Positions 1 to 64,000 of a DNA stretch of 64,000 nt are shown piece by piece. Each line of letters opens with the position of its first letter. Within the stretch, counting starts at the first letter, position 1. This DNA is from Blastocatellia bacterium. Lineage in GTDB: Bacteria > Acidobacteriota > Blastocatellia > UBA7656. Made by a program: the position numbers and the translations under genes. The notes beneath the pieces are model-generated. The model searched no databases. It had not been told where the DNA came from and saw nothing but the letters and a program-made list of their open reading frames with translations. The stretch is from NCBI GenBank assembly GCA_035607285.1, contig DATNBZ010000020.1, positions 4,505-68,504 on the forward strand, given 5' to 3'.

Positions 1-1368
1 CGCTCGCTGATACCATTCGGCTTCGGCCCGAACCAACAAGAGAAGGGCCTCGATCCGCGAGTAATCATATTCGCGCTGATTATCTCGATTCTCAGCGGAG
101 TATTGTTCGGGCTCGCGCCGGCGCTACAAGCTTCGAAGGCTAATCTTGTCCCGACTTTGAAGGGCGAGATCACAATGCCGGAAGGCTCGCGAGGATTCAG
201 GTTCAATCTTCGAAAGGCCCTGGTCGTATTTCAAGTCGGGTTGTCTCTGTTTGCGCTAATCACCGCGGGCTTGTTTGTGCGAAGTCTGCAAAAGGCGCAG
301 TCGGTGAATCCGGGCTTTGACGTGAACAACGTTGTGTTGATGGCGTTCAACCTCGGACGCGAGGGCTACAGCGAAGCTCAGGGAAGGAATTTTCATCAGC
401 AGGTGGTCGACCGAATCCGCTCGGTGCCGGGTGTGGTCAACGCTACCATCGCGCGAGATCGGCCGTTTGGCGGCGGGTTCTCGAGAAGCATTTTTCTCGA
501 GGGACAGGAACCAACGCCGGGCGGGCGAGGCGTGCTGGTGCAAACCAACAACATCGGACTGAAGTTCTTTGACACGTTGGGCATCTCGCTGCTGCGCGGC
601 CGGGATTTCACGGAAAACGATTCTCAACAAGCGCCGAAGGTGCTGATCATCAACGAAGCAATGGCGAATCGCTTCTGGGGAGATCAGGATCCGATCGGCA
701 AGCGCCTGAAGTTGTTCGGCGATCAGGATTACCGGCAGGTCGTCGGCATAGTCGGCGACAGCAAGTACAACAGCCTGACCGAGGCTCGACGGCCGTTCAT
801 GTACATTCCGCTTCTGCAGGAGTACGCGCCGCAAGTCAATCTCCACGTTCGAACTTCGGCCGAGCCGAAAGGGCTGGTGGCGGCGCTGCGCGGCGAAGTG
901 CAGGCGGTTGATGCGAGCCTTCCGGTGCTCAACGTCCAGACCTTGAGCGAACGCGTCGAGAACTCGCTTGGCGGCGAACGGACGCAGGCGACGCTGCTCG
1001 GCTCAGGCGGGTTGCTGGCGCTGTTGCTTGCGGCGGTCGGGCTGTACGGCGTCATGTCCTACACGGTCGCCCAACGTACTCGCGAGATTGGCATAAGAAT
1101 GGCGCTGGGAGCCGGCCGCGGGAATGTGATGGGGCTGGTGCTCAAGCAAGGCGTGACGCTCGTAGGGGCCGGCGTCGTGTTAGGACTCGGCGCCGCGTTC
1201 GGGATCACGCGACTGCTTGCGAGCCTGCTCTTCGGTGTGAGCGCGGTCGATCCGCTGACCTTCATCGGCACGTCGGTTGTATTGTTGGCCGTCTCTCTGT
1301 TGGCGAGCTACATTCCGGCCCGCCGGGCTACGAAGGTCGATCCATTGATTGCGCTTCGGTACGAATAG
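1..1368 (+). CDS. ADOP/MacB-like FtsX ABC transporter permease, C-terminal part (5' end lies upstream of window)
   Basis: Frame open from nt 1; conserved 'FGLAPALQASKANL' linker and C-terminal FtsX domain ending 'VDPLIALRYE', paralogous to the full-length permeases at 1746, 9511 and 24420. Confidence 0.85.
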   Translation, partial: RSLIPFGFGPNQQEKGLDPRVIIFALIISILSGVLFGLAPALQASKANLVPTLKGEITMPEGSRGFRFNLRKALVVFQVGLSLFALITAGLFVRSLQKAQSVNPGFDVNNVVLMAFNLGREGYSEAQGRNFHQQVVDRIRSVPGVVNATIARDRPFGGGFSRSIFLEGQEPTPGGRGVLVQTNNIGLKFFDTLGISLLRGRDFTENDSQQAPKVLIINEAMANRFWGDQDPIGKRLKLFGDQDYRQVVGIVGDSKYNSLTEARRPFMYIPLLQEYAPQVNLHVRTSAEPKGLVAALRGEVQAVDASLPVLNVQTLSERVENSLGGERTQATLLGSGGLLALLLAAVGLYGVMSYTVAQRTREIGIRMALGAGRGNVMGLVLKQGVTLVGAGVVLGLGAAFGITRLLASLLFGVSAVDPLTFIGTSVVLLAVSLLASYIPARRATKVDPLIALRYE

Positions 1369-1375
1369 CTTCGAG

Positions 1376-1510
1376 GAAGCGGGCGTTAAGGAAGCGGGCG
1401 TTCAAGAAGCGGGCGTTCAGAGCACCGACTTTAGTCGGGCAGTGGCTTTCGATGTCTTCAGTTTCGCTAGGCACTGGCCGACTAAAGTCGGTACCCTGAA
1501 CGCCCGCTTC
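1376..1510. repeat. Composite palindromic element (CTGAAC family): 3x tandem 15-mer GAAGCGGGCGTTCAG, inner hairpin CCGACTTTAGTCGGG...CCGACTAAAGTCGG, closing CTGAACGCCCGCTTC
   Basis: Direct reading; second copy with the same architecture at 23316-23510. Confidence 0.7.
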
Positions 1511-1522
1511 CAAACGCTCAAC

Positions 1523-1728
1523 CCTGAACCACGAACTCTGAACCCCGAACCCTGAACCCCGAACCCTGAACCCCACACCCAACCACATTCCTGCGTTCGC
1601 CAGAACTATTCCAACGTAACAAGCGTTTGAGGCGGCAGTGTTTCAGAGCACCAGATTTGCGAAACCAATCTGGAACTCTGAACCACGAACCCTGAACCCT
1701 GAACTCTGAACCCTGAACTCTGAACACG
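1523..1728. repeat. CTGAACC/GAACCCTGAAC short tandem repeat tracts in a 360-bp intergenic spacer
   Basis: Repeated (GAACCCTGAAC) units at 1523-1575 and 1671-1728; related tract at 44576-44697. Confidence 0.6.
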
Positions 1729-1745
1729 AGTTGGCGAGGTGCTTG

Positions 1746-4178
1746 ATGGAAACTCTACTGCAGGACGTTCGTTACGCGATTCGAGCAATGCTCAAGAGTC
1801 CCGGCTTTACCGGCGTGGCAATTCTATCGCTTGCGCTGGGGATCGGAGCGAACGCCGCGATCTTCAGCCTGGTTAACCTGATTCTCTTTCGCCCGCTTCC
1901 GGTCCTTGAGCCGTCGCGCATCGTCGAGCTCACGCCGACCAGGCAAGGAAATGAGTTCAACAACTTTTCTTATCCGCTCTACCGAGACTTCCGCGATAAG
2001 AACGAGGTGTTCGAGTCACTCGCCGTTTATCGCTTCGCGCCCATGAGCCTGAGTCGTGAAGGCAACAACGAGCGGATCTGGGGCTACATTGTGTCCGGCA
2101 ATTATTTTGACATGCTCGGCGTGAAGCCCGCCGCCGGACGCTTCTTCACACAGGAAGACGATCGCGTGCCTGGCGCGAGTCCCGTGGCGGTGGTGAGCTA
2201 CGGCTGCTGGAAGCGGCGTTTCGGAGGCGATCCCAATCTGGTTGGAAAAGAGATCACCATCAACGGCGGTCGCTTCGACGTAGTGGGCATCGCTCCCGAA
2301 GGCTTCGGTGGAACGGTAATAATCTTTACGCCGGAGATCTGGGTGCCGGCGATGATGGCGCGGCAAGTCGAGCCGGGCTCGAACTGGCTGGATTCACCCA
2401 CGAACGGAGTGTTGTTCGCGCTCGGCCGGTTGAAGCCGGGAGTCACCGAGGCGCAAGCGGCTCAATCGCTTGATGCGCTGACGGAATCGCTTGTCGGCGT
2501 GTATCCGCACATCGAAGGCCAGACGATGGTGCTTTCGCCGCCCGGGTTGGTGATCCCGGCGCTCCGCAATGGAACGCTCGCGTTTTCATTTGTTCTGATG
2601 GCCGCGGTGGGGTTGGTATTGCTGATCGCCTGCACGAACCTCGCCAACATGCTTCTTGCACGAGCGACGCGCCGCCGCAAGGAGATCGCGATTCGCTTGT
2701 CGCTTGGAGCCAGCCGCGCGCGGCTCATTCGCCAGTTGCTAACCGAGAGTGTATTGCTCGCGCTGATCGGTGGAGTGATTGGCTGGCTCGTAGCGGTGTG
2801 GATGGTGCGGCTAGTCGGCGCGTTCAAACCGCCGGTTGATTTTACGTTGACCATAGACCTGAAACTCGATTGGCGAGTGCTTCTGTTCTCGTTGGTTGTT
2901 TCTTTGATCAGCGGGGTGATTTTTGGATTGATGCCCGCGTTGCACAGCACAAGGTCTGACCTGGTATCGGCGCTCAAAGCTGAAAGCCTTGCAGCCGGCC
3001 ACAGCCGATCGCGTTTGCGAAGCTCGCTGGTTGTCGCGCAGATAGCGTTCTCGCTGGTGTTGCTGGTGGCGGCGGGGTTGATCGTGCGCAGCCTGCAACA
3101 GGTGCAGATGATCGGGCCCGGGTTCAGGACCGAACGCACGCTGACTATGTCGGTTGACCTTGGCTTGCAGGGCTACACCGAAGCGCGCGGACAGGAGTTC
3201 TACAAGGAACTGATTGCGCGCTCGGAAGCGTTGCCCGGCGTGCGCTCCGTTTCGCTGGTGAACTACCTGCCGCTTGCGATGAATCGCAACACCACGAGCA
3301 TCTACATCGAAGGCCAGCCAACACCTCGCCCCTCCGATGTGCCCGAGATTCAAAACAGCACCGTGTGGCCGAAGTATCTCGAGACGATGGGCATACCGCT
3401 CGTCGATGGCCGTGAATTCACGATGCAGGACGATAAGAAGGACCAGCGCTTCGTGATGGTCAACGAAACTTTCGCGCGCCGCTTCTGGCCGGGCGAGAGC
3501 GCGTTGGGCAAACGAATTCGCAGCAGAACGGATGGACCGTATTGGGAAGTCATCGGAGTTGCGAAAGACGGCAAGTACTGGAGCCTCGGCGAAGACCCGC
3601 AGCCGTTTATCTACTACCCGATGGTGCGCGATTACGAAGGTTCAGCGGCGTTGATCGTCAGCGCCGATTCGGAACCCACCGGGCTCATCAACGCCCTTCG
3701 CCGCGAAGTGCAACAGATGGATCCGAATCTGCCGGTCTACGACGTGAAGACGATGAACGACCACATGCGGTTGTCGCTGTTCCCGTTGCGCGCGGGCGCC
3801 TGGGTTGCGGGCAGCTTTGCGTTGCTCGCGTTGACGCTTGCGGGTCTTGGCATCTACGGCGTGATGGCGTACTCGGTAAGCCAGCGCACTCGTGAGATAG
3901 GCATCAGAATGGCTCTGGGAGCCACTTCCAGTAATGTGCTCAGCCTGGTTGTCAAACAGGGAATGCGTCTCGCGTTGATTGGGCTTGGAGTCGGTCTGGT
4001 TGGTTCGCTTGCGGTTACTCGGCTGATGTCGAGCGTGCTTTATGGAGTGAGCGCAACGGACGTGATGACATTCACATTGGTTTCCGCGTTGTTAGCGGTG
4101 GTCGTGCTTGCGGCTTGTTACATCCCGGCTCGCCGCGCGGCGAGAGTCGACCCGATGATCGCGTTGAGGTATGAGTGA
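1746..4178 (+). CDS. ADOP/MacB-like duplicated FtsX ABC transporter permease (full length)
   Basis: N-term 'METLLQDVRYAIRAMLKSPGFT', two MacB_PCD+FtsX halves, C-term 'VDPMIALRYE'; start chosen at conserved METLLQ ATG (ORF track starts 5 codons earlier at 1731). Confidence 0.9.
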   Translation: METLLQDVRYAIRAMLKSPGFTGVAILSLALGIGANAAIFSLVNLILFRPLPVLEPSRIVELTPTRQGNEFNNFSYPLYRDFRDKNEVFESLAVYRFAPMSLSREGNNERIWGYIVSGNYFDMLGVKPAAGRFFTQEDDRVPGASPVAVVSYGCWKRRFGGDPNLVGKEITINGGRFDVVGIAPEGFGGTVIIFTPEIWVPAMMARQVEPGSNWLDSPTNGVLFALGRLKPGVTEAQAAQSLDALTESLVGVYPHIEGQTMVLSPPGLVIPALRNGTLAFSFVLMAAVGLVLLIACTNLANMLLARATRRRKEIAIRLSLGASRARLIRQLLTESVLLALIGGVIGWLVAVWMVRLVGAFKPPVDFTLTIDLKLDWRVLLFSLVVSLISGVIFGLMPALHSTRSDLVSALKAESLAAGHSRSRLRSSLVVAQIAFSLVLLVAAGLIVRSLQQVQMIGPGFRTERTLTMSVDLGLQGYTEARGQEFYKELIARSEALPGVRSVSLVNYLPLAMNRNTTSIYIEGQPTPRPSDVPEIQNSTVWPKYLETMGIPLVDGREFTMQDDKKDQRFVMVNETFARRFWPGESALGKRIRSRTDGPYWEVIGVAKDGKYWSLGEDPQPFIYYPMVRDYEGSAALIVSADSEPTGLINALRREVQQMDPNLPVYDVKTMNDHMRLSLFPLRAGAWVAGSFALLALTLAGLGIYGVMAYSVSQRTREIGIRMALGATSSNVLSLVVKQGMRLALIGLGVGLVGSLAVTRLMSSVLYGVSATDVMTFTLVSALLAVVVLAACYIPARRAARVDPMIALRYE

Positions 4179-4195
4179 AGATTTGAGGCATAGGT

Positions 4196-4212
4196 GAATG
4201 TAAGATTCACAA
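4196..4212. promoter_or_regulatory. Perfect palindrome GTGAATgtaagATTCAC in the AT-rich leader upstream of the KAP/NACHT operon (possible operator)
   Basis: 6-bp inverted arms with 5-bp spacer inside the 145-bp lower-GC intergenic region 4179-4323. Confidence 0.25.
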
Positions 4213-4323
4213 TCGACGTTTGAGAAGCAGATCCCTCTCAGCCATGTCCTTCTGTCGAAACTCTTCATAGCGGTTAACCTAGTTTTCAATTGATCTATCT
4301 TTGCCTCACTTTGCAAGCCGTGT

Positions 4324-5895
4324 ATGATTGTGAGCGCTGAAAGCGCGCGTCAAGTTGACCGAATGAGAGGGTCGATGATCTCGAACGATGAGCCAGTCTA
4401 TCTAGATGCCTTGGGTCACTACGAGTTGGCCAAGCAACTGGGCCATCGTGTGCTGAAGTGTCCCCCTCCATACGTTATCGGCGTATGTGGGTCATGGGGC
4501 TCCGGCAAAACAAGCTTCCTAAAAATGTTATGGGCGTATCTGGGGGGACCGGTTGAACTCGTTGGCCGGAAATTTGGAGGCTTGCGTGATGATGAGCGCG
4601 CGAAATGGTTCAATGAACCGCAGGACGACTTTAGTCCCCTGCTCAATAAGAGAAAGCTGGAGCTGATTTGGTTCAACCCCTGGCAGCATCAGTTCGAGAC
4701 AAGCCCCCTCGTGGCGCTGCTGAACGAAATACGCAAGCACTTTACAATGCCGCGGAAGGCATACGACGAAGCCGGGAGGCTCATTGACGTTGCAACTCAC
4801 GCTACCCTCAACGCTCTTGCAGATTTCGGAAAGGAACTCAAGATTCCGATCCCAGGCGCGAAAGGGATCATGGAAAGGGGCCGCGAATATGAAGGCGAGC
4901 ACTTTTCAACAGGACTGGCTTCGCAGCGTTTCCGCGATTTCTTTGAGGAGGCAATTCGTTCAGTCACCAAGAAAGGATTGCTGGTAATCTTCATTGACGA
5001 TCTCGACCGCTGCGAAGGTGACGTCGCTTATCATCTGCTTGAGGCACTAAAGCTTTATGTCAATGCGGATAACTGCATCTACGTTCTTGGGCTTGATCAG
5101 AACCACCTTGAGAGATCAATAGCGAAAGCATTGTCCGGGGAAGCAGAAAAGTGGCGTCATCGACCTCTCGCACGGGACTACCTCAGCAAGATATTTCAGA
5201 ACCTTTACCATCTACCGGTTCCGCGTCATACGTCACGGTACGTCGACGCCTTACTCGATGCAGACGACCCTGCCTTTAAGGCGCAACTTGGCCAGCTCTT
5301 TGGCCTAAATAATGCTGACTGGAAACTACTTGTAGAAGCGCTTGACGACAACTTGCCTCACAACCCTCGTAAGATTAAATCGTTCATTGGGTCGTGGAAA
5401 CTGTATCTTGATTCACTCATCAAGCCGGAAGGGCCCTCGGATAAGCTCGATTGGCGCCTGACATTGATACTGCATTATCTGGCGCAGTTTGAAGAGCCGC
5501 TCTTCCGAAAAGTTGAGGAGGCTCCCGCTTTCTACAGCGATTATATCATCCGATACTCCCGTGATGGCATCAATCGACACCCGTTGTTCGAGGGACTCGA
5601 GTTGCCTTACAGCACACCCTCGGCTGGATCAGAGGCTGACGAGAAGGGCGGACTCCCCTCGCCAGCGTCTGCTGCAGCGGCGGCCGATGAGTCTCAGGAT
5701 AACAAGAAGGATGAAAAACAAATCGAGGTTCAACCACGGATCTTTTGGATTAGTCGGTTGATTAACGGGCTTGCAAAAGAGACGAGATTTAAGCTCGATG
5801 ATGAAACCGTTCATCGCCATCTTCTGAGATCTGGTGGTAAGACACCCGAGCCGCCGCCCCCATTGCCTATTGTCCCAGGGGAGGCCACCGAATGA
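4324..5895 (+). CDS. KAP-family P-loop NTPase
   Basis: Walker A 'GVCGSWGSGKTS', Walker B 'LLVIFIDDLDRC', KAP signature 'NPRKIKSFI'; low-complexity acidic/Pro-rich C-terminus; start codon uncertain (M1, M14 or M18). Confidence 0.85.
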   Translation: MIVSAESARQVDRMRGSMISNDEPVYLDALGHYELAKQLGHRVLKCPPPYVIGVCGSWGSGKTSFLKMLWAYLGGPVELVGRKFGGLRDDERAKWFNEPQDDFSPLLNKRKLELIWFNPWQHQFETSPLVALLNEIRKHFTMPRKAYDEAGRLIDVATHATLNALADFGKELKIPIPGAKGIMERGREYEGEHFSTGLASQRFRDFFEEAIRSVTKKGLLVIFIDDLDRCEGDVAYHLLEALKLYVNADNCIYVLGLDQNHLERSIAKALSGEAEKWRHRPLARDYLSKIFQNLYHLPVPRHTSRYVDALLDADDPAFKAQLGQLFGLNNADWKLLVEALDDNLPHNPRKIKSFIGSWKLYLDSLIKPEGPSDKLDWRLTLILHYLAQFEEPLFRKVEEAPAFYSDYIIRYSRDGINRHPLFEGLELPYSTPSAGSEADEKGGLPSPASAAAAADESQDNKKDEKQIEVQPRIFWISRLINGLAKETRFKLDDETVHRHLLRSGGKTPEPPPPLPIVPGEATE

Positions 5896-8663
5896 CGGGT
5901 GTGATCAAGAAAGACCTCGAAGGCGATTACAAGTTATTGCTCTCATGGCGCTATAACAGCGTCGAGTTCCTTGGTCTACCTAGCCTGAAAGAGAATCGCC
6001 CGTTGACGCTCGAAGAGATATACATACCTCTGAGCTTTGCGTGGGAACAAGGTAGTGACAAGCGTGTCTACCTACCTGAAGCTCTAGAGACGAGCCGGCA
6101 ACTGGTCATACTAGGCGACCCAGGTTGCGGAAAGTCTACCCTGATTAAATTGGTTACCTACTCATTCGGAAGAACTGAACCTACACCACTCTCCCAGCGT
6201 TTTGGCCCGCTCGTGCCGGTGCCCATCATTCTGCGGGACTACCATGTTGGCTCATGGCAATCTAAAGAGGACATGCTGGACGATTTCATTGGCCAACTCG
6301 ACGAAGATATTCGTGATCGTGTCAGTGTGGGATGGCTATTGAGGGCATTACAAGAAGGCCGTGGCTTATTGCTCTTAGATGGCTTGGACGAAGTGGGAAG
6401 CAGTGAAGACCGCCTACATCTCAGAAACGACATCGTGCGCCCTTTACTTTCGATAATGCCCGAGAGTTATGCAATTCTCACTAGTCGGATAGTCGGCTAT
6501 GAAGAAGTGCCATACGGACATGACGAGGTTGGCATACTTCCACCCTTACTTCCTCGGTGCTACGTAGCGCCGTTCACTGATGAGGATATCGACCAGTTCA
6601 TCACACGCTGGTATGCGGCTCGCGAGCCTAACCCTGAGCGCAGGCGTACTGGGCTTCACTCGCTCGGCCAGGCCTTGCACCAGAATGACCGGATCAAGCG
6701 GCTGGCCACCAATCCTTCCCTGCTGACCCTGATGGTCTTGATCCATCGCGTCACGGCCCATCTACCGTCGGGCCGTGTGAAGCTCTACGACAAGATAGTC
6801 GAGGCCTATCTTGAGACCATCCAAACCTATCGGAAGCTCGGTCAATACCCAGCTTCGCTCGACCAGATGAAGCGCTGGCTTGCGAGGGTCGGTTGGGAGA
6901 TGCAGTCCAGCCGCGTTGGCGCTGGGGAAGGGGAACTAATGGTGCCACGCGATGACATCGTGGCATGGCTCACCGATGCCATCGATGTGGATCGCGTCGG
7001 CGCGGCGGCGGAAGCTGCCCAGTTCTTAGACTACGTGGCGCGCCGTAGTGGACTCTTGATTGAGCGCAAAAACGATGTGTTTGCATTCGTTCATCTGACT
7101 TTTCAAGAGTACTTTGCCGCGTTTCATCTGCGCGGCAAACTTGGACGCTTCGATGATTTGGCGAGCACGTCTGGCTTCCTAGTTGCGCAGGTTCACTGGC
7201 ACGAAACGCTTAGCCTTTTGTTTGAGATGCTGGCCGAATTCCCGGGAGCAGGGGACGATTTGTTGAATGAGATAGAGGAACGAACGAAAGGGTTTCCCGA
7301 TAAACGCGTCGGCGCGGCGGAGTTCGTCGCGGATTTATTATTGGACGACCAGAGCGGACTTGGTTTGCGTAGACAGACACAGGCGGCGGCCTACGCGCTA
7401 GGCGTAGCGACCGGCAGTTTCGATGAGGCAGTACTCGCGAGATTAAAACAACTCCCAGCAGACCGGTTCGAACAACTGGTCCGCAAATGGTTGGAGAAGG
7501 AACTCTGGCGTGCGAAACCGGAAAAACTGGGCCGCGATTTCTTTGTTGTTGGAGGTGATCTATTAGAGGACTGGTCACGCGTGTTGGGAGAATGGGTGAC
7601 TGCGCGCGGCGAGTTGCCATGGAGTGACTCGCAAATCGAAGACATCATTCTCATTGCCGGAGAGAGTCCCGAGGTGCACCGATGGGCGACGGAGTCGCTG
7701 CCTCTGAGCGGATGGCTGAAGGCTCGATCCTTGAGCTGGCATCATTACGGTTTGGCGAATCTGGCCGAGCTCAACTTGACTACATTGCTGGAAGCTAATG
7801 ATGAGTGCCCTCGGCATCAACTGCTAACTCAATTTGGTCTCGCTTCAGCTATCTCGGGCTCGGAGCTCATAAGGGTCTCGACGGCTTTGGCTTTCCATCA
7901 GAGGCCTGATCAGCCTGTAGTCCGGGCGTTGAGAGGAATTGAGGAGATCCTTCAGGATCGCGTTAAGCGCTATGCTCGGATGCTGGCTCTAGACTTGGCT
8001 ATGGGTCAGGCTTCTCCTCGGGATCGGGCACGAGTAGCGAGCCGAGGTCTGATTGTGGACCCGTATCTGGATGAACCTTTGGTTGGCCCTCTATTTCGTT
8101 CTTTGATCCTCTCTTCGCGTCTTCAACTGGCTTCAAATCTCGAATTGGCAATCTCATCATCAAAGCCGAAGCTGAGCGAAGAAAACAGAAAGATTGCCGC
8201 GCTCGCCGATGCAGAGTGTCTGTTCTTTTCACCTAAGACCTCACCCAAGCAATTCAATATCACAACGCGCAGTCTAAAAGAAATGACAACGGCCCAGGAT
8301 GAATGGACTCAACTGCTCGCCCTCTCCGCTTTGCTGATGCTCGGTGCAGGGACACCGAAAGCCTGCGGCAGCCGCAATGAGTTACTCGATAAGGCCATGA
8401 GGCAACCTCAAGCGTTCAGCTTTCCGCAAAAGGTGCGGCTGGAGACGGACACCCCCGCCTTCCACGAATCGCTTCCGAAGCTCATGCGTATGGTCTTCCT
8501 GCACGACCCCGACGATCCGTGGCTTTTGCCGGAGAAGCTTGATCGCTCGAATCCCGAGTCGCGTTTTTTCGTTTCTAGCCCACGCGAGTTCTATGCGCTC
8601 GCAGCCGAGGTTCTCGACCCTGAAGGCAAAACCGAACTGGCAGAATGGCGGAATAGTGATTGA
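5892..8663 (+). CDS. NACHT-domain STAND NTPase with about 480-aa alpha-helical C-terminal region
   Basis: Walker A 'ILGDPGCGKSTL', Walker B 'LLLLDGLDEV', sensor-1 'ILTSR', 'NPSLLTLM' motif; GGGAGG RBS 7 nt upstream; start overlaps the KAP stop by 4 nt (ATGA). Confidence 0.85.
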   Translation: MTGVIKKDLEGDYKLLLSWRYNSVEFLGLPSLKENRPLTLEEIYIPLSFAWEQGSDKRVYLPEALETSRQLVILGDPGCGKSTLIKLVTYSFGRTEPTPLSQRFGPLVPVPIILRDYHVGSWQSKEDMLDDFIGQLDEDIRDRVSVGWLLRALQEGRGLLLLDGLDEVGSSEDRLHLRNDIVRPLLSIMPESYAILTSRIVGYEEVPYGHDEVGILPPLLPRCYVAPFTDEDIDQFITRWYAAREPNPERRRTGLHSLGQALHQNDRIKRLATNPSLLTLMVLIHRVTAHLPSGRVKLYDKIVEAYLETIQTYRKLGQYPASLDQMKRWLARVGWEMQSSRVGAGEGELMVPRDDIVAWLTDAIDVDRVGAAAEAAQFLDYVARRSGLLIERKNDVFAFVHLTFQEYFAAFHLRGKLGRFDDLASTSGFLVAQVHWHETLSLLFEMLAEFPGAGDDLLNEIEERTKGFPDKRVGAAEFVADLLLDDQSGLGLRRQTQAAAYALGVATGSFDEAVLARLKQLPADRFEQLVRKWLEKELWRAKPEKLGRDFFVVGGDLLEDWSRVLGEWVTARGELPWSDSQIEDIILIAGESPEVHRWATESLPLSGWLKARSLSWHHYGLANLAELNLTTLLEANDECPRHQLLTQFGLASAISGSELIRVSTALAFHQRPDQPVVRALRGIEEILQDRVKRYARMLALDLAMGQASPRDRARVASRGLIVDPYLDEPLVGPLFRSLILSSRLQLASNLELAISSSKPKLSEENRKIAALADAECLFFSPKTSPKQFNITTRSLKEMTTAQDEWTQLLALSALLMLGAGTPKACGSRNELLDKAMRQPQAFSFPQKVRLETDTPAFHESLPKLMRMVFLHDPDDPWLLPEKLDRSNPESRFFVSSPREFYALAAEVLDPEGKTELAEWRNSD

Positions 8664-8710
8664 GCACCGAGGCTTGCAAAGACACCTTCAATAATCGCAC
8701 AAATGATGGA

Positions 8711-8846
8711 TTAATGGAGAGCATTCAAGACATTCGTTACAGCGCTCGCTCGCTGACTAAGACTCCGGGCTTCACGGCGGCTGCTGTTAGCGTGCTTTGC
8801 GCTCGGCATCGGAGCTAACACGGCTGTCTTCACCGTAGTCAAGCCG
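8711..8846 (+). pseudogene. 5' remnant (about 40 codons, frameshifted) of an ADOP permease gene
   Basis: Translates 'MESIQDIRYSARSLTKTPGFTAAAV', matching ADOP N-termini (compare 'METILQHIRYSVRSLIKTPAFTAVA' at 9511); frame breaks, then nucleotide similarity to 9511 continues to 'accgtagtcaa(g)ccgtgctg' and stops. Confidence 0.6.
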
Positions 8847-8986
8847 TGCTGCTCCAGGCGCCCCCGCAGTTGTTCTTCAGCGGTGATGATTGTGATTGCG
8901 ATTTCGTCAGCGGGAATGAGCACCAGTCGCTCGCGGATCTTTGGATTGCCCCATGGGTTCAGGCTGAGATGATCCGTATCCAACAC
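8847..8986 (-). pseudogene. Truncated PIN-domain (VapC-like) toxin gene, N-terminal about 45 codons only
   Basis: '(M)LDTDHLSLNPWGNPKIRERLVLIPADEIAITIITAEEQLRG' fits the VapC N-terminal pattern (hhLDTN..., ...ITxxEL.xG); the ORF then reads antisense through the ADOP fragment, so the 3' part of the toxin is missing. Confidence 0.5.
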
Positions 8987-8993
8987 GTACAAG

Positions 8994-9380
8994 TTACTGG
9001 TCCGATTCGCCAGTATTATTCTCCTGCCGATTGCGGGAAATCTCAGTCATAAAGTCGTCATAGGTGGGATCATCACGCAGACTGCCGTGAACCTCCAACC
9101 ACGGGTTTGCGGAGACAGGCGAGGGCGATTCGTCTATCTCTGGGAAGAGCGGCCTTTCACCTTGTGCCGCGCGGGTTTCATTCAGGGCGTGTTTCAAGTG
9201 CTCGAATGTCTCCCGCTGTTCACTCTCATCCTCTTCCAGAAAACGGTCAAGCACCGCCAGCGCGGCTGGGACATCGATTTTATGCAGCACGAAACCGGAA
9301 GTACGCGGACGATCGATAGCCAATTCATCCGCCGCTCGATGAGCGAGGCCGTCGTCTGACAATATACTCGGTTGATTCAT
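8994..9380 (-). CDS. Putative antitoxin-like small acidic protein upstream of the vapC remnant
   Basis: 128-aa ORF whose stop is immediately before the vapC start (classic antitoxin-toxin order); family not recognised. Confidence 0.45.
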   Translation of the reverse strand: MNQPSILSDDGLAHRAADELAIDRPRTSGFVLHKIDVPAALAVLDRFLEEDESEQRETFEHLKHALNETRAAQGERPLFPEIDESPSPVSANPWLEVHGSLRDDPTYDDFMTEISRNRQENNTGESDQ

Positions 9381-9510
9381 TTCTGCGGACTCCCATTCAT
9401 CGTCTTATGGCTTGCATTGTAGCACAAAGATGCGGTGTCCCAGGAGGTTACACTGTCAGGCGTCCTGCGCTACTATTGCGTCCAGCAGAGTTTCGCGCGT
9501 GAGGCGTTCA

Positions 9511-11982
9511 ATGGAGACTATCCTTCAACACATTCGATACAGCGTTCGGTCGCTGATAAAGACCCCAGCCTTCACGGCGGTTGCGATCGTCGTTCTTGCG
9601 CTTGCCATCGGCGCCAACACCGCGATCTTTACCGTAGTCAACGCCGTGCTGATTCGGGCGCTCCCTTATCCCAATTCGGATCGGCTCGTGATGCTCTGGG
9701 AAACAAATCCGCGGTTCCAGATCGGAATCGATACGCTGCCCGTTACGCCAGGGACTTTCATGGATTGGCGAGAACAGAGCAGCGTCTTCGAACATATCTC
9801 AGCGCTGGGAGCCGGGCGTTTGAATCTGTCGGGCTCGGGTGAGCCTGAACGAATCAGTGGCGCCACCGTCTCTGCAAATTTCTTTCGATTGATGGGTATT
9901 GAGCCGAAGCTCGGTCGGGCGTTTCAAGACGACGAAGAGAAGCCCGGCGCAACCAAGGTGGCTGTCATAAGCCATGCGCTTTGGCAGAGGCGCTTCGGTG
10001 GCGCGGAGGATATTGTTGGGAAACCGATGACGCTCGACGGCGAGAGCTACACTGTAATCGGCGTCGCACCGGAAGGATTCCAGTTTCCACGCGCACGCGA
10101 GCTTCCTTACTTCGTCGGCGTGTCGTCGGCAACAGAGCTATGGCGACCGATGATTCAGTCGGAAGATTTCATTAGTAAGAAACGCGCGAATCATCAGATG
10201 ACGGTCATAGCGAAACTCAAACCCGGCGTTACTCGCGAGCAAGCTCAAGCCGAGATGACTGCGATCGCCTCGCGGCTCGAGCAAGCCTACCCGGAGAACC
10301 AGGGAATCGGCGCGAAGGTCGTTCCGCTAAGCGAGCAAGTCGTCGGCAACTCCAGAATCGCGTTGCTTGTATTGATGGGCGCGGTTGGATTGGTTCTGTT
10401 GATCGCGTGTGCGAACGTCGCCAACCTGATGCTCACTCGAGCTTCGGGAAGAAGGAAAGAGATTGCTATTCGAATCGCGCTCGGCGCAAGTCGCCGGGAC
10501 GTAATACGTCAACTGATGAGCGAGGCCCTGCTCCTCTCGCTCGCAAGCGCAGTCGCCGGAACGCTGTTGAGTCTCTGGGGCGTCAAAGCGATGCTGGCGC
10601 TAACGGGCAAAAATCTTCCCCGGCTGAACGAAGTCACTGTCGACCCGACGGTTCTTGGATTCACCGTAGCGATCGCCTTGCTGACCAGTCTGTTCTTCGG
10701 ACTGACACCCGCGTTGCAAGCTTCAAAAATCAATCTCGTCCAGACGCTGAAGGACGGCTCTCGAGGACAGTCAGGCGGGCGAGGTGCGAATCGCGTTCGC
10801 GGCGCGCTGGTTGTTGCGGAAGTTGCTCTCTCGCTGGTGTTGCTGATCGGCGCCGCGTTGATGATCAAGAGTCTTGCGCAACTGCTCGAGGTCGATCCGG
10901 GCTTTAAGACCGATCGCGCGCTCACAATGAACATAGCGTTGCTCGGATCAAAGTACCCGAGCGCGAATCAGCAAATCGGTTTCTTCGACGAGGTTCGCCG
11001 TCGCGTCGAGGTTTTGCCCGGCATCGAGTCTGTAGGGTTGATCTCATCGGCGCCTCTGAGCGGAGGAGTCTACGCGGGAGGCTTCTCGATCGAGGGCCGT
11101 GGGCCGAGGTCGGCGAATGAAGACCTCTCGGCCGACAGACGAATGATCAGCCCCGAGTATTTCAACGCTCTTCAGATTGCGCTCATCAAGGGCCGCTACT
11201 TCACCGAACGCGATAATCAAGCGTCGACCGGGGTCGCGATTGTGAGCGATTCGTGGGCGCGACGGTTTGTGCCGGACGACGATCCGATTGGCAAGCGCAT
11301 CAAGCTTGGCGGCCGCGACTCGACTCGACCGTGGCTTTCGATTGTTGGAATAGCCGGAGACGTTCGAGACACCGCGCTCGAATCGGATGCGCGGCCTTGC
11401 GTGTATTTGCCTTATTCGCAGTTCCCGGCTTCGAGTATGTCTCTTGTTGTGCGCACCGCGGTCGATTCCAGAGCCGAGTCAAAAACCTTGGTGCCCGCGA
11501 TTCGAAGCGAGGTGTGGGCGATCGATAAGGACCAGCCGGTAACGGACGTAAAGACGATGGACGAATACGTCTCGGATTCGGTTTCACCGCGTCGCGCGAA
11601 CGCGCTGCTGCTGGCCGTGTTCGCGGCGTTGGCGCTTGCGCTTGCCTCGATAGGAGTCTACGGAGTGATGGCTTATTCGGTGGCGCAGCGAGTTCGCGAA
11701 ATCGGTATCCGGATGGCGCTTGGCGCGCAGAGGTCGGATGTTGTCAGGCTGATCGTCGGAAGCGCTATGACTCTCGTGTTCGCGGGTGTGGGGATCGGGC
11801 TCGCGAGCGCGCTGGCGTTGAGCCGCGTGTTATCGAGCTTACTTTATGGAGTGAGCGCGACCGATCCAATGACTTTTGCTTTCGTTTCTGTTTTGCTTGT
11901 GTGCCTGGCATGGTTCGCAAGTTACATCCCGGCCCGCAGGGCTACAAAGGTTGATCCGATGATTGCCTTGCGACACGAATGA
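9511..11982 (+). CDS. ADOP/MacB-like duplicated FtsX ABC transporter permease (full length)
   Basis: 'METILQHIRYSVRSLIKTPAFT...' to 'VDPMIALRHE'; start taken at the conserved MET codon 9511 rather than the ORF-track start 9412. Confidence 0.9.
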   Translation: METILQHIRYSVRSLIKTPAFTAVAIVVLALAIGANTAIFTVVNAVLIRALPYPNSDRLVMLWETNPRFQIGIDTLPVTPGTFMDWREQSSVFEHISALGAGRLNLSGSGEPERISGATVSANFFRLMGIEPKLGRAFQDDEEKPGATKVAVISHALWQRRFGGAEDIVGKPMTLDGESYTVIGVAPEGFQFPRARELPYFVGVSSATELWRPMIQSEDFISKKRANHQMTVIAKLKPGVTREQAQAEMTAIASRLEQAYPENQGIGAKVVPLSEQVVGNSRIALLVLMGAVGLVLLIACANVANLMLTRASGRRKEIAIRIALGASRRDVIRQLMSEALLLSLASAVAGTLLSLWGVKAMLALTGKNLPRLNEVTVDPTVLGFTVAIALLTSLFFGLTPALQASKINLVQTLKDGSRGQSGGRGANRVRGALVVAEVALSLVLLIGAALMIKSLAQLLEVDPGFKTDRALTMNIALLGSKYPSANQQIGFFDEVRRRVEVLPGIESVGLISSAPLSGGVYAGGFSIEGRGPRSANEDLSADRRMISPEYFNALQIALIKGRYFTERDNQASTGVAIVSDSWARRFVPDDDPIGKRIKLGGRDSTRPWLSIVGIAGDVRDTALESDARPCVYLPYSQFPASSMSLVVRTAVDSRAESKTLVPAIRSEVWAIDKDQPVTDVKTMDEYVSDSVSPRRANALLLAVFAALALALASIGVYGVMAYSVAQRVREIGIRMALGAQRSDVVRLIVGSAMTLVFAGVGIGLASALALSRVLSSLLYGVSATDPMTFAFVSVLLVCLAWFASYIPARRATKVDPMIALRHE

Positions 11983-11994
11983 TCGTCCCGCTAA

Positions 11995-12093
11995 TCTTTG
12001 CGTGCTTTGCGGACCTTTGCGAGCTTTGCGTTAAACGAATTTCTGCTTGAAAGAGCGATACGTTTAACGCAAAGCTCGCAAAGCACGCAAAGG
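11995..12093. repeat. Palindromic intergenic element, family 2 (CTTTGCGAGCTTTGCG arms)
   Basis: 'ctttgcgtgctttgcggacctttgcgagctttgcgttaaacg' ... 'cgtttaacgcaaagctcgcaaagcacgcaaagg'; copies also at 27631, 33931 and 42943. Confidence 0.7.
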
Positions 12094-12125
12094 CATACTT
12101 CAATGACTAGCCCAAAGGAGTCGTA

Positions 12126-12524
12126 GTGACCAAACAAGCAAGCGGAGCCTTCGACGTGAAGGTAATTCCTCATACTGACGACGAACCCATCGAACCGACC
12201 ATCGGCAGGATGATTATCGACAAGCAGTATCACGGCCCTCTCGAAGGAACCGGCAAAGGCCAGATGCTGACGGGCGGCACCGACGTGCAGGGTTCGGGTG
12301 TCTATGTGGCGATCGAACGAGTCAACGGGACACTGGACGGCCACAGCGGCACTTTCTTACTGCAGCACGGCGGCGTAATGACGCGCGGCGTCCCGCAGCT
12401 CACGATCACCGTGGTTCCGGATTCAGGAACCGGTGATCTGGTTGGGCTCATGGGCACGATGATGATCAACATCGTCGATGGAAAACACTTTTATGAATTC
12501 GAATACACGATTACCAAATCGTAA
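12126..12524 (+). CDS. Conserved hypothetical small beta-rich protein (possibly DUF3224-like)
   Basis: GTG start 5 nt after AAGGAG RBS; 132 aa; no recognisable catalytic motifs. Confidence 0.55.
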   Translation: MTKQASGAFDVKVIPHTDDEPIEPTIGRMIIDKQYHGPLEGTGKGQMLTGGTDVQGSGVYVAIERVNGTLDGHSGTFLLQHGGVMTRGVPQLTITVVPDSGTGDLVGLMGTMMINIVDGKHFYEFEYTITKS

Positions 12525-12578
12525 TAAGACTCGTGCGAATCTTCCGCTGAGTTTTGCGCGCGGCCGAGAGGTAGTTTC

Positions 12579-13421
12579 ATGAAGTTCGGTTTGTTTGGGA
12601 TCAACTTTGGTGTAGCGGGCGACGTCAACGCGATGATCCACATCGCGAAGGCCGCCGAGGCAGCCGGGCTCGAATCGGTGTGGACCGGTGAGCACGTCGT
12701 GCTTCCTGACCCGCGTGTGGCGCCCTCGCCTTCGGATCCTCAGACTCCGCTTCTCGATCCCGCGGTGGCGCTCAGCCATATTGCCGCGCACACTTCGCGG
12801 CTACGACTTGGCACGGGTGTGATTATCCTGCCGCAACGCAACCCACTGGTTCTTGCAAAGGAGCTTGCGTCGGTCGATGTCGTTTCGCAGGGCCGGCTGA
12901 TCTTCGGTTTAGGAGCGGGCTATCTCGAACCGGAATTCCGGGCGCTCGGCGCGCCTTTCGAAGACCGAGGCGCGGTGACAGACGAAGCCATCGAGGCAAT
13001 CAAGGCTCTTTGGACGATGGAGAAGCCCGCTTACAAAGGCCGGTTCTTTTCATTCGAAGGCATCGACGCGCAGCCTCGTCCGGTACAGAAGCCGCACCCG
13101 CCGATTGTCGTCGGCGGGATGAGTCGCAGCGGAGCGAAACGCGCCGCCCGATATGGAAACGGCTGGTACGGCTTTCTCACTGATCTTGAAGCGACCGCCC
13201 AAAGCATCGAATGGATTCGAGATTACATAGCAGGCGGTGCGCGTCCCGACGAACTGGGCGAAGTCGAGATATCGGTTACGCCCCCGATGCGGCTGACGAC
13301 TGCGGTAGTAGATAAGTACGCCGAGATCGGCGTGCATCGGCTCATCCCGATGTCGAACGCAACGTCGTTGGGCGAGGTCCTTCGGTTGGTGGACGATATC
13401 GGTGAGATCGCGTCGCGGTGA
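12579..13421 (+). CDS. LLM-class (luciferase-like) flavin/F420-dependent oxidoreductase
   Basis: 'MKFGLFGINFG...AAEAAGLESVWTGEHVVLP' TIM-barrel LLM signature; GAGGT RBS. Confidence 0.85.
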   Translation: MKFGLFGINFGVAGDVNAMIHIAKAAEAAGLESVWTGEHVVLPDPRVAPSPSDPQTPLLDPAVALSHIAAHTSRLRLGTGVIILPQRNPLVLAKELASVDVVSQGRLIFGLGAGYLEPEFRALGAPFEDRGAVTDEAIEAIKALWTMEKPAYKGRFFSFEGIDAQPRPVQKPHPPIVVGGMSRSGAKRAARYGNGWYGFLTDLEATAQSIEWIRDYIAGGARPDELGEVEISVTPPMRLTTAVVDKYAEIGVHRLIPMSNATSLGEVLRLVDDIGEIASR

Positions 13422-13475
13422 AATGGCTGCCGAAAACGTAGCGTCACTAACTCCCGGAGTGGTGTAACAGTATTT

Positions 13476-13563
13476 TGCTCCCCCGCGTCCTCGGCGTCCC
13501 TGCGGTTCTCTTGATCGGTGTTGGGGATCAACCGCAGAGGACGCAGAGGACGCCGAGGGGCAA
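13476..13563. repeat. Palindromic intergenic element, family 3 (GCGTCCTCGGCGTCCCTGCGGTT ... AACCGCAGAGGACGCAGAGGACGC)
   Basis: Inverted arms around a 20-bp loop; related copies at 15567, 38379, 50112 and 55925. Confidence 0.65.
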
Positions 13564-13672
13564 CGCACGATGTCCGCTCCCTAACTCCAAAAAGATGGTG
13601 TATTGTCTGCCGATCGACATATAATGCCAAAGTAAGCTTGAGCCGCAACAGAGGCGTGACGGAGTTGCAATC

Positions 13673-14245
13673 GTGGAAACCCTGCCGAAACTAACAAGCG
13701 CAGACCTGGGACTCTTGCCGGAGGACGGCAAACTGTACGAATTGATCGATGGAGAACTCTACGTGTCTCGACAACCGTCCTGGGATCATCAGTATTCGTG
13801 TGTTCGCTTGGCCAGATTTCTAGATGAATGGAATGAGCAGGCTGACCTCGGAGTTGTTAACGCCGCGCCCGGTGTGATCTTTGCCGAAGATGATGATGTC
13901 GCTCCCGACCTGGTTTGGATAAGTCACGGCAAGCTAAGCACTGCGCTTGGTGAAGACCGAAAACTCCACTCCGCTCCTGAGTTGGTCATTGAAGTGCTAT
14001 CGCCCGGCTTCGCCAACCAGCAGCGTGATCGGCAGGCAAAACTGAAACTCTACAGCCGGCGCGGAGTGGTGGAATACTGGATCGTGAACGGACTAGAACA
14101 TGAAGTGGAGGTCTATCGCCACGACGGGATCAGCTTACGCTTTTGCGTGACACTTGGTGGTGAAGATCTCCTGGAGTCGCCCTTGTTGCCAGGATTCTCC
14201 TGCCGCGTGAGCAAGCTCTTCTTCGAGGGTTCACCGGGGGCCTAA
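13673..14245 (+). CDS. Uma2-family (DUF820) putative endonuclease
   Basis: 'ELVIEVLSPGFANQQRDRQAKLKLYSRRGVVEYWIVN' PD-(D/E)xK-like Uma2 signature; GTG start. Confidence 0.8.
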   Translation: METLPKLTSADLGLLPEDGKLYELIDGELYVSRQPSWDHQYSCVRLARFLDEWNEQADLGVVNAAPGVIFAEDDDVAPDLVWISHGKLSTALGEDRKLHSAPELVIEVLSPGFANQQRDRQAKLKLYSRRGVVEYWIVNGLEHEVEVYRHDGISLRFCVTLGGEDLLESPLLPGFSCRVSKLFFEGSPGA

Positions 14246-14418
14246 GCAGCACAATACTCATGCTGCTTCTGGGAAACTGATTTCCCGCAAGTGGACACAG
14301 CCACAAAAGGGGCCCGCCCGGGCTCGACCTAACACGAATCATTTAAGCACTTATCGGTACGAACTTTCTGGCACGCGGCTTGGCTAACAAGCAGCCTTGT
14401 ACTAGTGAGGTATTAGTC

Positions 14419-15565
14419 ATGTCTGCTGTAGTTCCTGCTGCTCCGCGAACCCTGATCGCCGACGATCAACCCGACGTGCTTGAAGCGCTCCGCCTCCTGC
14501 TGAAAGGCGAAGGCTACGAGACCCACGCGGTTACCACCCCCTCGGATGTGATCAAGGCCTTGAAGGCTAATGACTTTGATCTGTTGTTGATGGATCTGAA
14601 CTACGCGCGTGACACGACGTCGGGTCAGGAAGGGCTCGACCTGTTGTCACGAGTCCAGGCCGTCGACAGCACGCTTCCCATAGTTGTCATGACTGCGTGG
14701 GGAAGCGTCGAGCTTGCAGTCGAAGCGATGCGCCGGGGTGTGCGGGATTTCGTGTTGAAGCCCTGGGAAAACAATCGGCTGCTCACGATCCTACGGACTC
14801 AAATCGAGATGGGTTACGCGATGCGCAAGACAGCGCGGCTCAAGACCGAACAGGAGCGCGAGCTTGTCGAAGCGCGAGCCATTCAGCGGCGGCTTTTGCC
14901 AACCGAGATTCCTCAGATCGACGGCGGCCGAATCGCCGGCGCGTGGAGACCGGCTCGCACGGTGAGCGGCGACTACTTTGATGTGTTGAAGTTCAGCGAG
15001 ACTCGAGCCGCCCTGTGCATCGCAGACGTTTCAGGCAAGGGAATGCCCGCGGCCCTGTTGATGTCCAACGTGCAGGCCGCCGTTCACTCGTTCGCTTCCG
15101 AGACCGTTTCGCCATCCGAGTTGTGCGCGAAGGTGAACCACGTTGTGTCGGCGAGCACGGGCGAACAAGTTCATCACGTTCTTCTACGGCGTCGTGGACA
15201 CCGGAGAGAAGACGCTGACGTACACCAACGCGGGTCATAACGCGGGAATTCTCCTTCGCAACGACGGCTCGCTCGAGAGGCTCGAGCCGGCTGATGCAGT
15301 GCTCGGTCCATTTCGTAGTTGGAATTACACTGAAGCGAAGATTGAACTGTGTTCCGGCGATCGGCTTTTGCTGTTCACCGATGGGGTTACCGAGTTAAGA
15401 AACGCGGCGGCGGATGAGTTTGGCGAAGACCGTCTGATTGAATTGCTGATTCAAAATCGAGAGCTGGAAGCCGAGCAATTGCGGGATCGAATCGTGCAGG
15501 CCGTGGTGGATTTCAGCGGCGGCGAGTTCCAGGACGACGCGACGTTGCTGGTGCTGCGCGCGTAA
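14419..15565 (+). pseudogene. Response-regulator receiver + PP2C/SpoIIE (RsbU-like) phosphatase gene interrupted by a frameshift near 15165-15175
   Basis: Receiver domain (DDQPDVLE...LLMDLNYA...) and the first half of the PP2C domain in frame 1 end at 15240; the conserved 'KFITFFYGVVDTGEKTLTYTNAGH' continuation is in the +1 frame (ORF 15143-15565). A one-base indel around 'ggcgaacaag' would join them. Confidence 0.65.
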
Positions 15566-15566
15566 T

Positions 15567-15635
15567 CGCGTCCCCTGCGGTTTTCCGGCATCAGTCCGAG
15601 ATCAAACCGCTGAGGACGCAGAGGACGCTGAGGGT
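15567..15635. repeat. Palindromic intergenic element, family 3 (short copy)
   Basis: 'gcgtcccctgcggtt'...'aaccgctgaggacgcagaggacgc'. Confidence 0.6.
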
Positions 15636-15802
15636 TAGCCGTTTTATTCGGTGAGGCTGCGCTCTAACCGTTCCGCTGAGAGGCCGCTTCGTCACACGAA
15701 ATTGCATTTCATCACAAACCACTTCTCCTGGAGCCGTCGGATTTGCATTCTCGTGTCGAATACCGAGACGTTCGACGACGACGATTAAGACGACCGATTC
15801 TT

Positions 15803-17116
15803 ATGAGAACCAAAGTGAGTATTATCGCGCTCGTGGCGGCGCTTGGTTTGGCGGGGCTGACATCGGCGCCGGCGGACCCCAGCGACGACCCGCCAAAGAC
15901 CGCGCGATACTATCGCCAGCAAGCCGCGGCCGCTTACAAGGCGAAGGACTATGCGCTGGCAATCGACAACCTGAAGAAGGCTCTCGAGTTGATCCCGGAT
16001 CACCCAACCCTGTTTTACAACATCGCTGCAATCTCAGCCCTCCAGGGGAAGAAGTCCGATGCGATTGCCGGACTAACCAAAGTCGCCGCGATGGGTCTGG
16101 CGCTGCATCCTGAAAAGGACGGCGACTTTGATTCGATCAAAGACAGTGATGAGTTCAAGAACGTGCTCAGGCGGTTCGAGAGCAACAACGCGCCGGTAAT
16201 AAACAGCGCGACCGCGTTTACGATTCACGAAAAAGGACTGATCACCGAAGGCCTGGCTTATGATCCCGTGAGCGAGACCTTCTTTGTCAGCAGCGTTCAC
16301 AAAAGAAGGATTCTCGCCGTGAACAAGAACGGCGAAGCGAAAACCTTCGCCGGCGAACAAGCCGGGCTATGGAGCGTCCTCGGCATGAAGGTCGATGCGA
16401 AGCGGCGGCTGTTGTGGGCTACTACGACTGCGTTTCCGCAAATGGTCAACTTCAACAAGGACGAAGAGAACACTTCCGCAGTTCTGAAGTTTGATTTGAA
16501 AACCGGCAAGCTCATAAAACGATACGTGCTGCCCAACAAACCAAAAGGGCACGGGCTAGGCGATCTGACCATCGACTCGAACGGCAATGTGTTCACGACC
16601 GACAGCCTGACTCCGGCGGTCTACGTCATCCATCCCCAAAAGGATGAAGAGAAGGATGAAATCGAATTGTTTCTCGAGAACGACGGATTCATCTCGCCCC
16701 AGGGACTCGCGTTCTCCGGCGACGAACGGCACCTCTTCATGGCAGACTATTCAACCGGCCTCTTCGATATTGATGTTCGAACAAAGAGGGTCGTGCATCT
16801 GCCGCCGCTCGAAGGCGCGACGCTGCTGGGAATAGACGGGTTGTACTTTTACGGAGGCAACCTGATCGGCGTGCAGAACGGAGTAGCGCCGTGGCGATTG
16901 GTGCGAATAGTCCTGACGGATGACTTCAAACGCGTCGAACGCTTGCAGGTGATCGAAGCCAACAATCCGGTGTTTGATGAACCAACGCTTGGGGTGATTG
17001 TTAGAGACAGCTTTTATTTTATTGCTAACAGCCAGTGGGGGCTTGTCGACGACAAGGGACAACTCGGTCCGGCGGACAAGCTCGCTGATCCAGTTGTTCT
17101 GAAGATGAAATTGTGA
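15803..17116 (+). CDS. Secreted TPR-repeat / SMP-30-gluconolactonase-LRE-like beta-propeller protein
   Basis: Signal peptide 'MRTKVSIIALVAALGLAGLTSAPA', TPR-like helical segment, then propeller-like repeats; start taken at MRTK (15803) rather than ORF-track start 15743. Confidence 0.7.
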   Translation: MRTKVSIIALVAALGLAGLTSAPADPSDDPPKTARYYRQQAAAAYKAKDYALAIDNLKKALELIPDHPTLFYNIAAISALQGKKSDAIAGLTKVAAMGLALHPEKDGDFDSIKDSDEFKNVLRRFESNNAPVINSATAFTIHEKGLITEGLAYDPVSETFFVSSVHKRRILAVNKNGEAKTFAGEQAGLWSVLGMKVDAKRRLLWATTTAFPQMVNFNKDEENTSAVLKFDLKTGKLIKRYVLPNKPKGHGLGDLTIDSNGNVFTTDSLTPAVYVIHPQKDEEKDEIELFLENDGFISPQGLAFSGDERHLFMADYSTGLFDIDVRTKRVVHLPPLEGATLLGIDGLYFYGGNLIGVQNGVAPWRLVRIVLTDDFKRVERLQVIEANNPVFDEPTLGVIVRDSFYFIANSQWGLVDDKGQLGPADKLADPVVLKMKL

Positions 17117-18609
17117 GCGCGCTAAGAGGACGACTCTTGAAAAGTGTTTGGCTGACGATCGGGCTGTTGCTAACCTCAGCCGTATTACCCGCTCAATCGG
17201 CCGCCCAGGCGCCGCCGCGGAAGGGAATAAGCATCATTGCCTTGACTCACGTCACGGTGATCGACGGCACAGGTGCGCCTCCCAAATCCGACGTTACCCT
17301 TGTGCTCGCCGGCTATCGCATCGCGGATATCGGAAAGGCCATCCCGATTCCCCATCAGGCCAGAATCATCGATGCGGCCGGTTCATTCGTCATCCCGGGT
17401 CTCTGGGACATGCACGCCCATCCGGACGATCCCGAGTTGTGGCCTGTCCATCCAGGTGAACAGGAAAAGGCATCGCTGCTTACGCTGCTGATCGCGAATG
17501 GAGTCACGGGAATTCGCGACATGGGCGGCGATCTGAAATTGCTTCAGAACTGGAGAAGCCGCATAGGCGCAGGCGTGCTGATCGGACCTCACATAAGAGC
17601 ATGCGGCCCGTTGCTTGACGGCCCTAACCCGATGTGGCCCGGCTCAATTGCAATAACAAACGCGGAACGGGCTCGACAAGCCGTGCGCGATCTGAAAAAG
17701 CAACGCGCGGATTTTATAAAAGTATATTCAGGCCTTTCGCGCGATGCTTTCCTGGCGATCGCCGATGAAGCTAAGCAGCTCAGGATTCCTTTCGCGGGGC
17801 ACGTGCCGGATTCGATAACCCCCGCCGAAGCCTCCGATGCCGGGCAAGCAAGCGAAGAGCATCTGCTGCAAATAATCGAATCGTGCTCGGACCGCGAGGC
17901 GGTAAGGGACAAACTCGATTCCCTGCGCGGGGCTTCACCGATTGAGCGACGGCGCGCTTATGTCGAGACGATGCTGGCGACGTTCGATCAGAAAAAGGCC
18001 GACGCGCTGTTTGCCAAATTCGTGAAGAACAACACCTGGGTAACTCCTACGATTGTCGCATGGCAAAACAATGTCTCGTTTGAAGATCTTTATCCGAAGT
18101 CGATCGATCGCCTTAAGTACATGCCGCGTTACATAATTGAGTACTGGGACCCGAAGAACAATGTGCATCTCAAAAACCGGTCTCCGGAGCGTATCGCTGT
18201 TGAAAAGAAACTGGTGAACAAGTATCTGGAAGTCATCGGCGCAATGAATCGCGCGGGAGTGAAGCTGATGACCGGCTCGGACTTCGGCGCGAACCCGCTT
18301 CTGTTTCCCGGCTGGGGGGTTCATGACGAGATGGCGCTCTTCGTGAAGGCGGGGCTGACTCCGATGGAGGCGATTCAAACCGCAACCAAAAACCCGACAA
18401 CATTTTTTGAGGTTAACAACTCAGTCGGCACCGTCGAGAAAGGGAAGATAGCCGATCTGGTGGTGCTCAGCGCGAACCCGTTGGAGGACATCAACAACAC
18501 GCGCAAGATCACAGCAGTTTTCTTCGGCGGTAAAATGTTCGACCGCGCCGAGCTGAACCGTATGCTGAATTCTGTTGCAGCGTCCGCCAACCAAAAGGAT
18601 AAGAAATGA
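17113..18609 (+). CDS. Amidohydrolase-family metal-dependent hydrolase (secreted)
   Basis: Signal peptide, 'PGLWDMHAHP' metal-binding HxH motif; ATGA overlap with the upstream gene. Confidence 0.85.
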   Translation: MSALRGRLLKSVWLTIGLLLTSAVLPAQSAAQAPPRKGISIIALTHVTVIDGTGAPPKSDVTLVLAGYRIADIGKAIPIPHQARIIDAAGSFVIPGLWDMHAHPDDPELWPVHPGEQEKASLLTLLIANGVTGIRDMGGDLKLLQNWRSRIGAGVLIGPHIRACGPLLDGPNPMWPGSIAITNAERARQAVRDLKKQRADFIKVYSGLSRDAFLAIADEAKQLRIPFAGHVPDSITPAEASDAGQASEEHLLQIIESCSDREAVRDKLDSLRGASPIERRRAYVETMLATFDQKKADALFAKFVKNNTWVTPTIVAWQNNVSFEDLYPKSIDRLKYMPRYIIEYWDPKNNVHLKNRSPERIAVEKKLVNKYLEVIGAMNRAGVKLMTGSDFGANPLLFPGWGVHDEMALFVKAGLTPMEAIQTATKNPTTFFEVNNSVGTVEKGKIADLVVLSANPLEDINNTRKITAVFFGGKMFDRAELNRMLNSVAASANQKDKK

Positions 18610-19175
18610 AAAAAGCAAAAGCAGTAAGTTGCGTGGCAGCTCTGATGGTTTTCAGTTGCGCAGCGGCGGGCAGCTTTGGAAGGCCGGCGGCCCGGCAAGC
18701 GACAGACAAGCCCGCTGCTCCGGCGGCCAACCCCGCGGACGTTGCGTCGATGGATTCTATCGTCGCTGCTCTCTACGACGTCATTTCGGGCCCCGCCGGA
18801 AAGAAGCGCGACTGGGACCGGATGCGCTCGCTGTTCGTTCCGTACGGCCGGTTGATACCGGTTGGCAAAAGGGCCAACGGCGAAATGGGAAACCGAGCGA
18901 TGTCGGTCGACGATTACATCGCCGGCTCGGCGAAATTCCTCGAGGAGAACGGCTTCTACGAACGCGAGATCGCGCGGCGCGCGGAGCGGTTCGGTAACAT
19001 CGCGCACATCTTTAGCACCTATGAATCGAAGCATAAGGCTGACGATCCGAAGCCGTTCGCTCGCGGCATCAACAGCATTCAAGTCATGAACGACGGAAAG
19101 CGATGGTGGATCGTCACCGTGTTCTGGCAGGGCGAGAGCGCCGACAATCCGCTTCCGGAGAAGTATCTGAAATAA
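18606..19175 (+). CDS. Hypothetical exported protein
   Basis: Signal peptide 'MKKAKAVSCVAALMVFSCAAAGS'; ATGA overlap with the amidohydrolase stop; no family recognised. Confidence 0.6.
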   Translation: MKKAKAVSCVAALMVFSCAAAGSFGRPAARQATDKPAAPAANPADVASMDSIVAALYDVISGPAGKKRDWDRMRSLFVPYGRLIPVGKRANGEMGNRAMSVDDYIAGSAKFLEENGFYEREIARRAERFGNIAHIFSTYESKHKADDPKPFARGINSIQVMNDGKRWWIVTVFWQGESADNPLPEKYLK

Positions 19176-19187
19176 GAAGTATCTGAA

Positions 19188-19802
19188 ATGAAAAGACTGC
19201 TGTGTCTATTGATCTCGTGTTTGTTTCTGCTTTTTGCGAGCAACAGCCTTGCTCGGCAGCGAGAGGTTGCCTCGCAGGAGCTTCGCAAGGAGTTGCTCGA
19301 AAGAGTCGGTCGTGACCAGGCCATTCGGAACGAGATGATCAGGAGCGGCGTAACGCATCCCGACCCGAAAATCGAAGCACGGATGACGGAGATCGACTCG
19401 GCGAATACGGCGCGAATGAAGGAAATCGTGAAGCAATACGGTTGGCCCGGACCCGAGCTTGTTGGAGTCGACGGTGCCGAGGCCGCTTTCATGCTCGTCC
19501 AGCATGCCGAGCACCAGTTTCAAAAAGAAATGCTGCCGCTGGTCGAAAAGGCTTACCGCGAAAAGAAATTGCAGGGGCAAGACTACGCTCTTCTGCTGGA
19601 TCGAGTGCTGGTCGCCGAAGGCAAGCCGCAGGTCTACGGGACTCAGGCGAAGAGATTCGATCAATGGAAGAACAACGAACCGGTGTTCAACCCGATCGAG
19701 GATGAAGCCAACGTTGATAAGCGGCGCGCGGAGGTCGGACTTTTCTCGATGGCTGAATATCGGCGGCTGTTGAAGCAAATGTATTTTCCGAAACAGAAGT
19801 AG
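19188..19802 (+). CDS. Hypothetical exported protein
   Basis: Signal peptide 'MKRLLCLLISCLFLLFASNSLA'; 204 aa, Lys/Glu-rich; no family recognised. Confidence 0.6.
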   Translation: MKRLLCLLISCLFLLFASNSLARQREVASQELRKELLERVGRDQAIRNEMIRSGVTHPDPKIEARMTEIDSANTARMKEIVKQYGWPGPELVGVDGAEAAFMLVQHAEHQFQKEMLPLVEKAYREKKLQGQDYALLLDRVLVAEGKPQVYGTQAKRFDQWKNNEPVFNPIEDEANVDKRRAEVGLFSMAEYRRLLKQMYFPKQK

Positions 19803-19837
19803 CGGCCGGCGCGCTCGTGGCGCTGCGGTATGAATAG

Positions 19838-19920
19838 GGAAATTTGCGATTGCCGATTTGCGATTGCCGAGTTCTCAGGAAATCGGAAATCGGAAATCGG
19901 AAATCGGCAATCGGAAATCC
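19838..19920. repeat. Heptamer (GAAATCG)n tandem array facing an imperfect inverted copy (TTTGCGATTGCCGA x2)
   Basis: 'ggaaatcggaaatcggaaatcggaaatcggcaatcggaaatcc' and upstream 'gggaaatttgcgattgccgatttgcgattgccgag'. Confidence 0.5.
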
Positions 19921-19937
19921 AGTTAACTTGAATCTTC

Positions 19938-22900
19938 ATGGAGGAACTCACTTTGAATATTAGAAAATTGTTCTCCGCCGCGGTGCTGGCGGCTACGCTA
20001 TTTATCTCGATCTCGGCGTCGGCGCAGACCAAGCTGCTACGCTTTCCCGACATTCACGGCGACAAGGTCGTCTTCACTTATGGAGGCGACCTGTGGACCG
20101 CGCCCGCTGCGGGCGGAACGGCCACGCGACTGACGGCGCATCCGGGCGTCGAAGTCTTCGCCAAGTTCTCGCCCGACGGAAAATGGATCGCGTTTACCGG
20201 CCAGTACGACGGGGACGAGCAGGTGTATGTGATCCCCGCTACCGGAGGCGAACCGAAACAACTCACGTTTTATCCGGCGCGCGGCCCGCTGACACCGCGG
20301 TGGGGCTACGACAACCAGGTGTACGGCTGGACGAATGACGGGAAATCGGTTGTCTTCAAATCGCTTCGCGATTCGTGGACCCTTCCTGAGGCTCGACTGT
20401 ACACGGTTTCAGTCAACGGCGGGGCGGCCGAACCGCTGCCGATGCCTGAAGCCGGCTCCGGCGCGTTTTCACCGGATGGCGCGAAGATGGTTTACTCGCC
20501 GCAGTCGCGTGACTTCAGAACCGAAAAGCGATACGGCGGCGGCCAGGCCAATCAGCTCTACATTTTTGATTTGAAATCTTTCGATGCGAAGAAGATCAGC
20601 GAGGGCGCGCGGCCGAGCCGTGACCCGATGTGGATAGGAAACACGATCTACTTCAACTCCGATCGCGATGGTCATTTCAATCTTTACTCGTACGACGTCG
20701 CGAGCGGCAAGACTACGGCTGCGACAACGCACAAGCCCTGGGACGTGAGATGGCCGAGCGCCGACCGTGACGGGCGCATAGTCTATGAACTCGACGGCGA
20801 GCTTCGCGTGCTCGATACCAGGTCGAAGAAGGACACCGCGCTTTCAATCACCGTTCCCGACGATGGGCTCGCGCGAAGACCGAGCCGCGTCTCGGCAGCG
20901 AACAACATTGAAGACGCAACGCTGAGCCCGAAAGGCGAGCGCGTCCTGTTTTGCGCGCGTGGCGATATCTTCACCGCGCCAGTCGAGAAGGGAGGCACGC
21001 GCAACCTTACGCATTCATCGGGCGCACACGACAAGTGGCCTCGCTGGTCGCCCGACGGCTCGCGTATCGCCTTCATCTCAGATAAGAGCGGCGAAGATGA
21101 AGTCTGGGTCGTCGCGCAGGATGGATCGAGCGCTCCCGAGCAATTGACCACCGGCGGCAAAGCCTTTCGTTACGCCGCCGAGTGGGCGCCCGACGGAAAG
21201 CGTCTCGCATTCGGCGACAAGGACGGCAAGATCTTTGTGGTTACCGTCGCCGATCACACGCTCACGCAGGTTGTCGATGCGCAGTTCGGTCAGATTCGAG
21301 ACTACGCGTGGTCGCCTCGCGGGAACCATCTGGCATTCAGCATGTCGAACAACACCGGCTTCCGCGCAATGTATATCTGGAGCGCCGGCGACAGCCAGCT
21401 TCGCAAAGTCACCGACAATCTGTTTAATTCGCACACTCCGGTGTGGGACCCCCAGGGTAATTATCTTTACTATCTGAGCGATCGCGAATTTGCGCCGCAG
21501 ATCTCGAACCTCGAATTCGACTATGCGACTAATCGCTCGACCGGAATTTTTGCGCTTGCGCTTCGCAAGGACGTCAAGAGCCTGTTTCCTCCCGAGAGCG
21601 ATGAAGTGACGGTCACCAGGGACGATGGCGACAAGCCGAAGGAGCCGGAGAAAAAAGAAGCCGCGCCCAAACCCTCCGCCGATCTGGCGATTGATTTCGA
21701 CGGGCTTGGCTCGCGCGTAGTGCGCGTGCCGGTTGAGGCGAACAACTACTTTGGGCTAGCGGTGAAGAACGGGTATTTGCTTTATGCGACCGGTTCCGCG
21801 TTTTACTACGGACGCCAGGGAGACCGGCCGGCTTCCCTGAAAATTTATTCGATAAAGGACCGCAAGGAGACGAATTTCGTCGAAGACATTCGCGGCTACG
21901 ATCTGTCGATGGACGGATCGAAGGTGTTGGTGGCGGGTCCGGGGCAAAGCTTCGGTGTCTACGACGCCACGCCGCAGGGCGACAAGAGCAGGAAGGCGAT
22001 TTCAACCGCGGGACTGGCGGTCGATCGCGTGCCCGCCGAAGAATGGAATCAGATCTTCAACGAAGCGTGGCGGCGCTATCGTGACTTCTTCTACGTTCCG
22101 AACATGCACGGCTACGATTGGGAAGCGTTGCGCGAGCAGTACAAGCCGCTGTTGAAGTATGTCGCGCATCGTTCAGACCTCAACTACGTGATCGGCGAGA
22201 TGATCTCGGAGCTGACCGTTCAGCACGCCTACGTCGAGGGCGGAGACATTCCGCTTCCGCCGCGTCCGCGGGTTGCGCTGCCTGGCGCCAGGTTTGAACT
22301 CGATCGAACGGCAGGCCGTTACAAGATCGCGAAGATCTTCGCCGGCGAAAACGAAGAGGACATCTACCGTTCACCGCTTACCGAAGTAGGAGTCAACGTG
22401 TCGGTGGGTGATTACGTCCTGGCGATAAACGGCGAAGAGCTGACAGCGGCTGATGACCCTTATCGGCTTCTGCGCAACAAAACCGACAGCACGGTTTTAT
22501 TGACGGTCAACAAAGAACCGACGATGACCGGAGCGCGAACGGTTTCTTACAAGCCGATCACAAACGAGAGCGATTTGATCTACCTCGATTGGGTCACCGC
22601 CAATCGCAAGAAGGTATCTGACATGACCGGCGGACGCGTGGGCTACATCCACATCCCTGATATGGGCGCCGCGGGTATTCGTGAGTTCATCAAGTGGTAT
22701 TACGGTCAGATCACCAAAGAAGGAATGGTCGTCGACGTTCGAGCAAACGGGGGCGGCAACGTATCTCAGATGCTGATCGAGCGTCTGCGCCGAAAAGTGC
22801 TCGCGCTCAACTACTCGCGGACCTTCGATGAAGCCAGCACGTATCCGGGCGCGGTTTTTTCCGGGCCGATGGCGGCGCTTCTGAATGAGAACTCGGCTTC

Positions 22901-23309
22901 CGACGGCGACATTTTCCCGGCGATGTTTCGCGAGGCGGGACTCGGTCCGCTTATTGGGAAACGCTCGTGGGGCGGTGTCATCGGCATCGGCAATCGGGGC
23001 ACGCTGATCGACGGCGGCACGATCTTTGTGCCGGAGTCGGCGTTCGCAAGCGCAAAGGGACAATGGATTATCGAAGGCCACGGCGTCGATCCCGACATCG
23101 AAGTCGAGAACGATCCCAGGTCGGTGATGGCCGGCAAGGATCCGCAGCTCGAGCGCGCGGTGGCCGAGATCATGAAGACGCTCAAGGATCATCCGGTGAA
23201 ACTGCCGGCTCGTCCCGCGGCGCCGATAAAGACGCCCGACTATCGCCCCGACGTAACGCAGAACGGCCGGCCGGCTCGGCCCGAAGCGAAGGCCAAGGGT
23301 AATAACTGA
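19938..23309 (+). CDS. Tricorn-protease-like S41 peptidase (beta-propeller + PDZ + S41 domains)
   Basis: TolB-like propeller repeats ('KFSPDGKWIAF', 'RWSPDGSRIAF'), C-terminal S41 core 'SDGDIFPAMFREAGLGPLIGKRSWGG'; start could alternatively be the TTG at 19953 after the GGAGGA RBS. Confidence 0.85.
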   Translation: MEELTLNIRKLFSAAVLAATLFISISASAQTKLLRFPDIHGDKVVFTYGGDLWTAPAAGGTATRLTAHPGVEVFAKFSPDGKWIAFTGQYDGDEQVYVIPATGGEPKQLTFYPARGPLTPRWGYDNQVYGWTNDGKSVVFKSLRDSWTLPEARLYTVSVNGGAAEPLPMPEAGSGAFSPDGAKMVYSPQSRDFRTEKRYGGGQANQLYIFDLKSFDAKKISEGARPSRDPMWIGNTIYFNSDRDGHFNLYSYDVASGKTTAATTHKPWDVRWPSADRDGRIVYELDGELRVLDTRSKKDTALSITVPDDGLARRPSRVSAANNIEDATLSPKGERVLFCARGDIFTAPVEKGGTRNLTHSSGAHDKWPRWSPDGSRIAFISDKSGEDEVWVVAQDGSSAPEQLTTGGKAFRYAAEWAPDGKRLAFGDKDGKIFVVTVADHTLTQVVDAQFGQIRDYAWSPRGNHLAFSMSNNTGFRAMYIWSAGDSQLRKVTDNLFNSHTPVWDPQGNYLYYLSDREFAPQISNLEFDYATNRSTGIFALALRKDVKSLFPPESDEVTVTRDDGDKPKEPEKKEAAPKPSADLAIDFDGLGSRVVRVPVEANNYFGLAVKNGYLLYATGSAFYYGRQGDRPASLKIYSIKDRKETNFVEDIRGYDLSMDGSKVLVAGPGQSFGVYDATPQGDKSRKAISTAGLAVDRVPAEEWNQIFNEAWRRYRDFFYVPNMHGYDWEALREQYKPLLKYVAHRSDLNYVIGEMISELTVQHAYVEGGDIPLPPRPRVALPGARFELDRTAGRYKIAKIFAGENEEDIYRSPLTEVGVNVSVGDYVLAINGEELTAADDPYRLLRNKTDSTVLLTVNKEPTMTGARTVSYKPITNESDLIYLDWVTANRKKVSDMTGGRVGYIHIPDMGAAGIREFIKWYYGQITKEGMVVDVRANGGGNVSQMLIERLRRKVLALNYSRTFDEASTYPGAVFSGPMAALLNENSASDGDIFPAMFREAGLGPLIGKRSWGGVIGIGNRGTLIDGGTIFVPESAFASAKGQWIIEGHGVDPDIEVENDPRSVMAGKDPQLERAVAEIMKTLKDHPVKLPARPAAPIKTPDYRPDVTQNGRPARPEAKAKGNN

Positions 23310-23315
23310 TCGAAG

Positions 23316-23510
23316 CAGTCGTTCAGAGTACCGAAGCGGGTGTTCAGAGTATCGAAGCGGGTGTTCAGAGTACCGGCTTTAGCCGGGTAGTGCCTCTCGC
23401 TGTCGACCGTCTCAGTTGCCGCTGTCGAACGTTTCAGTTGCATTAGGCACTACCCGACTAAAGTCGGTACTCTGAACGCCCGCGTTACTCTGAACGCCCG
23501 CGTTGCCGGC
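23316..23510. repeat. Composite palindromic element (CTGAAC family), second full copy
   Basis: 'gttcagagtaccgaagcgggtgttcagagt...ccggctttagccgggtagtgcct ... aggcactacccgactaaagtcggtactctgaacgcccgcgttactctgaacgcccgc'. Confidence 0.7.
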
Positions 23511-23520
23511 AATAATTAAG

Positions 23521-24279
23521 ATGACGAGAAACGCGATTCAGATCGAGATTACCGATAACATCGCGGTCCTGACGATCGACCGGCCCTCCGCCAATGCAAT
23601 CGATCTCGACACTGCCCGTGAGTTCGCAGATGCTCTTTCGAGCCTCGTAGAACGCAACGACATCGGCGCGTTGATAGTCACCGGCGCAGGCAAGTGTCTT
23701 TCCGCCGGACTGGATCTGAAGGTGATTCCTACCTACGACCGGAACCAGCAACAGGCGATGGTCATGGAAGTCAACCGGCTGTTTGGACGGTTATACGATT
23801 TGCCGTTTCCGACGATTGCCGCGGTGAACGGACACGCAATTGCCGGCGGCGTGATTCTGACTCTCGCGTGCGATTACCGTATTGGCGCGGAAGGCGACTA
23901 CAAACTTGGTCTTGCCGAAATGCGCGTCGGCGTCCCTTTCCCGGTTGCGGCGCTGGCGATCGTTCAATCGGAACTGAGCCACAGGGCGGCGCGCTTGATG
24001 GTGTTGACCGCTCGCAACCTGAATCCACGCGAAGCGCTTTCCTTCGGAGTGCTTGATGAATTGCAGCCGCCCGAGCGATTGCTCGACCGGGCGATGGAGG
24101 TTGCCCGGGAAATGGCGGCCTTGCCGCGAGCGACTTATGCTCGAATCAAACGTGACCTTCGCGCTCATGCTCGTTCGCGCGTCGAGGACGCGATAGAAAA
24201 TCGGAATGAACCGATGCTCGAGTCGTGGCTGGGCGCGGAGACTATCGAGGCGGCTTCTGAAGCATTAAAGAAAAAGTAG
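23521..24279 (+). CDS. Enoyl-CoA hydratase/isomerase (crotonase) family protein
   Basis: 'ALIVTGAGKCLSAGLDLK' and 'AVNGHAIAGGVILTLACDYRI' crotonase signatures; start at ATG 23521 (the ORF-track TTG at 23503 lies inside the repeat). Confidence 0.85.
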   Translation: MTRNAIQIEITDNIAVLTIDRPSANAIDLDTAREFADALSSLVERNDIGALIVTGAGKCLSAGLDLKVIPTYDRNQQQAMVMEVNRLFGRLYDLPFPTIAAVNGHAIAGGVILTLACDYRIGAEGDYKLGLAEMRVGVPFPVAALAIVQSELSHRAARLMVLTARNLNPREALSFGVLDELQPPERLLDRAMEVAREMAALPRATYARIKRDLRAHARSRVEDAIENRNEPMLESWLGAETIEAASEALKKK

Positions 24280-24419
24280 TGAGCCCTGAGGCGGGCGCGC
24301 TCGAAGGTAGCACAAACTACCTCGAGCGGAAATTATCCATCAAACTGGAAGGAAGCTCGGGAGGAAGCGCGCGAGCGTATGCTCGATGCGTCTGAGCCCC
24401 GAGCTAAGGGGTGGCACAC

Positions 24420-26816
24420 ATGGAATCCCTGTTACACGACCTTCGGTACAGTACCCGCCTGCTGATCAGGAAGCCCGCGTTTACCGCGCTGGCAGTCATT
24501 ACATTGGCGCTTGGAATTGGCGCGAACACCGCCATTTTCAGCGTCGTGAATTCCGTCCTGCTCCGTCCGCTTCCGTATCCGCACCCAGAAAGGCTGTTGA
24601 CGATCCGTTCGAATCAATCGGTCCCGGATCTCGACGACATCAAGGCTCAGAGCCAGTCGTTTGAATACTTCGGCGGCTCGGTGATGCAGGCTCTTGATTA
24701 CACCGGCGAAGCTGAACCGCTCCAGGTGCAGGCCTCGCTCGTCAACGCAGACTTGTTCAAGGCTCTGGGTGCGCAAGCTGCCATCGGACGCGTGATCAAC
24801 GACGAAGAGGATCGATTCGGTGGCGAGCCGGTAGTCGTGTTGAGCCACGGCTTTTGGCAACGGCACTTCGGCGGCGATCGCGGTGTGCTTGGAAAGCCGG
24901 TTCAACTGAGCGGCAATAGCTACACGGTCATCGGAGTGATGCCTGCTGATTTCGTGATGCCAACCGAAGCTCCCGATCTGTGGGCTTCCGTTCGAGTGGC
25001 GAATCCCGTAGCCGCTCGTTTTCGAGGCGTGCATTTCCTCCGAAACTATTTGCGGCTCAAGCCAGGAGTACCGGCCGCCCAGGCGCAGGCCGAGATGGAG
25101 GGCATTGACGGCTGGCTATCCGAGCATTACCCCGAAGAGAACAAGAACCGCCACACAGTTCTTTTGTCTTTGCACGATCGCGTCGTCACCAACTCGCGTT
25201 CCGCTTTGCTGATCCTGTTCGGCGCCGTTGGACTGGTTTTGCTGATCGCGTGCGCTAACTTCGCGAACCTGCTGCTTGCGCGCGCGGCGGCGCGGCGCCA
25301 GGAACTGGTGATTCGCGCGGCGCTGGGCGCGGGACGAGCGCGATTGGTGCGCCAGATGCTCACGGAAAGCACGCTGCTTTCACTCGTCGGAGGAGCGGGA
25401 GGGCTCGTGTTGGCGATGTGGGGCGTAGATCTCCTGACCGCGCTCAAGCCTGCGAACCTTCCGCGCCTGTCTTCGATTGGAATCGATGGCTGGGTGCTGG
25501 CTTTCACACTTGGAATCTCGGTGCTCACGGGTGTGATTTTCGGACTCATCCCTGCGTTGAATGCTTCGAAGCTCGAAGCCGGTGAAGCGTTGAAAGAATC
25601 GTCGCGCGGCTCGACGGGCGGCATCGCCAGACTGCGCGCGCGCAACCTGCTTGTCGTGTCGGAGATCGCGCTTGCGCTTGTTCTGTTGATCGGAGCCGGG
25701 CTGCTGATCAAGAGCCTCTGGCGGCTGAGGACGATCGATCCGGGGTTCAATCCCGACGGGTTGGTCACTATGCGAATCGAGCTGCCCGAAGCGCGCTATC
25801 GAGAGATCCCCAAACAGACTCAATTTCGGCAACGCGTCCTCGAGTCGATCAACTCGATTCCCGGAACTCAGGCGGTGATGATCAGCGAGCTTCCGATGAG
25901 CGGCGACAACCTGATGCACAATTTCATCATCGACGGACGCCCGCCGCTCGCTACGGGAACGGAACCGGAGCTCGAGACTCGCACTGTAGCCGGCGACTAC
26001 TTTCGAACGATGGGGATTCCGCTGATCGCCGGCCGTGACTTCACCGAGCAGGACAACGCAGACGCGCCGATGGTCGGCCTGGTCAACGAAAGCTTCGTGC
26101 GCGAGTACTTTCCCAATGAGAGTCCGATCGGCGGACGAATCGCGTGGGCAAGAGGAACGCCGCGACAGTGGATGACAATCATAGGGGTCGTTGGGGATGT
26201 GAAACACTTCGGTCTCAATCTCCCTGAGCTGCCCGCGTTCTACGGCTCGTACGTGCAGTTGAATCAGCCGTGGAAGCGATGGATGTACATGGCTGTTCGA
26301 GGCGATCAGGGTTCGGGAGCGCTGATCGGGCGGGTCAAGAGTGAGATTTGGAAAGTAGACCCCGCGATCCCGCTCACCAAGCTCCGCACGATGTCTCAAG
26401 TCATGTCGGCTTCGCTTTCAGCCCAACGCTTCAACATGACGTTGATGGGAATCTTCGCGGGCGTCGCGCTGGTGTTGGCGGCGGTCGGCATCTACGGAGT
26501 CGTGTCCTATTCGGTGGCGCAGCGCACACACGAGATAGGCATTCGCATGGCGTTGGGCGCCGAGACCGGCGATGTGCTGAGAATTGTTTTGAGACAAGGG
26601 CTCATGCTGGCTGGTTTGGGAGTGGGGACCGGGCTTGTGGCGGCGTTCGCGGTCAGCCGAGTGATGTCGACTCTGCTCTTCGGTGTGAGCACCACCGATC
26701 CGGCAATCTTCTTAGCGATTTCGGTTGTGCTGACAGGAGTGGCTCTGGGAGCCACTTTGATCCCAGCTCGACGGGCCACAAAAGTGGACCCGATGATCGC
26801 ATTGAGATATGAATGA
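24420..26816 (+). CDS. ADOP/MacB-like duplicated FtsX ABC transporter permease (full length)
   Basis: 'MESLLHDLRYSTRLLIRKPAFT...' to 'VDPMIALRYE'. Confidence 0.9.
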   Translation: MESLLHDLRYSTRLLIRKPAFTALAVITLALGIGANTAIFSVVNSVLLRPLPYPHPERLLTIRSNQSVPDLDDIKAQSQSFEYFGGSVMQALDYTGEAEPLQVQASLVNADLFKALGAQAAIGRVINDEEDRFGGEPVVVLSHGFWQRHFGGDRGVLGKPVQLSGNSYTVIGVMPADFVMPTEAPDLWASVRVANPVAARFRGVHFLRNYLRLKPGVPAAQAQAEMEGIDGWLSEHYPEENKNRHTVLLSLHDRVVTNSRSALLILFGAVGLVLLIACANFANLLLARAAARRQELVIRAALGAGRARLVRQMLTESTLLSLVGGAGGLVLAMWGVDLLTALKPANLPRLSSIGIDGWVLAFTLGISVLTGVIFGLIPALNASKLEAGEALKESSRGSTGGIARLRARNLLVVSEIALALVLLIGAGLLIKSLWRLRTIDPGFNPDGLVTMRIELPEARYREIPKQTQFRQRVLESINSIPGTQAVMISELPMSGDNLMHNFIIDGRPPLATGTEPELETRTVAGDYFRTMGIPLIAGRDFTEQDNADAPMVGLVNESFVREYFPNESPIGGRIAWARGTPRQWMTIIGVVGDVKHFGLNLPELPAFYGSYVQLNQPWKRWMYMAVRGDQGSGALIGRVKSEIWKVDPAIPLTKLRTMSQVMSASLSAQRFNMTLMGIFAGVALVLAAVGIYGVVSYSVAQRTHEIGIRMALGAETGDVLRIVLRQGLMLAGLGVGTGLVAAFAVSRVMSTLLFGVSTTDPAIFLAISVVLTGVALGATLIPARRATKVDPMIALRYE

Positions 26817-26825
26817 AGGGAAACC

Positions 26826-26918
26826 CATGTATGGGCGGCCCTCCGTGGCCGCCCCTCAGTGGTGCCGAAGAGAGTTCGACTTCGACTGAGGGGCGGCCAC
26901 GGAGGGCCGCCCATACAT
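26826..26918. repeat. Palindromic intergenic element, family 1 (CATGTATGGGCGGCCCTCCGTGGCCGCCCCTC ... GAGGGGCGGCCACGGAGGGCCGCCCATACATG)
   Basis: Near-perfect 32-bp inverted arms; copies at 32757, 42047, 55212 and 60048. Confidence 0.75.
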
Positions 26919-26946
26919 GCACTAGAGAACCAAAAGGAGAAGACAG

Positions 26947-27582
26947 ATGAAACACAAAGGATTGAAATTAGCGATTGCGATGTGTGCAATGCTCTTTTGC
27001 GTAGCGGCGGAGCTACAGGCGCAAGACGCTCCAAAGAAACCTCAACCCAAGTACTTCGTTTTCGGCAGCGACTCGCCCGAGCGCGGCACCACGCGTGTCG
27101 GCTACTGGAGCAGCGAAAAGAACATGGGCGCCGGACAACTCGCGATCGACTACGGCCGTCCGGTTTGGAAGAAGGATTACGAGGATACGGCGAAGTTCGA
27201 CGCGATGACTAAGGGCAAAGTCTATCGGCTCGGGAGTAATTTCTGGACTACGCTTGATACGGATATGCCGCTGGTGATCGCGGGGAAGACTATTCCGGCA
27301 GGCTCGTGGTACCTGGGCTTGCATCGATCCACAGACGGAGCCACCTGGAGCCTGGTGTTCATCGATCCGGCCAAGGCTCGTGCGGCGCACGTTGATGCTT
27401 CCGAGATCGAACGCGCTCCGATCGCTTTCAAGGCGCCGATGACCGCTGACCCGGGCGCCGAGATGAAAGAGAAGCTTACGATTGATCTGGTATTCAAAAA
27501 AGGTGACTTTCAGAACGTGACGCTCAAGATCGGGTGGGGAAAGATTCAATTGAGCGCCCCGGTTCAAGTTCCGATGTCGTGA
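26947..27582 (+). CDS. DUF2911-like secreted protein
   Basis: Signal peptide; 'AIDYGRPVWKK...VYRLGSNFWTTLDTDMPLVIAGKTIPAGSWYLGL' resembles the DUF2911 core. Confidence 0.6.
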   Translation: MKHKGLKLAIAMCAMLFCVAAELQAQDAPKKPQPKYFVFGSDSPERGTTRVGYWSSEKNMGAGQLAIDYGRPVWKKDYEDTAKFDAMTKGKVYRLGSNFWTTLDTDMPLVIAGKTIPAGSWYLGLHRSTDGATWSLVFIDPAKARAAHVDASEIERAPIAFKAPMTADPGAEMKEKLTIDLVFKKGDFQNVTLKIGWGKIQLSAPVQVPMS

Positions 27583-27583
27583 G

Positions 27584-28822
27584 CTAATACTCAGTCATGC
27601 TCGTATTAACGAGCCGATAGGTGAAGAAACCGCTTTGCGAGCTTTGCGGTACTTTGCGAGCTTTGCGTTCAACGTATCTCTCTTTCTCGAGCGGATTCCT
27701 TGCGCAAAGCTCGCAAAGGACCGCAAAGCTCGCTGCGTCGGGTGGTTTCTTTCGAGTGCGTGCGCTCAGCGCTTCTTTCCAGAGCGCGGGATAATCCGTG
27801 AACCCGCCGTCTATCCCGTAGCCTAGATATAGCTGAATGTCCGCGATGATGTTTGCTCGGACCGTCGAGCCGTTCGGTTGCTTTTCATCCAATGGACGAC
27901 GCGCGTTCGCGCTAGTCGAACCGCGAAACGTGTATGGGTGAATCACCAACCCGGCTTTGTGAAACGTCGCGACATCGTCGGCACTCTTGAGCAGGCTCTT
28001 ACTCGGGCCGGCTCCTTGAGCGTAAGAAGCGATCTCCTCGGCTAGCTTCGGTGTGACGATCGCGGTGTCCTTCTCGCGTCCGTGTGTTTCCATCGGCAAG
28101 AGCTGAACGCGTGGATAGCCCGACGCCAACTCGCGCATTCGAAGCAACGCTTCCTTGTAAAACGACTGAATGAAAATGCGATTGTGCTGAGAAGGACGGT
28201 CGAAGCCATGCGCTTTGAGCACAGCCGCAAGCTTCTCGGCAGTATCGAAGCCAAGCGATTTGTAAAACGCGAAGTGTTTCAACTCGATGTACAACCCTGC
28301 GCGATTGCCTACGAACCTGATTGTCTCTTCCATCGTCGGCACGCGTTGTCCGACATAAGCCGGATTAGCAGCAAACGGATTTGCTCGATTGAACCACGAG
28401 CCCGCGTCGAGACGTTTGATCTCGGCGAGCGTGAAGTCGACGGTGTACCAGCCAGGTTTCGGTTTGCCTGTTTCTTCCGGATCGCGAAGCGTCGTTCGAT
28501 CGGGAAATACCTCGGCCGCGTTCGTCGTTCGAGCGAGGTCGGGATCGTGAAGGCAGATCAGCACGCCGTCTTTTGTGACCTGCAAGTCCTGCTCGACGAA
28601 ATCCGCGCCTTGCTCCATAGCGAGCTTGTATCCGGCTAGCGTGTGTTCAGGCGCGTATCCCGAAGCGCCTCGATGCGCGACACACAACGGCTTGTGCGAA
28701 GAGCGAGCCTGCCGCGTCGTTCCTCGAAGCGTAGCCGGAACGCCGATCGACATAGACATAGCAACGACAAAAATAGAAAGCCGGCTTATGCGGCGTATCG
28801 CGCTTTGAAGATTGGTGTTCAC
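27584..28822 (-). CDS. Glycerophosphodiester phosphodiesterase (GDPD) family protein, secreted
   Basis: 'CVAHRGASGYAPEHTLAGYKLAMEQGADFVEQDLQVTKDGVLICLHD' GDPD catalytic signature; probable GTG start giving signal peptide 'MNTNLQSAIRRISRLSIFVVAMSMS'; the 3' end (27584-27750) runs through a family-2 repeat. Confidence 0.8.
   Translation of the reverse strand: MNTNLQSAIRRISRLSIFVVAMSMSIGVPATLRGTTRQARSSHKPLCVAHRGASGYAPEHTLAGYKLAMEQGADFVEQDLQVTKDGVLICLHDPDLARTTNAAEVFPDRTTLRDPEETGKPKPGWYTVDFTLAEIKRLDAGSWFNRANPFAANPAYVGQRVPTMEETIRFVGNRAGLYIELKHFAFYKSLGFDTAEKLAAVLKAHGFDRPSQHNRIFIQSFYKEALLRMRELASGYPRVQLLPMETHGREKDTAIVTPKLAEEIASYAQGAGPSKSLLKSADDVATFHKAGLVIHPYTFRGSTSANARRPLDEKQPNGSTVRANIIADIQLYLGYGIDGGFTDYPALWKEALSARTRKKPPDAASFAVLCELCARNPLEKERYVERKARKVPQSSQSGFFTYRLVNTSMTEY
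27631..27734. repeat. Palindromic element, family 2, embedded in the 3' end of the GDPD ORF
   Basis: 'ccgctttgcgagctttgcggtactttgcgagctttgcgttcaacg' ... 'cttgcgcaaagctcgcaaaggaccgcaaagctcgc'. Confidence 0.7.
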
Positions 28823-28924
28823 GTCAGGAGATTTGGTCTTGTTATTCACGCTCAGAATATACAAACGAACTTGCCATAAGCGAAAGACTCTGATTCGATA
28901 ACGCCTGTCAAACTGGAGGACGCT

Positions 28925-30112
28925 ATGCACAGCTTCAAACTCAACCTGATTGCACCTGTTGTTCTAATGGGTCTCGCTTTCACTTCATTGTTGGCCGGCG
29001 CGCGAGTCGAGGCCGTCGCCGTAGACAACGGACTCGCCAGAACGCCGCCGATGGGTTGGAACAGTTGGAACAAATTCGGCTGCAACGTTAGCGAGCAGCT
29101 CATCAAAGAAATTGCCGACGCGATGGTTTCAAGTGGAATGAAAAAGGCCGGCTACCAATACGTCAACATCGACGATTGCTGGCAGGTTAGCCGGGATGCT
29201 TCCGGGAAAATCGTTGGCGATCCAGCCAGGTTTCCCAATGGAATCAAAGCGCTCGCGGATTATGTTCATTCAAAGGGCTTGAAGCTGGGAATCTACACCG
29301 ACGCCGGCACGATGACCTGCGAGAAGCGCCCCGGTAGTCTCGATCACGAAGCACAGGACGCGAAGACTTATGCCGAATGGGGAGTCGATTACGTAAAGAT
29401 CGATTGGTGTCACACTGAAGGTCTCGATCCACAAAAGCAGTACGCGAAGTTTCGCGATGCGCTTTTGGTATGCGGGCGGCCGATCGTGTTCAGCATCTGC
29501 AACTGGGGACGAAACCAACCGTGGACGTGGGGGCCGGCAACCGGGAATCTCTGGCGCACCACCGGCGACATCCAGGACAAGTGGGCCAGTGTGCTAAAGA
29601 TTCTCGACAATCCGAGCCAGCAACACGCCGACGCCGCCGGACCGGGAGCGTGGAATGATCCAGACATGCTCGAAGTCGGGAACGGCAAGATGAGTGATGT
29701 TGAATACCGTTCACATTTCAGCCTGTGGGCGATTATGGCGGCGCCGTTGATCGCCGGCAACGATCTTCGAACGATGTCGCAAGCGACGAAAGACATCCTG
29801 ATGAACGCAGAGGTGATCGCCGTCGATCAGGATGCGGCGGGCAAGCAGGGAACCAGGGTTCATGCCGAGGGCGGCCTGGAAGTTTGGGCGAAACCGCTCA
29901 AGCAAAAAGGCGCTGCCGCCGTCGCCCTCTTCAACAGGAATGACGCGGCTGCGGATATCACTTGCAAGTGGAGCGACGTTGGATTGGGCGCCCGCAAAGC
30001 AAAGGTGCGAGACCTGTGGGCCCACGCCGATCGAGGAGCATTCGCCGGCAGCTTCAAGGCTAATGTTTCTGCGCACGGCGTGGTTATGCTGAAAATCACC
30101 GGCGCAAGGTAA
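28925..30112 (+). CDS. GH27-family alpha-galactosidase (melibiase), secreted
   Basis: 'GLARTPPMGWNSWNKFGCNVSEQL', 'YVNIDDCWQ', 'LKLGIYTDAGTMTC' GH27 signatures. Confidence 0.9.
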   Translation: MHSFKLNLIAPVVLMGLAFTSLLAGARVEAVAVDNGLARTPPMGWNSWNKFGCNVSEQLIKEIADAMVSSGMKKAGYQYVNIDDCWQVSRDASGKIVGDPARFPNGIKALADYVHSKGLKLGIYTDAGTMTCEKRPGSLDHEAQDAKTYAEWGVDYVKIDWCHTEGLDPQKQYAKFRDALLVCGRPIVFSICNWGRNQPWTWGPATGNLWRTTGDIQDKWASVLKILDNPSQQHADAAGPGAWNDPDMLEVGNGKMSDVEYRSHFSLWAIMAAPLIAGNDLRTMSQATKDILMNAEVIAVDQDAAGKQGTRVHAEGGLEVWAKPLKQKGAAAVALFNRNDAAADITCKWSDVGLGARKAKVRDLWAHADRGAFAGSFKANVSAHGVVMLKITGAR

Positions 30113-30124
30113 CGCACGAGATCA

Positions 30125-30245
30125 ACCGCTGATCTTCGCTGACTGCGTAACGCTGATCCACGCAGATCAGCGGTGTTCAGCGATTCGAAAGTCAGCGAGG
30201 ATCAGCGTTATGCAGTCAGCGAAGATCAGCGCTTGATCCCCCTTC
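30125..30245. repeat. Cluster of GATCAGCG/CGCTGATC direct and inverted repeats
   Basis: 'caaccgctgatcttcgctgactgcgtaacgctgatccacgcagatcagcggtg...gaggatcagcgttatgcagtcagcgaagatcagcgcttgatc'. Confidence 0.45.
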
Positions 30246-30268
30246 CCAGATCGAAATCGGAGAACAAA

Positions 30269-32080
30269 GTGAGAGAATCGATCGAGCGCCCCGTCAGAGT
30301 CAGCATCACGATTCTAGCCGCGGCATTCACCATCGCGTCACCGCGCTCCTTCGCGCAGGAGCGCAGGAATCTCGCTTACGAACAGGCGGCGCCCACAATT
30401 CCAGCCCGCCTCACTGAACATTCGAAAAAGATGGAGCAGCGAGTCTACAAGATCGCCGACAACGTCTACTCGGCGGTCGGCTTCGCGCTGGCTAATTCGA
30501 TTATGATTGTCGGGCGTGACGGAATAATCATCGTCGACACCACCGAATCCGTTGACTCAGCCAAAGCCGTCCTTGCCGAGTTCAGAAAGATCACGGACAA
30601 ACCAGTCAAAGCGGTCGTCTACACTCACAACCACTCCGATCACACGATGGGCGTCAAAGCATTCGCGAGCGAAGACGATGTGAAGTCGGGCCGTGTCGTC
30701 ATCTACGCTCACGAGAGTTTGATGGACACGGTCATCAGCAACGCGAGCGTGATCGCTCCGATCCTCGGCTTGCGCTCCGCGTACAGTTTCGGAATTGCGC
30801 TCGAACGAGGACCCGAAGGCTCAGTCAACGAAGGCATCGGTCCGAAGCTGATCATCGGTCAACGAAGCTTCATCGCTCCAAACAAGACATTCAAGGACTC
30901 GCTCGACGTCGAAGTCGCGGGCGTAAAGTTGCGCCTTCAGCACGCGCCAAGCGAAACCGACGATGAGATTGTAGTTTGGCTTCCCGATAACAAAGTCCTG
31001 CTCACCGCCGAGGTGATTCAAGGTGAGTGCTTTCCGAACCTGCACACGCTTAGAGGAACGAAGTATCGCGACCCGGTCAACTGGTTCAAGAGTATCGACA
31101 AGCTGCGGAGCTTCGGCGCCGAGCATATGGCGCCCTCGCACGGCCGGCCTGTTTCAGGAAAACAAAACATAGAGGCGCTGCTGACTTCATATCGCGACGC
31201 GATCCAGTACGTGCACGACCAGACGATTCGAAACATGAACAAAGGCCTGACGCCGGATGAGTTGGTCGAAGCCGTCTCGAAGCTGCCGCCCCATCTTGCG
31301 AATCATCCGTGGCTCGGCGAGTTCTATGGGACGGTCAAACATTCGGTGCGTGAGATCTACTTCGGATATCTCGGCTGGTTCGAAGGCGACCCGACTTTCC
31401 TTGATCCGCTTCCGCGCGGCGAACGCGCGGCCCGCTATGTCGAGCAGATGGGCGGGCGGGCCCGCGTCCTGGAATCGGCTCTGGGAGCCTATGACAAGGC
31501 GGACTATCAATGGGCGGCTGAGTTGGTTACTTACTTGATTCGTGTCAACAAAGACGATGCGGAAGCGCGAACTCTGAAGGCCCGGGCGTTGAGGCAGCTC
31601 GCTTACAAGACTGAAAACACGAATTGGCGCGACTGGTACATTTCGTCCGCGCGAGAGCTCGACAAGAAGTTGAATACTATGGCGACGCTGGCGTCGATGA
31701 CCTCTCTTGCCGCGCCGGACATTGTGAAACAGCTTCCGCTGAGCAAGTTCTTCGAGGCGATGACGGTGAGGCTCGATCCGGTTAAGAGCGCCGATGCGCA
31801 CCTGATCGTTGGATTCCGAATCACCGACGCAGGTCGAGGGTATGCGCTCGAAATAAGAAGAGGCATCGCACAGCTTCACGAGACATTGCCGGCACAACGG
31901 GATGTTACTCTCAGCCTGACGCTCGGCGAACTTCAGCGAATTATCCTGCATCAGACAAGCTTCACGGATTCGCTTAGGAGTGGAGAGACGAAAGTGGAAG
32001 GAAGCCGCGCGGAGCTTGAACGCTTCTTCGGCTTCTTCGACGCGCCGGCAACCGAGGCTCCCGCGCTCACCGCGCGTTGA
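30269..32080 (+). CDS. Alkyl/aryl-sulfatase (MBL-fold, SdsA1/Bds1-type), secreted
   Basis: 'VVYTHNHSDHTMG' metallo-beta-lactamase motif, C-terminal dimerisation and SCP2-like regions; start taken at GTG 30269 after the GGAGAA RBS (the ORF-track N-terminus is repeat-derived). Confidence 0.8.
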   Translation: MRESIERPVRVSITILAAAFTIASPRSFAQERRNLAYEQAAPTIPARLTEHSKKMEQRVYKIADNVYSAVGFALANSIMIVGRDGIIIVDTTESVDSAKAVLAEFRKITDKPVKAVVYTHNHSDHTMGVKAFASEDDVKSGRVVIYAHESLMDTVISNASVIAPILGLRSAYSFGIALERGPEGSVNEGIGPKLIIGQRSFIAPNKTFKDSLDVEVAGVKLRLQHAPSETDDEIVVWLPDNKVLLTAEVIQGECFPNLHTLRGTKYRDPVNWFKSIDKLRSFGAEHMAPSHGRPVSGKQNIEALLTSYRDAIQYVHDQTIRNMNKGLTPDELVEAVSKLPPHLANHPWLGEFYGTVKHSVREIYFGYLGWFEGDPTFLDPLPRGERAARYVEQMGGRARVLESALGAYDKADYQWAAELVTYLIRVNKDDAEARTLKARALRQLAYKTENTNWRDWYISSARELDKKLNTMATLASMTSLAAPDIVKQLPLSKFFEAMTVRLDPVKSADAHLIVGFRITDAGRGYALEIRRGIAQLHETLPAQRDVTLSLTLGELQRIILHQTSFTDSLRSGETKVEGSRAELERFFGFFDAPATEAPALTAR

Positions 32081-32092
32081 GATGATGATCAT

Positions 32093-32716
32093 ATGTCGTC
32101 AAGAACGACGAGTCGCAGGTCTTTTGTGAGTGTGGCGGCGAGTGTCCTTGCGGCGCCGTTTATCGGCCTGGCCGGCAATGTGTCATCAGTGTCAGGAACG
32201 GGAAAGCCAACAAGAACGGGAAAGCCAAATCGTAAACCACTCGTGCTGCCGCTTGTCGATCCGAGCATCATCGTCACGAAGAGCAAACGCATCCTGCGAT
32301 TGTATTCCGGCGGAAAGCTGGTAAGGGAATACCGCGCGGGCCTGGGTTCGAGCCCGGTTGAAGACAAAATAAAAGCGGGCGACCGGCGCACGCCCGAAGG
32401 CGAGTTCTACATTTGCCGGAAGAACGCTCAGAGCAAGTTCTATCTATCCCTCGAGCTCAGCTATCCGAACAGGCGGCACGCCGATCGCGGGCTTCGCGAC
32501 GGACTGATAAGCCGCTCTCAACACAATCAAATCCTCAGTGCATTGGAACACAAACGAGTCCCGCTTCAGAACACCCACCTTGGAGGAGAGATCTTCATTC
32601 ACGGCAACGGATCGAGCAGCGATTGGACCTGGGGCTGCGTCGCGCTGGAAGACAAAGACATTCGGGAGTTGTTTGACGCGATCCCTGTCGGGACGCCGGT
32701 TACCATCGAACATTGA
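32093..32716 (+). CDS. L,D-transpeptidase (YkuD) family protein with TAT signal
   Basis: 'RRSFVSVAASVLAAPF' twin-arginine signal; catalytic 'IHGNGSSSDWTWGCVAL'. Confidence 0.8.
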   Translation: MSSRTTSRRSFVSVAASVLAAPFIGLAGNVSSVSGTGKPTRTGKPNRKPLVLPLVDPSIIVTKSKRILRLYSGGKLVREYRAGLGSSPVEDKIKAGDRRTPEGEFYICRKNAQSKFYLSLELSYPNRRHADRGLRDGLISRSQHNQILSALEHKRVPLQNTHLGGEIFIHGNGSSSDWTWGCVALEDKDIRELFDAIPVGTPVTIEH

Positions 32717-32756
32717 TCGCGCATTCACCGTCGCTGTAGTTGTGAATAGAAGTAGC

Positions 32757-32911
32757 GACATGTAGGGGCGGCTCTCCGTGGCCGCCCCTTAGTGGGTTGA
32801 CGGTGTGTCTCCGGTCGCGACTGAGGGGCGGCCACGGAGGGCCGCCCCTACATGTGGTAAAAGGGTCGCCCCTACATGTGGTAAAAGGGTCGCTAAAAGG
32901 GCCGCCCCTGC
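32757..32911. repeat. Palindromic element, family 1, with extra GGTAAAAGGGTCGCCCCTACATGT direct repeats
   Basis: 'acatgtaggggcggctctccgtggccgcccct' ... 'gaggggcggccacggagggccgcccctacatg' followed by two 'tggtaaaagggtcgc' units. Confidence 0.7.
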
Positions 32912-33918
32912 TAGCGGAGAAGGAATCCATCCTTCAACGGATCATTGGGGTTTGAGAGAAACTCGTGACGCCCGGTTATGTAAGCACTGCCTTCGACTTC
33001 AGGAACAACCGCGGAGTATTCGCCGAAGCGCGTTTCCCGAACAACCCGGCCGGTGAAGCGGGTGCCGATCAGGCTCTCGATCACGAACGGTTCGCCAATC
33101 GCCAATCTTCCTTTCGCATGTTCGAGCGCCACTCGCCCGCTGACGCCGGTGCCGGTGGGCGAGCGATCCACCTCACCTTCGGCGAAGATGCAGACGTTGC
33201 GGCTGTTGGCGCCGGTCGTCAGGGGATCGCTGTCGATTATCGTTCCGTAGAGAAAGCCGAGGTCGTCTTCGAAAGGATGTTTGATATCGAGCGAGTTCAT
33301 GACTGCGCGCTTGACTGACATTCCAACTTCAATCGACTTGCGAAAGTGTTCAGGAACGATTCGCACGCCCAAGTCTTCGGCTCTGCAGTAGGCGTAGAAC
33401 GCTCCGCCGAATGCTACATCGTAGCGCACGCTGCCAATGCCGGGAACGTCGACTGACTGATCGAGCTTATATGCAAACGACGGCACGTTTTCAAAAGCCA
33501 CACTACGAACGTGTTTACCGTCAAAGTTCGCGCGCGCGGTCACGCGACCCGCTGGCGTATCGAGCCTGATCACCTCGCGAGGCGAGAGCATGTTCGTTTC
33601 AAGCAGCACTGTTACGAGGGCTATCACTCCGTGGCCGCACATCGTGCTGTAGCCTTCGTTGTGTATGAAGAGCACTCCCAGATCACCGTCTGGTGTGACC
33701 GCGTCCGTGAGTAAGCACCCATACATATCGGCGTGACCGCGCGGCTCGAACATCAGCGCGCGGCGTACGTGATCGAGGTTCTCGCGTGCGTAACGTCTTT
33801 TTGCAAGGATGGTGTCGCCGGGAATCGGCGGAAGCCCGCCGGTGATTACTCGCAACGGTTCACCGGCGGCGTGCGCGTCGATGGTTGTTATGCGAGTCCA
33901 ATCAGATGGTGAGGTCAT
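32911..33918 (-). CDS. Proline racemase family protein; Cys/Thr catalytic pair suggests trans-3-hydroxy-L-proline dehydratase
   Basis: First catalytic motif 'STMCGHG' (Cys), second motif 'DRSPTGTGVSG' (Thr where racemases/epimerases have Cys). Confidence 0.85.
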   Translation of the reverse strand: MTSPSDWTRITTIDAHAAGEPLRVITGGLPPIPGDTILAKRRYARENLDHVRRALMFEPRGHADMYGCLLTDAVTPDGDLGVLFIHNEGYSTMCGHGVIALVTVLLETNMLSPREVIRLDTPAGRVTARANFDGKHVRSVAFENVPSFAYKLDQSVDVPGIGSVRYDVAFGGAFYAYCRAEDLGVRIVPEHFRKSIEVGMSVKRAVMNSLDIKHPFEDDLGFLYGTIIDSDPLTTGANSRNVCIFAEGEVDRSPTGTGVSGRVALEHAKGRLAIGEPFVIESLIGTRFTGRVVRETRFGEYSAVVPEVEGSAYITGRHEFLSNPNDPLKDGFLLR

Positions 33919-33930
33919 TAAGTGTTTCTT

Positions 33931-34030
33931 CTTTGCGAGCTTTGCGGTCCTTTGCGAGCTTTGCGTTTAACGAATTTGAAAGAAAAATACGTTAGCGCAA
34001 AGCTCGCAAAGGACCGCAAAGCCCGCAAGG
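33931..34030. repeat. Palindromic intergenic element, family 2
   Basis: 'ctttgcgagctttgcggtcctttgcgagctttgcgtttaacg' ... 'cgttagcgcaaagctcgcaaaggaccgcaaagcccgcaagg'. Confidence 0.7.
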
Positions 34031-34032
34031 AT

Positions 34033-35904
34033 TTATTGGCCGGGGGTCGGGCCGTAGAACTTCCAATTCGACACGAACTCGCGCGTTAACTTTTGCTTTG
34101 TCAGACTCGCGCGAACCATCTCGATCGGAATGCGATTCTCCTTCAACACCGCGTCGTGAAAGGCACGATTGGTCATCTTGCCCGAGTCGACCAGGTCTCG
34201 ATGAAGCGCCCGTAGCTGCAAGCCCCCCAGCAAGTATGAGCATTGATAAAGCGGCCCGTAGCCGCCGCCGAACGAGCGCCGCACTTCGGCGGTTGCGTTG
34301 TCCAACTCGTGGCCGACTTTCTTGACCAACAGGTCTATGCACTCCTGAGGCGTCATCTTCTCGAGATGAAAACTAAGCGAGAAAATGATTCGAGCCGAGC
34401 GGTGCATTCGCCAGAACAGCATGCCTATTCGGTTCTCGGGAGACTTTGCGAAGTTCATGTCCCACAACAGCATCTCCCAGTAAAGCGCGCCGCCTTCGGT
34501 CCAGAAAGGCGTGCCGAATATCTGTCGATAGGGCCGATATCGCCCGGCCATGAAGCCCTGAAGGTGATGACCTGGAATTAGTTCATGGAAAACGGTCGCG
34601 CGCGAGAAGTGAATGTTGTTTCCGCGCATGCTCATCATCTTGGCTTCGTGACCCATCGTGTTTGTAGGATAAGACACCTGGATCGTCTCGCCCCCGAGAA
34701 AGAACGGGCTGACGAGCTGGCGTTCGGGCGTCATCATCTCCATTCGCCAGGTGTCGCGGGCAAGTTGCGGAATCGTGACCAGGTCGTGATCGTCCATGAA
34801 CCTGATCGCCTCGATCGCGAGCTCGCGAATCAAGTCGGGTTGCTTGCCAGGTTCGACGTATAAGGTCTTCACGTACTCCAGCGCCTTCATCCAATCGTCG
34901 CCGTAGCCGAGTTCGCGCGACGCCTTCTTCATTTCGTTCTCGCACCAGTCATATTCCTTGTTGGCGATTGCGACGAGCTCCTCGGGTGTGTAAGGAATCA
35001 TCTCGTAAGCGAGCTCGCTCATCAGCGCTTCGCGGCCGATGGGATCGCCGATGATCTCGGTCGTGTCACCGGGCTTAAGGCCGAGAACTTTTTCGCGCAG
35101 GAGTGCAATGTACTTTTCCAGCGCGGTGTCGACCGACTTATAGGGCTCGCCGACCCACCACGTGAACATCGGGTCATAGCCGTTGTAAAAGCCGAACCAG
35201 TTTTTGAGCGTCGCGCGTTGAACGTTGATCGAAGCGATTGCGCGGTTCGCGATCGGTCTCTTGACCTTGATTGCATCAGGCTTTGTGTCGGGCTTTGCGT
35301 CGGGCTTGGCGTCGGGCTTGGCGTCGGGCTTGAGCCCGGCTTCGACCGCCTTGCTTGTCGCGTCGATTTCTTTGGCCATCCTGGTTAGCAGCGCGGCGGT
35401 CTTTGGTGAATCGATCGCCTGCATGCTCCGGCGCGCGTCTTCGAGCTCCGCGATTGTTCGAGCGAACGGCGCGAGCGGCGCGACCTCGTCGAAGGCTTGT
35501 TTTTGAATGTCGAGCTGGCGAAGCTCGTGATCCAGATGGTTCTTGAACAGAATATAGTCGACGCGTCCGTCCTGGCTCATCGAATCGAAGTTGACCTTCG
35601 TAAGAGTCGCAAGCCACTCGCCGTAGAACTGTTTCATGCGCGCCTGCCTCGACGCCGATGCTTCTACGCCGAAGAACCGAAACAGGCTCCCGCGATCGGC
35701 GGCGTATCGTTCGATCAAGGGGCGCAGCTCGCTGACTGGAACATCGCCGTTGGTGAGAGCGGGATCGGAGTTCGATCTCGCTTCGGTCTTGCGCACGGCG
35801 TTGATATTGGTCTGAGCTGCAGAGACTCCGACTGGTCCGCACAACGATTCCAGTGAGAGCATCGCGATCGATAGATATATGCTGATGGAAACTCTGTGCT
35901 TCAT
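34033..35904 (-). CDS. DUF885-family protein (putative metallopeptidase-like), secreted, with (KPDA)n linker
   Basis: 'VFHELIPGHHLQGF' DUF885 HExxPGHH motif; the 15-bp tandem repeat at 35276-35340 encodes KPDAKPDAKPDAKPDTKPDA. Confidence 0.8.
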   Translation of the reverse strand: MKHRVSISIYLSIAMLSLESLCGPVGVSAAQTNINAVRKTEARSNSDPALTNGDVPVSELRPLIERYAADRGSLFRFFGVEASASRQARMKQFYGEWLATLTKVNFDSMSQDGRVDYILFKNHLDHELRQLDIQKQAFDEVAPLAPFARTIAELEDARRSMQAIDSPKTAALLTRMAKEIDATSKAVEAGLKPDAKPDAKPDAKPDTKPDAIKVKRPIANRAIASINVQRATLKNWFGFYNGYDPMFTWWVGEPYKSVDTALEKYIALLREKVLGLKPGDTTEIIGDPIGREALMSELAYEMIPYTPEELVAIANKEYDWCENEMKKASRELGYGDDWMKALEYVKTLYVEPGKQPDLIRELAIEAIRFMDDHDLVTIPQLARDTWRMEMMTPERQLVSPFFLGGETIQVSYPTNTMGHEAKMMSMRGNNIHFSRATVFHELIPGHHLQGFMAGRYRPYRQIFGTPFWTEGGALYWEMLLWDMNFAKSPENRIGMLFWRMHRSARIIFSLSFHLEKMTPQECIDLLVKKVGHELDNATAEVRRSFGGGYGPLYQCSYLLGGLQLRALHRDLVDSGKMTNRAFHDAVLKENRIPIEMVRASLTKQKLTREFVSNWKFYGPTPGQ

Positions 35905-36125
35905 TTAGTCTCCTCGAACTAAGGTAACGGTGAGCGAGTAATGCTCGACGCCGAAAACAAGAGTTACCTGATCGGTTCTTATCTCACACCTCGCACCGCG
36001 CTGCAAACGTTGCGTGATCTGTCGAAGCACATGCCGGGGCGCTGGGCGACGCGAGCGCAAGCCGGTGATTCTCAAGAACCCGCACAAGTGCTAGAATGTG
36101 CTCACGACTTGAAACGGAGAGTCCA

Positions 36126-36386
36126 ATGCAAAGTCTGGTGGTTGAGATTCTAAACCCCGATACAGTTCAAGCGATCGCCGATGCCGCCAGGCTTCAGGGG
36201 ACCACGCCCGAAGCATGCGCGGTGGAGCTTCTCGAGACTGCGCTCCTTGCCAGACGACCGTTCGAAGAGATCGTGGAACCTATTGCGCGCGACTTCGATG
36301 AAGGCGGGTTGACGGAGGCAGAGCTCGACGAGCTGATTAAGCGGGCGCGACGCGCTGTTCGCGATGAGAGCGGTTCGAAGAAATAG
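36126..36386 (+). CDS. Putative antitoxin (ribbon-helix-helix-like) of a PIN toxin-antitoxin pair
   Basis: 86 aa, GGAGA RBS; stop 2 nt before the PIN gene start. Confidence 0.5.
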   Translation: MQSLVVEILNPDTVQAIADAARLQGTTPEACAVELLETALLARRPFEEIVEPIARDFDEGGLTEAELDELIKRARRAVRDESGSKK

Positions 36387-36388
36387 CC

Positions 36389-36868
36389 ATGCCCGAACAC
36401 ACCCCGCGTGTGGTCTTTGATTGCAATGTCTTTGTTCAGGGAATAGCCAACCGTCGCAGCGCGGCTCGAGCGGCGATGCGCTTATTCTTCGATGGCGAGA
36501 TCTCGCTATTTGTCAGCGAGGCGATTCTGCGCGAAGTCCGCGACGTACTAAATCGTGAAGAGCTTCGGCGCAAGCTGCCAGCCATTAAGGATCGCCTCGT
36601 CAACGCTCTCCTCCTAAAACTTGAAGGAAGAGCCATCCTCACTACCAACGTTCCCGAAGAGCACCAGTACGACCGCGATCCAAATGATGAGAAGTATCTA
36701 AATCTCGCGATCGTCTCTAGCGCTTCCTATCTGGTAAGCAAGGACGATGACCTCTTAGACTTAATAAGCACCAACACGGATGTTGCGCTCCGGTTCCGCA
36801 ACCCGTTTCTACAGATTCTTACCGCAAGCGACTTCATTACGAAGATGAAGTCGCAGAGCACCAGCTGA
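36389..36868 (+). CDS. PIN-domain protein (putative toxin, TIGR00305-like)
   Basis: 'RVVFDCNVFVQGI' N-terminal PIN signature with acidic residues. Confidence 0.75.
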   Translation: MPEHTPRVVFDCNVFVQGIANRRSAARAAMRLFFDGEISLFVSEAILREVRDVLNREELRRKLPAIKDRLVNALLLKLEGRAILTTNVPEEHQYDRDPNDEKYLNLAIVSSASYLVSKDDDLLDLISTNTDVALRFRNPFLQILTASDFITKMKSQSTS

Positions 36869-36898
36869 TTTCGTACCAGACAGGCGCGCCAAAGTACA

Positions 36899-38275
36899 CT
36901 AAGCAGGCCGTTCCTTCGAAATCGTCATCGTCTCCGGATTCCACGCGTAAGCCTGGCTCTCGAATAAGCTTCGATTAGTCAGCAAAGCGGCGCCCGCCGC
37001 GCGGAAGCCGAACACCGCGTCTTCGACGACCGGTTTTCGCGAGCGCATCCCGTCAAAGAACGCATTGAAGTGATCGACTGAATCGCTGTAGCCCGACGGC
37101 GGCGCGTAAGTATCCTGCGTCGACGCGTTGATGTCCTGCTTGTTCTCCGGATACTTCGTGCGGTACTCCTTCAGGAAGGCTTCCTGTGTCGCCTTTGTAA
37201 AAGTATCGATCGTGTAGCCGGGCTCTTTTGCTCGTTGCTTCTTTGCGACCGTCACGACGCCTGAGATCGTCATCACACCCTCGCTGCCGATGAAGCGAAA
37301 GCCGGAGCTTTCATTGGCGCCTGCCGCGAAATTGACTCTCAGAGCCAGATTGAAGGCGGGCGTACTCGCGGTCTTCGGATAATCGCAAAGCGCCAGCATC
37401 ACATCAGGCACGTCGCGGCCGTCGTTCCAGTAGCGCAGCCCACCGGTTGCCATCACCCTGGACGGCCCTGTAGTACCGACTACAAAGTGCAAACCTGAGA
37501 ACAGGTGAACGAACAAATCGCCCGCGACTCCGGTGCCGTAGTCGCGATAGTTTCTCCATCTGAAAAATCTGGTCGGATCGAACGGGCGCTTCGGCGCTTC
37601 GCCGAGGAAGCGATCCCAATCAACCGTTCCCGGCGAAGCGTCGGGCGGAATCGAATACTGCCACGCGCCGATCGCGCTGCTGCGGTCCCACCATGCTTCG
37701 ATCATGTTGAGTTCGCCGATTGCTCCGGATGCGAGCAGGTCTTTTGCTTTCTTGTAGACGATAGAGCTGACGCGCTGGCTTCCCACCTGAAATATCCGGC
37801 CGGTCTTTTTCGCTGTCTCGATTACGTGTTTGCCTTGTTCGAGCTGCTGCACCATGGGCTTTTCGCAATAGACGTCTTTACCCGCATTCATCGCGTCGTT
37901 CGAGATTCGCATGTGCCAGTGATCGGGCGTGGCGATGATGACCGCGTCGACGTCTGAACGCGCAAGCACTTCGCGATAATCGCGTGTGGTGAAGAGCTGG
38001 TTGCCCCAAATCTCTTTTGCGCGAGCGAGCCGCCCGTCGTAGAGATCGGCGACGGCGACGAGTTCTATTCCCGGGATCTTCAATGCCTCTCGCGTATCGC
38101 CCATGCCTTGCCCGCCGGCCCCGATGAGCCCGAGTCTGATTTTGTCGCTCGGCGCGACCGTCTTACTAGATTCGGACTTGTCCGCTGCGAGAATCGTTGT
38201 CGAAGTAGCCGCCGCCAGCGTCGTCGCCGTCGTCAGCTTGATGAAATCTCGTCGAGTTGTTCTTCCGGTATTCAT
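36899..38275 (-). CDS. Gfo/Idh/MocA-family NAD(P)-dependent oxidoreductase with TAT signal
   Basis: 'MNTGRTTRRDFIKLTTATTLAAA' TAT signal, 'RLGLIGAGGQG' Rossmann motif; start at M33 of the ORF-track ORF (GGAGA RBS). Confidence 0.85.
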   Translation of the reverse strand: MNTGRTTRRDFIKLTTATTLAAATSTTILAADKSESSKTVAPSDKIRLGLIGAGGQGMGDTREALKIPGIELVAVADLYDGRLARAKEIWGNQLFTTRDYREVLARSDVDAVIIATPDHWHMRISNDAMNAGKDVYCEKPMVQQLEQGKHVIETAKKTGRIFQVGSQRVSSIVYKKAKDLLASGAIGELNMIEAWWDRSSAIGAWQYSIPPDASPGTVDWDRFLGEAPKRPFDPTRFFRWRNYRDYGTGVAGDLFVHLFSGLHFVVGTTGPSRVMATGGLRYWNDGRDVPDVMLALCDYPKTASTPAFNLALRVNFAAGANESSGFRFIGSEGVMTISGVVTVAKKQRAKEPGYTIDTFTKATQEAFLKEYRTKYPENKQDINASTQDTYAPPSGYSDSVDHFNAFFDGMRSRKPVVEDAVFGFRAAGAALLTNRSLFESQAYAWNPETMTISKERPA

Positions 38276-38378
38276 CGCCCGTCTCCTTCTCGACGCAGGC
38301 TCTTGCGGTCTGCGCGATTCTGATTGCAATGTTTCAAACCCAATCTGGTTCGAAGGCCCAACTTTTCGCAAGCCGTTC

Positions 38379-38515
38379 GCTCACATTCGCGTTTTTTCCT
38401 CTGCGTCCTCGGCGTCCTCTGCGGTTGATTCCGAGCCACTGAGCAGGCAAAACCGCGGAGGACGCCGGGGCCGCAGAGGACTGCTTCCTGACAACACGCT
38501 AATACGCCACTGCCC
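38379..38515. repeat. Palindromic element, family 3, long (about 135 bp) copy
   Basis: Near-identical over its length to 55925-56058 ('gctcacattcgcgttt...cctctgcggttgattccgagc.actgagcagg.aaaaccgcggaggacgccgggg.cgcagaggactgctt.ct..caacacgctaata'). Confidence 0.7.
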
Positions 38516-38647
38516 AACTTTCGGGTTGGTTGCTCGTTGAGTGGAAAGCCTACTATTATCCTCCTGCGCGGTCGGTTTGCAATCAGAAATTGCGCAGGTT
38601 GCAATCAGAAATTGCATGGCTCACACACTTTTGTCGGGAGAGATCGA

Positions 38648-39607
38648 ATGTTCAAGGAAAGCGTTGTAGCAGTTCTGTGCCTGATAATGCCGTCGGCGTT
38701 GGTGTCCGGGCGCACGGCTTCGTCCGCGAATCCGGCGGCTGACGATAAGATAATCGGACGTTGGGACATGAAGGTCCAGGACGCGAGCGGCGCGACTTAT
38801 CCGTCGTGGTTTGAAGCGACTCGCGAAGGCGGAAAGCTCGCGGGCCGATTTGTTGGACGGTTCGGCAGCCAGCGACCCATCAAGTCCATCGAGTACGCCG
38901 ACGGCCATCTCAAATTCAGGTTGCCGATTCAGTATGAGAGTCGAAAGACCGATCTCGAGTTTGAAGCAAAGCTGGTTGGCGATCGTCTCGAGGGTACGGC
39001 TCCTGATGCCGATGGGAAGCCGATGAAATGGACCGCGGTGCGCGCGCCGAAGCTCGAACGCAAATCGTCGCCGCGATGGGAGAAGCCGATCACGCTGTTC
39101 AACGGACGCGATATGAGTGGTTGGCATGTGCGCGACGCGTCGAAAGCGGATACGTGGCGAGTCGCGGCTGGTGTGATGGAGAATACGCCTCACGGGACCG
39201 ACATCGTCACCGACCAGAAGTTCACCGACTTCAAGCTGCACGTCGAGTTCAAGATGGTCGAGAAGAGCAATAGCGGGGTCTACCTGCGCGGGCGCTATGA
39301 GGTCCAGATCGAAGACAACTTCGGACAAGAGCCCGAGAGCCACCGCATCGGAGGCATCTACGGTTTCGTCACCCCTTCGAGCAATCCATGTAAGAAGGCC
39401 GGCGAGTGGCAGACCTACGATATAACCCTGATCGGCCGCACGGTGACGGTAGTCTTGAATGGTACGGCTATCATCGAGAAGGCCGAGATTCCGGGCATCA
39501 CCGGAGGCGCGCTCGATAGCAACGAAGGCGAGGCCGGCGCGATAATGCTTCAGGGCGATCACGAGAAGATTTACTATCGCAACATCGTGATCACTCCAGC
39601 AAAGTGA
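38648..39607 (+). CDS. DUF1080-domain protein (3-keto-disaccharide hydrolase family), secreted
   Basis: Concanavalin-like DUF1080 C-terminal half 'GVYLRGRYEVQIEDNFG...YYRNIVI'; start at MFKE (38648) after the GGGAGAG RBS. Confidence 0.8.
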   Translation: MFKESVVAVLCLIMPSALVSGRTASSANPAADDKIIGRWDMKVQDASGATYPSWFEATREGGKLAGRFVGRFGSQRPIKSIEYADGHLKFRLPIQYESRKTDLEFEAKLVGDRLEGTAPDADGKPMKWTAVRAPKLERKSSPRWEKPITLFNGRDMSGWHVRDASKADTWRVAAGVMENTPHGTDIVTDQKFTDFKLHVEFKMVEKSNSGVYLRGRYEVQIEDNFGQEPESHRIGGIYGFVTPSSNPCKKAGEWQTYDITLIGRTVTVVLNGTAIIEKAEIPGITGGALDSNEGEAGAIMLQGDHEKIYYRNIVITPAK

Positions 39608-39939
39608 GCCAAACAGTCATGCCACAAAGGCACGAAGACACAAAGCTCCACGAAGAAAGGCCCTGGTGATTCTTGGCGCTTTCGTGTCTTCATGGCATTT
39701 CTTCCGCAACTCAAAGATTGCATCACTACAAAAAAAACAAACCAACATGCACCGCACGGCGTCTAAGACAACGTGTGCCTGAGGAACCTACGTCCGAGTG
39801 GTCTTTTGTTGGCACAGACGAGCAGTCAAACAATTAACCCGCCCCAACCTCATCGCCGGCAGGTGCAAGCCATCTCTTATGCGTCACGGACGTTCCGACC
39901 CGCGCAAACGTCTAATTCAGTCCTATCAGGAAAAGGTGA

Positions 39940-42045
39940 ATGACCGACTACACACTTCAAACCAGCCTACCCGCTCGTAACAGAATGGAAGCAACACGCG
40001 TCTCTCCTATTGCTCGATGGATTCGAGGATTTGCGCTTTATGGAGTTTGGTTAGTGATGCTCACGATGCCGGCTCACGCGCAAGAGCTGAGCAATGACAC
40101 TTTGAGTTTGCGGTTGAGCGTCACGCCTGAAAACATTCCCGTAATCGATGAGGCGGTATGGAAGGCGACGGGCCAGGCGGTGTTTCAGGACATGGGCACG
40201 CCTGATGGCCTCAGCGCGTGGGTTCCGTCGGGGTTGATTCCAGCAGCCCAGACGACCCCGCCAGCCTGGGTTATCACACAAGGCGATGACCTCACGACCG
40301 CCGAAGCCACCTGCGAGCTTTCAAACAAGATTCTCATTACCTGGATCGTTGAGCTCCCGAATCGAGGGCAGCTCTTTCGCGTGCATATCCGGCTGACTAA
40401 TGGCGGCAAGAAAGCGCAGGTCGTCGATTCGTTTCCCGCGTGGTCGGCCAATTGGAACGTCGCCGGACAATCGCAATGGGCGCGCTGGTGGAAATCTCTC
40501 GAGTACAACCGCGTCGAGGAAGCATTGACGGCCACCAGTCAGATTCGTTTCGGTAGCCGGCTGCATAGCTCCGATGTCGTCGCGGAAGGAGTCAATCCAT
40601 ACTGGGTTGTCGGCGGTCCCGATCGTCGCATCTATTTCGGTTTGCAATGGTGCGGCGGCTGGAGCGCGAGACTCCAGGGACTTGATAATGGCTTTACGTT
40701 TTCGGTTGGTTTGCCCTCTGAAGAGACGCAACTGGTTCTCAAACGGGGCGAGACCATTGAAGGCCCCGCGCTGCTGGTCACGCCAATGCCCGCGTCTGAC
40801 GACCTCAGCGGCCGATCGACCTGGATGAGCCAGCGATACTCGCTGGGGCGCATTCTGTATTCCGGTCCTTCGGTGTCATTCCCGTTGACTTACAATCATT
40901 GGTATGCGGCTCGCGCGGACGTGGATGAAGACTTCTTGAATAGACAAATAGCCGCGATGTCCCCCTATTCGTTTGATGCTTTCGTTATCGACGCCGGATG
41001 GTTTGCCGAAGGGCGTTGGAAGCCTGACTCCGCAAAATTTCAACCCGATGAGTTCGTAGCCATGCTGGCTTCTCTCAAAGAGAACGGCATAAGACCCGGT
41101 CTCTGGTCGACTCCGCAATACGTGAGCGAAGACGACGATGAATCAGCCTTGACTATAGAACAGCCGCCGGTCGCCTCGAACTTCTTAAGCGGTTACCTGG
41201 TTGATATGGCGCAACCCGAATTCCAGGGTTATCTGACGGACCATGTCCAAATCCTGCGAAACAAGTATTCCATCGAGTACTGGAAATACGATCAGCCCTT
41301 ATTCACCGATCAGTCGCGCGCGGGGGCGATGAAGAATGTCATCGGTTTCCAGAACGCAATGAAAGCCGTGCGTAACGCCAACCCCGATCTCATGATTGAG
41401 AATTGCTTGAACGGCGGGCGAATGATCAACGAGTTCACTCTGCTGACCACGCAGGCGACCTGGCTCAAGGATCTTGGCGCGAAAGTGCCGGACCCGCGTG
41501 GGAACATCTCAGTCTCGCTGAACGCGCTGGATTTTGTCTTCCCGTGGGCAGCGCTTCGCTTCACGATCAATCTGGATCGCATGGATCAAGACGATGACGA
41601 AGCGCTGCGGCTCTACTGCCGCAGCGCGATGGCTGGCATATGGGGCTTTTCCACGGACCTGTCGAAGATCAGCGACCGGCAGCAGGGCATTGTGCTGAAG
41701 GAGATTGAGAATTATCGCCAGTTGAATCATCTGAAGTTTTCCTGCCAATATGACCTGCAATTGCCGAGCGATACGGCCGACGTCGCAGGTGTAACCTTCT
41801 ACAGCAGAAGACGGTTCAATGCGGGAGTCTTGCTTTATCGGTGGCAGCGAGACGGAGCGTTCGACCAGCGAGTCAGTCTGTCCAGGCTGAAGTCCGGCGT
41901 GACCTACCACGTAGTGGATGCAGATACCGGGACCGAGATCATCGCCAGCGGCAGTGATCTGATCAGCAATGGCGTTACCGTACCTTTCAGTGCGGAGCGC
42001 CAGTCGGCGTTGCTATTCATAGAGCCGGTCGTACAATCTCCCTAG
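39940..42045 (+). CDS. GH36-like alpha-galactosidase family glycoside hydrolase
   Basis: 'FVIDAGWF', 'GLWSTP', 'IEYWKYDQ' (KxD nucleophile motif) and 'IENCLNGGRMINEF' match the GH36 catalytic-core pattern; start could be M16 (39985). Confidence 0.65.
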   Translation: MTDYTLQTSLPARNRMEATRVSPIARWIRGFALYGVWLVMLTMPAHAQELSNDTLSLRLSVTPENIPVIDEAVWKATGQAVFQDMGTPDGLSAWVPSGLIPAAQTTPPAWVITQGDDLTTAEATCELSNKILITWIVELPNRGQLFRVHIRLTNGGKKAQVVDSFPAWSANWNVAGQSQWARWWKSLEYNRVEEALTATSQIRFGSRLHSSDVVAEGVNPYWVVGGPDRRIYFGLQWCGGWSARLQGLDNGFTFSVGLPSEETQLVLKRGETIEGPALLVTPMPASDDLSGRSTWMSQRYSLGRILYSGPSVSFPLTYNHWYAARADVDEDFLNRQIAAMSPYSFDAFVIDAGWFAEGRWKPDSAKFQPDEFVAMLASLKENGIRPGLWSTPQYVSEDDDESALTIEQPPVASNFLSGYLVDMAQPEFQGYLTDHVQILRNKYSIEYWKYDQPLFTDQSRAGAMKNVIGFQNAMKAVRNANPDLMIENCLNGGRMINEFTLLTTQATWLKDLGAKVPDPRGNISVSLNALDFVFPWAALRFTINLDRMDQDDDEALRLYCRSAMAGIWGFSTDLSKISDRQQGIVLKEIENYRQLNHLKFSCQYDLQLPSDTADVAGVTFYSRRRFNAGVLLYRWQRDGAFDQRVSLSRLKSGVTYHVVDADTGTEIIASGSDLISNGVTVPFSAERQSALLFIEPVVQSP

Positions 42046-42046
42046 A

Positions 42047-42135
42047 CTTGTAAGGGCGTCCCTCCGTGGGCGCCCCTCTTTGCGGCTCACTTCGATCACC
42101 GATGAGGGGCGCCCGCGGAGGGACGCCCTTACATG
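42047..42135. repeat. Palindromic element, family 1 variant (GGGCGTCCCTCCGTGGGCGCCCCTC arms)
   Basis: 'cttgtaagggcgtccctccgtgggcgcccctc' ... 'gaggggcgcccgcggagggacgcccttacatg'; its terminal ATG is the ORF start of the next gene. Confidence 0.65.
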
Positions 42136-42975
42136 TCCATCACGATATCGTCAAAACGACATTCGCCACAGACGCTTGTTGCCTTCGTTCGCGCGATGGC
42201 GCAACATGTTCGTCAAATGATCTTCCGTCAAATCATCTTCCGGTACATACATCGACTGATCGCAACGTTCATCCTTGCAGTGCTTCTTGCGTTCGCACCT
42301 GCGGTATACCCGAGTCGGTTGGCGCTGACGCAGACTATCGAGCGTCAGGAGCCGGCTGATGCACAACGCATCACTCGCCCGACGAGCAAGCCTTACACCG
42401 GCGATCTGTCGATCTTTGAAGACCCCGAGCGCGACGAGAGGCTGCAGATAAATCGCGTGATGGAAATCTTGAAGATCAAGCAGGGTTCCACCGTTGCGGA
42501 TATCGGCGCCGGTTCCGGTTGGTTCACGGTGAGAGCGGCCAGGCGCGTTGGCACAACCGGCAATGTGTACGCGGTGGAAATAAATCGCGAATTTCTGGAG
42601 CACATCGAAGCGCGCGCAGGTAAGGAGAAGCTCTCGAACGTTCACGCGGTGCTTGGCAAAGAGGACGACCCATTGCTTCCGCGCGAGAGCCTCGATGCCG
42701 CGCTGATCCTGAAGACCTACCACGAGATCGCCCAACCGATTCTGTTGCTCTCGCATCTTCGCGAATCTATGCGCGCCGGAGCGCTGCTTGGCATCATCGA
42801 TAAAGACGGCAACGGCAGGAATCACGGAATCAATCGGGAGGTGGTGATCAAAGAAGCGGCCAAAGCGGGCTTCTCACTGGTTGACCAGTATGACTTTGTG
42901 AAGCCGGACGGCATGGATTATTTCCTCGTCCTCCGTCCTTCGGGTGCTTTGCGGTCCTTTGCGCCTTTGCGCTGA
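42133..42975 (+). CDS. Class I SAM-dependent methyltransferase
   Basis: Motif I 'VADIGAGSGWFT'; N-terminal start codon lies in the family-1 repeat and the last about 10 codons lie in a family-2 repeat, so both ends are uncertain. Confidence 0.7.
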   Translation: MSITISSKRHSPQTLVAFVRAMAQHVRQMIFRQIIFRYIHRLIATFILAVLLAFAPAVYPSRLALTQTIERQEPADAQRITRPTSKPYTGDLSIFEDPERDERLQINRVMEILKIKQGSTVADIGAGSGWFTVRAARRVGTTGNVYAVEINREFLEHIEARAGKEKLSNVHAVLGKEDDPLLPRESLDAALILKTYHEIAQPILLLSHLRESMRAGALLGIIDKDGNGRNHGINREVVIKEAAKAGFSLVDQYDFVKPDGMDYFLVLRPSGALRSFAPLR

Positions 42976-43040
42976 GTATCGGATTTTGCTCCCTCAATAC
43001 CCAATACTCAACGCAAAGGCGCAAAGGACCGCAAAGCACG
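42943..43040. repeat. Palindromic element, family 2
   Basis: 'gtgctttgcggtcctttgcgcctttgcgctgagtat' ... 'atactcaacgcaaaggcgcaaaggaccgcaaagcacgc'. Confidence 0.7.
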
Positions 43041-43273
43041 CGGAGGTTATTCAGCAACGCGGAATCCGAACACCACTACCCAAATTTTCGCCAGGCCGGA
43101 CTACGATCTCTTCCTGGTCACGCCTTCTTGACCTTCACTTGCCTTGCTCGTTCCGATAGCTGTAACTCCCGCAGTGGATGTTGCGTACCTATTTATTGTC
43201 GAAAGAATCATCAAGATGGATTGATAGATAGGTTCATTGCGCCCCAGGGTTAAGGAAGAACTGCCTGCCTCCG

Positions 43274-44575
43274 ATGAGCCCCATCGTGCGCTCCATAATG
43301 AAACAGGGTATTATTAACAAAGATGAGCTTATGACAATTAGTCTCTTAAACCTTCGCATGATCTCCAGTCATTATCTTCGAATCCTCTCGGGGGCCGGAC
43401 TGATCGCGGTCCTCATCCTCTCTTCCGCCGCCTGCAAGAGCGGTTATCCTGTTTCGGCCAGGAACGCCTCGGGCGAAGCGACAGAAGCCAGACCGGTGAA
43501 AGTGTCTGCCGCTTCTGAAATCTCAATGGAGCGAACTATCACCGTAACCGGGACACTTGCGGCTTTCGACCAGGCGACCGTCAGCGCGAAGGTGCCCGGC
43601 CGGCTCGCGTCCATTTCGGTTGATCTCGGCACCGTGCTGCGACAGGGCCAGGTCATTGCTCAAATCGAGAAGCAGGATTATCAACTCCGGCTTCAACAGG
43701 CGGAAGCGGCGCTTTCGCAAGCGCGAGCCCGAGTTGGATTGCCTCCTGAAGGTAAGGATGATCGCATAGTAACCGAAGAGACCGGCACCGTCAGATCGGC
43801 CCAGGCGCTGCTCGACGATGCCAAGGTCAAACTCGATCGGGCTGAAGGGCTCGTCAAGCGCGGCGTTCTTGCAAAGGCGCAGCTCGACAGCGCCGCTTCA
43901 GATTACAAGGTTGCGCTCAGCCGGTATCAGGATGCGATCGAGGAGATTCGAAACCGGCAGGCGCTGGTGGTACAACGCCGTTCGGAACTCGAAATCGCGC
44001 GCCAGCAGCTTACCGATTCGGCAATCTATGCGCCGTTCGACGGTGTCATTCAGGAGAAGCGGGCAAGCATCGGCGAGTATATTGCGGCCGGCGCTCCGGT
44101 GGTCACCATAGTCAGAATGGATCCGCTGCGTTTGCGCGCGGAAGTGCCCGAGCGTGAGTCGCGCAGCGTTCACGTCGGCCAGGAAGTTCGAGTGACGCTC
44201 GAAGGCGATTCAAGCGTTTACACCGGAAAGATCGCCCGCATAAGCCCGGCCATCACCGCGCAGAATCGCGTGTTGATCGTGGAAGCTGAAGTTCGGAATA
44301 ACGGTACCCTTCGTCCCGGATCATTCGCGCGCGCGGAAATTGTTTCAGCCGATAGAGCTCCGGCGCTGGCGGTTCCCACGGCTGCGCTTGTGAGCTTCGC
44401 GGGAATCGACAAAGTGATCCTCGCGCAAGGCGGCAAAGCGGTCGAGACTCCAATCACTCTCGGACGCCGAACCGCTGAATGGGCCGAGGTCCTGGCGGGA
44501 TTGAAAGTCGGCGACCCTGTGATAATCAGTCCCGGCAACCTTCAATCGGGTCAGCCGGTGGTGATAACGGAGTAG
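43274..44575 (+). CDS. Efflux RND transporter periplasmic adaptor subunit (membrane fusion protein)
   Basis: Lipobox 'LILSSAAC', coiled-coil then beta-barrel MFP architecture; true start probably M20 or M29 of the ORF-track ORF. Confidence 0.8.
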   Translation: MSPIVRSIMKQGIINKDELMTISLLNLRMISSHYLRILSGAGLIAVLILSSAACKSGYPVSARNASGEATEARPVKVSAASEISMERTITVTGTLAAFDQATVSAKVPGRLASISVDLGTVLRQGQVIAQIEKQDYQLRLQQAEAALSQARARVGLPPEGKDDRIVTEETGTVRSAQALLDDAKVKLDRAEGLVKRGVLAKAQLDSAASDYKVALSRYQDAIEEIRNRQALVVQRRSELEIARQQLTDSAIYAPFDGVIQEKRASIGEYIAAGAPVVTIVRMDPLRLRAEVPERESRSVHVGQEVRVTLEGDSSVYTGKIARISPAITAQNRVLIVEAEVRNNGTLRPGSFARAEIVSADRAPALAVPTAALVSFAGIDKVILAQGGKAVETPITLGRRTAEWAEVLAGLKVGDPVIISPGNLQSGQPVVITE

Positions 44576-44697
44576 TTCGGAGTTCAGGGTTCAGAGTTCC
44601 GGGTTCGAACTCTGAACTCGGAACCCTGAACCCTGAACCCTGAACTCTGAACCCTGAACTCTGAACTCTGAACCCTGAACTCGGAACCCCAGTTTTT
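44576..44697. repeat. CTGAAC-family palindromic/tandem element
   Basis: 'gagttcagggttcagagttccgggttcgaactctgaactcggaaccctgaaccctgaaccctgaactctgaaccctgaactctgaactctgaaccctgaactcggaacccc'. Confidence 0.6.
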
Positions 44698-47600
44698 ATG
44701 CAGAAGCTCGCAGAAATTTGTATCAAGCGCCCGGTGTTCGCGGCGATGATCATCCTCGCTCTCGTGGTGGTTGGCGCTGCCAGCTACTTCCGCCTCGGCG
44801 TCGATCGTTTTCCCTCTGTAGACCTTCCGACCGTCAGCGTGCGCACGAGTCTGCGTGGCGCGGCGCCTGAAGAGGTCGAGAGCGAGGTCTCACAAAAAAT
44901 CGAAGAGGTTGTAAACACAGTCGAAGGCATACAGGAATTGCGCTCGATTTCCTTTCAAGGCAGTTCGTTCGTCATCGTTTCGTTCAACCTCGATCGAAAC
45001 ATAGATATCGCCGCGCAGGACATTCGCGATCGCGTTTCGACAATAACCCGCGACTTGCCGAAGGACGTTGACCCTCCGGTGATCGCGAAGTTCAACAACG
45101 ACTCATCGCCGGTCATTACCATCGCGCTTTCAGCGGACCGCCCCCTTCGCGAACTGACCGAGCTTGCCGACAAGGTGGTGAAGGTCCAGCTCGAAAGATC
45201 GACCGGAGTCGGAGAGGTTTCCATCACCGGCGGTCTAAACCGCGCTATCAATGTCTGGGTGGATCCTGACAGGCTTGCAGCGTATCAGATACCGATAACC
45301 ACGATTCGCAACGCCATCGTCCGTCAGAACGCCGACGCGCCGGGCGGCAACGTTACGTCAGGCGCTCACGAGCAGGGCCTTCGCACGATGAGCCGCGTCG
45401 TGGATCCGAAGCTCTTCGGTGATCTTGTGGTCACAAACATCAACGGCGCGCCTGTCCGGGTGCGCGACGTTGGCTGGGCTGAAGACGGAACAAAGGAGCA
45501 GCGCACGCTTGCCCGCTTGAACGGAGTGCCAACGGTCACACTTGAAGTGCAACGCCAATCGGGGGCCAACACTATCGAAGTGATTGAGGGTGTGAAGAAG
45601 GCCCTCGCTCGTGTAGCCGGTCAGATTCCGTCCGACGTCAAGATGGAAGTGATCCGCGATCAATCTCGTTACATCTACGCCGCCCTTCACGAGATCAACC
45701 TTCACCTCATACTGGGGAGCATTCTCGCGTGTCTGGTCGTTCTGTTGTTCGTGCGAAGCTGGCGCTCGACGCTGATCGCGGGCATCGCAATTCCGGCCTC
45801 GGTTATCGCGTCGTTTGGAATGATGAGGGCGCTGAACTTCACGCTGAACAGCGTGACCATGCTCGCGCTGGTGCTGATGGTAGGAATAGTCATCGACGAT
45901 GCGATCGTAGTGCTTGAAAACATTTTCCGCTTCGTCGAGGAAAAGAAGATGCGGCCTTTCGAAGCCGCTCGCGCCGCGACCGCTGAGATCGGGATGGCGG
46001 TGATGGCTACGACCTTGAGCCTGGTCGTAATCTTCATTCCTGTGTCGTTCATGTCCAGTGTGTCGGGACGCTTCCTGTACCAGTTCGGCATCACCGCCGC
46101 GGTTGCGATCATGGTGAGCCTGCTTGTTTCGTTCACGCTGACCCCTATGATGAGCGCTCGTTTGCTTCGCGCTGAGGACGCCGGCGGTCACGATCAGGCG
46201 AAATCACGGTCGGGCTTCTACGGGTGGATAGATCGGGTCTATACCAGCCTGCTGCTGTTCGCGATGCGACATCGCGTGGCAGTCGCCGTTCTCGCGCTGC
46301 TGGTTATTTTTTCATCTGTTCCTCTCTACGGCATTGTGAAGCAGGACTACTTGCCAAGCGACGTGGACGAATCCGAATTCGACGTCAACATCACCGCCCG
46401 GGAAGGCACGAGCTTCGCGTCGATGGAGGAGGTGATGCGAGCCGTTGAAGCGGATCTTCGCACGACTCCGGGCGTTCAGGTTGTGCTGGCGACCGCAGGC
46501 GGGGGCTTCAACGGCAACGTCAGCCAGGGCAGCGCTTACATTCGCATAGCGCCAATCGAAGAGCGCAGCTTTTCGATCGAGCGCCTCTGGCATGGAGTCA
46601 GTCACGGACATCCGCTCGAGGCTTTTCAAACCAACTACTCTCAGCGCGACGTGATGCAGGAGATTCGCAGTCGCCTGAGAAAGTACAAAGACCTTCGCAC
46701 CTCTGTGCGAAACGCGCCGTCGTTCAACATCGGCGGCGGCGGATTCGACATAGACTTCAACCTGCGCGGGCCAGACCTTGAAGCCCTTGCGAGTTATGCC
46801 GATCAGCTTCGCCTGCGCGCGCCGGAGCTTGGAATCGTCGACGCCGACACGACCCTGAAGCTGGATAAGCCCGAGCTGCGCGTTGAAATCGATCGAACGC
46901 GCGCCGCCGATCTGGGCGTATCAACCGACGATATCGCCTCCGCGTTGCAGTTGATGGTTGGAGGCGATCAGCGAGTCTCGCGCTTCCACGACGCGGCGGT
47001 CAACGACGATTATGACGTTCAGCTACGGCTGACTAATGGCCAGCGAAATGACCCCGCGGCGATTTCGCGGCTTTACGTGTCGCGGCAGAACGGGGAACTT
47101 GCGCGACTGGATAATCTTGTGAGTGTGGTTCCCGGCAAGACCGCGTCGCGCATCGATCGGCTCGATCGCCAGCGGCTGGTATCGCTGCGCGCGGCAGTGG
47201 CGCCCGGTTACGCGCTTGCCGACCGGCTTGACGCTCTCCGCAAGGCGGTTGCCGATATGCACCTGCCCGCCGCGTACACCACCAGTGTTTCTGGCCGCGC
47301 GCGTGAGCTCGAGCGGACGTTCAACGAGTTTATCTGGGCGTTCCTGCTTTCGGTCATATTCATGTATATGATCCTCGCATCGCAGTTCGAGAGCGTGGTT
47401 CACCCGCTGACCATCCTGCTATCGCTTCCGCTTTCGATTCCGTTTGCGTTGTTCTCGCTGTGGGTAACCGGCAACACGCTGAATCTGTACTCGGCGCTCG
47501 GCATACTGGTGCTGTTCGGCGTGGTGAAGAAGAACGCCATTCTCCAGATTGATCACATGAACGGACTACGCAACCGGGGAATGGATCGCCCCACCGCGAT

Positions 47601-47988
47601 CCTCCAGGCGAATCGCGACCGGCTTCGCCCGATTCTGATGACGACGCTCGCATTGGTGGCAGGGATGATGCCACTGGCGTTGGGAACGGGACCGGGCGCG
47701 GATGAACGACGAGCCATCGCCGTAGTAGTTATCGGCGGGCAAACGCTTTGCCTGCTGTTGACCCTGGTGGTAACGCCGGTTGCGTATTCGGTGTTTGATG
47801 ATATGGCTGCCACTGAGGCGTGGCGCTCGCTGGCGAATCGGATCTACGCGATAACCCATCCGTTCAGGAAACGAGTAAAGTCAGCCGTATCCGGCGCGTC
47901 GGTGTCTGCCGAGATAGATAGCATCGGCGCGGAGATTGAAGCCGCCGCCAAAGCTGACGACAAAATGAAAGTCGGCGCCGGCGATTAG
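44698..47988 (+). CDS. Efflux RND transporter permease subunit (AcrB/HAE family)
   Basis: 1096 aa, 12-TMS RND architecture, 'MQKLAEICIKRPVFAAMIILALVVVG' N-term. Confidence 0.9.
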   Translation: MQKLAEICIKRPVFAAMIILALVVVGAASYFRLGVDRFPSVDLPTVSVRTSLRGAAPEEVESEVSQKIEEVVNTVEGIQELRSISFQGSSFVIVSFNLDRNIDIAAQDIRDRVSTITRDLPKDVDPPVIAKFNNDSSPVITIALSADRPLRELTELADKVVKVQLERSTGVGEVSITGGLNRAINVWVDPDRLAAYQIPITTIRNAIVRQNADAPGGNVTSGAHEQGLRTMSRVVDPKLFGDLVVTNINGAPVRVRDVGWAEDGTKEQRTLARLNGVPTVTLEVQRQSGANTIEVIEGVKKALARVAGQIPSDVKMEVIRDQSRYIYAALHEINLHLILGSILACLVVLLFVRSWRSTLIAGIAIPASVIASFGMMRALNFTLNSVTMLALVLMVGIVIDDAIVVLENIFRFVEEKKMRPFEAARAATAEIGMAVMATTLSLVVIFIPVSFMSSVSGRFLYQFGITAAVAIMVSLLVSFTLTPMMSARLLRAEDAGGHDQAKSRSGFYGWIDRVYTSLLLFAMRHRVAVAVLALLVIFSSVPLYGIVKQDYLPSDVDESEFDVNITAREGTSFASMEEVMRAVEADLRTTPGVQVVLATAGGGFNGNVSQGSAYIRIAPIEERSFSIERLWHGVSHGHPLEAFQTNYSQRDVMQEIRSRLRKYKDLRTSVRNAPSFNIGGGGFDIDFNLRGPDLEALASYADQLRLRAPELGIVDADTTLKLDKPELRVEIDRTRAADLGVSTDDIASALQLMVGGDQRVSRFHDAAVNDDYDVQLRLTNGQRNDPAAISRLYVSRQNGELARLDNLVSVVPGKTASRIDRLDRQRLVSLRAAVAPGYALADRLDALRKAVADMHLPAAYTTSVSGRARELERTFNEFIWAFLLSVIFMYMILASQFESVVHPLTILLSLPLSIPFALFSLWVTGNTLNLYSALGILVLFGVVKKNAILQIDHMNGLRNRGMDRPTAILQANRDRLRPILMTTLALVAGMMPLALGTGPGADERRAIAVVVIGGQTLCLLLTLVVTPVAYSVFDDMAATEAWRSLANRIYAITHPFRKRVKSAVSGASVSAEIDSIGAEIEAAAKADDKMKVGAGD

Positions 47989-48003
47989 GGATCTTTTCAA
48001 ACG

Positions 48004-48528
48004 TTGCAATGTGCAGAAAGAAGCGGTCCGATCACGAATAAAGAACTAGTCAACGCTATCTGTAAACAATCAAGACCTCTGATTAGATCAAAGAGGGACG
48101 TTGCCCTTCGGTCCCTGGAAAGGGTCATTCTTGTGAAGAATCTGGATAAGGTGATGGTGGGGGCGATGGGTTGCGCTCAATGGATTCGTGCAGATTTGGA
48201 ACTACTACTTCGCGCCGCATTTTGGCTAACTCTTTCAGAAGGCGCGTTACGCGCCCGAATCGTGCTGGATCAAAAGGATTTGATGCAGAAGTTTCAGAAG
48301 CGTCTGGGCTTGAGTGATGGTGAAATAGAATCTCTCTTGAAGCGATCAGACGACTTGCTGAAGAGTTTGCCTCCTGTAAAGAAACAAATTGAGAATAACG
48401 CTCAGATACTCGAGCACGACATCTGGCATCAGCCGAAACTCGCGAAACTGTATGGCCATTTCCACGGTTCGCTCTCAAAGTTGTCGCACCCAGATCCGTT
48501 TTATCTTCTTTCCGGAACTGCTCTCTAG
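48004..48528 (+). CDS. Hypothetical protein in a lower-GC segment
   Basis: ORF only; AT-richer codon usage than neighbours. Confidence 0.35.
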   Translation: MQCAERSGPITNKELVNAICKQSRPLIRSKRDVALRSLERVILVKNLDKVMVGAMGCAQWIRADLELLLRAAFWLTLSEGALRARIVLDQKDLMQKFQKRLGLSDGEIESLLKRSDDLLKSLPPVKKQIENNAQILEHDIWHQPKLAKLYGHFHGSLSKLSHPDPFYLLSGTAL

Positions 48529-48831
48529 TCAGATTCCAGAATCCATTATGCCGGATTTTTCGCTATGTGCTAACGAGCTTGATAAAGAGTGGCGAGAACT
48601 GGAGGAAGAAACAAAGGCGGCCTAACTCTGGCGTTCGCTTAGTCGAAATGCAAATCCCTCCAGTTCCGTTCGGCCATCTGCAAAGCTTTCTACTAACAAT
48701 CAAGAAGCTCAAGAAGCGAGCTGCGCTCAACTTCAAACGCGTGAGCCGAGACCCGCGACTAGATTGACCCAGTACACTCATCTGGTACACTGGAGCCTAT
48801 CAGGATTGAACAACTCCAAGGAGATATTACC

Positions 48832-49152
48832 TTGAGCAGCAGAGTCGCCCCTGCAGTACGAACGATCACGCTGACGAAGGCTCGGAACAATCTTGGCGAT
48901 TTAGTGACGCGTGTTCATCACAACAAAGAGTACTTGATCTTTGAGAAAGACGGCGTCCCGATTGCCGGCGTTATGGACATTGACGAGTTTGAAGACTACT
49001 TGGAACTTAACGACCCGAAGGTCCGTCGCGAGATTATGAAGAGCAACGAAGATATTCGTGCTGGCCGAACGCGCAACGCCAGAGACTTGCTGGCAGAACT
49101 GCGCGATAAGAACAAAAGCAAAGTTCGGAAGACGCGGTCCAAGAAGGTATGA
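48832..49152 (+). CDS. Phd/YefM-family type II antitoxin
   Basis: 'TITLTKARNNLGDLVTRVHHNKEYLIFEKDGVPIAGVMDIDEFEDYLE' Phd/YefM fold signature. Confidence 0.8.
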   Translation: MSSRVAPAVRTITLTKARNNLGDLVTRVHHNKEYLIFEKDGVPIAGVMDIDEFEDYLELNDPKVRREIMKSNEDIRAGRTRNARDLLAELRDKNKSKVRKTRSKKV

Positions 49153-49286
49153 CGACCCGTTTCACTGTTCGTTCTGGTTCAGCTTTCGACCGTGCCCTGC
49201 GCAAGCTAGTCAAGCGTCATCCCCGTCTAGTTGATTCATACGATGATGTCATCGACATCCTGGAACACTTATCGATGAAGCGATGA
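49149..49286 (+). pseudogene. Truncated RelE/ParE-type toxin gene (45 codons)
   Basis: ATGA overlap with the antitoxin stop; 'MTTRFTVRSGSAFDRALRKLVKRHPRLVDSYDDVIDILEHLSMKR*' matches only the first about half of a RelE/ParE toxin. Confidence 0.5.
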
Positions 49287-49413
49287 AATGAACGTCCGCG
49301 CCGGCGACTAAAAGTTTTTTCACCTCACACCCATCTTTGCCCTACCATTCGTTCGTACGGTATAAAGTATGAAGCGTGTTAAGCCCCAATCCAATTGAAG
49401 GTGTTGAAGCATC

Positions 49414-50058
49414 GTGCATCATAAGAAGTTTCTGTTCGCAGTCGTTGTCGGAACCGCAGCTCTGGCCGTCGCCATCTCGACAATCGTAATCGGAAGCTCG
49501 CGCAATGAAACGCCCGCCGCCGTTGCTGAAGGGCCGCTTGAAGACTCGAGCGGTGAGGTTGCGGCTACGCTGCCCGTGTTTCATCGAGTCGACGAAAATT
49601 ACGTGCGAGGCTCGCAGCCGATGCGAGGGGGCATCAGCACGCTGAAGAGACTCGGCGTCAGGACGATGGTCGACCTGCGTTCGATCTATGACTACACCGA
49701 CGAGGTTAAGACCGTAGCGGAAATCGCCGGCCTCAAGTATGAATGGATTCCAATGAGCGTCTGGAACCCTCCGACCGATGAGGAAGCGAAGAAGTTCGTT
49801 TCCATTGTGAGCGATGCCGCCAACGGTCCGTTCTTTGTCTTTTGCGCGGACGGGCTAAACCGAACCGGCGAGATGACTGCGATCTATCGAGTCGCACGCG
49901 ACAACTGGAGTGTCGAGAAGGCGCTGGACGAAGCCGACCAGCTCGGCTTCAGCCCTTACTATTGGGGGCTGAGAGATTATGTGTGGGACTACGCGCGAAA
50001 GTTCCGGCCATCGGCGGTCCCACCCACCGGCCGCCGCGTGAGTCCGACCGAACAGTGA
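49414..50058 (+). CDS. Tyrosine/dual-specificity protein phosphatase family protein, exported
   Basis: CX5R active site 'FCADGLNRTG'; signal/TM segment at N-terminus; GTG start. Confidence 0.75.
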   Translation: MHHKKFLFAVVVGTAALAVAISTIVIGSSRNETPAAVAEGPLEDSSGEVAATLPVFHRVDENYVRGSQPMRGGISTLKRLGVRTMVDLRSIYDYTDEVKTVAEIAGLKYEWIPMSVWNPPTDEEAKKFVSIVSDAANGPFFVFCADGLNRTGEMTAIYRVARDNWSVEKALDEADQLGFSPYYWGLRDYVWDYARKFRPSAVPPTGRRVSPTEQ

Positions 50059-50111
50059 TCGGTTGCTGGTCTCTTCATCAAAAGTGCCGCTTAAGTGTGC
50101 TGACCCCTTCG

Positions 50112-50195
50112 CAGTCCTCAGCGTCCTCGGCGTCCTCTGCGGTTTATCTTGGATTGGTGCGGAGAATCAACCGCAGAGGACGCGGAGGACACGCA
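50112..50195. repeat. Palindromic intergenic element, family 3
   Basis: 'cagtcctcagcgtcctcggcgtcctctgcggtt' ... 'aaccgcagaggacgcggaggacacgcag'. Confidence 0.65.
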
Positions 50196-50322
50196 GTAAT
50201 TCTGAGCCAGCAACAGGGTGTGACGCCTGACCGATCCGCGACAACGCTTGATCATTCAGCATCCCCTCCATCATACTTCGCCGCGAATGCACTGATTCTC
50301 AACGCCGAAAGCTTAAGCACCG

Positions 50323-51702
50323 ATGGCGAAATCCAAAATCTCTAAACTCGTTTTTGTCTGCCAGCAGTGCGGCTCGCAGCAGCAACGTTGGATGGGCAAG
50401 TGCCCGGACTGCGGCGAATGGAATTCACTCGTCGAAGAGAAACCCGCAACTCTGCAACCGGGAGCTTCGCCCCGCGGTGGAATGTTCCGCATGAGAGAGA
50501 CCGCAACGCTCGCTTACCAGGACATCGAAAGCCAGGACGACGCCCGCCAACCGTCGGGCATCGAAGAGTTCGACCGCGTGCTTGGCGGAGGCATAGTCCC
50601 GGGTTCGCTTGTGTTGATCGGCGGCGACCCCGGCATCGGAAAATCAACGCTGCTGCTCGAGGTCTCGGACAAGCTTTCTACTAATTGCGGTAAAGTGCTT
50701 TACGTTTCAGGCGAAGAGAGCGAACGCCAAATCAAATTGCGCGGCGAGCGATTGGGCATCAATCCCGCCGCTTTGTACCTTTTGCCCGAAACCTGCCTCG
50801 AGCGGATTTTTCAGGAGATCGACCGTCTCGATCCGCAAGCCGTCGTCGTCGATTCAGTGCAAACCGTGTTTTCGATGAAGCTTGAATCCGCGCCCGGATC
50901 GGTCTCTCAGGTTCGCGAAGTAGCCGGCCAGTTCCTGATGCTTGCCAAGAATCGAGGCATTCCTGTTTTTCTTATCGGACATGTCACCAAGGACGGTTCG
51001 ATCGCCGGACCGAAGACGCTCGAGCACATCGTCGATACCGTCCTCTACTTCGAAGGTGAGCGGCATCACAATCATCGAATCATTCGCGCGGTGAAAAACC
51101 GTTTCGGCGCGGCGAATGAAGTGGGCGTATTCGAGATGACTGGCCGCGGGCTCGTTCCTGTGCTGAATCCGTCCGGGTTGTTTTTGAATGAGCGGCCCGT
51201 TGGAGTGTCGGGCTCAGTGGTAACCGCGTGCATTGAAGGCACGCGGCCGATGCTGGTTGAGCTGCAGGCGCTGGTCAGTTCCTCGAAATACGGCACGGCT
51301 CGAAGAATGACTCAGGGCGTCGACGGCAACCGCGTGTCTCTGTTGATGGCGATGCTCGAGAAGCGCGTCGGGATGCAAGTGCTCGCTGACGATGTGTTCG
51401 TGAATGTAGCCGGTGGCATGACGATCGACGAACCTGCTGCCGATCTTGGGATTGTCGCCGCGATTGCATCGAGCTTTCGCAACGTTCCGGTGGACGAACG
51501 AGCGGCGGTGTTTGGAGAAGTCGGATTAGCCGGAGAAGTGCGAGCGACAAGCCAGGCTTCGGTGCGGGTGCGTGAAGCCTATGCGATGGGCTTCAAACGT
51601 TGTGTTATTCCTCACGGGAATCTCACGGGTCTTGATTACGACGACGGGATTGAAGTGATCGGAGTTCGCAACGTTACTGATGCGCTCGATGCGTTGTTTT
51701 GA
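50323..51702 (+). CDS. radA: DNA repair protein RadA/Sms
   Basis: N-terminal Zn-ribbon 'CQQCGSQQQRWMGKCPDCGEW', RecA-like Walker A 'GGDPGIGKSTLLL', 'KNRFG' motif, Lon-like C-terminal domain. Confidence 0.95.
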   Translation: MAKSKISKLVFVCQQCGSQQQRWMGKCPDCGEWNSLVEEKPATLQPGASPRGGMFRMRETATLAYQDIESQDDARQPSGIEEFDRVLGGGIVPGSLVLIGGDPGIGKSTLLLEVSDKLSTNCGKVLYVSGEESERQIKLRGERLGINPAALYLLPETCLERIFQEIDRLDPQAVVVDSVQTVFSMKLESAPGSVSQVREVAGQFLMLAKNRGIPVFLIGHVTKDGSIAGPKTLEHIVDTVLYFEGERHHNHRIIRAVKNRFGAANEVGVFEMTGRGLVPVLNPSGLFLNERPVGVSGSVVTACIEGTRPMLVELQALVSSSKYGTARRMTQGVDGNRVSLLMAMLEKRVGMQVLADDVFVNVAGGMTIDEPAADLGIVAAIASSFRNVPVDERAAVFGEVGLAGEVRATSQASVRVREAYAMGFKRCVIPHGNLTGLDYDDGIEVIGVRNVTDALDALF

Positions 51703-51726
51703 CCCTAGCCACTAGAGACAATCACT

Positions 51727-52362
51727 ATGACAATAGACAACTCGCTGATGGAAGCCTTGGCTGCAGTAGAGCTCCGGCGCAAAGAGGGTAACGAGACCTT
51801 CCACGAGAACGATGTTCCTGTCGGTAAGGATCTCTTGAGTTACTGGCGATGGTCAGCCTCCGATCTCCTAAGCAATACCGAACGCGGCCGGCTCGCCGAA
51901 TACATCGTTGCGATGGCGCTCGACGTTGCAGACGGCGTTCGCTCGGGATGGGAGGCCTACGACATCGAAACATCATCGGGGATCCGTGTCGAAGTAAAGG
52001 CCAGCGCTTACGTACAGACGTGGGGTCAGAAGGCTTTGTCGAAGATCATCTTCGGCATACGTCCAACAAGAGCGTGGGATCCAACCACTAATGTCTTTGC
52101 AAAAGACTCCCAACGCCAGGCCAATGTCTATGTTTTTGCTGTCCTCGCCGAGCGCAACCAGACGAACGTCGATCCGCTCAACCTCGCCCAATGGCAGTTC
52201 TACGTTTTGCCCACTAGCGTCCTTAACGATCGGGCGCCCCTCCAGAAAACTATCAACCTTTCTTCGCTTCTAAGGATGGGAGCGCTGATTGCGGGTTATC
52301 AAGAACTCCGCGAAGCCGTTGAGCGTGCTTCGGGTGATCTCGCTACTGCGGAGTGCAAGTAG
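51727..52362 (+). CDS. Hypothetical protein with PD-(D/E)xK-like nuclease motif
   Basis: 'YDIETSSGIRVEVKAS' (D...EVK) resembles a restriction-endonuclease-fold core. Confidence 0.5.
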   Translation: MTIDNSLMEALAAVELRRKEGNETFHENDVPVGKDLLSYWRWSASDLLSNTERGRLAEYIVAMALDVADGVRSGWEAYDIETSSGIRVEVKASAYVQTWGQKALSKIIFGIRPTRAWDPTTNVFAKDSQRQANVYVFAVLAERNQTNVDPLNLAQWQFYVLPTSVLNDRAPLQKTINLSSLLRMGALIAGYQELREAVERASGDLATAECK

Positions 52363-52417
52363 TCGCAAGGTTTGCTACCATCAGTCCGCAAACTACAGCC
52401 AAACGAGGAGGCTCGCA

Positions 52418-52642
52418 GTGACTAATCCTAAGCAGCGCATTACGATCAACCCTGAACAATGCGGTGGCCGTCCGTGTATTCGCGGTATGCGGATTCGAGT
52501 CATTGATGTCCTTGATCTTTTTGCCGCTGGACTCAGTGCTCAAGAAATTCTTGGGGAGATGCCTGACCTTGAGATGGAAGACCTGACGGCGGCCTTGCGG
52601 TACGCGGCCCAGAGACTTGACCATCCGGTTATTGCCGCATGA
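52418..52642 (+). CDS. DUF433-domain protein
   Basis: 'ITINPEQCGGRPCIRGMRIRVIDVLDLFAAG'; GTG start after the GAGGAGG RBS (the ORF-track 5' extension from 52289 was rejected). Confidence 0.7.
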   Translation: MTNPKQRITINPEQCGGRPCIRGMRIRVIDVLDLFAAGLSAQEILGEMPDLEMEDLTAALRYAAQRLDHPVIAA

Positions 52643-52977
52643 TTATCTGGATTGACGCTCAGCTCTCACCCGCCCTCGCTAACTGGATCGAAACAACACT
52701 CGGTATCCAAGCGCGTGCATTACGCGATGTTGGTCTGCGCAACGCGACGGATCGAGAGATCTTTCGCGCGGCCCGTGCAGCTAATGCGATAGTGATGACT
52801 AAGGATAGCGATTTCGTAACCCTGCACAACCAACTCGGCGCGCCGCCGCAGGTCATCTGGCTCACGTGCGGGAACACATCGAACCAGTATTTGCGCACCT
52901 TACTGACAACAGCGTTGCCCAAAGCTCTTGTGTTGTTGGAGGGTGGAGAGGATCTCGTTGAGATCAGCGCGCCCTAA
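52639..52977 (+). CDS. DUF5615-family PIN-like protein (partner of DUF433)
   Basis: 'MIIWIDAQLSPALANWI...' ; ATGA overlap with the DUF433 stop. Confidence 0.7.
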   Translation: MIIWIDAQLSPALANWIETTLGIQARALRDVGLRNATDREIFRAARAANAIVMTKDSDFVTLHNQLGAPPQVIWLTCGNTSNQYLRTLLTTALPKALVLLEGGEDLVEISAP

Positions 52978-53024
52978 CGAGTGTCCGAAAAGGTCCTGCG
53001 TTTAGTTTGTCCGCGCCGCCATCT

Positions 53025-55121
53025 CTACAGTCCAAACGCTCTTACCAGCAGTGCTGCCATCTGGCCGCGCGTGACATAGTCTCCTGGGCAAAAATTCCCT
53101 CCGCCACATCCTCCGGTAATCCCCAGGGCTCCAAGCCTGTCGATGAAGGCGTAGTACGGATTGGACCGCGGCACGTCTAAGAACATCCGAGACGCGGGAA
53201 CGGGAGGGCTGTACTCTCCCAGCGCCCGGATGATAAGTGCAGCTACCTGTTCGCGGGTGACAGGATCACCGGGGCAGTAGAGCGGTTGACCCTGGTTATT
53301 GGCGCCGCAGCCGCTGGTGATGCCAAATGCAGCCAGCTTGTCGATGAAGCTATAGAAAGGATCAGGCTGCCCGTTTACGGTTGGCGGCACGTCATCAAAT
53401 CGTTGCATAGCTGTAGGCAGGGGGCTGAACTCTCCAAGCGCTTTAATCACAAGCGCTGCCATCTGCTGGCGAGTGACCGGTTCATCGGGGCAGTAACGCC
53501 CATTAGCGCAGCCTACAGTCACGCCTCGAGCGGCCAGTTTACCTATCTCCGTGTAAAAAAAATGAGTCTTGGGAACATCAAGAAAGTCTACACTCTGGAC
53601 AACGGTGAACGTCTGACCTGCGACTGTGATAACGCCGCTACGATTAACTGCGCCGGGATTTGCGCGTACCAAAAAGGTGACCGTCCCGTTACCGGCGCCA
53701 CTTCCCGACAGAATGGTAATCCAAGCTACGTCGGCTGAGGCGGTCCAGCTACAGTTCCTCGCTTGTGTCACATTGAAGCTGCCCATTCCTTCGTTGGCAC
53801 TGAAGGATTGACTCAATGGAGCCATCGAGAGGACGCACTCCGACGGCGGCGTGTAGTTGTAGTATATGGATCCCCTGGCTGCGGGTGTCCCGCCTTCGCA
53901 ATGTTGGATGAAATCCGCCGCGAAGCTCACCACTTGCACTTCGGAGGATGAATAATCAAAGGCGGCATCAAGGACGGTAAACTCACCAATCAGCGTGTTG
54001 CATCCTCGGCCATTTCCCGAAAGGTCCAGGCCCGGGTGTCCGGCAGCTTCGAAGGGATAGCGTTGAGCGTTGGTGTAATAGCCGGGCACCAAAGCTACAT
54101 TCAGATTTCTGGTTGTGATGTGGAGACTCCACCAATTAGCAAAGGCAGCGTCGTTGTAGGCCAGGCGAAAGTAATTACCCGCACCGTTGGTGCTTCCCCA
54201 AGTGCGGAAAAATCCATCTCTTGGCGTGAACACATACTCATGAGACCCCACGATAAAGTCGCCCGGTTCCCCTTGCAAGGATAGCCTGGTGATTGAAGGA
54301 ATCGGTGACACAACCTTCAACGTGGCTGCGCTTGAAACTCCATGGTAACTGGCAAGTATGACGACCGACGAAGGCGATTTTATCCTGGTGGTGCTTATCG
54401 GGAAGTCTGCAGACTTCGATCCCTGTGGCACCGGGACGCTGGAAGGCACAGTCGCCAGCGCGACATTGCCGCTGGCGAGGTGTACGAGCGCGCCGCCCGG
54501 CGGCGCGGGATCGGTAAGAACCACGATGCCCTTGACGGTCTCGCCCCCATTTACGGTCGGCGGATTAGCTCTCAGAGAACTGGTGGGAGTGTAATTGTAG
54601 TAGATAACACCCGCCAGTGAGATTGGACCACCTTCACAATGTTGCTCGAACTGCGCTGCGAAGCTGATGAGTTGTGGAGTTCCTGATGAATAATCAAAAG
54701 TTGCTTGCAGGACGGTGAAGCTGCCTGTCACCGTGTTGCACCCTCGCCCATCTCCAGTAACCTCGAGACCTGGATGACCAGCCGTTGCAAACGGCGCGCG
54801 CATCGCCTTATCGTAAAAGCCAGGCTTTAACTCCAGATGTAGCTGGGTTGTGGTAAATGTCAAATTCCACCGCTGACCGGGACCAGTGAAGCCAATCGTA
54901 ACGTAATCGACCAAACCATCGTGATCGTGATCGAGTCCTCCCGCTGAGAAACTGCCATTCGCCGGCGTGAATGAATATGTTTGCCCACCGCCTATGTAAT
55001 CCCCCGGATTGCTCACCATGTAAAGTTGCGTAGCGCCGGCGGCCGGTGTGCTCTGCGCGAAAGCTGATGGCGCGAAAGCAGCAAGAAAGAGAAGTATCAG
55101 TATCGTGTGAATGCGGTTCAT
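53025..55121 (-). CDS. Secreted surface protein: two duplicated about 240-aa beta modules, BACON/Ig-like domain, three C-terminal SLH domains
   Basis: Signal peptide 'MNRIHTILILLFLAAFAPSAFA'; internal duplication ('...HCEGG...IYYNYTP' twice); 'NCSWTASADVAWITILSGSGAGNGTVTFLVRANPG' BACON-like; three 'F.DVP...Y..I..L...GIT.GC.....CP...VTR.Q.AAL' SLH repeats; real start at M62 of the ORF-track ORF. Confidence 0.75.
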   Translation of the reverse strand: MNRIHTILILLFLAAFAPSAFAQSTPAAGATQLYMVSNPGDYIGGGQTYSFTPANGSFSAGGLDHDHDGLVDYVTIGFTGPGQRWNLTFTTTQLHLELKPGFYDKAMRAPFATAGHPGLEVTGDGRGCNTVTGSFTVLQATFDYSSGTPQLISFAAQFEQHCEGGPISLAGVIYYNYTPTSSLRANPPTVNGGETVKGIVVLTDPAPPGGALVHLASGNVALATVPSSVPVPQGSKSADFPISTTRIKSPSSVVILASYHGVSSAATLKVVSPIPSITRLSLQGEPGDFIVGSHEYVFTPRDGFFRTWGSTNGAGNYFRLAYNDAAFANWWSLHITTRNLNVALVPGYYTNAQRYPFEAAGHPGLDLSGNGRGCNTLIGEFTVLDAAFDYSSSEVQVVSFAADFIQHCEGGTPAARGSIYYNYTPPSECVLSMAPLSQSFSANEGMGSFNVTQARNCSWTASADVAWITILSGSGAGNGTVTFLVRANPGAVNRSGVITVAGQTFTVVQSVDFLDVPKTHFFYTEIGKLAARGVTVGCANGRYCPDEPVTRQQMAALVIKALGEFSPLPTAMQRFDDVPPTVNGQPDPFYSFIDKLAAFGITSGCGANNQGQPLYCPGDPVTREQVAALIIRALGEYSPPVPASRMFLDVPRSNPYYAFIDRLGALGITGGCGGGNFCPGDYVTRGQMAALLVRAFGL

Positions 55122-55211
55122 GTGCGGACCTCTTTGAGGGGATCGACCGGAGGGCGCTGTCATTCTGGCACGTTTGCCTGGCACCGGCAAGAATAAACAA
55201 GGCGGACGGGA

Positions 55212-55316
55212 GTAACGACCTGTATGGGCGGCCCTCCGTGGCCGCCCCTCTTTACGTACGGCGCTCGTTGGACCGAAGAGGGGCGGCCAGGGAGGGCCGC
55301 CCATACAGGTCGTTAC
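55212..55316. repeat. Palindromic intergenic element, family 1
   Basis: 'gtaacgacctgtatgggcggccctccgtggccgcccctctt' ... 'aagaggggcggccagggagggccgcccatacaggtcgttac' (41-bp arms). Confidence 0.75.
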
Positions 55317-55427
55317 TACGAGACCGCCCAGAGTCGTGTCCGATTAATAGATGAGAGCCGTTGAAGAAAACCACCCAATCAATGTGAACCTGCTCGCTGC
55401 GACCTCTCAACGAACTTCATCGAAATG

Positions 55428-55877
55428 TCAGCGCCAATAATCAGGCCGCTCCTCAGTGTTCGGGTCGTGTCTTTCCATCCATCGCTCCGGTTTTTTCAAC
55501 TCATCGAATCCAAATCGGCGATACATCTCGTGAGCGTCTTTCGTCGCGAGCACCCATCTTCGAAATCCCTGCAGTTCCGGATGGGCGATGATCACTTCCA
55601 TCAGCCACTTTCCCAATCCCTGCCCCTGAAACGCCTCGAGGATGAATACATCCGCGATCCACGCGAAGGTCGCGTAGTCGGTTATCACTCGCGCAAAGCC
55701 AACTTGGTGATCGCCCGCGTAGACGCCGAACGGAAGCGAGTGTTCGATTGATCTGCGGATTGTCTCGGGAGAGCGCCCCGCCGCCCAATAGGACGTGTCC
55801 AGAAAGCGGTGAATGACTTCGATATCGAGCCGCGACCTGTCTGTGCTTATTGTGAACTCGCCTCGCTGATAATCCAT
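55428..55877 (-). CDS. GNAT-family N-acetyltransferase
   Basis: 'QGQGLGKWLMEVIIAHPE' acetyl-CoA binding motif; start at M56 of the ORF-track ORF (its N-terminal extension is repeat-derived). Confidence 0.75.
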   Translation of the reverse strand: MDYQRGEFTISTDRSRLDIEVIHRFLDTSYWAAGRSPETIRRSIEHSLPFGVYAGDHQVGFARVITDYATFAWIADVFILEAFQGQGLGKWLMEVIIAHPELQGFRRWVLATKDAHEMYRRFGFDELKKPERWMERHDPNTEERPDYWR

Positions 55878-55924
55878 TCCAAATTCCCCGCGATTCTGGG
55901 TAGTGGGGTGATAGTGTCTTGCTC

Positions 55925-56058
55925 GCTCACATTCGCGTTTCTCCTCTGCGTCCTCTGCGTCCTCTGCGGTTGATTCCGAGCAACTGAGCAGGAAAAACCG
56001 CGGAGGACGCCGGGGACGCAGAGGACTGCTTGCTGGCAACACGCTAATATCTCACTAC
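55925..56058. repeat. Palindromic element, family 3, long copy (near-identical to 38379-38515)
   Basis: Direct comparison of both copies. Confidence 0.7.
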
Positions 56059-56072
56059 CCGGTTTTGCGTGC

Positions 56073-57146
56073 TCAACGCGCGGCGGTGCTGCCGTGCGCT
56101 GCTTCGCGCAGGCGCCTTTCGGCTAAACTGTCGGCGGCTTTGTAAGTAGGAATGCCGTCAGCCTTCGCCAACTGGTAAACGGAAAGCACGGTGTCGTAGA
56201 TCGCAAGAACTTCGCTGCGCACCTTTTCGCTTGTCCATCCGAACAGCTCCGCTCCTCCGCTCAGAACGCCGCCTGAATTCGCGACGTAATCAGGCGCGTA
56301 GAGAATGCCACGATCTTCAAGCGCATCGCCGTCTTTGGGTTCCAGAAGCTGATTGTTGGCCGCCCCGCAGACGATCGCGGCGTTGAGCACAGGAATTGTC
56401 CTATCGTTGATGATGCCGCCGAGCGCGCACGGCGAGAAGATGTCGGCGTCTTCGGAAAAAATCTGTTCGCCGCAGGATTCCTCCGCGCCCAGCTCTTCAA
56501 CCGCGCGTCTGACTTTCTTCTCGTCGACGTCTGACACAATCAGCCGAGCGCCGGCCTCGCGCAGCAGCTTAGCGAGGTTGAGCCCGACATTGCCGCATCC
56601 CTGGATCGCGACTCGCTTTCCTCGAAGGTCATCGCTGCCCCATCGATATTGCGCGGACGCTTGCATCGAGCGAAACACGCCGAGCGCGGTCCACGGCGAA
56701 GGGTCTCCACCCTTGCCGATGAGCCCGCCTACGTGGCTGGTCTCCAAAGCAATCAGCTCCATGTCAGCCGGGCTGGTGCCCACATCTTCGGCGGTTACAT
56801 ATCGCCCGCCCAGCTTTTCTATGAAGCGGCCGTGCGCGCGAAAGAGCTTCTCTCGATCTTTAAAGCGGCCGTCGTCGAGGATGATCGATTTACCGCCGCC
56901 CCAGGGCAGACCCGCCACTGCGCATTTGTAAGTCATCCCACGTGAGAGTCGCAACGCATCTACAAGCGCTTCCTCCTCGCTGGCATATTGCCAAAAACGC
57001 GTGCCGCCAACCGCCGGACCGAGCGCGGTGCTATGAATCGCTATGATGCCACGATAGCCGCTTGAAGCATCCTGACAGAAGACAACCTGTTCGTGTCCCA
57101 TCTCGGCCATCGCCTCGAATAGTTCTGTTCTCTTTTTGTCAGTCAT
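56073..57146 (-). CDS. Leu/Phe/Val (Glu/Leu/Phe/Val-family) amino-acid dehydrogenase
   Basis: 'GLPWGGGKSII' catalytic Lys motif, 'VAIQGCGNVG' NAD-binding; start at M6 after the GGAGGG RBS. Confidence 0.85.
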   Translation of the reverse strand: MTDKKRTELFEAMAEMGHEQVVFCQDASSGYRGIIAIHSTALGPAVGGTRFWQYASEEEALVDALRLSRGMTYKCAVAGLPWGGGKSIILDDGRFKDREKLFRAHGRFIEKLGGRYVTAEDVGTSPADMELIALETSHVGGLIGKGGDPSPWTALGVFRSMQASAQYRWGSDDLRGKRVAIQGCGNVGLNLAKLLREAGARLIVSDVDEKKVRRAVEELGAEESCGEQIFSEDADIFSPCALGGIINDRTIPVLNAAIVCGAANNQLLEPKDGDALEDRGILYAPDYVANSGGVLSGGAELFGWTSEKVRSEVLAIYDTVLSVYQLAKADGIPTYKAADSLAERRLREAAHGSTAAR

Positions 57147-57173
57147 AGCTAGTCCCTCCAATTGCGCGGCGGT

Positions 57174-57292
57174 GTCTTAATTTGGAGTGCGGCGGCAAGG
57201 TACTCCGCGACGCCGCTTTCCTTCCCAATCGATTCAATCACAAGCCAAAGCGGCGTCGCGGAGTACCTTGCCGCCGCACTCCAAATTAAGAC
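57174..57292. repeat. 47-bp near-perfect inverted repeat with 25-nt loop
   Basis: 'gtcttaatttggagtgcggcggcaaggtactccgcgacgccgctttc' ... 'caaagcggcgtcgcggagtaccttgccgccgcactccaaattaagac' (46/47 match). Confidence 0.7.
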
Positions 57293-57309
57293 ATCGCCAA
57301 CTGCACCTG

Positions 57310-57975
57310 TCACCCGGCCTTTCCGTTTCTCGAATACCTTTTCAGATAATCGGGCGCTTGTATTTCCGCGGGCACCCGATCGTCAACAACCGGCGCGTCG
57401 GCAATCAACCTCAACGGAAGGACACCCGCCCACACCGCAAGGTTGTAATCTTCATCATCGTCGATTGGCGGGCCAGTGCGCACCTTTGCTGAGACCTCGG
57501 CCAGCCGAAGCCTTAGCACAAGCGTGGCCCTCAGTTCGTTTTCATCCGGCGGGCGCACGTCTGCCCAACGCCCCGGCACGACGTGCTCGGTGAACGCGTG
57601 AAGCGCGCGCAACTTCTCCTCCAATTCATCGACCGCGTCCGCCTTTCCGAAAATGACGACCGATCTGTAGTTGATTGAATGATGAAACGCCGAACGCGCG
57701 AGCACCAGTCCATCGATGAGCGTGACTGTAACGCAAACATCGATTCCTTCTTCGAGTGAGCGGAGCATTCGGCTGGCCGCGGAACCGTGAATGTAAACGT
57801 CATCAGCCACGCGGACGAAAGAGGTGGGAATCACCACCGGCTTGCCGTCGACGATGAACCCCACGTGGCATATGAAGGCTTCGTCCAGTATTGCGAAGAT
57901 TGCATCGCGCTCAAAATCGCCGCGCTTAGGGAGTCGTCTTAGCGTAGTTCGTCCGGTCGGCGAAAAAGTGCTCAT
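57310..57975 (-). CDS. Pyridoxamine 5-prime-phosphate oxidase family (FMN-binding split-barrel) protein
   Basis: 'FAILDEAFICHVGFIVDGKPVVIPTSFV...DDVYIHGS' split-barrel signature; start at M22 of the ORF-track ORF. Confidence 0.7.
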   Translation of the reverse strand: MSTFSPTGRTTLRRLPKRGDFERDAIFAILDEAFICHVGFIVDGKPVVIPTSFVRVADDVYIHGSAASRMLRSLEEGIDVCVTVTLIDGLVLARSAFHHSINYRSVVIFGKADAVDELEEKLRALHAFTEHVVPGRWADVRPPDENELRATLVLRLRLAEVSAKVRTGPPIDDDEDYNLAVWAGVLPLRLIADAPVVDDRVPAEIQAPDYLKRYSRNGKAG

Positions 57976-58000
57976 GGATTCGTGCTCCGTTGATTGAGGT

Positions 58001-58303
58001 CTAGACCTGGTTGCTGCCTCGCGCCAAAGCCCGGGCATCCTCGACAGAGGGCTTACCCGACGGCTCTTTGTCCTTCAACGTTTTGAGGACCAGCGTTGTT
58101 CGTGCGGAGGAAACCGATTTGATGGTTTCAATCTTATCCCTGATGAAACGCCCGAGAGCTTCCGTGTTAGCCACGCGAACTCTCACGATATAAGAATCCT
58201 CACCGGCGACACGGTGAACTTCTTCGACCTCGGGAATCCGCGAGACGAGTTTCGCTGCGTCCGCTCGAAGAGGAATTGTCTGAAGAAATACAAAAGCTAA
58301 CAT
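58001..58303 (-). CDS. Lrp/AsnC ligand-binding (RAM) domain protein, stand-alone
   Basis: about 100 aa 'MLAFVFLQTIPL...VEEVHRVAGEDSYIVRVRVANTEALGRFIRDKI' typical AsnC C-terminal domain; no HTH part. Confidence 0.55.
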   Translation of the reverse strand: MLAFVFLQTIPLRADAAKLVSRIPEVEEVHRVAGEDSYIVRVRVANTEALGRFIRDKIETIKSVSSARTTLVLKTLKDKEPSGKPSVEDARALARGSNQV

Positions 58304-58320
58304 GCTTGTCTCTCCTGGTC

Positions 58321-58405
58321 CCTGGGAGCGCAGGCATCCCTGCCTGCAAGGTTCCAATGGCATAGGCTTGCAAGGCGTGCAGGCAGGGATGCCTGCGCTC
58401 CCAGG
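58321..58405 (-). terminator. GC-rich 28-bp perfect inverted repeat downstream of the MocR-like gene (terminator-like hairpin, no U-tract)
   Basis: 'cctgggagcgcaggcatccctgcctgca' ... 'tgcaggcagggatgcctgcgctcccagg'. Confidence 0.4.
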
Positions 58406-58411
58406 GGCGTT

Positions 58412-59944
58412 TCACACCAGTGCTCGCAACCCGTCGGCTCGCATGGTTCCGCGCTGTTTCTTGAGCTTCAACAACTGCGTCTTCATTATTGCGGCAAGCC
58501 GCTTCACTCCTTCGTCAATAGCCTGGGGACCCGCCATGGTGAATGACAGCCTCATTACATTTTCCTGCGGCGAGCTTGCGAAGAAGTGGTCGCCGCTGAT
58601 GAAGGTCACGCCGCTCTCCGCGGCTTGATGCAGAAGCTGTCTGCTGCCGAGCGCGCCGGGCAAACGCACCCAAACCGACATCCCGCCTTCGGGTCTGCTC
58701 CAGCTTGCTTCGTCCGGGAAGTAGCGATCCAGCGCCTCGAGCATTGCATCGCGCCGCAGCCGGTAGGCCTTCTTGACGCGCTTGATGTGTTTAGCAAGTA
58801 AGCCGCGTTTGGCGAATTCGTGAATCGCAGCTTGCGCAAGCAGGCTCGCGTGCAAATCGCAGCGCTGCTTTACGCGATTGAGATGTTCTATGACGATCTT
58901 GGGAGCAGCTATCCATCCTACTCGCAAGCCGGGAAACCCAACCTTCGAAAAGCTGCTGATGTAGATAACCAGGCCGTGCTCATCGAGCGCCTTGAGCGGC
59001 GGGACTTCAGGGCCGTCGTATCTAAGCTCGCGATAAATGTCATCTTCGATTATCGGAACGCGATACCTGGCCGCGACGCCGATCAGTTGCCGGCGCGCGG
59101 CCGAGTCCATCGTCACGCCGGTCGGATTCTGAAAGCTCGGCACGACGTAGATCAGTTTCGCTCGGCGCTGAGAGAGAACGTCTTCCAGGACATTCAGGTC
59201 CATTCCATTCGCGCCGACCGGAACGCCGATGTACTTGGAACCGCCGCCGCAGAACACACTGAGCGCGCCGGGATAAGTCGGGTTCTCGAGCACCACTTCT
59301 TCACCGGGCTCGACCAGTATCTGCCGGATCAGATCGAGCGACTGCTGGCAGCCGTTGGTAATGAGCACTTCATCGGCCGACACCTTCGCGCCTGAAAGCG
59401 CGAGTTGCGAAGCGATATATTGCTGAAGCGGCGCGTATCCGCTGGTCGCTCCGAGCTGAAGCAAAACGCGACCTTGTTTTCGCAGGACCCGATCGACCGA
59501 GCGTCGAAAATCATCGAGCGGGAAGAGATCGGCCGAAGGAAGCGCGAGCGCCAAAGAAATGCCGTCTCGCCGCTGTTCCAGGCTGCTCATTTCTGCCAGC
59601 CAATTGTCACGTGTCTGAAGCGTCAATAGCGCGTCCCATAGCATTGGTGAGGATACGGGTGATCCAGCATCCTGTGTTTTGAACGAAGCGCGCGGCATCG
59701 GCGCCGGCAACCGGCTTACGTAAGTGCCGCTGCCGACGCGAGAGCTTATCAAGCCATCCGCGGCAAGTTCGGCATACGCCGTTGTAACCGTGTTGCGATT
59801 GACTCCAAGCGTCCTGGCGAGTTCGCGATTAGCGGGCAACCGGTCACCGACCTTCAGCGCGCCGTCAGTCATTCTTCGGCACACCTCGCTGACGATTTGA
59901 GCGTAAAGCGGGACGTGGCTGTCACGGTTGAGTTCCAAAAGCAT
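58412..59944 (-). CDS. MocR/GabR-type transcriptional regulator (GntR HTH + PLP-dependent aminotransferase domain)
   Basis: 'PLYAQIVSEV...LPANRELARTLGVNRNTVTTAYAEL' HTH, aminotransferase class I/II fold; start at M83 (the ORF-track N-terminal 82 codons translate the family-1 repeat). Confidence 0.85.
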   Translation of the reverse strand: MLLELNRDSHVPLYAQIVSEVCRRMTDGALKVGDRLPANRELARTLGVNRNTVTTAYAELAADGLISSRVGSGTYVSRLPAPMPRASFKTQDAGSPVSSPMLWDALLTLQTRDNWLAEMSSLEQRRDGISLALALPSADLFPLDDFRRSVDRVLRKQGRVLLQLGATSGYAPLQQYIASQLALSGAKVSADEVLITNGCQQSLDLIRQILVEPGEEVVLENPTYPGALSVFCGGGSKYIGVPVGANGMDLNVLEDVLSQRRAKLIYVVPSFQNPTGVTMDSAARRQLIGVAARYRVPIIEDDIYRELRYDGPEVPPLKALDEHGLVIYISSFSKVGFPGLRVGWIAAPKIVIEHLNRVKQRCDLHASLLAQAAIHEFAKRGLLAKHIKRVKKAYRLRRDAMLEALDRYFPDEASWSRPEGGMSVWVRLPGALGSRQLLHQAAESGVTFISGDHFFASSPQENVMRLSFTMAGPQAIDEGVKRLAAIMKTQLLKLKKQRGTMRADGLRALV

Positions 59945-60047
59945 GGTTGGCCCTCGAACTTTCAAGTGGGCTATCTGACCGAACCATTCTACAGTGGAAA
60001 TGAGTGACGTAAAGAGCCAATTGTGGGCCAATTGTCTGATGCCAATT

Positions 60048-60217
60048 CTGATAACGACATGTAGGGTCCCGATAACGACATGTAGGGTCCCGATAACGAC
60101 ATGTAGCGTCCCGATAACGACATGTAGGGGCGGCCCTCCGTGGCCGCCCCTCCGTCGCGACGTCTCGGGACGCGAAAGAGGGGCGGCCACAGAGGGCCGC
60201 CCCTACATGTCGTTATC
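60048..60217. repeat. Palindromic element, family 1, preceded by 3.5 tandem copies of a 21-mer GATAACGACATGTAGGGTCCC
   Basis: Direct reading; the 21-mer is the 5' arm of the palindrome amplified. Confidence 0.75.
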
Positions 60218-60234
60218 AAGAAGGCCGCGCCCGG

Positions 60235-60816
60235 TTATGTTGCGTCGTAGCCCACGAATTCTTTCAGATACGTATTGCCTTTGTATTCCATTTCATCGTG
60301 AATGCCGATCTTCGAACTGTAGTACGCGCGCGCCGTGCTTGACTTCAATTCTTTGAAGAACAATTCCTCCGGCTTCTGAGGGTTCATCTCGTTGTCCGAG
60401 ACTCGAGTAAGCAAGGCGACGCGTTGCTCCTGAGACGCGTCCAGAAATCGCTTGCCATGCATTTCCTGTGACAACTGCTCGATCAGTTTGAGCCCGTCCC
60501 GCCACATACTCTTAGGCTTGTCTTCGAATGATTCGGACAGTCTGAAGTCTATATAACCAGCGACCTGAGCCGCTCGCGCGCCCGCGGAGTGTTCGTCCGT
60601 AGGGATGATCAACTCAGTCAACTCATCGACAAGCGCGAATTCTTCTTTCGTGAAGAACAACGGCGGCTTGTCCTGTGCTGCCTGGGCCAGTCCGGAATCA
60701 ATTCCGATGAGAGTAGCCGCGACCGCAGCGCTCGCGCCCAACTTGATCAGCTCGCGACGGGTTAAGCCGGTTTCGTCTTCCGTGCCGATCCGGCTATCAG
60801 CGTTTTCGTCAGCCAT
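60235..60816 (-). CDS. Gluconate 2-dehydrogenase subunit 3 family protein (TAT-exported small subunit)
   Basis: 'TRRELIKLGASAAVAATL' TAT signal; 1-nt TAATG overlap with the upstream GMC gene. Confidence 0.75.
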   Translation of the reverse strand: MADENADSRIGTEDETGLTRRELIKLGASAAVAATLIGIDSGLAQAAQDKPPLFFTKEEFALVDELTELIIPTDEHSAGARAAQVAGYIDFRLSESFEDKPKSMWRDGLKLIEQLSQEMHGKRFLDASQEQRVALLTRVSDNEMNPQKPEELFFKELKSSTARAYYSSKIGIHDEMEYKGNTYLKEFVGYDAT

Positions 60817-62609
60817 TACAGGTTTCCTTTCTTGAAGTGGTCCGCAAGGTAATCGCAGGACCTCCAGGCGAGCGCCATTATTGTCCACGTTGGATTCTGA
60901 CACGACGCGCTTACGTGACTGCTGCCGTCCACCACGAACAGGTTCTTCACATCGTGCGACTGTTGAAATTGATTCAGCACCGAAGTCTTTTTATCGGTTC
61001 CCATTCTCGCCGTTCCCAGCTCGTGAATTGACCAGCCCTCGGTCAGGATTCGACGTCCGACGTTGACGATTTCGAAGCCGGCTTCGGCGAACATTTCCTG
61101 CGCGGTGTCCGCCATATCCTCAGCCATCTTCTTTTCGTTGTCGCCGAATTTGTAGTTGAATCGCAGAACGGGCACGCCCCATTTGTCTTTCATCGCCGGA
61201 TCGATATCTACATAATTCTCATATCGCGCGAGCACTTCTCCAAACGCTCCCATCTCGATAAACGCGCCCGAATAATCGCGCACAGTTTTCTTGTAAGCCG
61301 CGCCAAAGCCCGGCGTCGACGTCGTATTGTCCGGAAACATGGACGAGCCTGCCCCGCCTTCGAATCCGTAGCCGCGGATAAAGTTGGCATGCCGGTCGGT
61401 AAGATTGCGAAAGCGCGCGAGGTAGAAATGGCCCGGCTTCCCGTCGTCGAGTGTATGTGGTTTACCCACTTTGTCTTTGACCAGTCCGGTGACGTGCGGT
61501 CCCATTATGTGCTCGCAGAAGTTGTGGCCCACGTGCCCGCTCGAGTTTCCTATCCCGTTCGGGTGCGCGTCCGACTTTGACAAAAGCATCAATCGAGCCG
61601 ACTCCAAAGTGGAAGCCGCGATAACAACGACTTTTGCTTTTGCTTCGTAGGTCTTCCCGGTCTGGGCGTCGATAAAAGCCACTCCGCTCGCCTTACCGGT
61701 CTTCTTATCGACGCTCACCTGGTAAGCGATCGAGTTAGTCCGCAGCGTAAGATTGCCCGTGTCCATCGCGGGCATGATCAGCCCGGTCGGCGAATCGAAC
61801 GCAGCGTGAATATCGCAACCGCCTGCGCGACGATTACAGGCGCCCCGGCCAAAGCACCTGCTTCGGTATTTGTTGTGCTTCAATCCGTCGGTGGTCACAC
61901 CGGCTCGATAGGGAGTCAGGACGCGGTTCATTTTCTTCAGGCTCTGGCGCAGTTTCTGCTCGGCCTCGACAAGTTTTATCGGGCGCTGGAAAAGGCTGTC
62001 GGGCAGATGCGGCAGGTTCTCTTTCACGCCCGAGATTCCAAGATAAAGATCGACCTTGTCGTAGTACGGCGCGATGTCCTTGTAGGAGATGGGCCAGTCG
62101 TCGCCGTAGCCGTCGTGACTCTTCGCCTTGAAGTCCAAATCAGATAAGCGCAACGCGAGCCTTCCCCAAATATTCGTCTTGCCGCCCAATACGCGCGCGC
62201 GAACCCAGGCATAGTTTGTACCGGTGTAAGGATGCTCACGCTCATCGACGACTATGTTTTTGCTGTAGTCCGAGCCCCCCCAGCCCTGCACGTATGAATG
62301 CACCTGTTTGAACTTTGTGTCGGCGGCGTAAGGCGGCTGCCGAATCGTGTATTCATTCAACGAGAGCGCGTGATGGCTTGGCGGCATTTCTCCGCGCCGC
62401 TGATGTTGATAGGGCCACTCGGTCGATTTGAGTTCCTTGTCGATGTCGAGTTTCTTGCCGGCTTCGAGCATGAGCACCTTCATGCCGTGTGAGGTCAGAA
62501 CGTGTGCGGCCATGCCACCGGCTGCCCCGGAACCGACTACGATAGCGTCATAAGTCTTTTTGAGATCGACTTCGTCTCGGGTTGCGCCGATCAAGCGAAT
62601 GAGTCTCAT
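60816..62609 (-). CDS. GMC-family FAD-dependent oxidoreductase (sugar/gluconate dehydrogenase flavoprotein subunit)
   Basis: 'YDAIVVGSGAAGG' FAD motif and GMC C-terminal domain; start at M55 of the ORF-track ORF (GGAGA RBS). Confidence 0.85.
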   Translation of the reverse strand: MRLIRLIGATRDEVDLKKTYDAIVVGSGAAGGMAAHVLTSHGMKVLMLEAGKKLDIDKELKSTEWPYQHQRRGEMPPSHHALSLNEYTIRQPPYAADTKFKQVHSYVQGWGGSDYSKNIVVDEREHPYTGTNYAWVRARVLGGKTNIWGRLALRLSDLDFKAKSHDGYGDDWPISYKDIAPYYDKVDLYLGISGVKENLPHLPDSLFQRPIKLVEAEQKLRQSLKKMNRVLTPYRAGVTTDGLKHNKYRSRCFGRGACNRRAGGCDIHAAFDSPTGLIMPAMDTGNLTLRTNSIAYQVSVDKKTGKASGVAFIDAQTGKTYEAKAKVVVIAASTLESARLMLLSKSDAHPNGIGNSSGHVGHNFCEHIMGPHVTGLVKDKVGKPHTLDDGKPGHFYLARFRNLTDRHANFIRGYGFEGGAGSSMFPDNTTSTPGFGAAYKKTVRDYSGAFIEMGAFGEVLARYENYVDIDPAMKDKWGVPVLRFNYKFGDNEKKMAEDMADTAQEMFAEAGFEIVNVGRRILTEGWSIHELGTARMGTDKKTSVLNQFQQSHDVKNLFVVDGSSHVSASCQNPTWTIMALAWRSCDYLADHFKKGNL

Positions 62610-63042
62610 TGTTAGTCTCCCGGCTGCGGTCTGTGCCGCATGAGTACTCCAATCGAATCGCGGAGTCAATGCATAAAGTGAGTTGGTAGTAGGTTGGGGT
62701 TGACGGCAAGCTTGGGAGTGAAGTATAAGCCACACAGTTGCACTGCGTGATTGCCTGAAAATCGGAGGCAAACCATCTTGTTGGTCCTCAGGTTACCTGC
62801 TGAAACCGGGCATTGGGTACGACAAACCTGGACTTATCCCGGGGAAATTCAGGAAATTGCAGATGAAATTGCAGATATTGTGCAGCTACCTCCGGTGTCG
62901 CCATTATTCTCAGGAACTGAAGAGTAGCAAAGGCCCCGGCTACTGGGGGGAAGGCGGAACGATTTCAGCTTTCCAAGTGCTTCGCGTGGAGCGAGGAGCA
63001 CTGTAGATACGTCGTTGAGCGCCGCTACCAGGGGACAGGATA

Positions 63043-64000
63043 TGAGTAATCAAGTTACATTGTCGGTCGTGCGACTAATCAATGCAGCAGGGAGTGTTGC
63101 GGGCATTGGATATGTGACCCCTGAGAATCGCATCATTACCTGCGCCCACATGGTTACGCAGGCGCTGGGCATCCCAAAGGACACCGCGCAGAAGCCTGAC
63201 GCCGACGTGACGGTCGATTTTCCGTTTGTGGAAAGAGGTAAAACCCGAACGGCGAGGGTAGTGCTATGGCGAACGGTATATCAGAGCGCTGCCCTTCCCC
63301 TCGATGGCATGGAAGACACAGCGGTGCTCGAATTTGCCGATGAGCCGCAGATCATCGCTCCGCTTGCCACTACATTGGGGGACACGGATTACGAATATAT
63401 GATTGATGCTATTAGGACTGGCCAGGTGATCCCATTTTTGGGAGCAGGTGTCAATCTGTGTGACAGGGCGGAAGGAGAGCGTTGGAATGCTACGCGCCAG
63501 TATCTACCGAGCGGCGAAGAGCTATCTATGGCCCTCGCCGCGGAATTCGGGTATCCGTGGTCCGATAGCGGTGATCTTCTACGCGTCTCTCAATACGTCG
63601 CTCTCATGCATACTCTTGATCGCCTGAACGCGAAGTTGCGTACAATATTCAACCGAGACTACCCGCCGACGTCTCTCCATGAGTTCTTTGCGAGACTGCC
63701 AAGCGTTCTGCGCGGCAAAGGCTATCGTCCCAACCTCCTGATCGTCACAACCAATTATGATGATCTTCTCGAAAGGGCATTCACTCAATTCGCTCAACCG
63801 TTTGATTTGGTGACCTATTGGATTGGAGATCAAGACGAGCAGCGCGGCAAGCTGTTGCATTGGACAATGGATGGAAAGCGGTGCCCGATTGACGATCCCA
63901 ACAAGTACGACGGCATCAAGCTCGACGAGCAGAGAAATCTTGTCAACCCCGTAATACTGAAAGTGCACGGCGCAGTTGATCGGACCACCGCCGGTTTCAA
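63043..64000 (+). CDS. SIR2-like (SIR2_2-type) domain protein with N-terminal trypsin-like half-domain; 3' end beyond the window
   Basis: Open frame from ATG 63043 to the window end (absent from the ORF track because no stop is reached); 'VIPFLGAGVNL', 'LLIVTTNYDDLLERAF' and 'VILKVHGAV' match SIR2_2 motifs; N-term 'GSVAGIGYVTPENRIITCAHMV...DTAVLEF' resembles the His/Asp half of a chymotrypsin-fold protease. Confidence 0.7.

Follow-up and report, generated by a model that had tools for sequence, protein, structure and literature searches.

The window analysed here is a 64,000-nucleotide stretch of a contig (DATNBZ010000020.1) from an uncultured Blastocatellia bacterium (Acidobacteriota). It contains five copies of a palindromic element, Family 3, which are lettered A to E in order of position. 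Copy A follows a gene for a luciferase-like monooxygenase, B a response-regulator/SpoIIE phosphatase gene, C lies between divergent genes for a MocA-type oxidoreductase and a DUF1080 protein, D between a DSP-phosphatase gene and radA, and E between the genes for a Leu-dehydrogenase and a GNAT protein. Searching the whole window with the 15-mer GCGTCCTCTGCGGTT, at up to 2 mismatches, gives 9 matches with both arms counted, compared with a chance expectation of 0.23; 0 of 100 shuffles reach 9. The matches are confined to 13530, 15568/15605, 38412/38451, 50130/50169 and 55957/55996, and all five copies of the original prediction (13476, 15567, 38379, 50112 and 55925) are thus found where it placed them. 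The 8-mer core forms no other cluster in the window. Copies C and E are oriented opposite to A, B and D. The window also carries a separate classical GTAG family, and it holds 7-mer arrays (GAACCCT).

The consensus, derived from 32 aligned full copies, is 161 bp long, and identity to it is 90% or more in 28 of them. Each end is formed by a 24-bp terminal inverted repeat (TIR), GGTAGTGGGGTATTAGCGTGTTGC ... GCAACACACTATCACCCCACTACC, starting GGTAGTG (the end pair is also written GGTAGTGGGGT...ACCCCACTACC, with the end type GGTAGTGGGG). The two TIRs are complementary at 21 of 24 positions in the consensus, and 32 copies have one at either end. GTAG occupies positions 2–5 of each terminus (G-GTAG-TG), which is not a short palindrome. 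Inside the TIRs come two short subterminal segments that are not palindromic and, in the centre, a hairpin whose arms consist of 2–3 tandem 9-mers (GCGTCCTCN) closing on GCGGTT-loop-AACCGC. The stems of about 30 bp are built of 9-nt repeats, and whole 9-bp units are gained or lost, as seen from exact 9-bp indels in the arms of L023, L042, L052 and L055. Another 9-mer hairpin can also sit between the same ends. Folding of the 161-bp consensus gives a rod (−105.9 kcal/mol, z = −12.7) with two mismatches in the stem, both G-U on one strand. Coding capacity is absent, and the ORFs that cross the element are spurious extensions of adjacent genes.

Copy E is a complete element of 161 bp on the minus strand (55899..56059), in which the TIR search matches both 24-bp ends, and it is identical to the 32-copy consensus at 156 of 161 positions (97%). 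Its central 9-mer hairpin occupies about 55938–56029, and the hairpin region (55920–56065) folds at −69 to −74 kcal/mol. The element is bounded by an 8-bp target-site duplication. The first copy, CAAAACCG (56060..56067, minus strand), adjoins the Leu-dehydrogenase stop codon; the second, CAGAATCG (55891..55898, minus strand), is identical to the first at 6 of 8 positions and is located 13 nt before the GNAT start codon. This start, at 55877, is given by the L019 gene call and by alignment to relatives, and the first 55 codons of the longer ORF (55428–56042) are spurious. They are formed by the pseudo-peptide SSPLRPRRPPRF...STAEDAEDAEEK, which can be read from the minus strand of both long copies (C and E) and had been described originally as a spurious N-terminus of two ORFs. 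The site is empty in the relatives L060, L061 and L062, exactly between the Leu-dehydrogenase and GNAT genes. The gap between the two genes is 0–29 nt in these relatives versus 195 nt in the window, the surplus corresponding precisely to the element and one copy of the duplication. Just one CAAAA(C/A)TCG, and no element, is present at this junction in L061 and L062. That the empty sites are single-copy argues against the flanking 8-bp repeats being a preferred, pre-existing target motif. No promoter-like or terminator-like site was found at E.

Copy C (38367..38514, minus strand) is a 148-bp element with one intact TIR, which ends at 38514; the other has been replaced or deleted. Its overall identity to the consensus is 84%, and up to ...GTGAGCGAAC the two hardly differ. 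The true starts of the flanking genes, taken from the L060 alignment and Pfam, are at 38275 (oxidoreductase) and 38648 (DUF1080), and the site is empty in L060. The target-site duplication, defined by the sequence and by the filled/empty alignment, consists of CAACTTTT (38359..38366, plus strand) and CAACTTTC (38515..38522, plus strand), which agree at 7 of 8 positions. Copies C and E had been described as sharing about 135 bp nearly base for base. The shared sequence does include the non-palindromic flanks, with 123 of 135 positions (91%) identical between 38379–38513 and 55925–56058; the element itself extends beyond 135 bp, to the 161 bp of E. The original prediction had overlooked the TIRs, the full length of the element and the fact that the copies face opposite ways.

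The three remaining copies are all on the plus strand. Copy A (13456..13581) has hairpin arms of 2 and 3 units folding at −58 kcal/mol and is 63% identical to the consensus. It lies 35 nt past the monooxygenase stop codon between direct repeats of TAACTCC (13448–13454 and 13582–13588), its flanks weakly resemble the consensus ends (p about 0.035), and neither L064 nor L065 has it after the orthologous gene. Copy D (50080..50229, boundaries approximate) is 66% identical to the consensus with perfectly matching 15-mer cores, has flank similarity to the consensus ends (p about 0.03), and forms inverted repeats with C (76%) and E (83%); it is absent at the orthologous site in L060 and L062. A is probably a decayed, shortened MITE and D a decayed full-length one, both of them probably old copies. 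An apparent better conservation of the hairpin than of the TIRs in old copies was dropped, as these copies were found via the hairpin and the comparison is biased. Copy B (15567..15634) is a bare hairpin, its left arm holding 1 unit and its right arm 3; it folds at −36.5 kcal/mol and begins 2 nt past the phosphatase gene's stop codon. It has no detectable TIR (flank test against the consensus ends, p = 0.86). L065 lacks this copy, and where B would sit L064 has a different 7-mer repeat.

Scanning the metagenome Ga0134124 for the non-palindromic flank reveals 40 further long copies on 40 different contigs. The sequence examined contains 42 long copies and 22 further hairpin-bearing copies in all. 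An 8-bp target-site duplication is perfect in 14 of the 32 full copies and identical at 7 of 8 positions in another 8, and duplication lengths of 6, 7, 9 and 10 score at background in the same set. The 14 perfect duplications are slightly AT-rich and show no evident target-site consensus. Insertions are exclusively intergenic and in either orientation: crude ORF calls around the 35 copies with callable flanking ORFs give 10 co-oriented, 7 anti-oriented, 13 divergent and 5 convergent contexts. Several copies are located at contig ends. In line with a restriction to this lineage, 73 kb of sequence from syntenic relatives contains neither the Family-3 core nor the TIR. Among the additional Ga0134124 hairpins without clear TIRs, about half, like B, have no detectable TIR at all, and not every family member need have arrived as a 161-bp MITE. 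The original prediction had favoured recent transposition over convergent terminator evolution, with gene conversion as another route to the similarity. The long copies that share the flanks on separate contigs, the 8-bp duplications at most full copies and the empty orthologous sites bear out transposition, and gene conversion is unnecessary to account for the likeness. Nor are the shared flanks conserved gene ends: they are the subterminal sequence of the element, and the adjoining genes start or stop outside it.

Taken as a whole, Family 3 is very probably a MITE of an uncultured Blastocatellia lineage, mobilized in trans by a DDE-type transposase whose gene lies elsewhere. It has the hallmarks of such elements, namely a non-coding sequence within the prokaryotic range of 50–800 bp, TIRs of at least 10–15 bp, a duplication of variable sequence within 2–10 bp, dispersed copies and filled/empty polymorphism. 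The transposase would bind both ends of the element, excise or copy it, and insert it at a staggered 8-bp cut, the repair of which would create the 8-bp target-site duplication. A DDE enzyme is invoked because only staggered-cut transposition gives variable-sequence duplications of fixed length; mobilization in trans and a copy number of hundreds per genome are inferred. The hairpin would be cargo or stuffer that does not determine mobility, since the ends also carry another 9-mer hairpin and the same hairpin is found elsewhere without these ends. If transcribed, the rod (about −106 kcal/mol) would probably impede read-through or alter mRNA decay, for example at the Leu-dehydrogenase/GNAT junction.

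The 431 kb of sequence searched, plasmids and viral contigs yielded no autonomous partner with matching ends, and the viral contigs contain neither the TIR nor the hairpin core. TIR pairs 0.3–5 kb apart enclose no autonomous IS, and there is none among the long repeats common to several loci. The ORFs flanked by inverted 13-mers are only ordinary genes between two MITEs, with functions in menaquinone biosynthesis, a beta-propeller protein and a histidine kinase.

The GTAG near each outer end (G-GTAG-TG), which is the tag of RAYT-mobilized REPs, could instead point to two inverted REP units moved as single-stranded hairpins by a RAYT (HUH) enzyme, as are the REPINs of Pseudomonas. The folding of the entire element into a long rod, the separate GTAG family of the window and the bare hairpins without target-site duplication (copy B and those of other phyla) would fit this arrangement. 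It is nevertheless very unlikely in view of the variable-sequence 8-bp duplications at 22 of the 32 full copies, together with those of C and E and their empty-site controls; IS200/IS605-type HUH transposition is not known to produce a target-site duplication. The 24-nt terminus, moreover, is not itself a short palindrome beside the tag. Acidobacteria do encode RAYT-like enzymes flanked by long TIRs, but the GGGGWSAS motif of RAYT-associated TIRs is unmatched in Family 3 (PMC3733652).

The orientation of copies bears on two further explanations. Copies A, B, D and E each follow a gene and share its orientation, the stability of the stems is very high, and the bare hairpins of other phyla are mostly 13–60 nt past stop codons among the matches listed, as might be expected of terminators or mRNA-stabilizing hairpins that evolved or were selected independently and became alike by convergence or gene conversion. 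This is extremely improbable for Family 3, because orientation is random (10 versus 7 in tandem contexts), divergent genes flank C as well as 13 of the 35 scored copies, and neither a U-tract after the hairpin nor a terminator-like site is found. Convergence would also leave the conserved non-palindromic flanks and TIRs, the target-site duplications and the empty sites to be accounted for. The strong fold (z = −12.7) and the restriction of both consensus-stem mismatches to G-U on one strand could similarly be read as a multicopy small-RNA gene family, each copy being expressed as a structured regulatory RNA. There is scarcely any likelihood of this either: the structure is a consequence of the inverted repeats themselves, insertions occur in both orientations and no promoter-like site is found at E. 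Rfam gives 0 matches at gathering thresholds over the whole window, and at E-value thresholds only sub-threshold matches to generic hairpin models of eukaryotic miRNA. Orientation bias was considered as evidence of RNA function and rejected, as the 4 of 4 in the window become 10 versus 7 among the 35 scored copies.

The reading of Family 3 as a transposase-mobilized MITE leaves the hairpin itself to be considered, as its core (...GTCCTCTG(CGTCCTCNG)nCGGTT-loop-AACCG(CNGAGGACG)n...) occurs nearly letter for letter in at least six phyla. Among the matches listed, the core-bearing groups are Spirochaetota, Bdellovibrionota, Clostridia, Gemmatimonadota, Verrucomicrobiota and Acidobacteriota, with host GC contents of 43–71%, and the cross-phylum cores have unrelated loops and flanks, no MITE ends and no duplication. 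Candidate MITE ends on such hairpins in Gemmatimonadaceae and Opitutaceae were rejected after a scored test against random flanks, in which 21 of 22 were not significant. A RAYT-like ‘REPtron’ neighbour was likewise discarded, the neighbours among the matches listed being unrelated housekeeping genes. It is conceivable, if rather doubtful, that the core is a separate, much older REP-like module with 9-nt-periodic arms that was picked up as cargo by the TIR chassis. If true, this would imply an undescribed mobilizer of very broad distribution, a conserved host factor that recognizes the sequence, or inter-phylum spread of an element of about 60 nt. The other 9-mer families of the window (CTTTGCG and CTTNGTG) differ from the hairpin core mainly by transitions and may form one superfamily with it.

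Bacterial MITEs (as defined in PMC11602168) include NEMIS/Correia of Neisseria, RUP of S. pneumoniae, ERIC and the cyanobacterial Nezha (listed in PMC3733652). Family 3 resembles them in being small and non-coding, with TIRs (15–30 bp in MITEs) and a short target-site duplication, in its tens to hundreds of intergenic copies and insertion polymorphism between relatives, and in forming a robust hairpin if transcribed. It differs from them in being a sequence family new to the literature searched, from uncultured Blastocatellia, and in its interior, which is not an obvious deleted IS and contains a tandem 9-mer hairpin that also stands alone in other phyla. No description of a Family-3 element was found in the literature on the motif, the TIR, or MITEs of Acidobacteria or Blastocatellia. 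GGnnnTG ends are stated to be common to the IS1 and IS6/IS26 families (PMC6807381); the Family-3 termini, starting GGTAGTG, fit this pattern (G at positions 1, 2 and 7, and also 10), and the 8-bp duplication agrees with IS6/IS26 as well. The ends match the 14-bp IS6/IS26 consensus GGTTCTGTTGCAAA at only 7 of 14 positions (PMC6807381), and assignment to IS1 or IS6/IS26 may serve as a lead. With REP/REPIN and GTAG/CGTC palindromes (PMC3733652) Family 3 shares its abundance, intergenic location and GTAG near each end, and the bare hairpin form is REP-like in having no duplication and in its position just after genes. The MITE form is unlike REPs in its 8-bp duplications and in stems of about 30 bp versus 5–13 bp (PMC3733652); CGTC REPs, for instance, have 8–9-bp stems with 4–5-nt loops (Di Nocera et al., 2013, PMC3733652). 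Like Family 3, the STRR of heterocystous cyanobacteria consist of short units repeated in tandem between genes, and the window has 7-mer arrays of its own. The STRR units are heptamers, whereas those of Family 3 are of 9 nt and lie in two inverted arrays that form a hairpin carried inside a transposon.

For annotation, these elements create spurious ORFs and false N-terminal extensions, such as the 55 false codons on the GNAT gene, and they break metagenome assemblies. Family 3 is very probably a MITE, young and abundant, of a soil class about which little is known, and its insertions in the tight Leu-dehydrogenase/GNAT pair and in a divergent promoter region offer a natural experiment on the effect of a −106 kcal/mol hairpin on expression. 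As a kind, the MITE is ordinary, but its central hairpin recurs across phyla. If the reason for this recurrence is not trivial, the 9-mer hairpin would represent a class of interspersed repeat new to bacteria.

Family 3 occurs in the window as five palindromes, at 13.5, 15.6, 38.4, 50.1 and 55.9 kb (copies A to E). The 15-mer GCGTCCTCTGCGGTT has nine matches with at most 2 mismatches, against 0.23 expected from shuffled sequence, and these are always the paired arms of the five palindromes; no further cluster of the Family-3 8-mer core was found within the window. Each arm is built of tandem 9-mers (GCGTCCTCN) and closes on GCGGTT-loop-AACCGC. The long copies C (38379-38513) and E (55925-56058) are identical at 123 of 135 positions, are independently paired by a repeat finder (123 nt, 91%) and both yield on translation the recurrent pseudo-peptide described in the original prediction. 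The coordinates and description of the five copies in that prediction are therefore correct, although it missed the tandem 9-mer arms, the orientation of C and E, which loops and flanks show to be opposite to that of A, B and D, and the extension of the C/E similarity past the 135 bp it gave.

Metagenome contigs were scanned with a pattern that combines the arm and a stretch of the non-palindromic flank (CGCAGAGGA N2-8 CGCGAATGTGAGC), which returned 40 loci on 40 separate contigs, all from metagenome Ga0134124. Placed in register, these loci share sequence well beyond the hairpin. The 161-bp consensus (GGTAGTGGGGTATTAGCGTGTTGCCAGCAAGCAGTCCTCTGCGTCCCCGGCGTCCTCCGCGGTTTTTCCTGCTCAGTGGCTCGGAATCAACCGCAGAGGACGCCGAGGACGCAGAGGAGAAACGCGAATGTGAGCGAGCAACACACTATCACCCCACTACC) was built from the 32 copies possessing both ends, with identities of at least 90% in 28 and at least 95.7% in 21 of them. 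Its outer 24 nt form inverted repeats (21/24 complementary), and the copies are flanked by 8-nt direct repeats of variable sequence, perfect in 14 of the 32 and matching at 7 of 8 positions in another 8; beside the same copies, lengths of 6, 7, 9 and 10 scored only at background. At four loci (L023, L042, L052 and L055) one arm differs by exactly 9 bp, which is one 9-mer unit gained or lost. The consensus folds as a single rod (-105.9 kcal/mol, z = -12.7). Terminal inverted repeats (TIRs), 8-bp duplications, dispersed near-identical copies and a hairpin rod are the defining features of a miniature inverted-repeat transposable element (MITE), and the identification of Family 3 as a new family of this well-known kind of element is well supported.

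Copy E (55899-56059, minus strand) is identical to the consensus at 156 of 161 positions. Copy C (38367-38514) is near-identical as far as ...GTGAGCGAAC, beyond which the second TIR is lost. Copies D and A, 66% and 63% identical overall, each have weakly consensus-like ends (p about 0.03 in both cases against random flanks); the direct repeat TAACTCC lies on both sides of A, and both are probably old MITE copies. At copy B the same flank test detects no element ends (p = 0.86); one arm has 1 unit and the other 3, and the copy starts two bases past a stop codon.

The genes flanking the copies are ordinary: a luciferase-like monooxygenase and a Uma2 endonuclease (A), a response-regulator/SpoIIE phosphatase and a TPR protein (B), a divergent MocA-type oxidoreductase and DUF1080 hydrolase (C), a DSP phosphatase and RadA (D), and a Leu dehydrogenase (Leu-DH) and a GNAT acetyltransferase (E). 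The phosphatase gene at 14380-15565 is read in two overlapping frames (14380-15240 and 15143-15565) and is unbroken in relatives L064 and L065 (382-384 aa), indicating a frameshift, pseudogene or sequencing error. The best named relatives of the Leu-DH are from Blastocatellia, a TPR/beta-propeller protein of the window is 100% identical to one from a Blastocatellia TPA MAG, and three ADOP-family duplicated permeases in the window exceed NCBIfam cut-offs. An ENA contig (L019) matches 45016-60047 at 99.8% identity; 21 of the 26 differences fall within 265 bp of an RND transporter gene (45060-45324), mostly at multiple-of-three spacing, in what looks like a small recombination patch.

Relatives were found through Leu-DH homologues (86-91% identity) traced to three contigs. 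The gap from the Leu-DH stop to the GNAT gene is 0-29 nt in these contigs versus 195 nt in the window, and alignment shows that the element and one duplication account exactly for the excess: a single CAAAA(C/A)TCG at the junction in the relatives, and CAAAACCG - element - CAGAATCG in the window. A 556-kb contig from one relative, syntenic across much of the window, is without copy C between the divergent MocA and DUF1080 genes; in the window the copy is bracketed by CAACTTTT/CAACTTTC. Alignment to this contig places the true starts of the two genes at 38275 and 38648, which puts C in a divergent promoter region rather than at a gene end. Copies A, B and D are also missing from their sites in relatives, and two of these spots hold another repeat family. 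Since neither core nor TIR was found across 73 kb of syntenic relatives, the Family-3 expansion is lineage-specific. The TIRs, the 8-nt direct repeats, the 40 further loci and the empty sites together uphold the transposition proposed for C and E.

Different repeat families strike the same intergenic spots in different lineages. In L064 a 7-mer array (GAACCCT/GTTCAGG; about 3125-3170) directly follows the SpoIIE-phosphatase stop codon, the exact site of copy B, and in L060 an unrelated palindrome (AGAATAACAGGTAGGGAAGGTGGGCTTGCCCCCGC ...; ~12880-13200) lies upstream of radA, the site of copy D. Such 7-mer arrays also occur in the window at 1485-1750 and 44570-44703. A second 9-mer hairpin family (CTTTGCGNN ... 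GCGTT-loop-AACGC) is found at 11995-12100, 27632-27735, 33930-34031 and 42937-43046; three of the four are bare hairpins near gene ends, and the fourth, whose left arm is read through by ORF 42133-42975, is followed by AGCAACGCGGAATCCGAACACCACTACC (about 43046-43075), resembling the right end of the Family-3 MITE. A GTAG-type REP-like family (CATGTAGGGGCGGCCCTCCGTGGCCGCCCC...) forms inverted doublets at 26824-26923, 32757-32921, 42045-42139, 55211-55317 and 60050-60217, with 21-bp tandem repeats of GATAACGACATGTAGGGTCCC at 60050-60129. Long palindromes at 1406-1510, 23309-23483, 30120-30238 and 57168-57298 include GTTCAGAGCACCGACTTTAGTCGG hairpins, a hairpin of GATCAGCG units whose 47-nt arms are 91% complementary, and a palindrome with 52-nt arms (98% complementary). 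Ga0134124 holds a separate interspersed repeat of ~250-300 bp, unrelated to Family 3, with 82-89% identity between copies (L020 12152-12404, L026 5696-5988, L027 10502-10795, L028 7531-7825, L033 6693-6952, L035 13414-13712 and L055 11182-11494).

A terminator reading of Family 3 was rejected on its mixed orientation, its many divergent-gene sites and the lack of a U-tract after the hairpin; the region scanned around E has no terminator-like or promoter-like site. All four window copies in tandem gene contexts share the orientation of the genes. Among 35 copies scored from crude ORF calls, 10 point with the flanking genes and 7 against them, 13 lie between divergent genes and 5 between convergent ones, so insertion is intergenic and indifferent to the direction of transcription. 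Rfam gave no match at gathering thresholds, and at E-value thresholds only sub-threshold matches to generic miRNA hairpin models.

Duplications fixed in length and variable in sequence, beside inverted-repeat ends, indicate that the element is probably moved by a trans-acting DDE transposase, which would insert it at a staggered cut. GGnnnTG ends are common to the IS6/IS26 and IS1 families (Harmer and Hall, PMC6807381); the Family-3 termini GGTAGTG fit this pattern and an 8-bp duplication suits both families, but as the ends match the IS6/IS26 end consensus at only 7 of 14 positions, this assignment stays a lead. GTAG, which tags RAYT-mobilised REPs (PMC3733652), is likewise present in the termini, yet mobilisation by RAYT/HUH enzymes as for REPs is rated low because 8-bp duplications speak against HUH chemistry. 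Searches of 431 kb of sequence for the source of the DDE transposase yielded no TIR pair at IS spacing, no autonomous partner among long repeats shared between loci and no transposase among TIR-flanked ORFs, and there was no matching-end source in plasmids or viral contigs.

One genome per species was scanned for both arm cores (GCGTCCTCNGCGGTT N10-40 AACCGCNGAGGACGC; 28 specified bases), giving at least 18 loci. The loci listed lie in MAGs labelled Spirochaetaceae, Treponemataceae, Bdellovibrionota, Clostridia, Gemmatimonadota, Opitutaceae, Blastocatellia and Pyrinomonadaceae; megabase contigs carry several of them, and GC runs from 43 to 71%. In the cultured Gemmatirosa kalamazoonensis the two megaplasmids bear 23 matches, and one inspected match carries the compensatory pair GTGGTT/AACCAC. 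The core is absent from 2.9 million viral contigs. Mutual similarity of the copies in these genomes ends at the arms; there is no trace of MITE ends beside them (21 of 22 flank tests not significant) and no evident duplication. Their neighbours are unrelated housekeeping genes, and the majority lie shortly downstream of stop codons. In a Gemmatimonadetes MAG (L006), hairpins at 2785-2825 and 4067-4108 stand on either side of an alcohol dehydrogenase gene, and a PD-(D/E)XK nuclease gene (PF13366; 2297-2749) ends 36 nt before one of them.

Within Ga0134124, 22 further Family-3 hairpins lie in the flanks of the loci, with TIRs from clear to undetectable. A 146-bp MITE (L023:3055-3200) has Family-3-type termini (GGCAGTGGGG ... 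CACCCACTACC), a 7/8 target-site duplication (CGCGATTT/CACGATTT) and a hairpin of a different 9-mer type (CCACNAAGN / NCTTNGTGG). Most simply, the hairpin can be taken as a separable module, carried by the Family-3 MITE as cargo. Its conservation across phyla is a real oddity and merits a proper census.

Follow-up and report, generated by a model that had tools for sequence, protein, structure and literature searches.

Five intergenic palindromes in a Blastocatellia genome: very probably REPINs of a RAYT-associated GTAG-type REP family

Long inverted repeats recur between the genes of this Blastocatellia contig, and they raise the question of what kind of element they are and how they came to be there. 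In the window, by which we mean the whole 64-kb stretch of DNA analysed, the 23-mer core GGGCGGCCCTCCGTGGCCGCCCC matched 10 times at ≤3 mismatches, forming five plus/minus pairs, and 100 dinucleotide-preserving shuffles of the window gave 0 matches. A profile HMM trained only on arms from other genomes retrieved exactly the same 10 arms (E 3e-9 to 2e-6), its other matches in the window being only half-REP remnants beside copy 2. Because the profile recovers just these, the window has exactly five copies, where the original prediction had spoken of at least five. All lie within 26.8-60.2 kb, and the same scan found none in 1-26 kb. The near-perfect inverted arms predicted at five sites are borne out, being 34-47 nt long and 94-100% complementary within non-coding doublets of 93-107 bp:

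26826..26919, no strand: REPIN copy 1, REP cores 26833-26855 (+) and 26890-26912 (-), GTAT tags on both arms; arms 26826-26860 / 26885-26919 (35 nt, 100% complementary); single-stranded DNA fold -55.3 kcal/mol, z -14.8
32758..32855, no strand: REPIN copy 2, GTAG tags; arms 32758-32793 / 32820-32855 (36 nt, 94%); fold -49.4 kcal/mol, z -12.6
42045..42137, no strand: REPIN copy 3, T6-G17 stem variant, GTAA tags; arms 42045-42078 / 42104-42137 (34 nt, 94%); fold -45.5 kcal/mol, z -12.9
55211..55317, no strand: REPIN copy 4, GTAT tags, outer extension AGTAACGACC; long arms 55211-55252 / 55276-55317 (42 nt, 98%); fold -59.2 kcal/mol, z -14.2
60113..60217, no strand: REPIN copy 5, GTAG tags, outer extension GATAACGACA; arms 60113-60159 / 60171-60217 (47 nt, 94%); fold -60.4 kcal/mol, z -15.2

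The only match to the window is a 50.9-kb ENA metagenome contig.

Each arm contains a repetitive extragenic palindrome (REP), a 28-nt unit consisting of a T, the tag GTA(G/T/A/C) and a 9-10-bp G+C hairpin, GGGCGGCC-CTCCGT-GGCCGCCC, in which CTCCGT is the 6-nt loop; a T usually follows 3' of the unit, giving C|T. T-GTA(G/T/A) with a G+C hairpin is the signature of GTAG-type REPs, and two of them head to head make a REPIN. Across 206 arms from 108 sequences, conservation forms a block from -4 to +23 (T 0.86, G 0.88, T 0.87, A 0.86, G 0.71, then a near-invariant core) and collapses outside it, the flanks being random, which disposes of the possibility that these are unrelated GC-rich hairpins. 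Among 398 unique arms the tag is GTAG in 243, GTAC in 36, GTAT in 27 and GTAA in 16, and the loop is CTCCGT in 325. Stem pair 4-19 is CG in 297 and TA in 76 of these arms, and pair 6-17 is GC in 289, TG in 77, CG in 9 and AT in 9, double changes that preserve the pairing of the REP stem. Within the window, the canonical GTAG is in the minority (4/10 arms, with GTAT 4/10 and GTAA 2/10), and all ten arms end in CCCC|T; at +23/+24, 46% of arms across the family have CT and 25% have CA. A lone REP folds at -13.9 kcal/mol and the doublets at -45 to -60 kcal/mol (z -12.6 to -15.2), and pairs are oriented head-to-head in 72 cases vs 7 tail-to-tail and 4 tandem. We consider it very probable that all five are REPINs, in which two REPs of a GTAG-type family of Blastocatellia / Pyrinomonadaceae stand head to head.

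The copy near 42047 had been singled out as a variant, and it is one: a single stem pair, G6-C17, is replaced by T6-G17 in both arms. On the GTAG strand this variant pairs only as a G-T/G-U wobble, and Di Nocera et al. (PMC3733652) take G-T pairs as a hint of RNA function. The elements might on this ground be genes for small structured RNAs, or sites of a host DNA-binding protein, spread by recombination and not by a transposase. The wobble would, however, be expected just as much if the substrate were single-stranded DNA read on the GTAG strand; the inverse REP is neither bound nor cleaved in vitro (PMC8266576). The doublets are symmetric and so have no defined transcription strand, no Rfam family matches were obtained, and no promoter-like site was seen beside copies 1-3 (26000-44000 scanned). 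We therefore regard this explanation as very improbable.

Nor are the copies confined to the window, the other outcome that would have spoken against a dispersed family. The REP core occurs, mostly as head-to-head doublets, in at least 46 species-level Blastocatellia/Pyrinomonadaceae genomes; at least 107 stretches matched, of which at least 95 come from at least 46 Acidobacteriota assemblies (taxon by record title). Repeats of this kind are well known in bacteria, and here they constitute a GTAG REP family in Acidobacteriota, in Blastocatellia / Pyrinomonadaceae. We found no description of a GTAG REP or REPIN of this kind in this acidobacterial group in the searchable literature.

If the elements are REPINs, a REP-associated tyrosine transposase (RAYT) would be expected to serve them, and in related soil Acidobacteria one lies directly beside the repeats. 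In L054, the 219-aa product of a gene at 4343-5002(-) contains PDHLHVL and YIVLNPVKRGY (HUH and Y---NP motifs), and the gene is bracketed by inverted family REPs at 4271-4298 and 5019-5047. Against the NCBIfam model NF047646 REP_Tyr_transpos (cut-off 80) the protein reaches 100.5 bits, and against Pfam PF01797 (cut-off 23) 24.6 bits; the profile of its clade matches TnpArep (PDB 4ER8) at E 1.8e-13. There are 509 homologues at E<=1e-10, many carrying the JGI name RayT. Among 80 metagenomic loci of this clade, a REP core lies within 300 nt in 78 and on both sides in 64. No RAYT gene was found within the 64-kb window by tblastn, and the genome's own RAYT presumably lies outside it.

Such a RAYT (an HUH/Y1 nuclease), encoded elsewhere, would recognise the REP as a folded single strand along with the GTAG on its 5' side, TGTAGGGGCGGCCCTCCGTGGCCGCCCCTC being the putative substrate, and would cut at C|T (or C|A) beside the hairpin. 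By strand transfer, probably on single-stranded DNA at replication forks, a REP or a whole doublet could then be excised, copied or re-inserted. With the RAYT supplied from elsewhere, the elements would be non-autonomous and inherited along with the transposase. Characterised TnpA_REP enzymes are guided by GTAG and cut at C|T, in some cases also at C|A (PMC8266576); it is by analogy with them that we infer the cleavage chemistry and the single-stranded route.

The mobile family had originally been proposed as REP/MITE-type, and only the first half of that label stands, on the GTAG tags, the head-to-head doublets and the flanking of RAYT genes in relatives. Classical MITEs are deletion derivatives of a DDE-transposase IS with terminal inverted repeats and target-site duplications, and non-coding elements of this size with long inverted arms and many copies would resemble them. 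Yet what is conserved here is an internal hairpin with 5' GTAG rather than a terminal inverted repeat, the centre lacks the conservation expected of an IS remnant, and the sole transposase found beside the repeats is a Y1/HUH enzyme. By inspection, no consistent direct repeats surround the five copies, a GRAACC-like repeat being present at site 1 and not at the others. Terminal inverted repeats, target-site duplication and a DDE transposase are thus all unsupported, and an origin as MITEs is the least probable of the readings weighed here.

In line with a mobile REPIN family, there is turnover at an orthologous site, a comparison that had been suggested as a check. The MacB->DUF2911 spacer holds a REPIN in the window and, in L195 (95% amino acid identity), a REPIN with an unrelated 34-nt spacer; L196 (90%) and L197 (85%) share the flanking genes and lack the family REP, unrelated palindromes replacing the element. 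Some doublets are moreover dispersed as a unit with their spacer: copy 3 is ~90% identical, spacer included, to L035:3077-3177 from another species, a non-orthologous locus whose flanks and genes are unrelated. The L195 spacer resembles those of RAYT-adjacent REPINs (local scores 14-16 vs a shuffle maximum of 12). For four of the five window copies, the spacer resembles neither those of the other three nor any other doublet to a significant degree, which is not as predicted by simple doublet copying from a recent master.

All five window copies are intergenic, and family-wide 28% of arms fall inside long open frames vs 81% of random positions. Copy 1 sits between a MacB/FtsX permease gene (stop 26816) and a DUF2911 gene (start 26947), and copy 2 between convergent YkuD (stop 32716) and proline-racemase-family (stop 32911) genes; in the relative L190 a REPIN also lies downstream of the same gene as copy 2. 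Copy 3 overlaps a melibiase-like gene (39940-42045) by a single base, the third of its stop codon, and 59 nt downstream of the copy follows a methyltransferase gene (start at window 42196 by the L108 call). Copy 4 separates a GNAT gene (stop 55428, minus strand) from an SLH/BACON protein gene with a likely true start near 55123 on the minus strand, and copy 5 a 222-aa gene (stop 60235, minus strand) from a GntR/aminotransferase (MocR-type) gene whose true start is likely near 59945, also on the minus strand.

All five copies lie 0-110 nt past a stop codon, with the genes on either side co-directional or convergent, and, being so close behind genes, they probably form very stable hairpins in transcribed 3' UTRs. 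Together with the extreme stability of the hairpins and the effects on mRNA stability and termination that are reported for REPs of other bacteria (PMC3733652), this position would suit host-maintained regulatory hairpins (terminators, attenuators, insulators or mRNA-stabilising 3' stem-loops) with only a secondary likeness to REPs. Against this, a T/U tract follows 0/5 copies and a terminator scan calls none. Such a role also leaves unexplained an invariant GTAG-tagged 28-nt sequence that recurs across at least 46 species at loci unrelated to one another, the REPs bracketing a transposase gene, and the swap for unrelated palindromes at one intergenic site. We consider it very improbable as an origin, although a regulatory role is compatible with REPINs as an added function; an effect on mRNA stability or read-through would then be a possible side effect and not the source of the elements.

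Taken as REPINs, the elements compare closely with those of Pseudomonas fluorescens SBW25 and their Group 3 RAYTs (Bertels & Rainey 2011, PMC3116915; subclass 2.5, Quentin et al. 2018). In both, two inverted REPs and a short spacer make one long hairpin, the REPs are extragenic, perfect short palindromes with 5' GTAG, the RAYT gene has its own REPs on either side, and some doublets spread with their spacer (here copy 3 and L035). Unlike in SBW25, the host is an acidobacterium (Blastocatellia) and not a gammaproteobacterium, the loop has 6 nt, spacers are unrelated in 4/5 window copies, and the RAYTs, of 215-225 aa, have ~60 extra residues between the HUH motif (DHLH) and the W/Y region, with YI(A/V)(M/L)NP as the Y motif; these motifs fit none of the sets tabulated for subclasses 2.1-2.8.

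E. coli REPs and BIMEs likewise consist of GTAG plus hairpin units in inverted pairs, intergenic near gene 3' ends, with C|T beside the hairpin as the known cleavage dinucleotide, and TnpA_REP (RayT, b0228; PDB 4ER8) has the catalytic C-terminal half in common (43% identity over 47 aa). In E. coli, however, the protein has 165 aa and no insertion, and the REPs are longer imperfect palindromes with a bulge needed for activity (PMC8266576), whereas the stems here are perfect; BIMEs there are built from distinct REP types, Y and Z (PMC6006769). The GTAG-REP super-family of Di Nocera et al. (2013, PMC3733652) agrees with ours in having GTAG outside the main stem, stems of typically 6-9 bp, a range into which ours falls, dominant head-to-head dimers, G-T stem pairs in sub-families, locations between unidirectional and convergent genes, and clusters adjoining RAYT genes. 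In that survey such repeats come from Proteobacteria, Cyanobacteria, Chloroflexi and the PVC group, and from Acidobacteria (Terriglobus, Koribacter, Acidobacterium and Granulicella) it reports only 'TIRYTs', RAYT-like genes between long terminal inverted repeats (PMC3733652); the present family is a GTAG REP in Acidobacteria. Sub-terminal hairpins with a 5' guide tetranucleotide and no target-site duplication also recall IS200/IS605 (IS608, ISDra2), in which a Y1 HUH transposase recognises the hairpins in single-stranded form. Those are identical multi-copy ISs that enclose their own transposase between the hairpins; the dispersed units here are the non-coding doublets, and the enzyme signature is class 2 Y---NP, not Y---Q.

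Two copies have grown by tandem repetition at an outer end, as had been noticed for both:

32838..32905, no strand: partial tandem duplication of the outer (GTAG) end of copy 2 (TRF, sequence)
60050..60129, + strand: 21-mer tandem array, period 21, 3.8 copies, 96% matches, unit GATAACGACATGTAGGGTCCC (TRF)

The extra direct repeats at copy 2 comprise an array at 32838-32893 (period 24, 2.3 copies, 96% matches), its 24-nt unit combining ~10 nt of flank with TGTAG and the 5' stem half, and a 12-nt repeat remnant that follows at 32882-32905 (both TRF); weak profile matches lie beside the copy at 32862-32876 and 32898-32911. At copy 5 the predicted tandem 21-mer is present, position 60048 marking the start of the array and the palindrome itself beginning at 60113; the GATAACGACATGTAGGGTCCC unit corresponds to the outer flank, TGTAG and stem start of the left arm.

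Five intergenic palindromes of a single family (family-1) lie within 33 kb of the window, as the original prediction had it, each made of two inverted arms around a spacer. The 23-mer core of the arms, GGGCGGCCCTCCGTGGCCGCCCC, matches the window ten times at three mismatches or fewer, in five plus/minus pairs, and was without a match across 100 shuffles of the window. A profile HMM built only from the arms of other genomes recovered exactly the ten arms (E 3e-9 to 2e-6), its remaining window matches being half-unit remnants beside copy 2 and an insignificant one at 33618-33638 (E 0.028). Taken together with an inverted-repeat search, this result establishes five copies, all within the second half of the window.

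Family-1 elements of the window: coordinates, arm length and arm complementarity from the inverted-repeat search, with neighbouring genes
Copy 1, 26826-26919: arms 35 nt, 100% complementarity; upstream MacB/FtsX permease, downstream DUF2911, co-directional
Copy 2, 32758-32855: arms 36 nt, 94% complementarity; upstream YkuD, downstream proline-racemase family, convergent
Copy 3, 42045-42137: arms 34 nt, 94% complementarity; upstream melibiase-like, downstream methyltransferase, co-directional
Copy 4, 55211-55317: arms 42 nt, 98% complementarity; upstream GNAT, downstream SLH/BACON protein, co-directional, minus strand
Copy 5, 60113-60217: arms 47 nt, 94% complementarity; upstream 222-aa gene, downstream MocR-type regulator, co-directional, minus strand

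The family-1 unit is a hairpin of 28 nt (stem 9-10 bp, loop 6 nt) that reads TGTAGGGGCGGCCCTCCGTGGCCGCCCCTC as a single strand; in each window arm, GGGCGGCC is paired with GGCCGCCC around the loop CTCCGT, and TGTA(G/T/A) precedes. Core-anchored alignment of 206 arms, taken from the window and 107 genome stretches, revealed high conservation from position -4 to +23 and background level outside, with T (0.86), G (0.88), T (0.87), A (0.86) and G (0.71) at positions -4 to 0 followed by a near-invariant core. Among 398 unique arms, tallied as sequences rather than independent events, the tag is GTAG in 243, GTAC in 36, GTAT in 27 and GTAA in 16 (GTAN in 322 of 398), and the loop is CTCCGT in 325. 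In the same 398 arms, stem pair 4-19 is CG (297) or TA (76) and pair 6-17 is GC (289), TG (77), CG (9) or AT (9), double changes in both cases; the stem is thus kept by compensatory changes at these two pairs. The copy at 42047, first described as a "G/C-swapped variant", is indeed a variant, belonging to the T6-G17 sub-family. Tags of the ten window arms are GTAG (four), GTAT (four) and GTAA (two), so that the last tag base is degenerate in this genome. Folded as single-stranded DNA, one unit reaches -13.9 kcal/mol (z -5.5) and the five window doublets -45.5 to -60.4 kcal/mol (z -12.6 to -15.2).

Published work defines a REP as a short G+C palindrome preceded by a 5' GT[AG]G, and a BIME unit or REPIN as two head-to-head REPs with a short spacer (PMC3733652, PMC6006769). 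In line with this definition, the family-1 unit is a short palindrome with a 5' GTAG tag, extragenic, dispersed and present in multiple copies, as GTAG-type REPs are, and all five window copies have the architecture of a REPIN, in which inverted REPs with a short spacer form one long hairpin.

The family extends well beyond the window. A slightly degenerate core, scanned against a collection of species-representative genomes, matched at least 107 stretches; among the matches listed, 95 of 107 stretches came from 46 Acidobacteriota assemblies (hence at least 46), with carriers labelled Blastocatellia, Pyrinomonadaceae, "gp4" or Candidatus Onstottus. Across all stretches, neighbouring arm pairs are mostly head-to-head (72 of 83; tail-to-tail seven, tandem four), and core-to-core spacers mostly measure 12-67 nt. 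The window and the 107 stretches overlap in repeats only, the sole exact match being a 50.9-kb ENA metagenome contig. Pattern matches in Streptomyces and Sphingomonas were left out by taxonomy, and the Actinomycetota matches that were inspected proved to be ordinary G+C hairpins that lack GTAG. Among the matches listed, two stretches of Chloroflexota carry GTAG and a very similar hairpin, and these repeats could belong to a REP family of another phylum that is related to family-1 through either shared ancestry or transfer. They are located at 5413-5587 and 206-260 of L064 (an Anaerolineae MAG), where they form arrays, and at about 3148-3170 of L020 (a Chloroflexia MAG); the hairpin after GTAG is GGGCGACCCTCCGTGGTCGCCCC, nearly identical and with the loop unchanged. 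As a practical application, the 28-nt unit could be used to flag Blastocatellia and Pyrinomonadaceae contigs in metagenomes.

A cognate transposase was identified in relatives. The E. coli RayT (query from NC_000913) matched one stretch in tblastn, L054, whose ORF at 4343-5002 on the minus strand encodes 219 aa with the motifs PDHLHVL and YIVLNPVKRGY and is bracketed by inverted family-1 REPs at 4271-4298 and 5019-5047. The protein scored 100.5 bits (cut-off 80) on NCBIfam NF047646, "REP-associated tyrosine transposase" (RAYT), and 24.6 bits (cut-off 23) on Pfam PF01797, while a profile of 30 clade members retrieved PDB 4ER8 (TnpArep) at E 1.8e-13. At E ≤ 1e-10 it has 509 homologues, many of them named "REP element-mobilizing transposase RayT" and attributed to Blastocatellia. 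H76, H78, Y192 and N196 are invariant in the 30 clade members and P197 is nearly so; HuH together with Y---NP is the signature of class 2 TnpA_REP (PMC6006769), and on these grounds the L054 clade is placed among the RAYTs of that class. Sampling 80 metagenomic loci that encode this clade, we found a REP core no more than 300 nt away from the RAYT gene in 78 and on both sides in 64, typically as a plus REP about 40 nt upstream and a minus REP about 50 nt downstream, or as a doublet on each side. RAYT genes bracketed by family-1 REPs, the arrangement termed a REPtron, are thus present in relatives, and L054 and the metagenomic loci provide the cognate RAYT that is characteristic of a GTAG-type REP. 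One genome, DASXSR01, holds the L054 REPtron as well as dispersed copies (L038, L056, L106). The 64-kb window gave no RAYT in tblastn with either the E. coli or the L054 protein. Beside RAYT genes of other stretches, we observed tandem arrays of whole REPs, with five units of about 57 nt (L178:2066-2360), four of about 59 nt (L124:4712-4930) and three of 43 nt (L117:1-130), and in L122 two REPs downstream of the RAYT gene have a short GGTGATTCAGTTTGG repeat between them.

Characterised TnpA_REP enzymes bind folded single-stranded REPs with GTAG, are inactive on the inverse strand, cleave next to the hairpin, at C|T in E. coli and Stenotrophomonas and at both C|T and C|A in Marinomonas, and carry out strand transfer (PMC8266576). 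In the window, each of the ten arms terminates in CCCC|T. Across the family, 46% of arms have CT at +23/+24 and 25% have CA, and a T stands at -4 ahead of GTAG in 86% of the 206 arms. In the T6-G17 variant, pairing is retained on the GTAG strand only, a bias which fits a strand-specific single-stranded substrate; a role as RNA predicts the same. Combining the enzyme data with the C|T ends, the T at -4 and this strand bias, we infer that the elements would be made and moved through the cleavage and joining of single-stranded DNA by a RAYT.

With regard to genomic context, all five copies are situated 0-110 nt 3' of a stop codon, and family-wide only 28% of arms fall inside long open frames, compared to 81% of random positions. 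Function as an intrinsic (Rho-independent) terminator was rejected, as no T run follows any arm and copies 1-3 were uncalled in a terminator scan of 26000-44000. The same applies to an origin as MITEs derived from a DDE transposase, since inspection found no consistent flanking direct repeats at the five copies. In the window and in its relative L195, the element between the MacB and DUF2911 genes has a GRAACC-like direct repeat on its two sides, which is absent at the other sites. An Rfam scan of the whole window at gathering threshold returned no match, and a tRNA/tmRNA scan no gene. Two mechanically called ORFs, 53025-55304 and 58412-60190 (both minus strand), traverse copies 4 and 5, and one of them begins at the ATG in a REP's GTATGGG; the true starts of the downstream genes likely lie near 55123 (MNRIHTILIL...) and 59945 (MLLELNRD...). 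For annotation, this means that GTATGGG in some family-1 arms supplies a false ATG and that REPs can mislead start-codon calling.

Orthologous sites allow turnover of the elements to be followed. In the MacB-DUF2911 spacer, the window (26817-26946) has a family-1 REPIN with GTAT tags, and L195 (95% protein identity; 1114-1248) has a REPIN at the same place with GTAG tags and a completely different 34-nt spacer. The same two genes in L196 (90%; 1841-2000) and L197 (85%; 1794-2000) are without a family-1 REP and enclose two different palindromes, unrelated to family-1, so that the spacer shows four different palindromes in four relatives and appears to be a hot spot for several families of palindromic element. 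On the 3' side of the proline-racemase gene, a REPIN is found in the window and in the 92% relative L190 and in none of L191-L194 (85-87%), a comparison confounded by the differing gene order of the 85-87% relatives, which makes the DUF2911 site the cleaner of the two. Presence/absence differences at orthologous sites, the sign of mobility in a REPIN, are thus apparent from sequence comparison. In L190 (3596-3663), the arm tails (CCCCTCAGTGG..., CCCCTCAGTCGCGA...) follow, with respect to the gene, the reverse of the order seen in the window (32758-32855), which suggests that the spacer may have been inverted through recombination between the arms.

As to the unit of spread, an element in L035, a different species-level MAG, shares about 90% identity with copy 3, the spacer included; its flanks and neighbouring genes are unrelated. 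The L195 spacer resembles those of RAYT-adjacent REPINs (local scores of 14-16, with shuffles reaching 12 at most), and REPINs on opposite sides of one RAYT have common spacers (L176, L145). These three observations suggest that at least some doublets spread as units. Among the 114-120 doublets compared, however, spacers are mostly dissimilar except at orthologous RAYT loci, and no similarity was found for those of window copies 1, 2, 4 and 5, suggesting either fast change at the centres of long palindromes or re-formation of doublets.

Two copies carry additional tandem repeats, both of which had been anticipated and were recovered by Tandem Repeats Finder: a 21-mer in 3.8 copies at copy 5 (60050-60129) and a 24-mer in 2.3 copies at copy 2 (32838-32893). 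The repeated units are half-REPs, comprising outer flank, TGTAG and the first half of the stem. They look like the outcome of slippage at a stalled hairpin, and we leave their cause as replication slippage or another process. Reading their junctions as RAYT cleavage footprints is not claimed here, as the array at copy 2 has junctions at CCC|T and that at copy 5 does not.

To our knowledge, nearly all work on REP/REPIN-RAYT systems concerns Gammaproteobacteria. The nearest counterparts are the REPIN/RAYT pairs of Pseudomonas and the REP/BIME-RayT pair of E. coli, from which the Blastocatellia family differs in its phylum, in the 6-nt loop on a perfect stem, in the degenerate last tag base of the window's genome, and in a RAYT that measures 215-225 aa and has about 60 additional residues between HUH and W/Y. 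This stretch, between the HUH motif (76-78) and the LW/Y region (170-197), is conserved among Blastocatellia RAYTs and lacking in E. coli RayT, which also has F-W-E-H in place of F-N-D-H; the two are 43% identical across a 47-aa C-terminal block. The Blastocatellia motifs DHLH and YI(A/V)(M/L)NP fall outside every row of the table of subclasses 2.1-2.8 (PMC6006769). Surveys report GTAG REPs from Proteobacteria, Cyanobacteria, Chloroflexi and the PVC group, and for Acidobacteria only TIR-flanked or class 3 enzymes (PMC3733652, PMC6006769). Our search of the published literature for REPs in Blastocatellia found nothing; the protein is already called RayT by annotation pipelines. The range is thereby extended to a clear GTAG-REP system in soil Acidobacteria, its REP conserved in dozens of species, which offers an independent lineage for testing REPIN and RAYT as long-lived, vertically inherited partners. 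The general understanding of REPs is unchanged by this family.

A broader reading would join an old REPIN-RAYT partnership in Blastocatellia, a RAYT subclass beyond 2.1-2.8, palindrome families that share slots, and re-made spacers; we offer this combination tentatively, regarding it as rather unlikely to hold in full. In its partnership part, the 28-nt REP may have remained almost unchanged class-wide with a RAYT that has diverged to about 55% identity. If true, REPINs would count among several palindromic families that replace one another at the same intergenic slots, which would point to a shared target (e.g. gene-end hairpins) and to families of elements competing with one another, and spacers would be re-made, not copied.

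Several further palindromes were observed in the window. A second family, with arms of 39-47 nt and GTAC-CGGCTTTAGCCGG-GTAG-like hairpins, is represented at 1406-1510 and 23357-23483 and also at L198:1860-1990, where a member occupies the gap upstream of the DUF2911 orthologue; this may be a further REP-like family that has a transposase of its own. Tandem units of CTTTGCG / GCTTTGCGA (7-9 nt) face their reverse complements at 12015-12083, 27637-27733, 33930-34031 and 42937-43046, all intergenic, one just 3' of DUF2911 and another between DUF885 and the proline-racemase gene. Arrays of TCCTCTGCG (9 nt) stand opposite their complements at 38397-38480, 50123-50190 and 55942-56025, and a GTTCAGR/GAACTCT heptamer array of 11.6 copies stands opposite 2.3 copies of a 14-mer at 44574-44687. 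Separate palindromes lie at 58320-58406 and 30120-30238. The longest inverted repeat of the window, 57168-57298, has 52-nt arms of 98% complementarity, and a 92% identical copy is found at L115:175-311, on a metagenomic contig where a RAYT gene lies about 3.7 kb away; the two constitute another shared element family.

Follow-up and report, generated by a model that had tools for sequence, protein, structure and literature searches.

A trypsin-like half-barrel fused to a defence-type SIR2 domain in a predicted SIR2/nSTAND1 conflict module from Blastocatellia

Background

Immunity that joins a STAND NTPase to a SIR2 domain is known in the form of a single fused protein, Avs5 (AVAST type 5), and passages in two reports (PMC11897194; PMC12931631) give activation of Avs5 by oligomerisation or filamentation as established. 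The titles of PDB structures of ThsA, KomC and DSR2 describe helical or oligomeric assemblies. In their descriptions of the nSTAND1, iSTAND and VMAP conflict systems, Kaur et al. (2020, 2021) defined a clade of trypsin-like effectors.

Here we describe a locus at the end of a 64,000-nucleotide stretch of a Blastocatellia bacterium (assembly GCA_035607285.1, contig DATNBZ010000020.1, positions 4,505 to 68,504), hereafter the window, in which the SIR2 protein and the STAND NTPase are split between two genes. It appears to be an uncharacterised and widespread STAND-plus-SIR2 system whose effector acts in trans. PADLOC holds no model for the SIR2/nSTAND1 pair and returned only marginal matches for the NTPase partner, and a literature search covering nSTAND1, SIR2-STAND/Avs5 and Trypco/EACC found no description either of the pair or of a half-trypsin domain, while related loci are present in several hundred species-level genomes of at least ten named lineages.

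Results and discussion

Gene structure at the window end

The SIR2 gene begins near the end of the window as a partial coding sequence at 63042..64000 on the plus strand, comprising codons 1-319 of 432, with the full length known from the protein P0001 encoded on metagenome contig L001. A sequence-only reading of the window had described a frame still open at its end, and all 319 codons from 63042 to base 64000 are indeed free of stops. The start, which it placed at 63043, has to be moved by one base, since translation from 63043 yields a frame full of stops and the ATG occupies 63042-63044. A Shine-Dalgarno-like AGGGGA (63030..63035, plus strand), read from the sequence, ends 6 nt before this ATG, and the start methionine is conserved in the family alignment (A1). 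Upstream lies a GMC oxidoreductase gene on the minus strand, the coding region of which ends at about 62609. The gene boundaries leave a divergent intergenic region of 432 bp (62610..63041) between the two, in agreement with the earlier estimate of about 430 bp, and the promoter is presumably located there; a sigma-70 consensus scan of these 432 bp was uninformative. The five motifs singled out earlier were all recovered in the corrected translation: IITCAHMV at residues 31-38, DTAVLEF at 92-98, VIPFLGAGVNL at 129-139, TTNYDDLLE at 236-244 and LKVHGAV at 306-312. On the opposite strand, an ORF at 63579-63968 shadows the SIR2 gene.

P0001, a protein of 432 aa named 'SIR2 family protein [Blastocatellia bacterium]', shows 100% identity over all 319 residues present in the window. 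It is encoded by two metagenome contigs, L001 and L002, which match the window base for base from about 60,200 to 64,000. All sequence past base 64000 was taken from these proxy contigs, and we infer that it extends to the genome of the window itself. At their other end, both contigs stop at window positions 59758-60200 (L001:1-443), inside a GntR-aminotransferase gene. Mismatches to the window in the ungapped overlap number 230 positions for L001 and 209 for L002, those of L001 all falling within about 59,760-60,200 with complete identity from there on. The divergence of L001 from the window at 59758-60200 reflects a breakpoint at strain level or else an artefact of the contig end.

A defence-type SIR2 domain

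Following the N-terminal region, a SIR2 domain of the SIR2_2, NADase type occupies residues 114-319 in the window (63381..64000, plus strand) and continues beyond it to residue 432, as supported by Pfam, PADLOC, an alignment to ThsA and Foldseek. The SIR2_2 assignment, made earlier from motifs, is upheld by Pfam family PF13289, which scores 28.3 bits on the window fragment against a gathering score of 24.5 and 82.3 bits on full-length P0001. The Pfam search of the full-length protein finds no other SIR2-type family at E<=0.01 and shows that the protein ends with the SIR2 domain. The best PADLOC match is the SIR2 part of ThsA, at 57 bits. In a phmmer alignment, Asn238 (63753-63755, plus strand) and His309 (63966-63968, plus strand) fall on N112 and H152 of Bacillus cereus ThsA, which we take to be its catalytic residues. 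The GAG motif, G134-A135-G136, lies at 63441-63449 on the same strand. Residues G134, G136, N238 and H309 are invariant in 27/27 subfamily members, and A135 forms an invariant column in alignment A1.

An AlphaFold2 model of the protein has a pLDDT of 79.8. Among the 50 best matches listed from a Foldseek search against PDB, all are defence sirtuins, namely DSR2, KomC and ThsA, with E-values of about 1e-11 and a probability of 1.00. A canonical sirtuin with a Zn-ribbon, named beforehand as the finding that would overturn the SIR2_2 assignment, is not what is encoded here: no CxxC is present, and the only cysteines are at positions 34, 140 and 281. From these sequence and structure comparisons, the domain is predicted to be a defence-type SIR2 that would act as an NAD+-consuming enzyme.

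The N-terminal domain is a single barrel of a trypsin-like protease

Residues 1-102 (63042..63347, plus strand) correspond to the first beta-barrel of a chymotrypsin-fold (trypsin-like) protease, as evidenced by profile search, HMM and fold. They are joined to the SIR2 domain by a low-confidence, poorly conserved linker, residues 103-113 (63348..63380, plus strand), which coincides with a pLDDT dip at residues 101-110 and with variable alignment columns. Two of the residues expected of a protease are kept in the window protein, His36 (63147-63149, plus strand) and Asp92 (63315-63317, plus strand). The trypsin-like half-domain suggested by the sequence-only reading is thereby confirmed as barrel 1 only, with an HMM of complete proteases matching residues 1-102 at E=6e-29. 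The particular check it had proposed, a search with Trypsin_2, gave 14.7 bits, below the cut-off of 27.6, and it was the protease-built HMM that reached significance. Attempts to assign the domain from curated libraries were set aside: Pfam offered Trypsin_2 and PUA_3, both sub-threshold, and a PDB profile search gave protease matches at non-significant E-values of 0.4-1. Because the curated sequence libraries were inadequate, the identity of the domain was settled by exhaustive profile search together with fold search.

A profile of the N-terminal domain, searched against 1.84 billion representative proteins, returned 2,783 matches, 1,047 of them at E<=1e-10. Nearly all matches lay at residues 1-107, in proteins whose length ranged from 100 to 1,940 aa. 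Among the matches listed, 110 of the 112 that are at least 280 aa long possess a complete Pfam Trypsin_2 domain, followed by C-terminal partners that include nSTAND1 (28 cases), AAA_16/AAA_35, iSTAND, TPR, WD40, TIR_2 and EAD9. In these proteins, the alignment does not end at the shared strand 'EDIAxLEL' but goes on into another barrel, which carries the Ser motif GFSGxPVW. The His, Asp and Ser are invariant in the long trypsin proteins, which are mostly nSTAND1 fusions (alignment A4). Identity between the window barrel and complete trypsins is 40-45%. Both homology and fold thus place the N-terminal barrel with the PA-clan (chymotrypsin-fold) proteases, although the two-barrel His-Asp-Ser triad is absent, there being one barrel and no Ser. 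A second-barrel HMM derived from complete proteases found no match in any of 120 SIR2-family proteins. By sequence homology, then, the domain is assigned as barrel 1 of the trypsin-like effector clade of STAND, iSTAND and VMAP conflict systems.

Two further proteins, P0125 (533 aa) and P0162 (469 aa), have barrel 1 with no detected second barrel, and continue with WD40 repeats in one case and TPR repeats in the other. This may mean that half-trypsin modules originated on more than one occasion, or these two proteins may carry a divergent second barrel in the stretch left unassigned.

The partner is an nSTAND1 NTPase with a transmembrane-like segment

On L001, the SIR2 stop codon is followed after 18 bp by a gene (L001:4601-6520) for a protein of 639 aa that matches Pfam nSTAND1 (PF20703) at 148.9 bits. 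Contigs identical to the window end thus carry an nSTAND1 gene in the same operon. Ten gene pairs were looked up individually. The order is SIR2 then nSTAND1 in nine of them, and according to gene calls the two are separate genes in all ten. These pairs include stand-alone SIR2 proteins of 316-317 aa and one with an unrelated N-terminal extension; the exception is a cyclase-SIR2 fusion with an nSTAND1-WD40 gene 1.3 kb upstream. Pfam detects no EAD adaptor domain in either the SIR2 protein or its partner, which starts directly with the NTPase module.

All eight partners examined share a Walker A motif (GxSGxGKS, about residue 49) and a Walker B motif (hhhhDQFEE, about residue 141), which read GASGVGKS and LLIILDQFEE in the window-type partner. 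One strongly hydrophobic, transmembrane-like segment follows the NTPase module at about residues 435-497, also in 8/8 partners of SIR2. Such a segment occurs as well in 17 of 19 trypsin-fused nSTAND1 members, such as P0122 and P0136. The region C-terminal to it is variable: the window type has a coiled coil in which two cysteines are conserved, and others have WD40 propellers or a CAP domain. To illustrate, the partner of P0004 (73% identical), the closest N-domain-bearing relative among those with a looked-up neighbourhood, has WD40 repeats, whereas the window-type partner has none. Truncation of the partner gene by the neighbouring IS1595 element was considered and ruled out, as a 652-aa orthologue aligns with it from end to end. 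Fast turnover of the C-terminal region is what is expected of a sensor, and this region probably acts as one. The sequence-based topology prediction would put the variable C-terminal domains outside the cytoplasm, an unusual location for a sensor of the STAND/NLR type. CAP domains are usually extracellular.

Genomic neighbourhood

The sequence-only reading had regarded the SIR2 gene as part of a defence-enriched region together with a KAP/NACHT island. The KAP/NACHT pair is itself real, comprising a KAP-family P-loop NTPase gene at 4324-5895 (plus strand, 97 bits) and a NACHT-domain gene at 5892-8663 (plus strand, 923 aa). It is separated from the SIR2 gene by 54 kb that include housekeeping genes, so the two do not make up one island, and the defence context that does stand comes from the nSTAND1 partner and from the restriction-modification and toxin-antitoxin genes downstream on the proxy contig. 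The KAP and NACHT genes overlap by 4 bp, are flanked by MacB/FtsX permease genes and form a candidate two-gene defence pair of their own. Three paralogous MacB_PCD/FtsX permeases of about 800-856 aa occur within 25 kb, at 1731-4178, 9412-11982 and 24411-26816. A search of the window for a second trypsin gene or an nSTAND1 gene found none. The 12 kb upstream of the SIR2 gene encode housekeeping functions: RadA, an SLH/BACON protein, GNAT, glutamate dehydrogenase, PNPOx, the GntR-aminotransferase, gluconate 2-dehydrogenase and the GMC oxidoreductase.

After the nSTAND1 gene, L001:6774-13177 carries an IS1595 transposase, a methyltransferase gene with a restriction-like gene (753 aa, MTase/NmeDI_C), and a pair formed by HTH and SocA/Panacea genes. 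With a G+C content of 0.47-0.50, this block falls below the genes on either side of it, which have about 0.54-0.57, and beyond it lies an S1-P1 nuclease gene. In a related Pyrinomonadaceae genome (L003:9275-10182), the nSTAND1 and S1-P1 nuclease genes adjoin directly. Given this arrangement and the lower G+C, the block looks like a later and recent defence-island insertion beside the gene pair.

Distribution of the pair and origin of the fusion

A scan of species-representative genomes identified 343 related loci. Among the best 80 of these, 78 could be evaluated, and 76 of the 78 have nSTAND1 directly downstream on the same strand, with the other two about 560 bp away; for these 78 reference loci, adjacency was judged from where the nSTAND1 region starts relative to the SIR2 match. 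The hosts belong to Chloroflexota, Acidobacteriota, Actinomycetota, Gemmatimonadota and Myxococcota, and further to Gammaproteobacteria, Verrucomicrobiota, KSB1, Rokubacteria and a Firmicute. The barrel-1 fusion was found in only six loci of the same scan, all from Pyrinomonadaceae/Blastocatellia.

Tandem SIR2/nSTAND1 pairs are seen on L006:11-9594, and likewise on L015, L046, L073, L079 and L091; six of the best 80 loci contain two SIR2 ORFs. The first pair on L006 consists of a stand-alone SIR2 and a WD40 partner of 1,584 aa, and the second of a half-trypsin-SIR2 and a partner of 767 aa. The N-terminus of the SIR2 family is a hot spot of domain accretion, as seen in P0095 (L012:5001-6506), P0062/P0067 (L013:67-1269) and P0086; the additions other than the barrel are a guanylate/adenylate-cyclase domain, a Zn-ribbon-like CxxC…CxxC start and a Gly/Val-rich repeat segment of about 90 aa.

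The window-type partner shares 49-56% identity with its counterparts at other SIR2 genes, one stand-alone SIR2 included, and only about 25% with trypsin-fused nSTAND1 proteins. This difference, about 50% versus about 25%, implies that the SIR2/nSTAND1 operon is the older element and that the barrel was added to the 5' end of the SIR2 gene. It likewise rules out insertion of SIR2 into a trypsin-nSTAND1 gene, the partner grouping with those of SIR2 genes. Between the SIR2 domain of the window protein and stand-alone SIR2 proteins, identity is 50-58%. P0225, P0251 and P0142 are complete trypsin-SIR2 fusions, the last with a caspase domain in addition. P0225 can be dismissed as a direct ancestor, since it is about 30% identical to P0001 in both domains and so represents a parallel fusion. 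On L008, a 183-aa gene upstream of a stand-alone SIR2 was considered as a split-off N-terminal domain and rejected, having no similarity to it, and the 432-bp region upstream of the window gene holds no Trypco1 remnant that could be found. The fusion could have been created by a deletion that fused the SIR2 gene to the first 330 bp or so of a trypsin-type gene beside it, a model made plausible by the existence of tandem arrays of such systems.

Proposed mechanism and alternative explanations

The reading that we favour, with a probability of roughly 0.7, is that the ORF opens an NLR-like conflict or defence module of two genes, in which an NAD+-depleting SIR2 protein works with a STAND partner and the half-barrel is accessory. 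Gene 1 would supply a cytoplasmic SIR2 effector that consumes NAD+, and gene 2 a P-loop NTPase of the nSTAND1 type, in which the Walker A and B motifs are intact and a single transmembrane segment precedes a variable C-terminal region, the probable sensor. On the model of Avs5, DSR2 and ThsA, NTP-dependent oligomerisation of the STAND protein would be set off by a trigger. The oligomer would then assemble or activate the SIR2 partner, with the result that NAD+ is depleted and the infected cell is stopped. In Blastocatellia, the barrel of a conflict-system trypsin-like protease would have been grafted onto this pre-existing SIR2/nSTAND1 operon. The NADase activity, the activation by the STAND partner, the antiphage role and the role of the half-barrel are in each case what we infer from these comparisons. 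Since the same NTPases also partner stand-alone SIR2 proteins, which have no N-terminal domain, the half-barrel is not needed for the basic coupling. A broader and more tentative proposal, on which we would not yet rely, is that SIR2/nSTAND1 constitutes a widespread, unnamed transmembrane NLR-like immune system with an outward sensor and an effector in trans, and that the single barrel was co-opted as a functional module; the barrel might pair with itself, mimic the two-barrel fold and nucleate SIR2 assembly.

What the half-barrel does, if anything, bears on two of the alternatives. With the Ser barrel absent and the His and Asp unconserved, it is not a protease. In 27 members, the position of His36 is occupied by His in 11, E in 8, D in 4, Q in 2 and S in 2, and that of Asp92, by a hand count on alignment A1, by D in 17, N in 8 and K in 2. 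An active protease might in principle be rebuilt in trans with a second barrel from elsewhere, and the window protein does retain both residues; the loss of His in 16/27 and of Asp in 10/27 refutes this as a family-wide mechanism, and as barrel-2 sequence is absent from the window and from all 80 related loci, we regard it as very improbable. The same decay of catalytic positions would fit a functionless relic of deletion or recombination, leaving the SIR2/nSTAND1 core as the only part that matters, as would the faster divergence of the N-terminal domain (mean pairwise identity of 41%, against 64% for SIR2, across the 27 members), the sharing of the same partners by stand-alone SIR2 proteins in many phyla, and the confinement of the fusion to one bacterial class. 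Nevertheless, G21, A94 and L96 of the barrel core are invariant, G23 and W76 are found in 26/27, and the length stays at 104-123 residues with no truncation in any of these 27 divergent members. In P0032/P0033, the sole pair unsaturated at synonymous sites, the dN/dS of the domain is 0.13, equal to that of the SIR2 domain, and in the saturated pairs pN (0.13-0.44) is far below pS (0.66-0.80). Fixed core residues, stable length and these substitution ratios indicate that the domain is maintained by purifying selection, and its fold is confidently predicted in the structure model, all of which makes a mere relic unlikely. The half-barrel is most likely an accessory module for interaction, oligomerisation or regulation of the SIR2 effector.

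The other two alternatives concern the system as a whole. It may be doubted that the pair serves defence at all: it could be a different conflict or signalling device, responding in soil bacteria, for instance, to extracytoplasmic or kin-recognition cues, with the SIR2 domain acting as an ADP-ribosyltransferase or as a producer of a signalling nucleotide. The transmembrane segment followed by variable domains, one of them a CAP, suggests an outward-facing sensor; nSTAND1 systems have been linked to multicellular or social bacteria (Kaur et al.), and the genes upstream are housekeeping genes. Yet the nearest structural matches are without exception defence sirtuins that hydrolyse NAD+, conservation extends to the catalytic Asn and His, restriction-modification and toxin-antitoxin genes lie alongside, and the sensor region of the partner varies quickly among close relatives, as is typical of immune receptors, so that we hold such a role to be a rather weak contender. 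Hardly credible is a canonical sirtuin deacylase with a regulatory housekeeping role. It takes encouragement from the NCBI name of a relative, P0096, 'SIR2 family NAD-dependent protein deacylase', but is opposed by the missing Zn-ribbon and CxxC in a protein of three cysteines, by the match to PF13289 and to no other SIR2-type Pfam family at E<=0.01, by the lack of any canonical sirtuin among the 50 best fold matches listed, and by the strict gene pairing with a STAND NTPase.

Comparison with known systems

The two-gene module that we favour would extend what is known of STAND-plus-SIR2 immunity to a different STAND clade, one that has a membrane anchor and highly variable C-terminal domains. 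If the predicted topology is true, the partner would work as an NLR-like receptor for events taking place beyond the cytoplasm. A lone chymotrypsin-fold half-barrel under selection is a rare natural example that bears on the evolution of the two-barrel fold, and it would represent a new kind of pseudo-enzyme module on an immune effector.

Like the present locus, Avs5 combines a SIR2 NADase-type effector with a STAND NTPase. In Avs5 the two reside in one polypeptide, whereas here they are encoded by two genes with a stop codon and an 18-bp gap between them; the NTPase here is, moreover, of the nSTAND1 clade with a transmembrane segment, and the effector bears an extra half-protease domain. ThsA of Thoeris, DSR2 and KomC are the closest relatives of the SIR2 domain in both sequence and fold, with equivalent Asn and His residues. 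The locus is nevertheless not Thoeris, as it lacks a SLOG/STALD domain and a ThsB/TIR partner, no TIR gene being found on the proxy contig within 10 kb downstream or about 3.3 kb upstream (to the contig end). Nor is it DSR2, from which it differs in having no fused C-terminal sensor and in having a STAND NTPase as its neighbour.

With the trypsin effectors of the nSTAND1, iSTAND and VMAP systems (Kaur et al. 2020, 2021), the locus shares an N-terminal domain homologous to their barrel 1 and an nSTAND1 NTPase as operon partner. It departs from those systems in having half of the fold, no Ser, no Trypco1/2 neighbour and no EAD, and in that its predicted effector is the SIR2 domain. The complete trypsin-SIR2 protein P0225 agrees with the window protein in the order of its domains and in the type of NTPase encoded downstream, its operon (L095:4687-10232) consisting of Trypco1, then the trypsin-SIR2 fusion, then nSTAND1-WD40. 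P0225 has both barrels and an intact triad, and its SIR2 catalytic His is replaced by Tyr (ILKLYGT). It is thus the mirror image of the window protein: in P0225 the protease is intact and the SIR2 His is lost, whereas in the window protein the protease half is dead and the SIR2 domain is intact.
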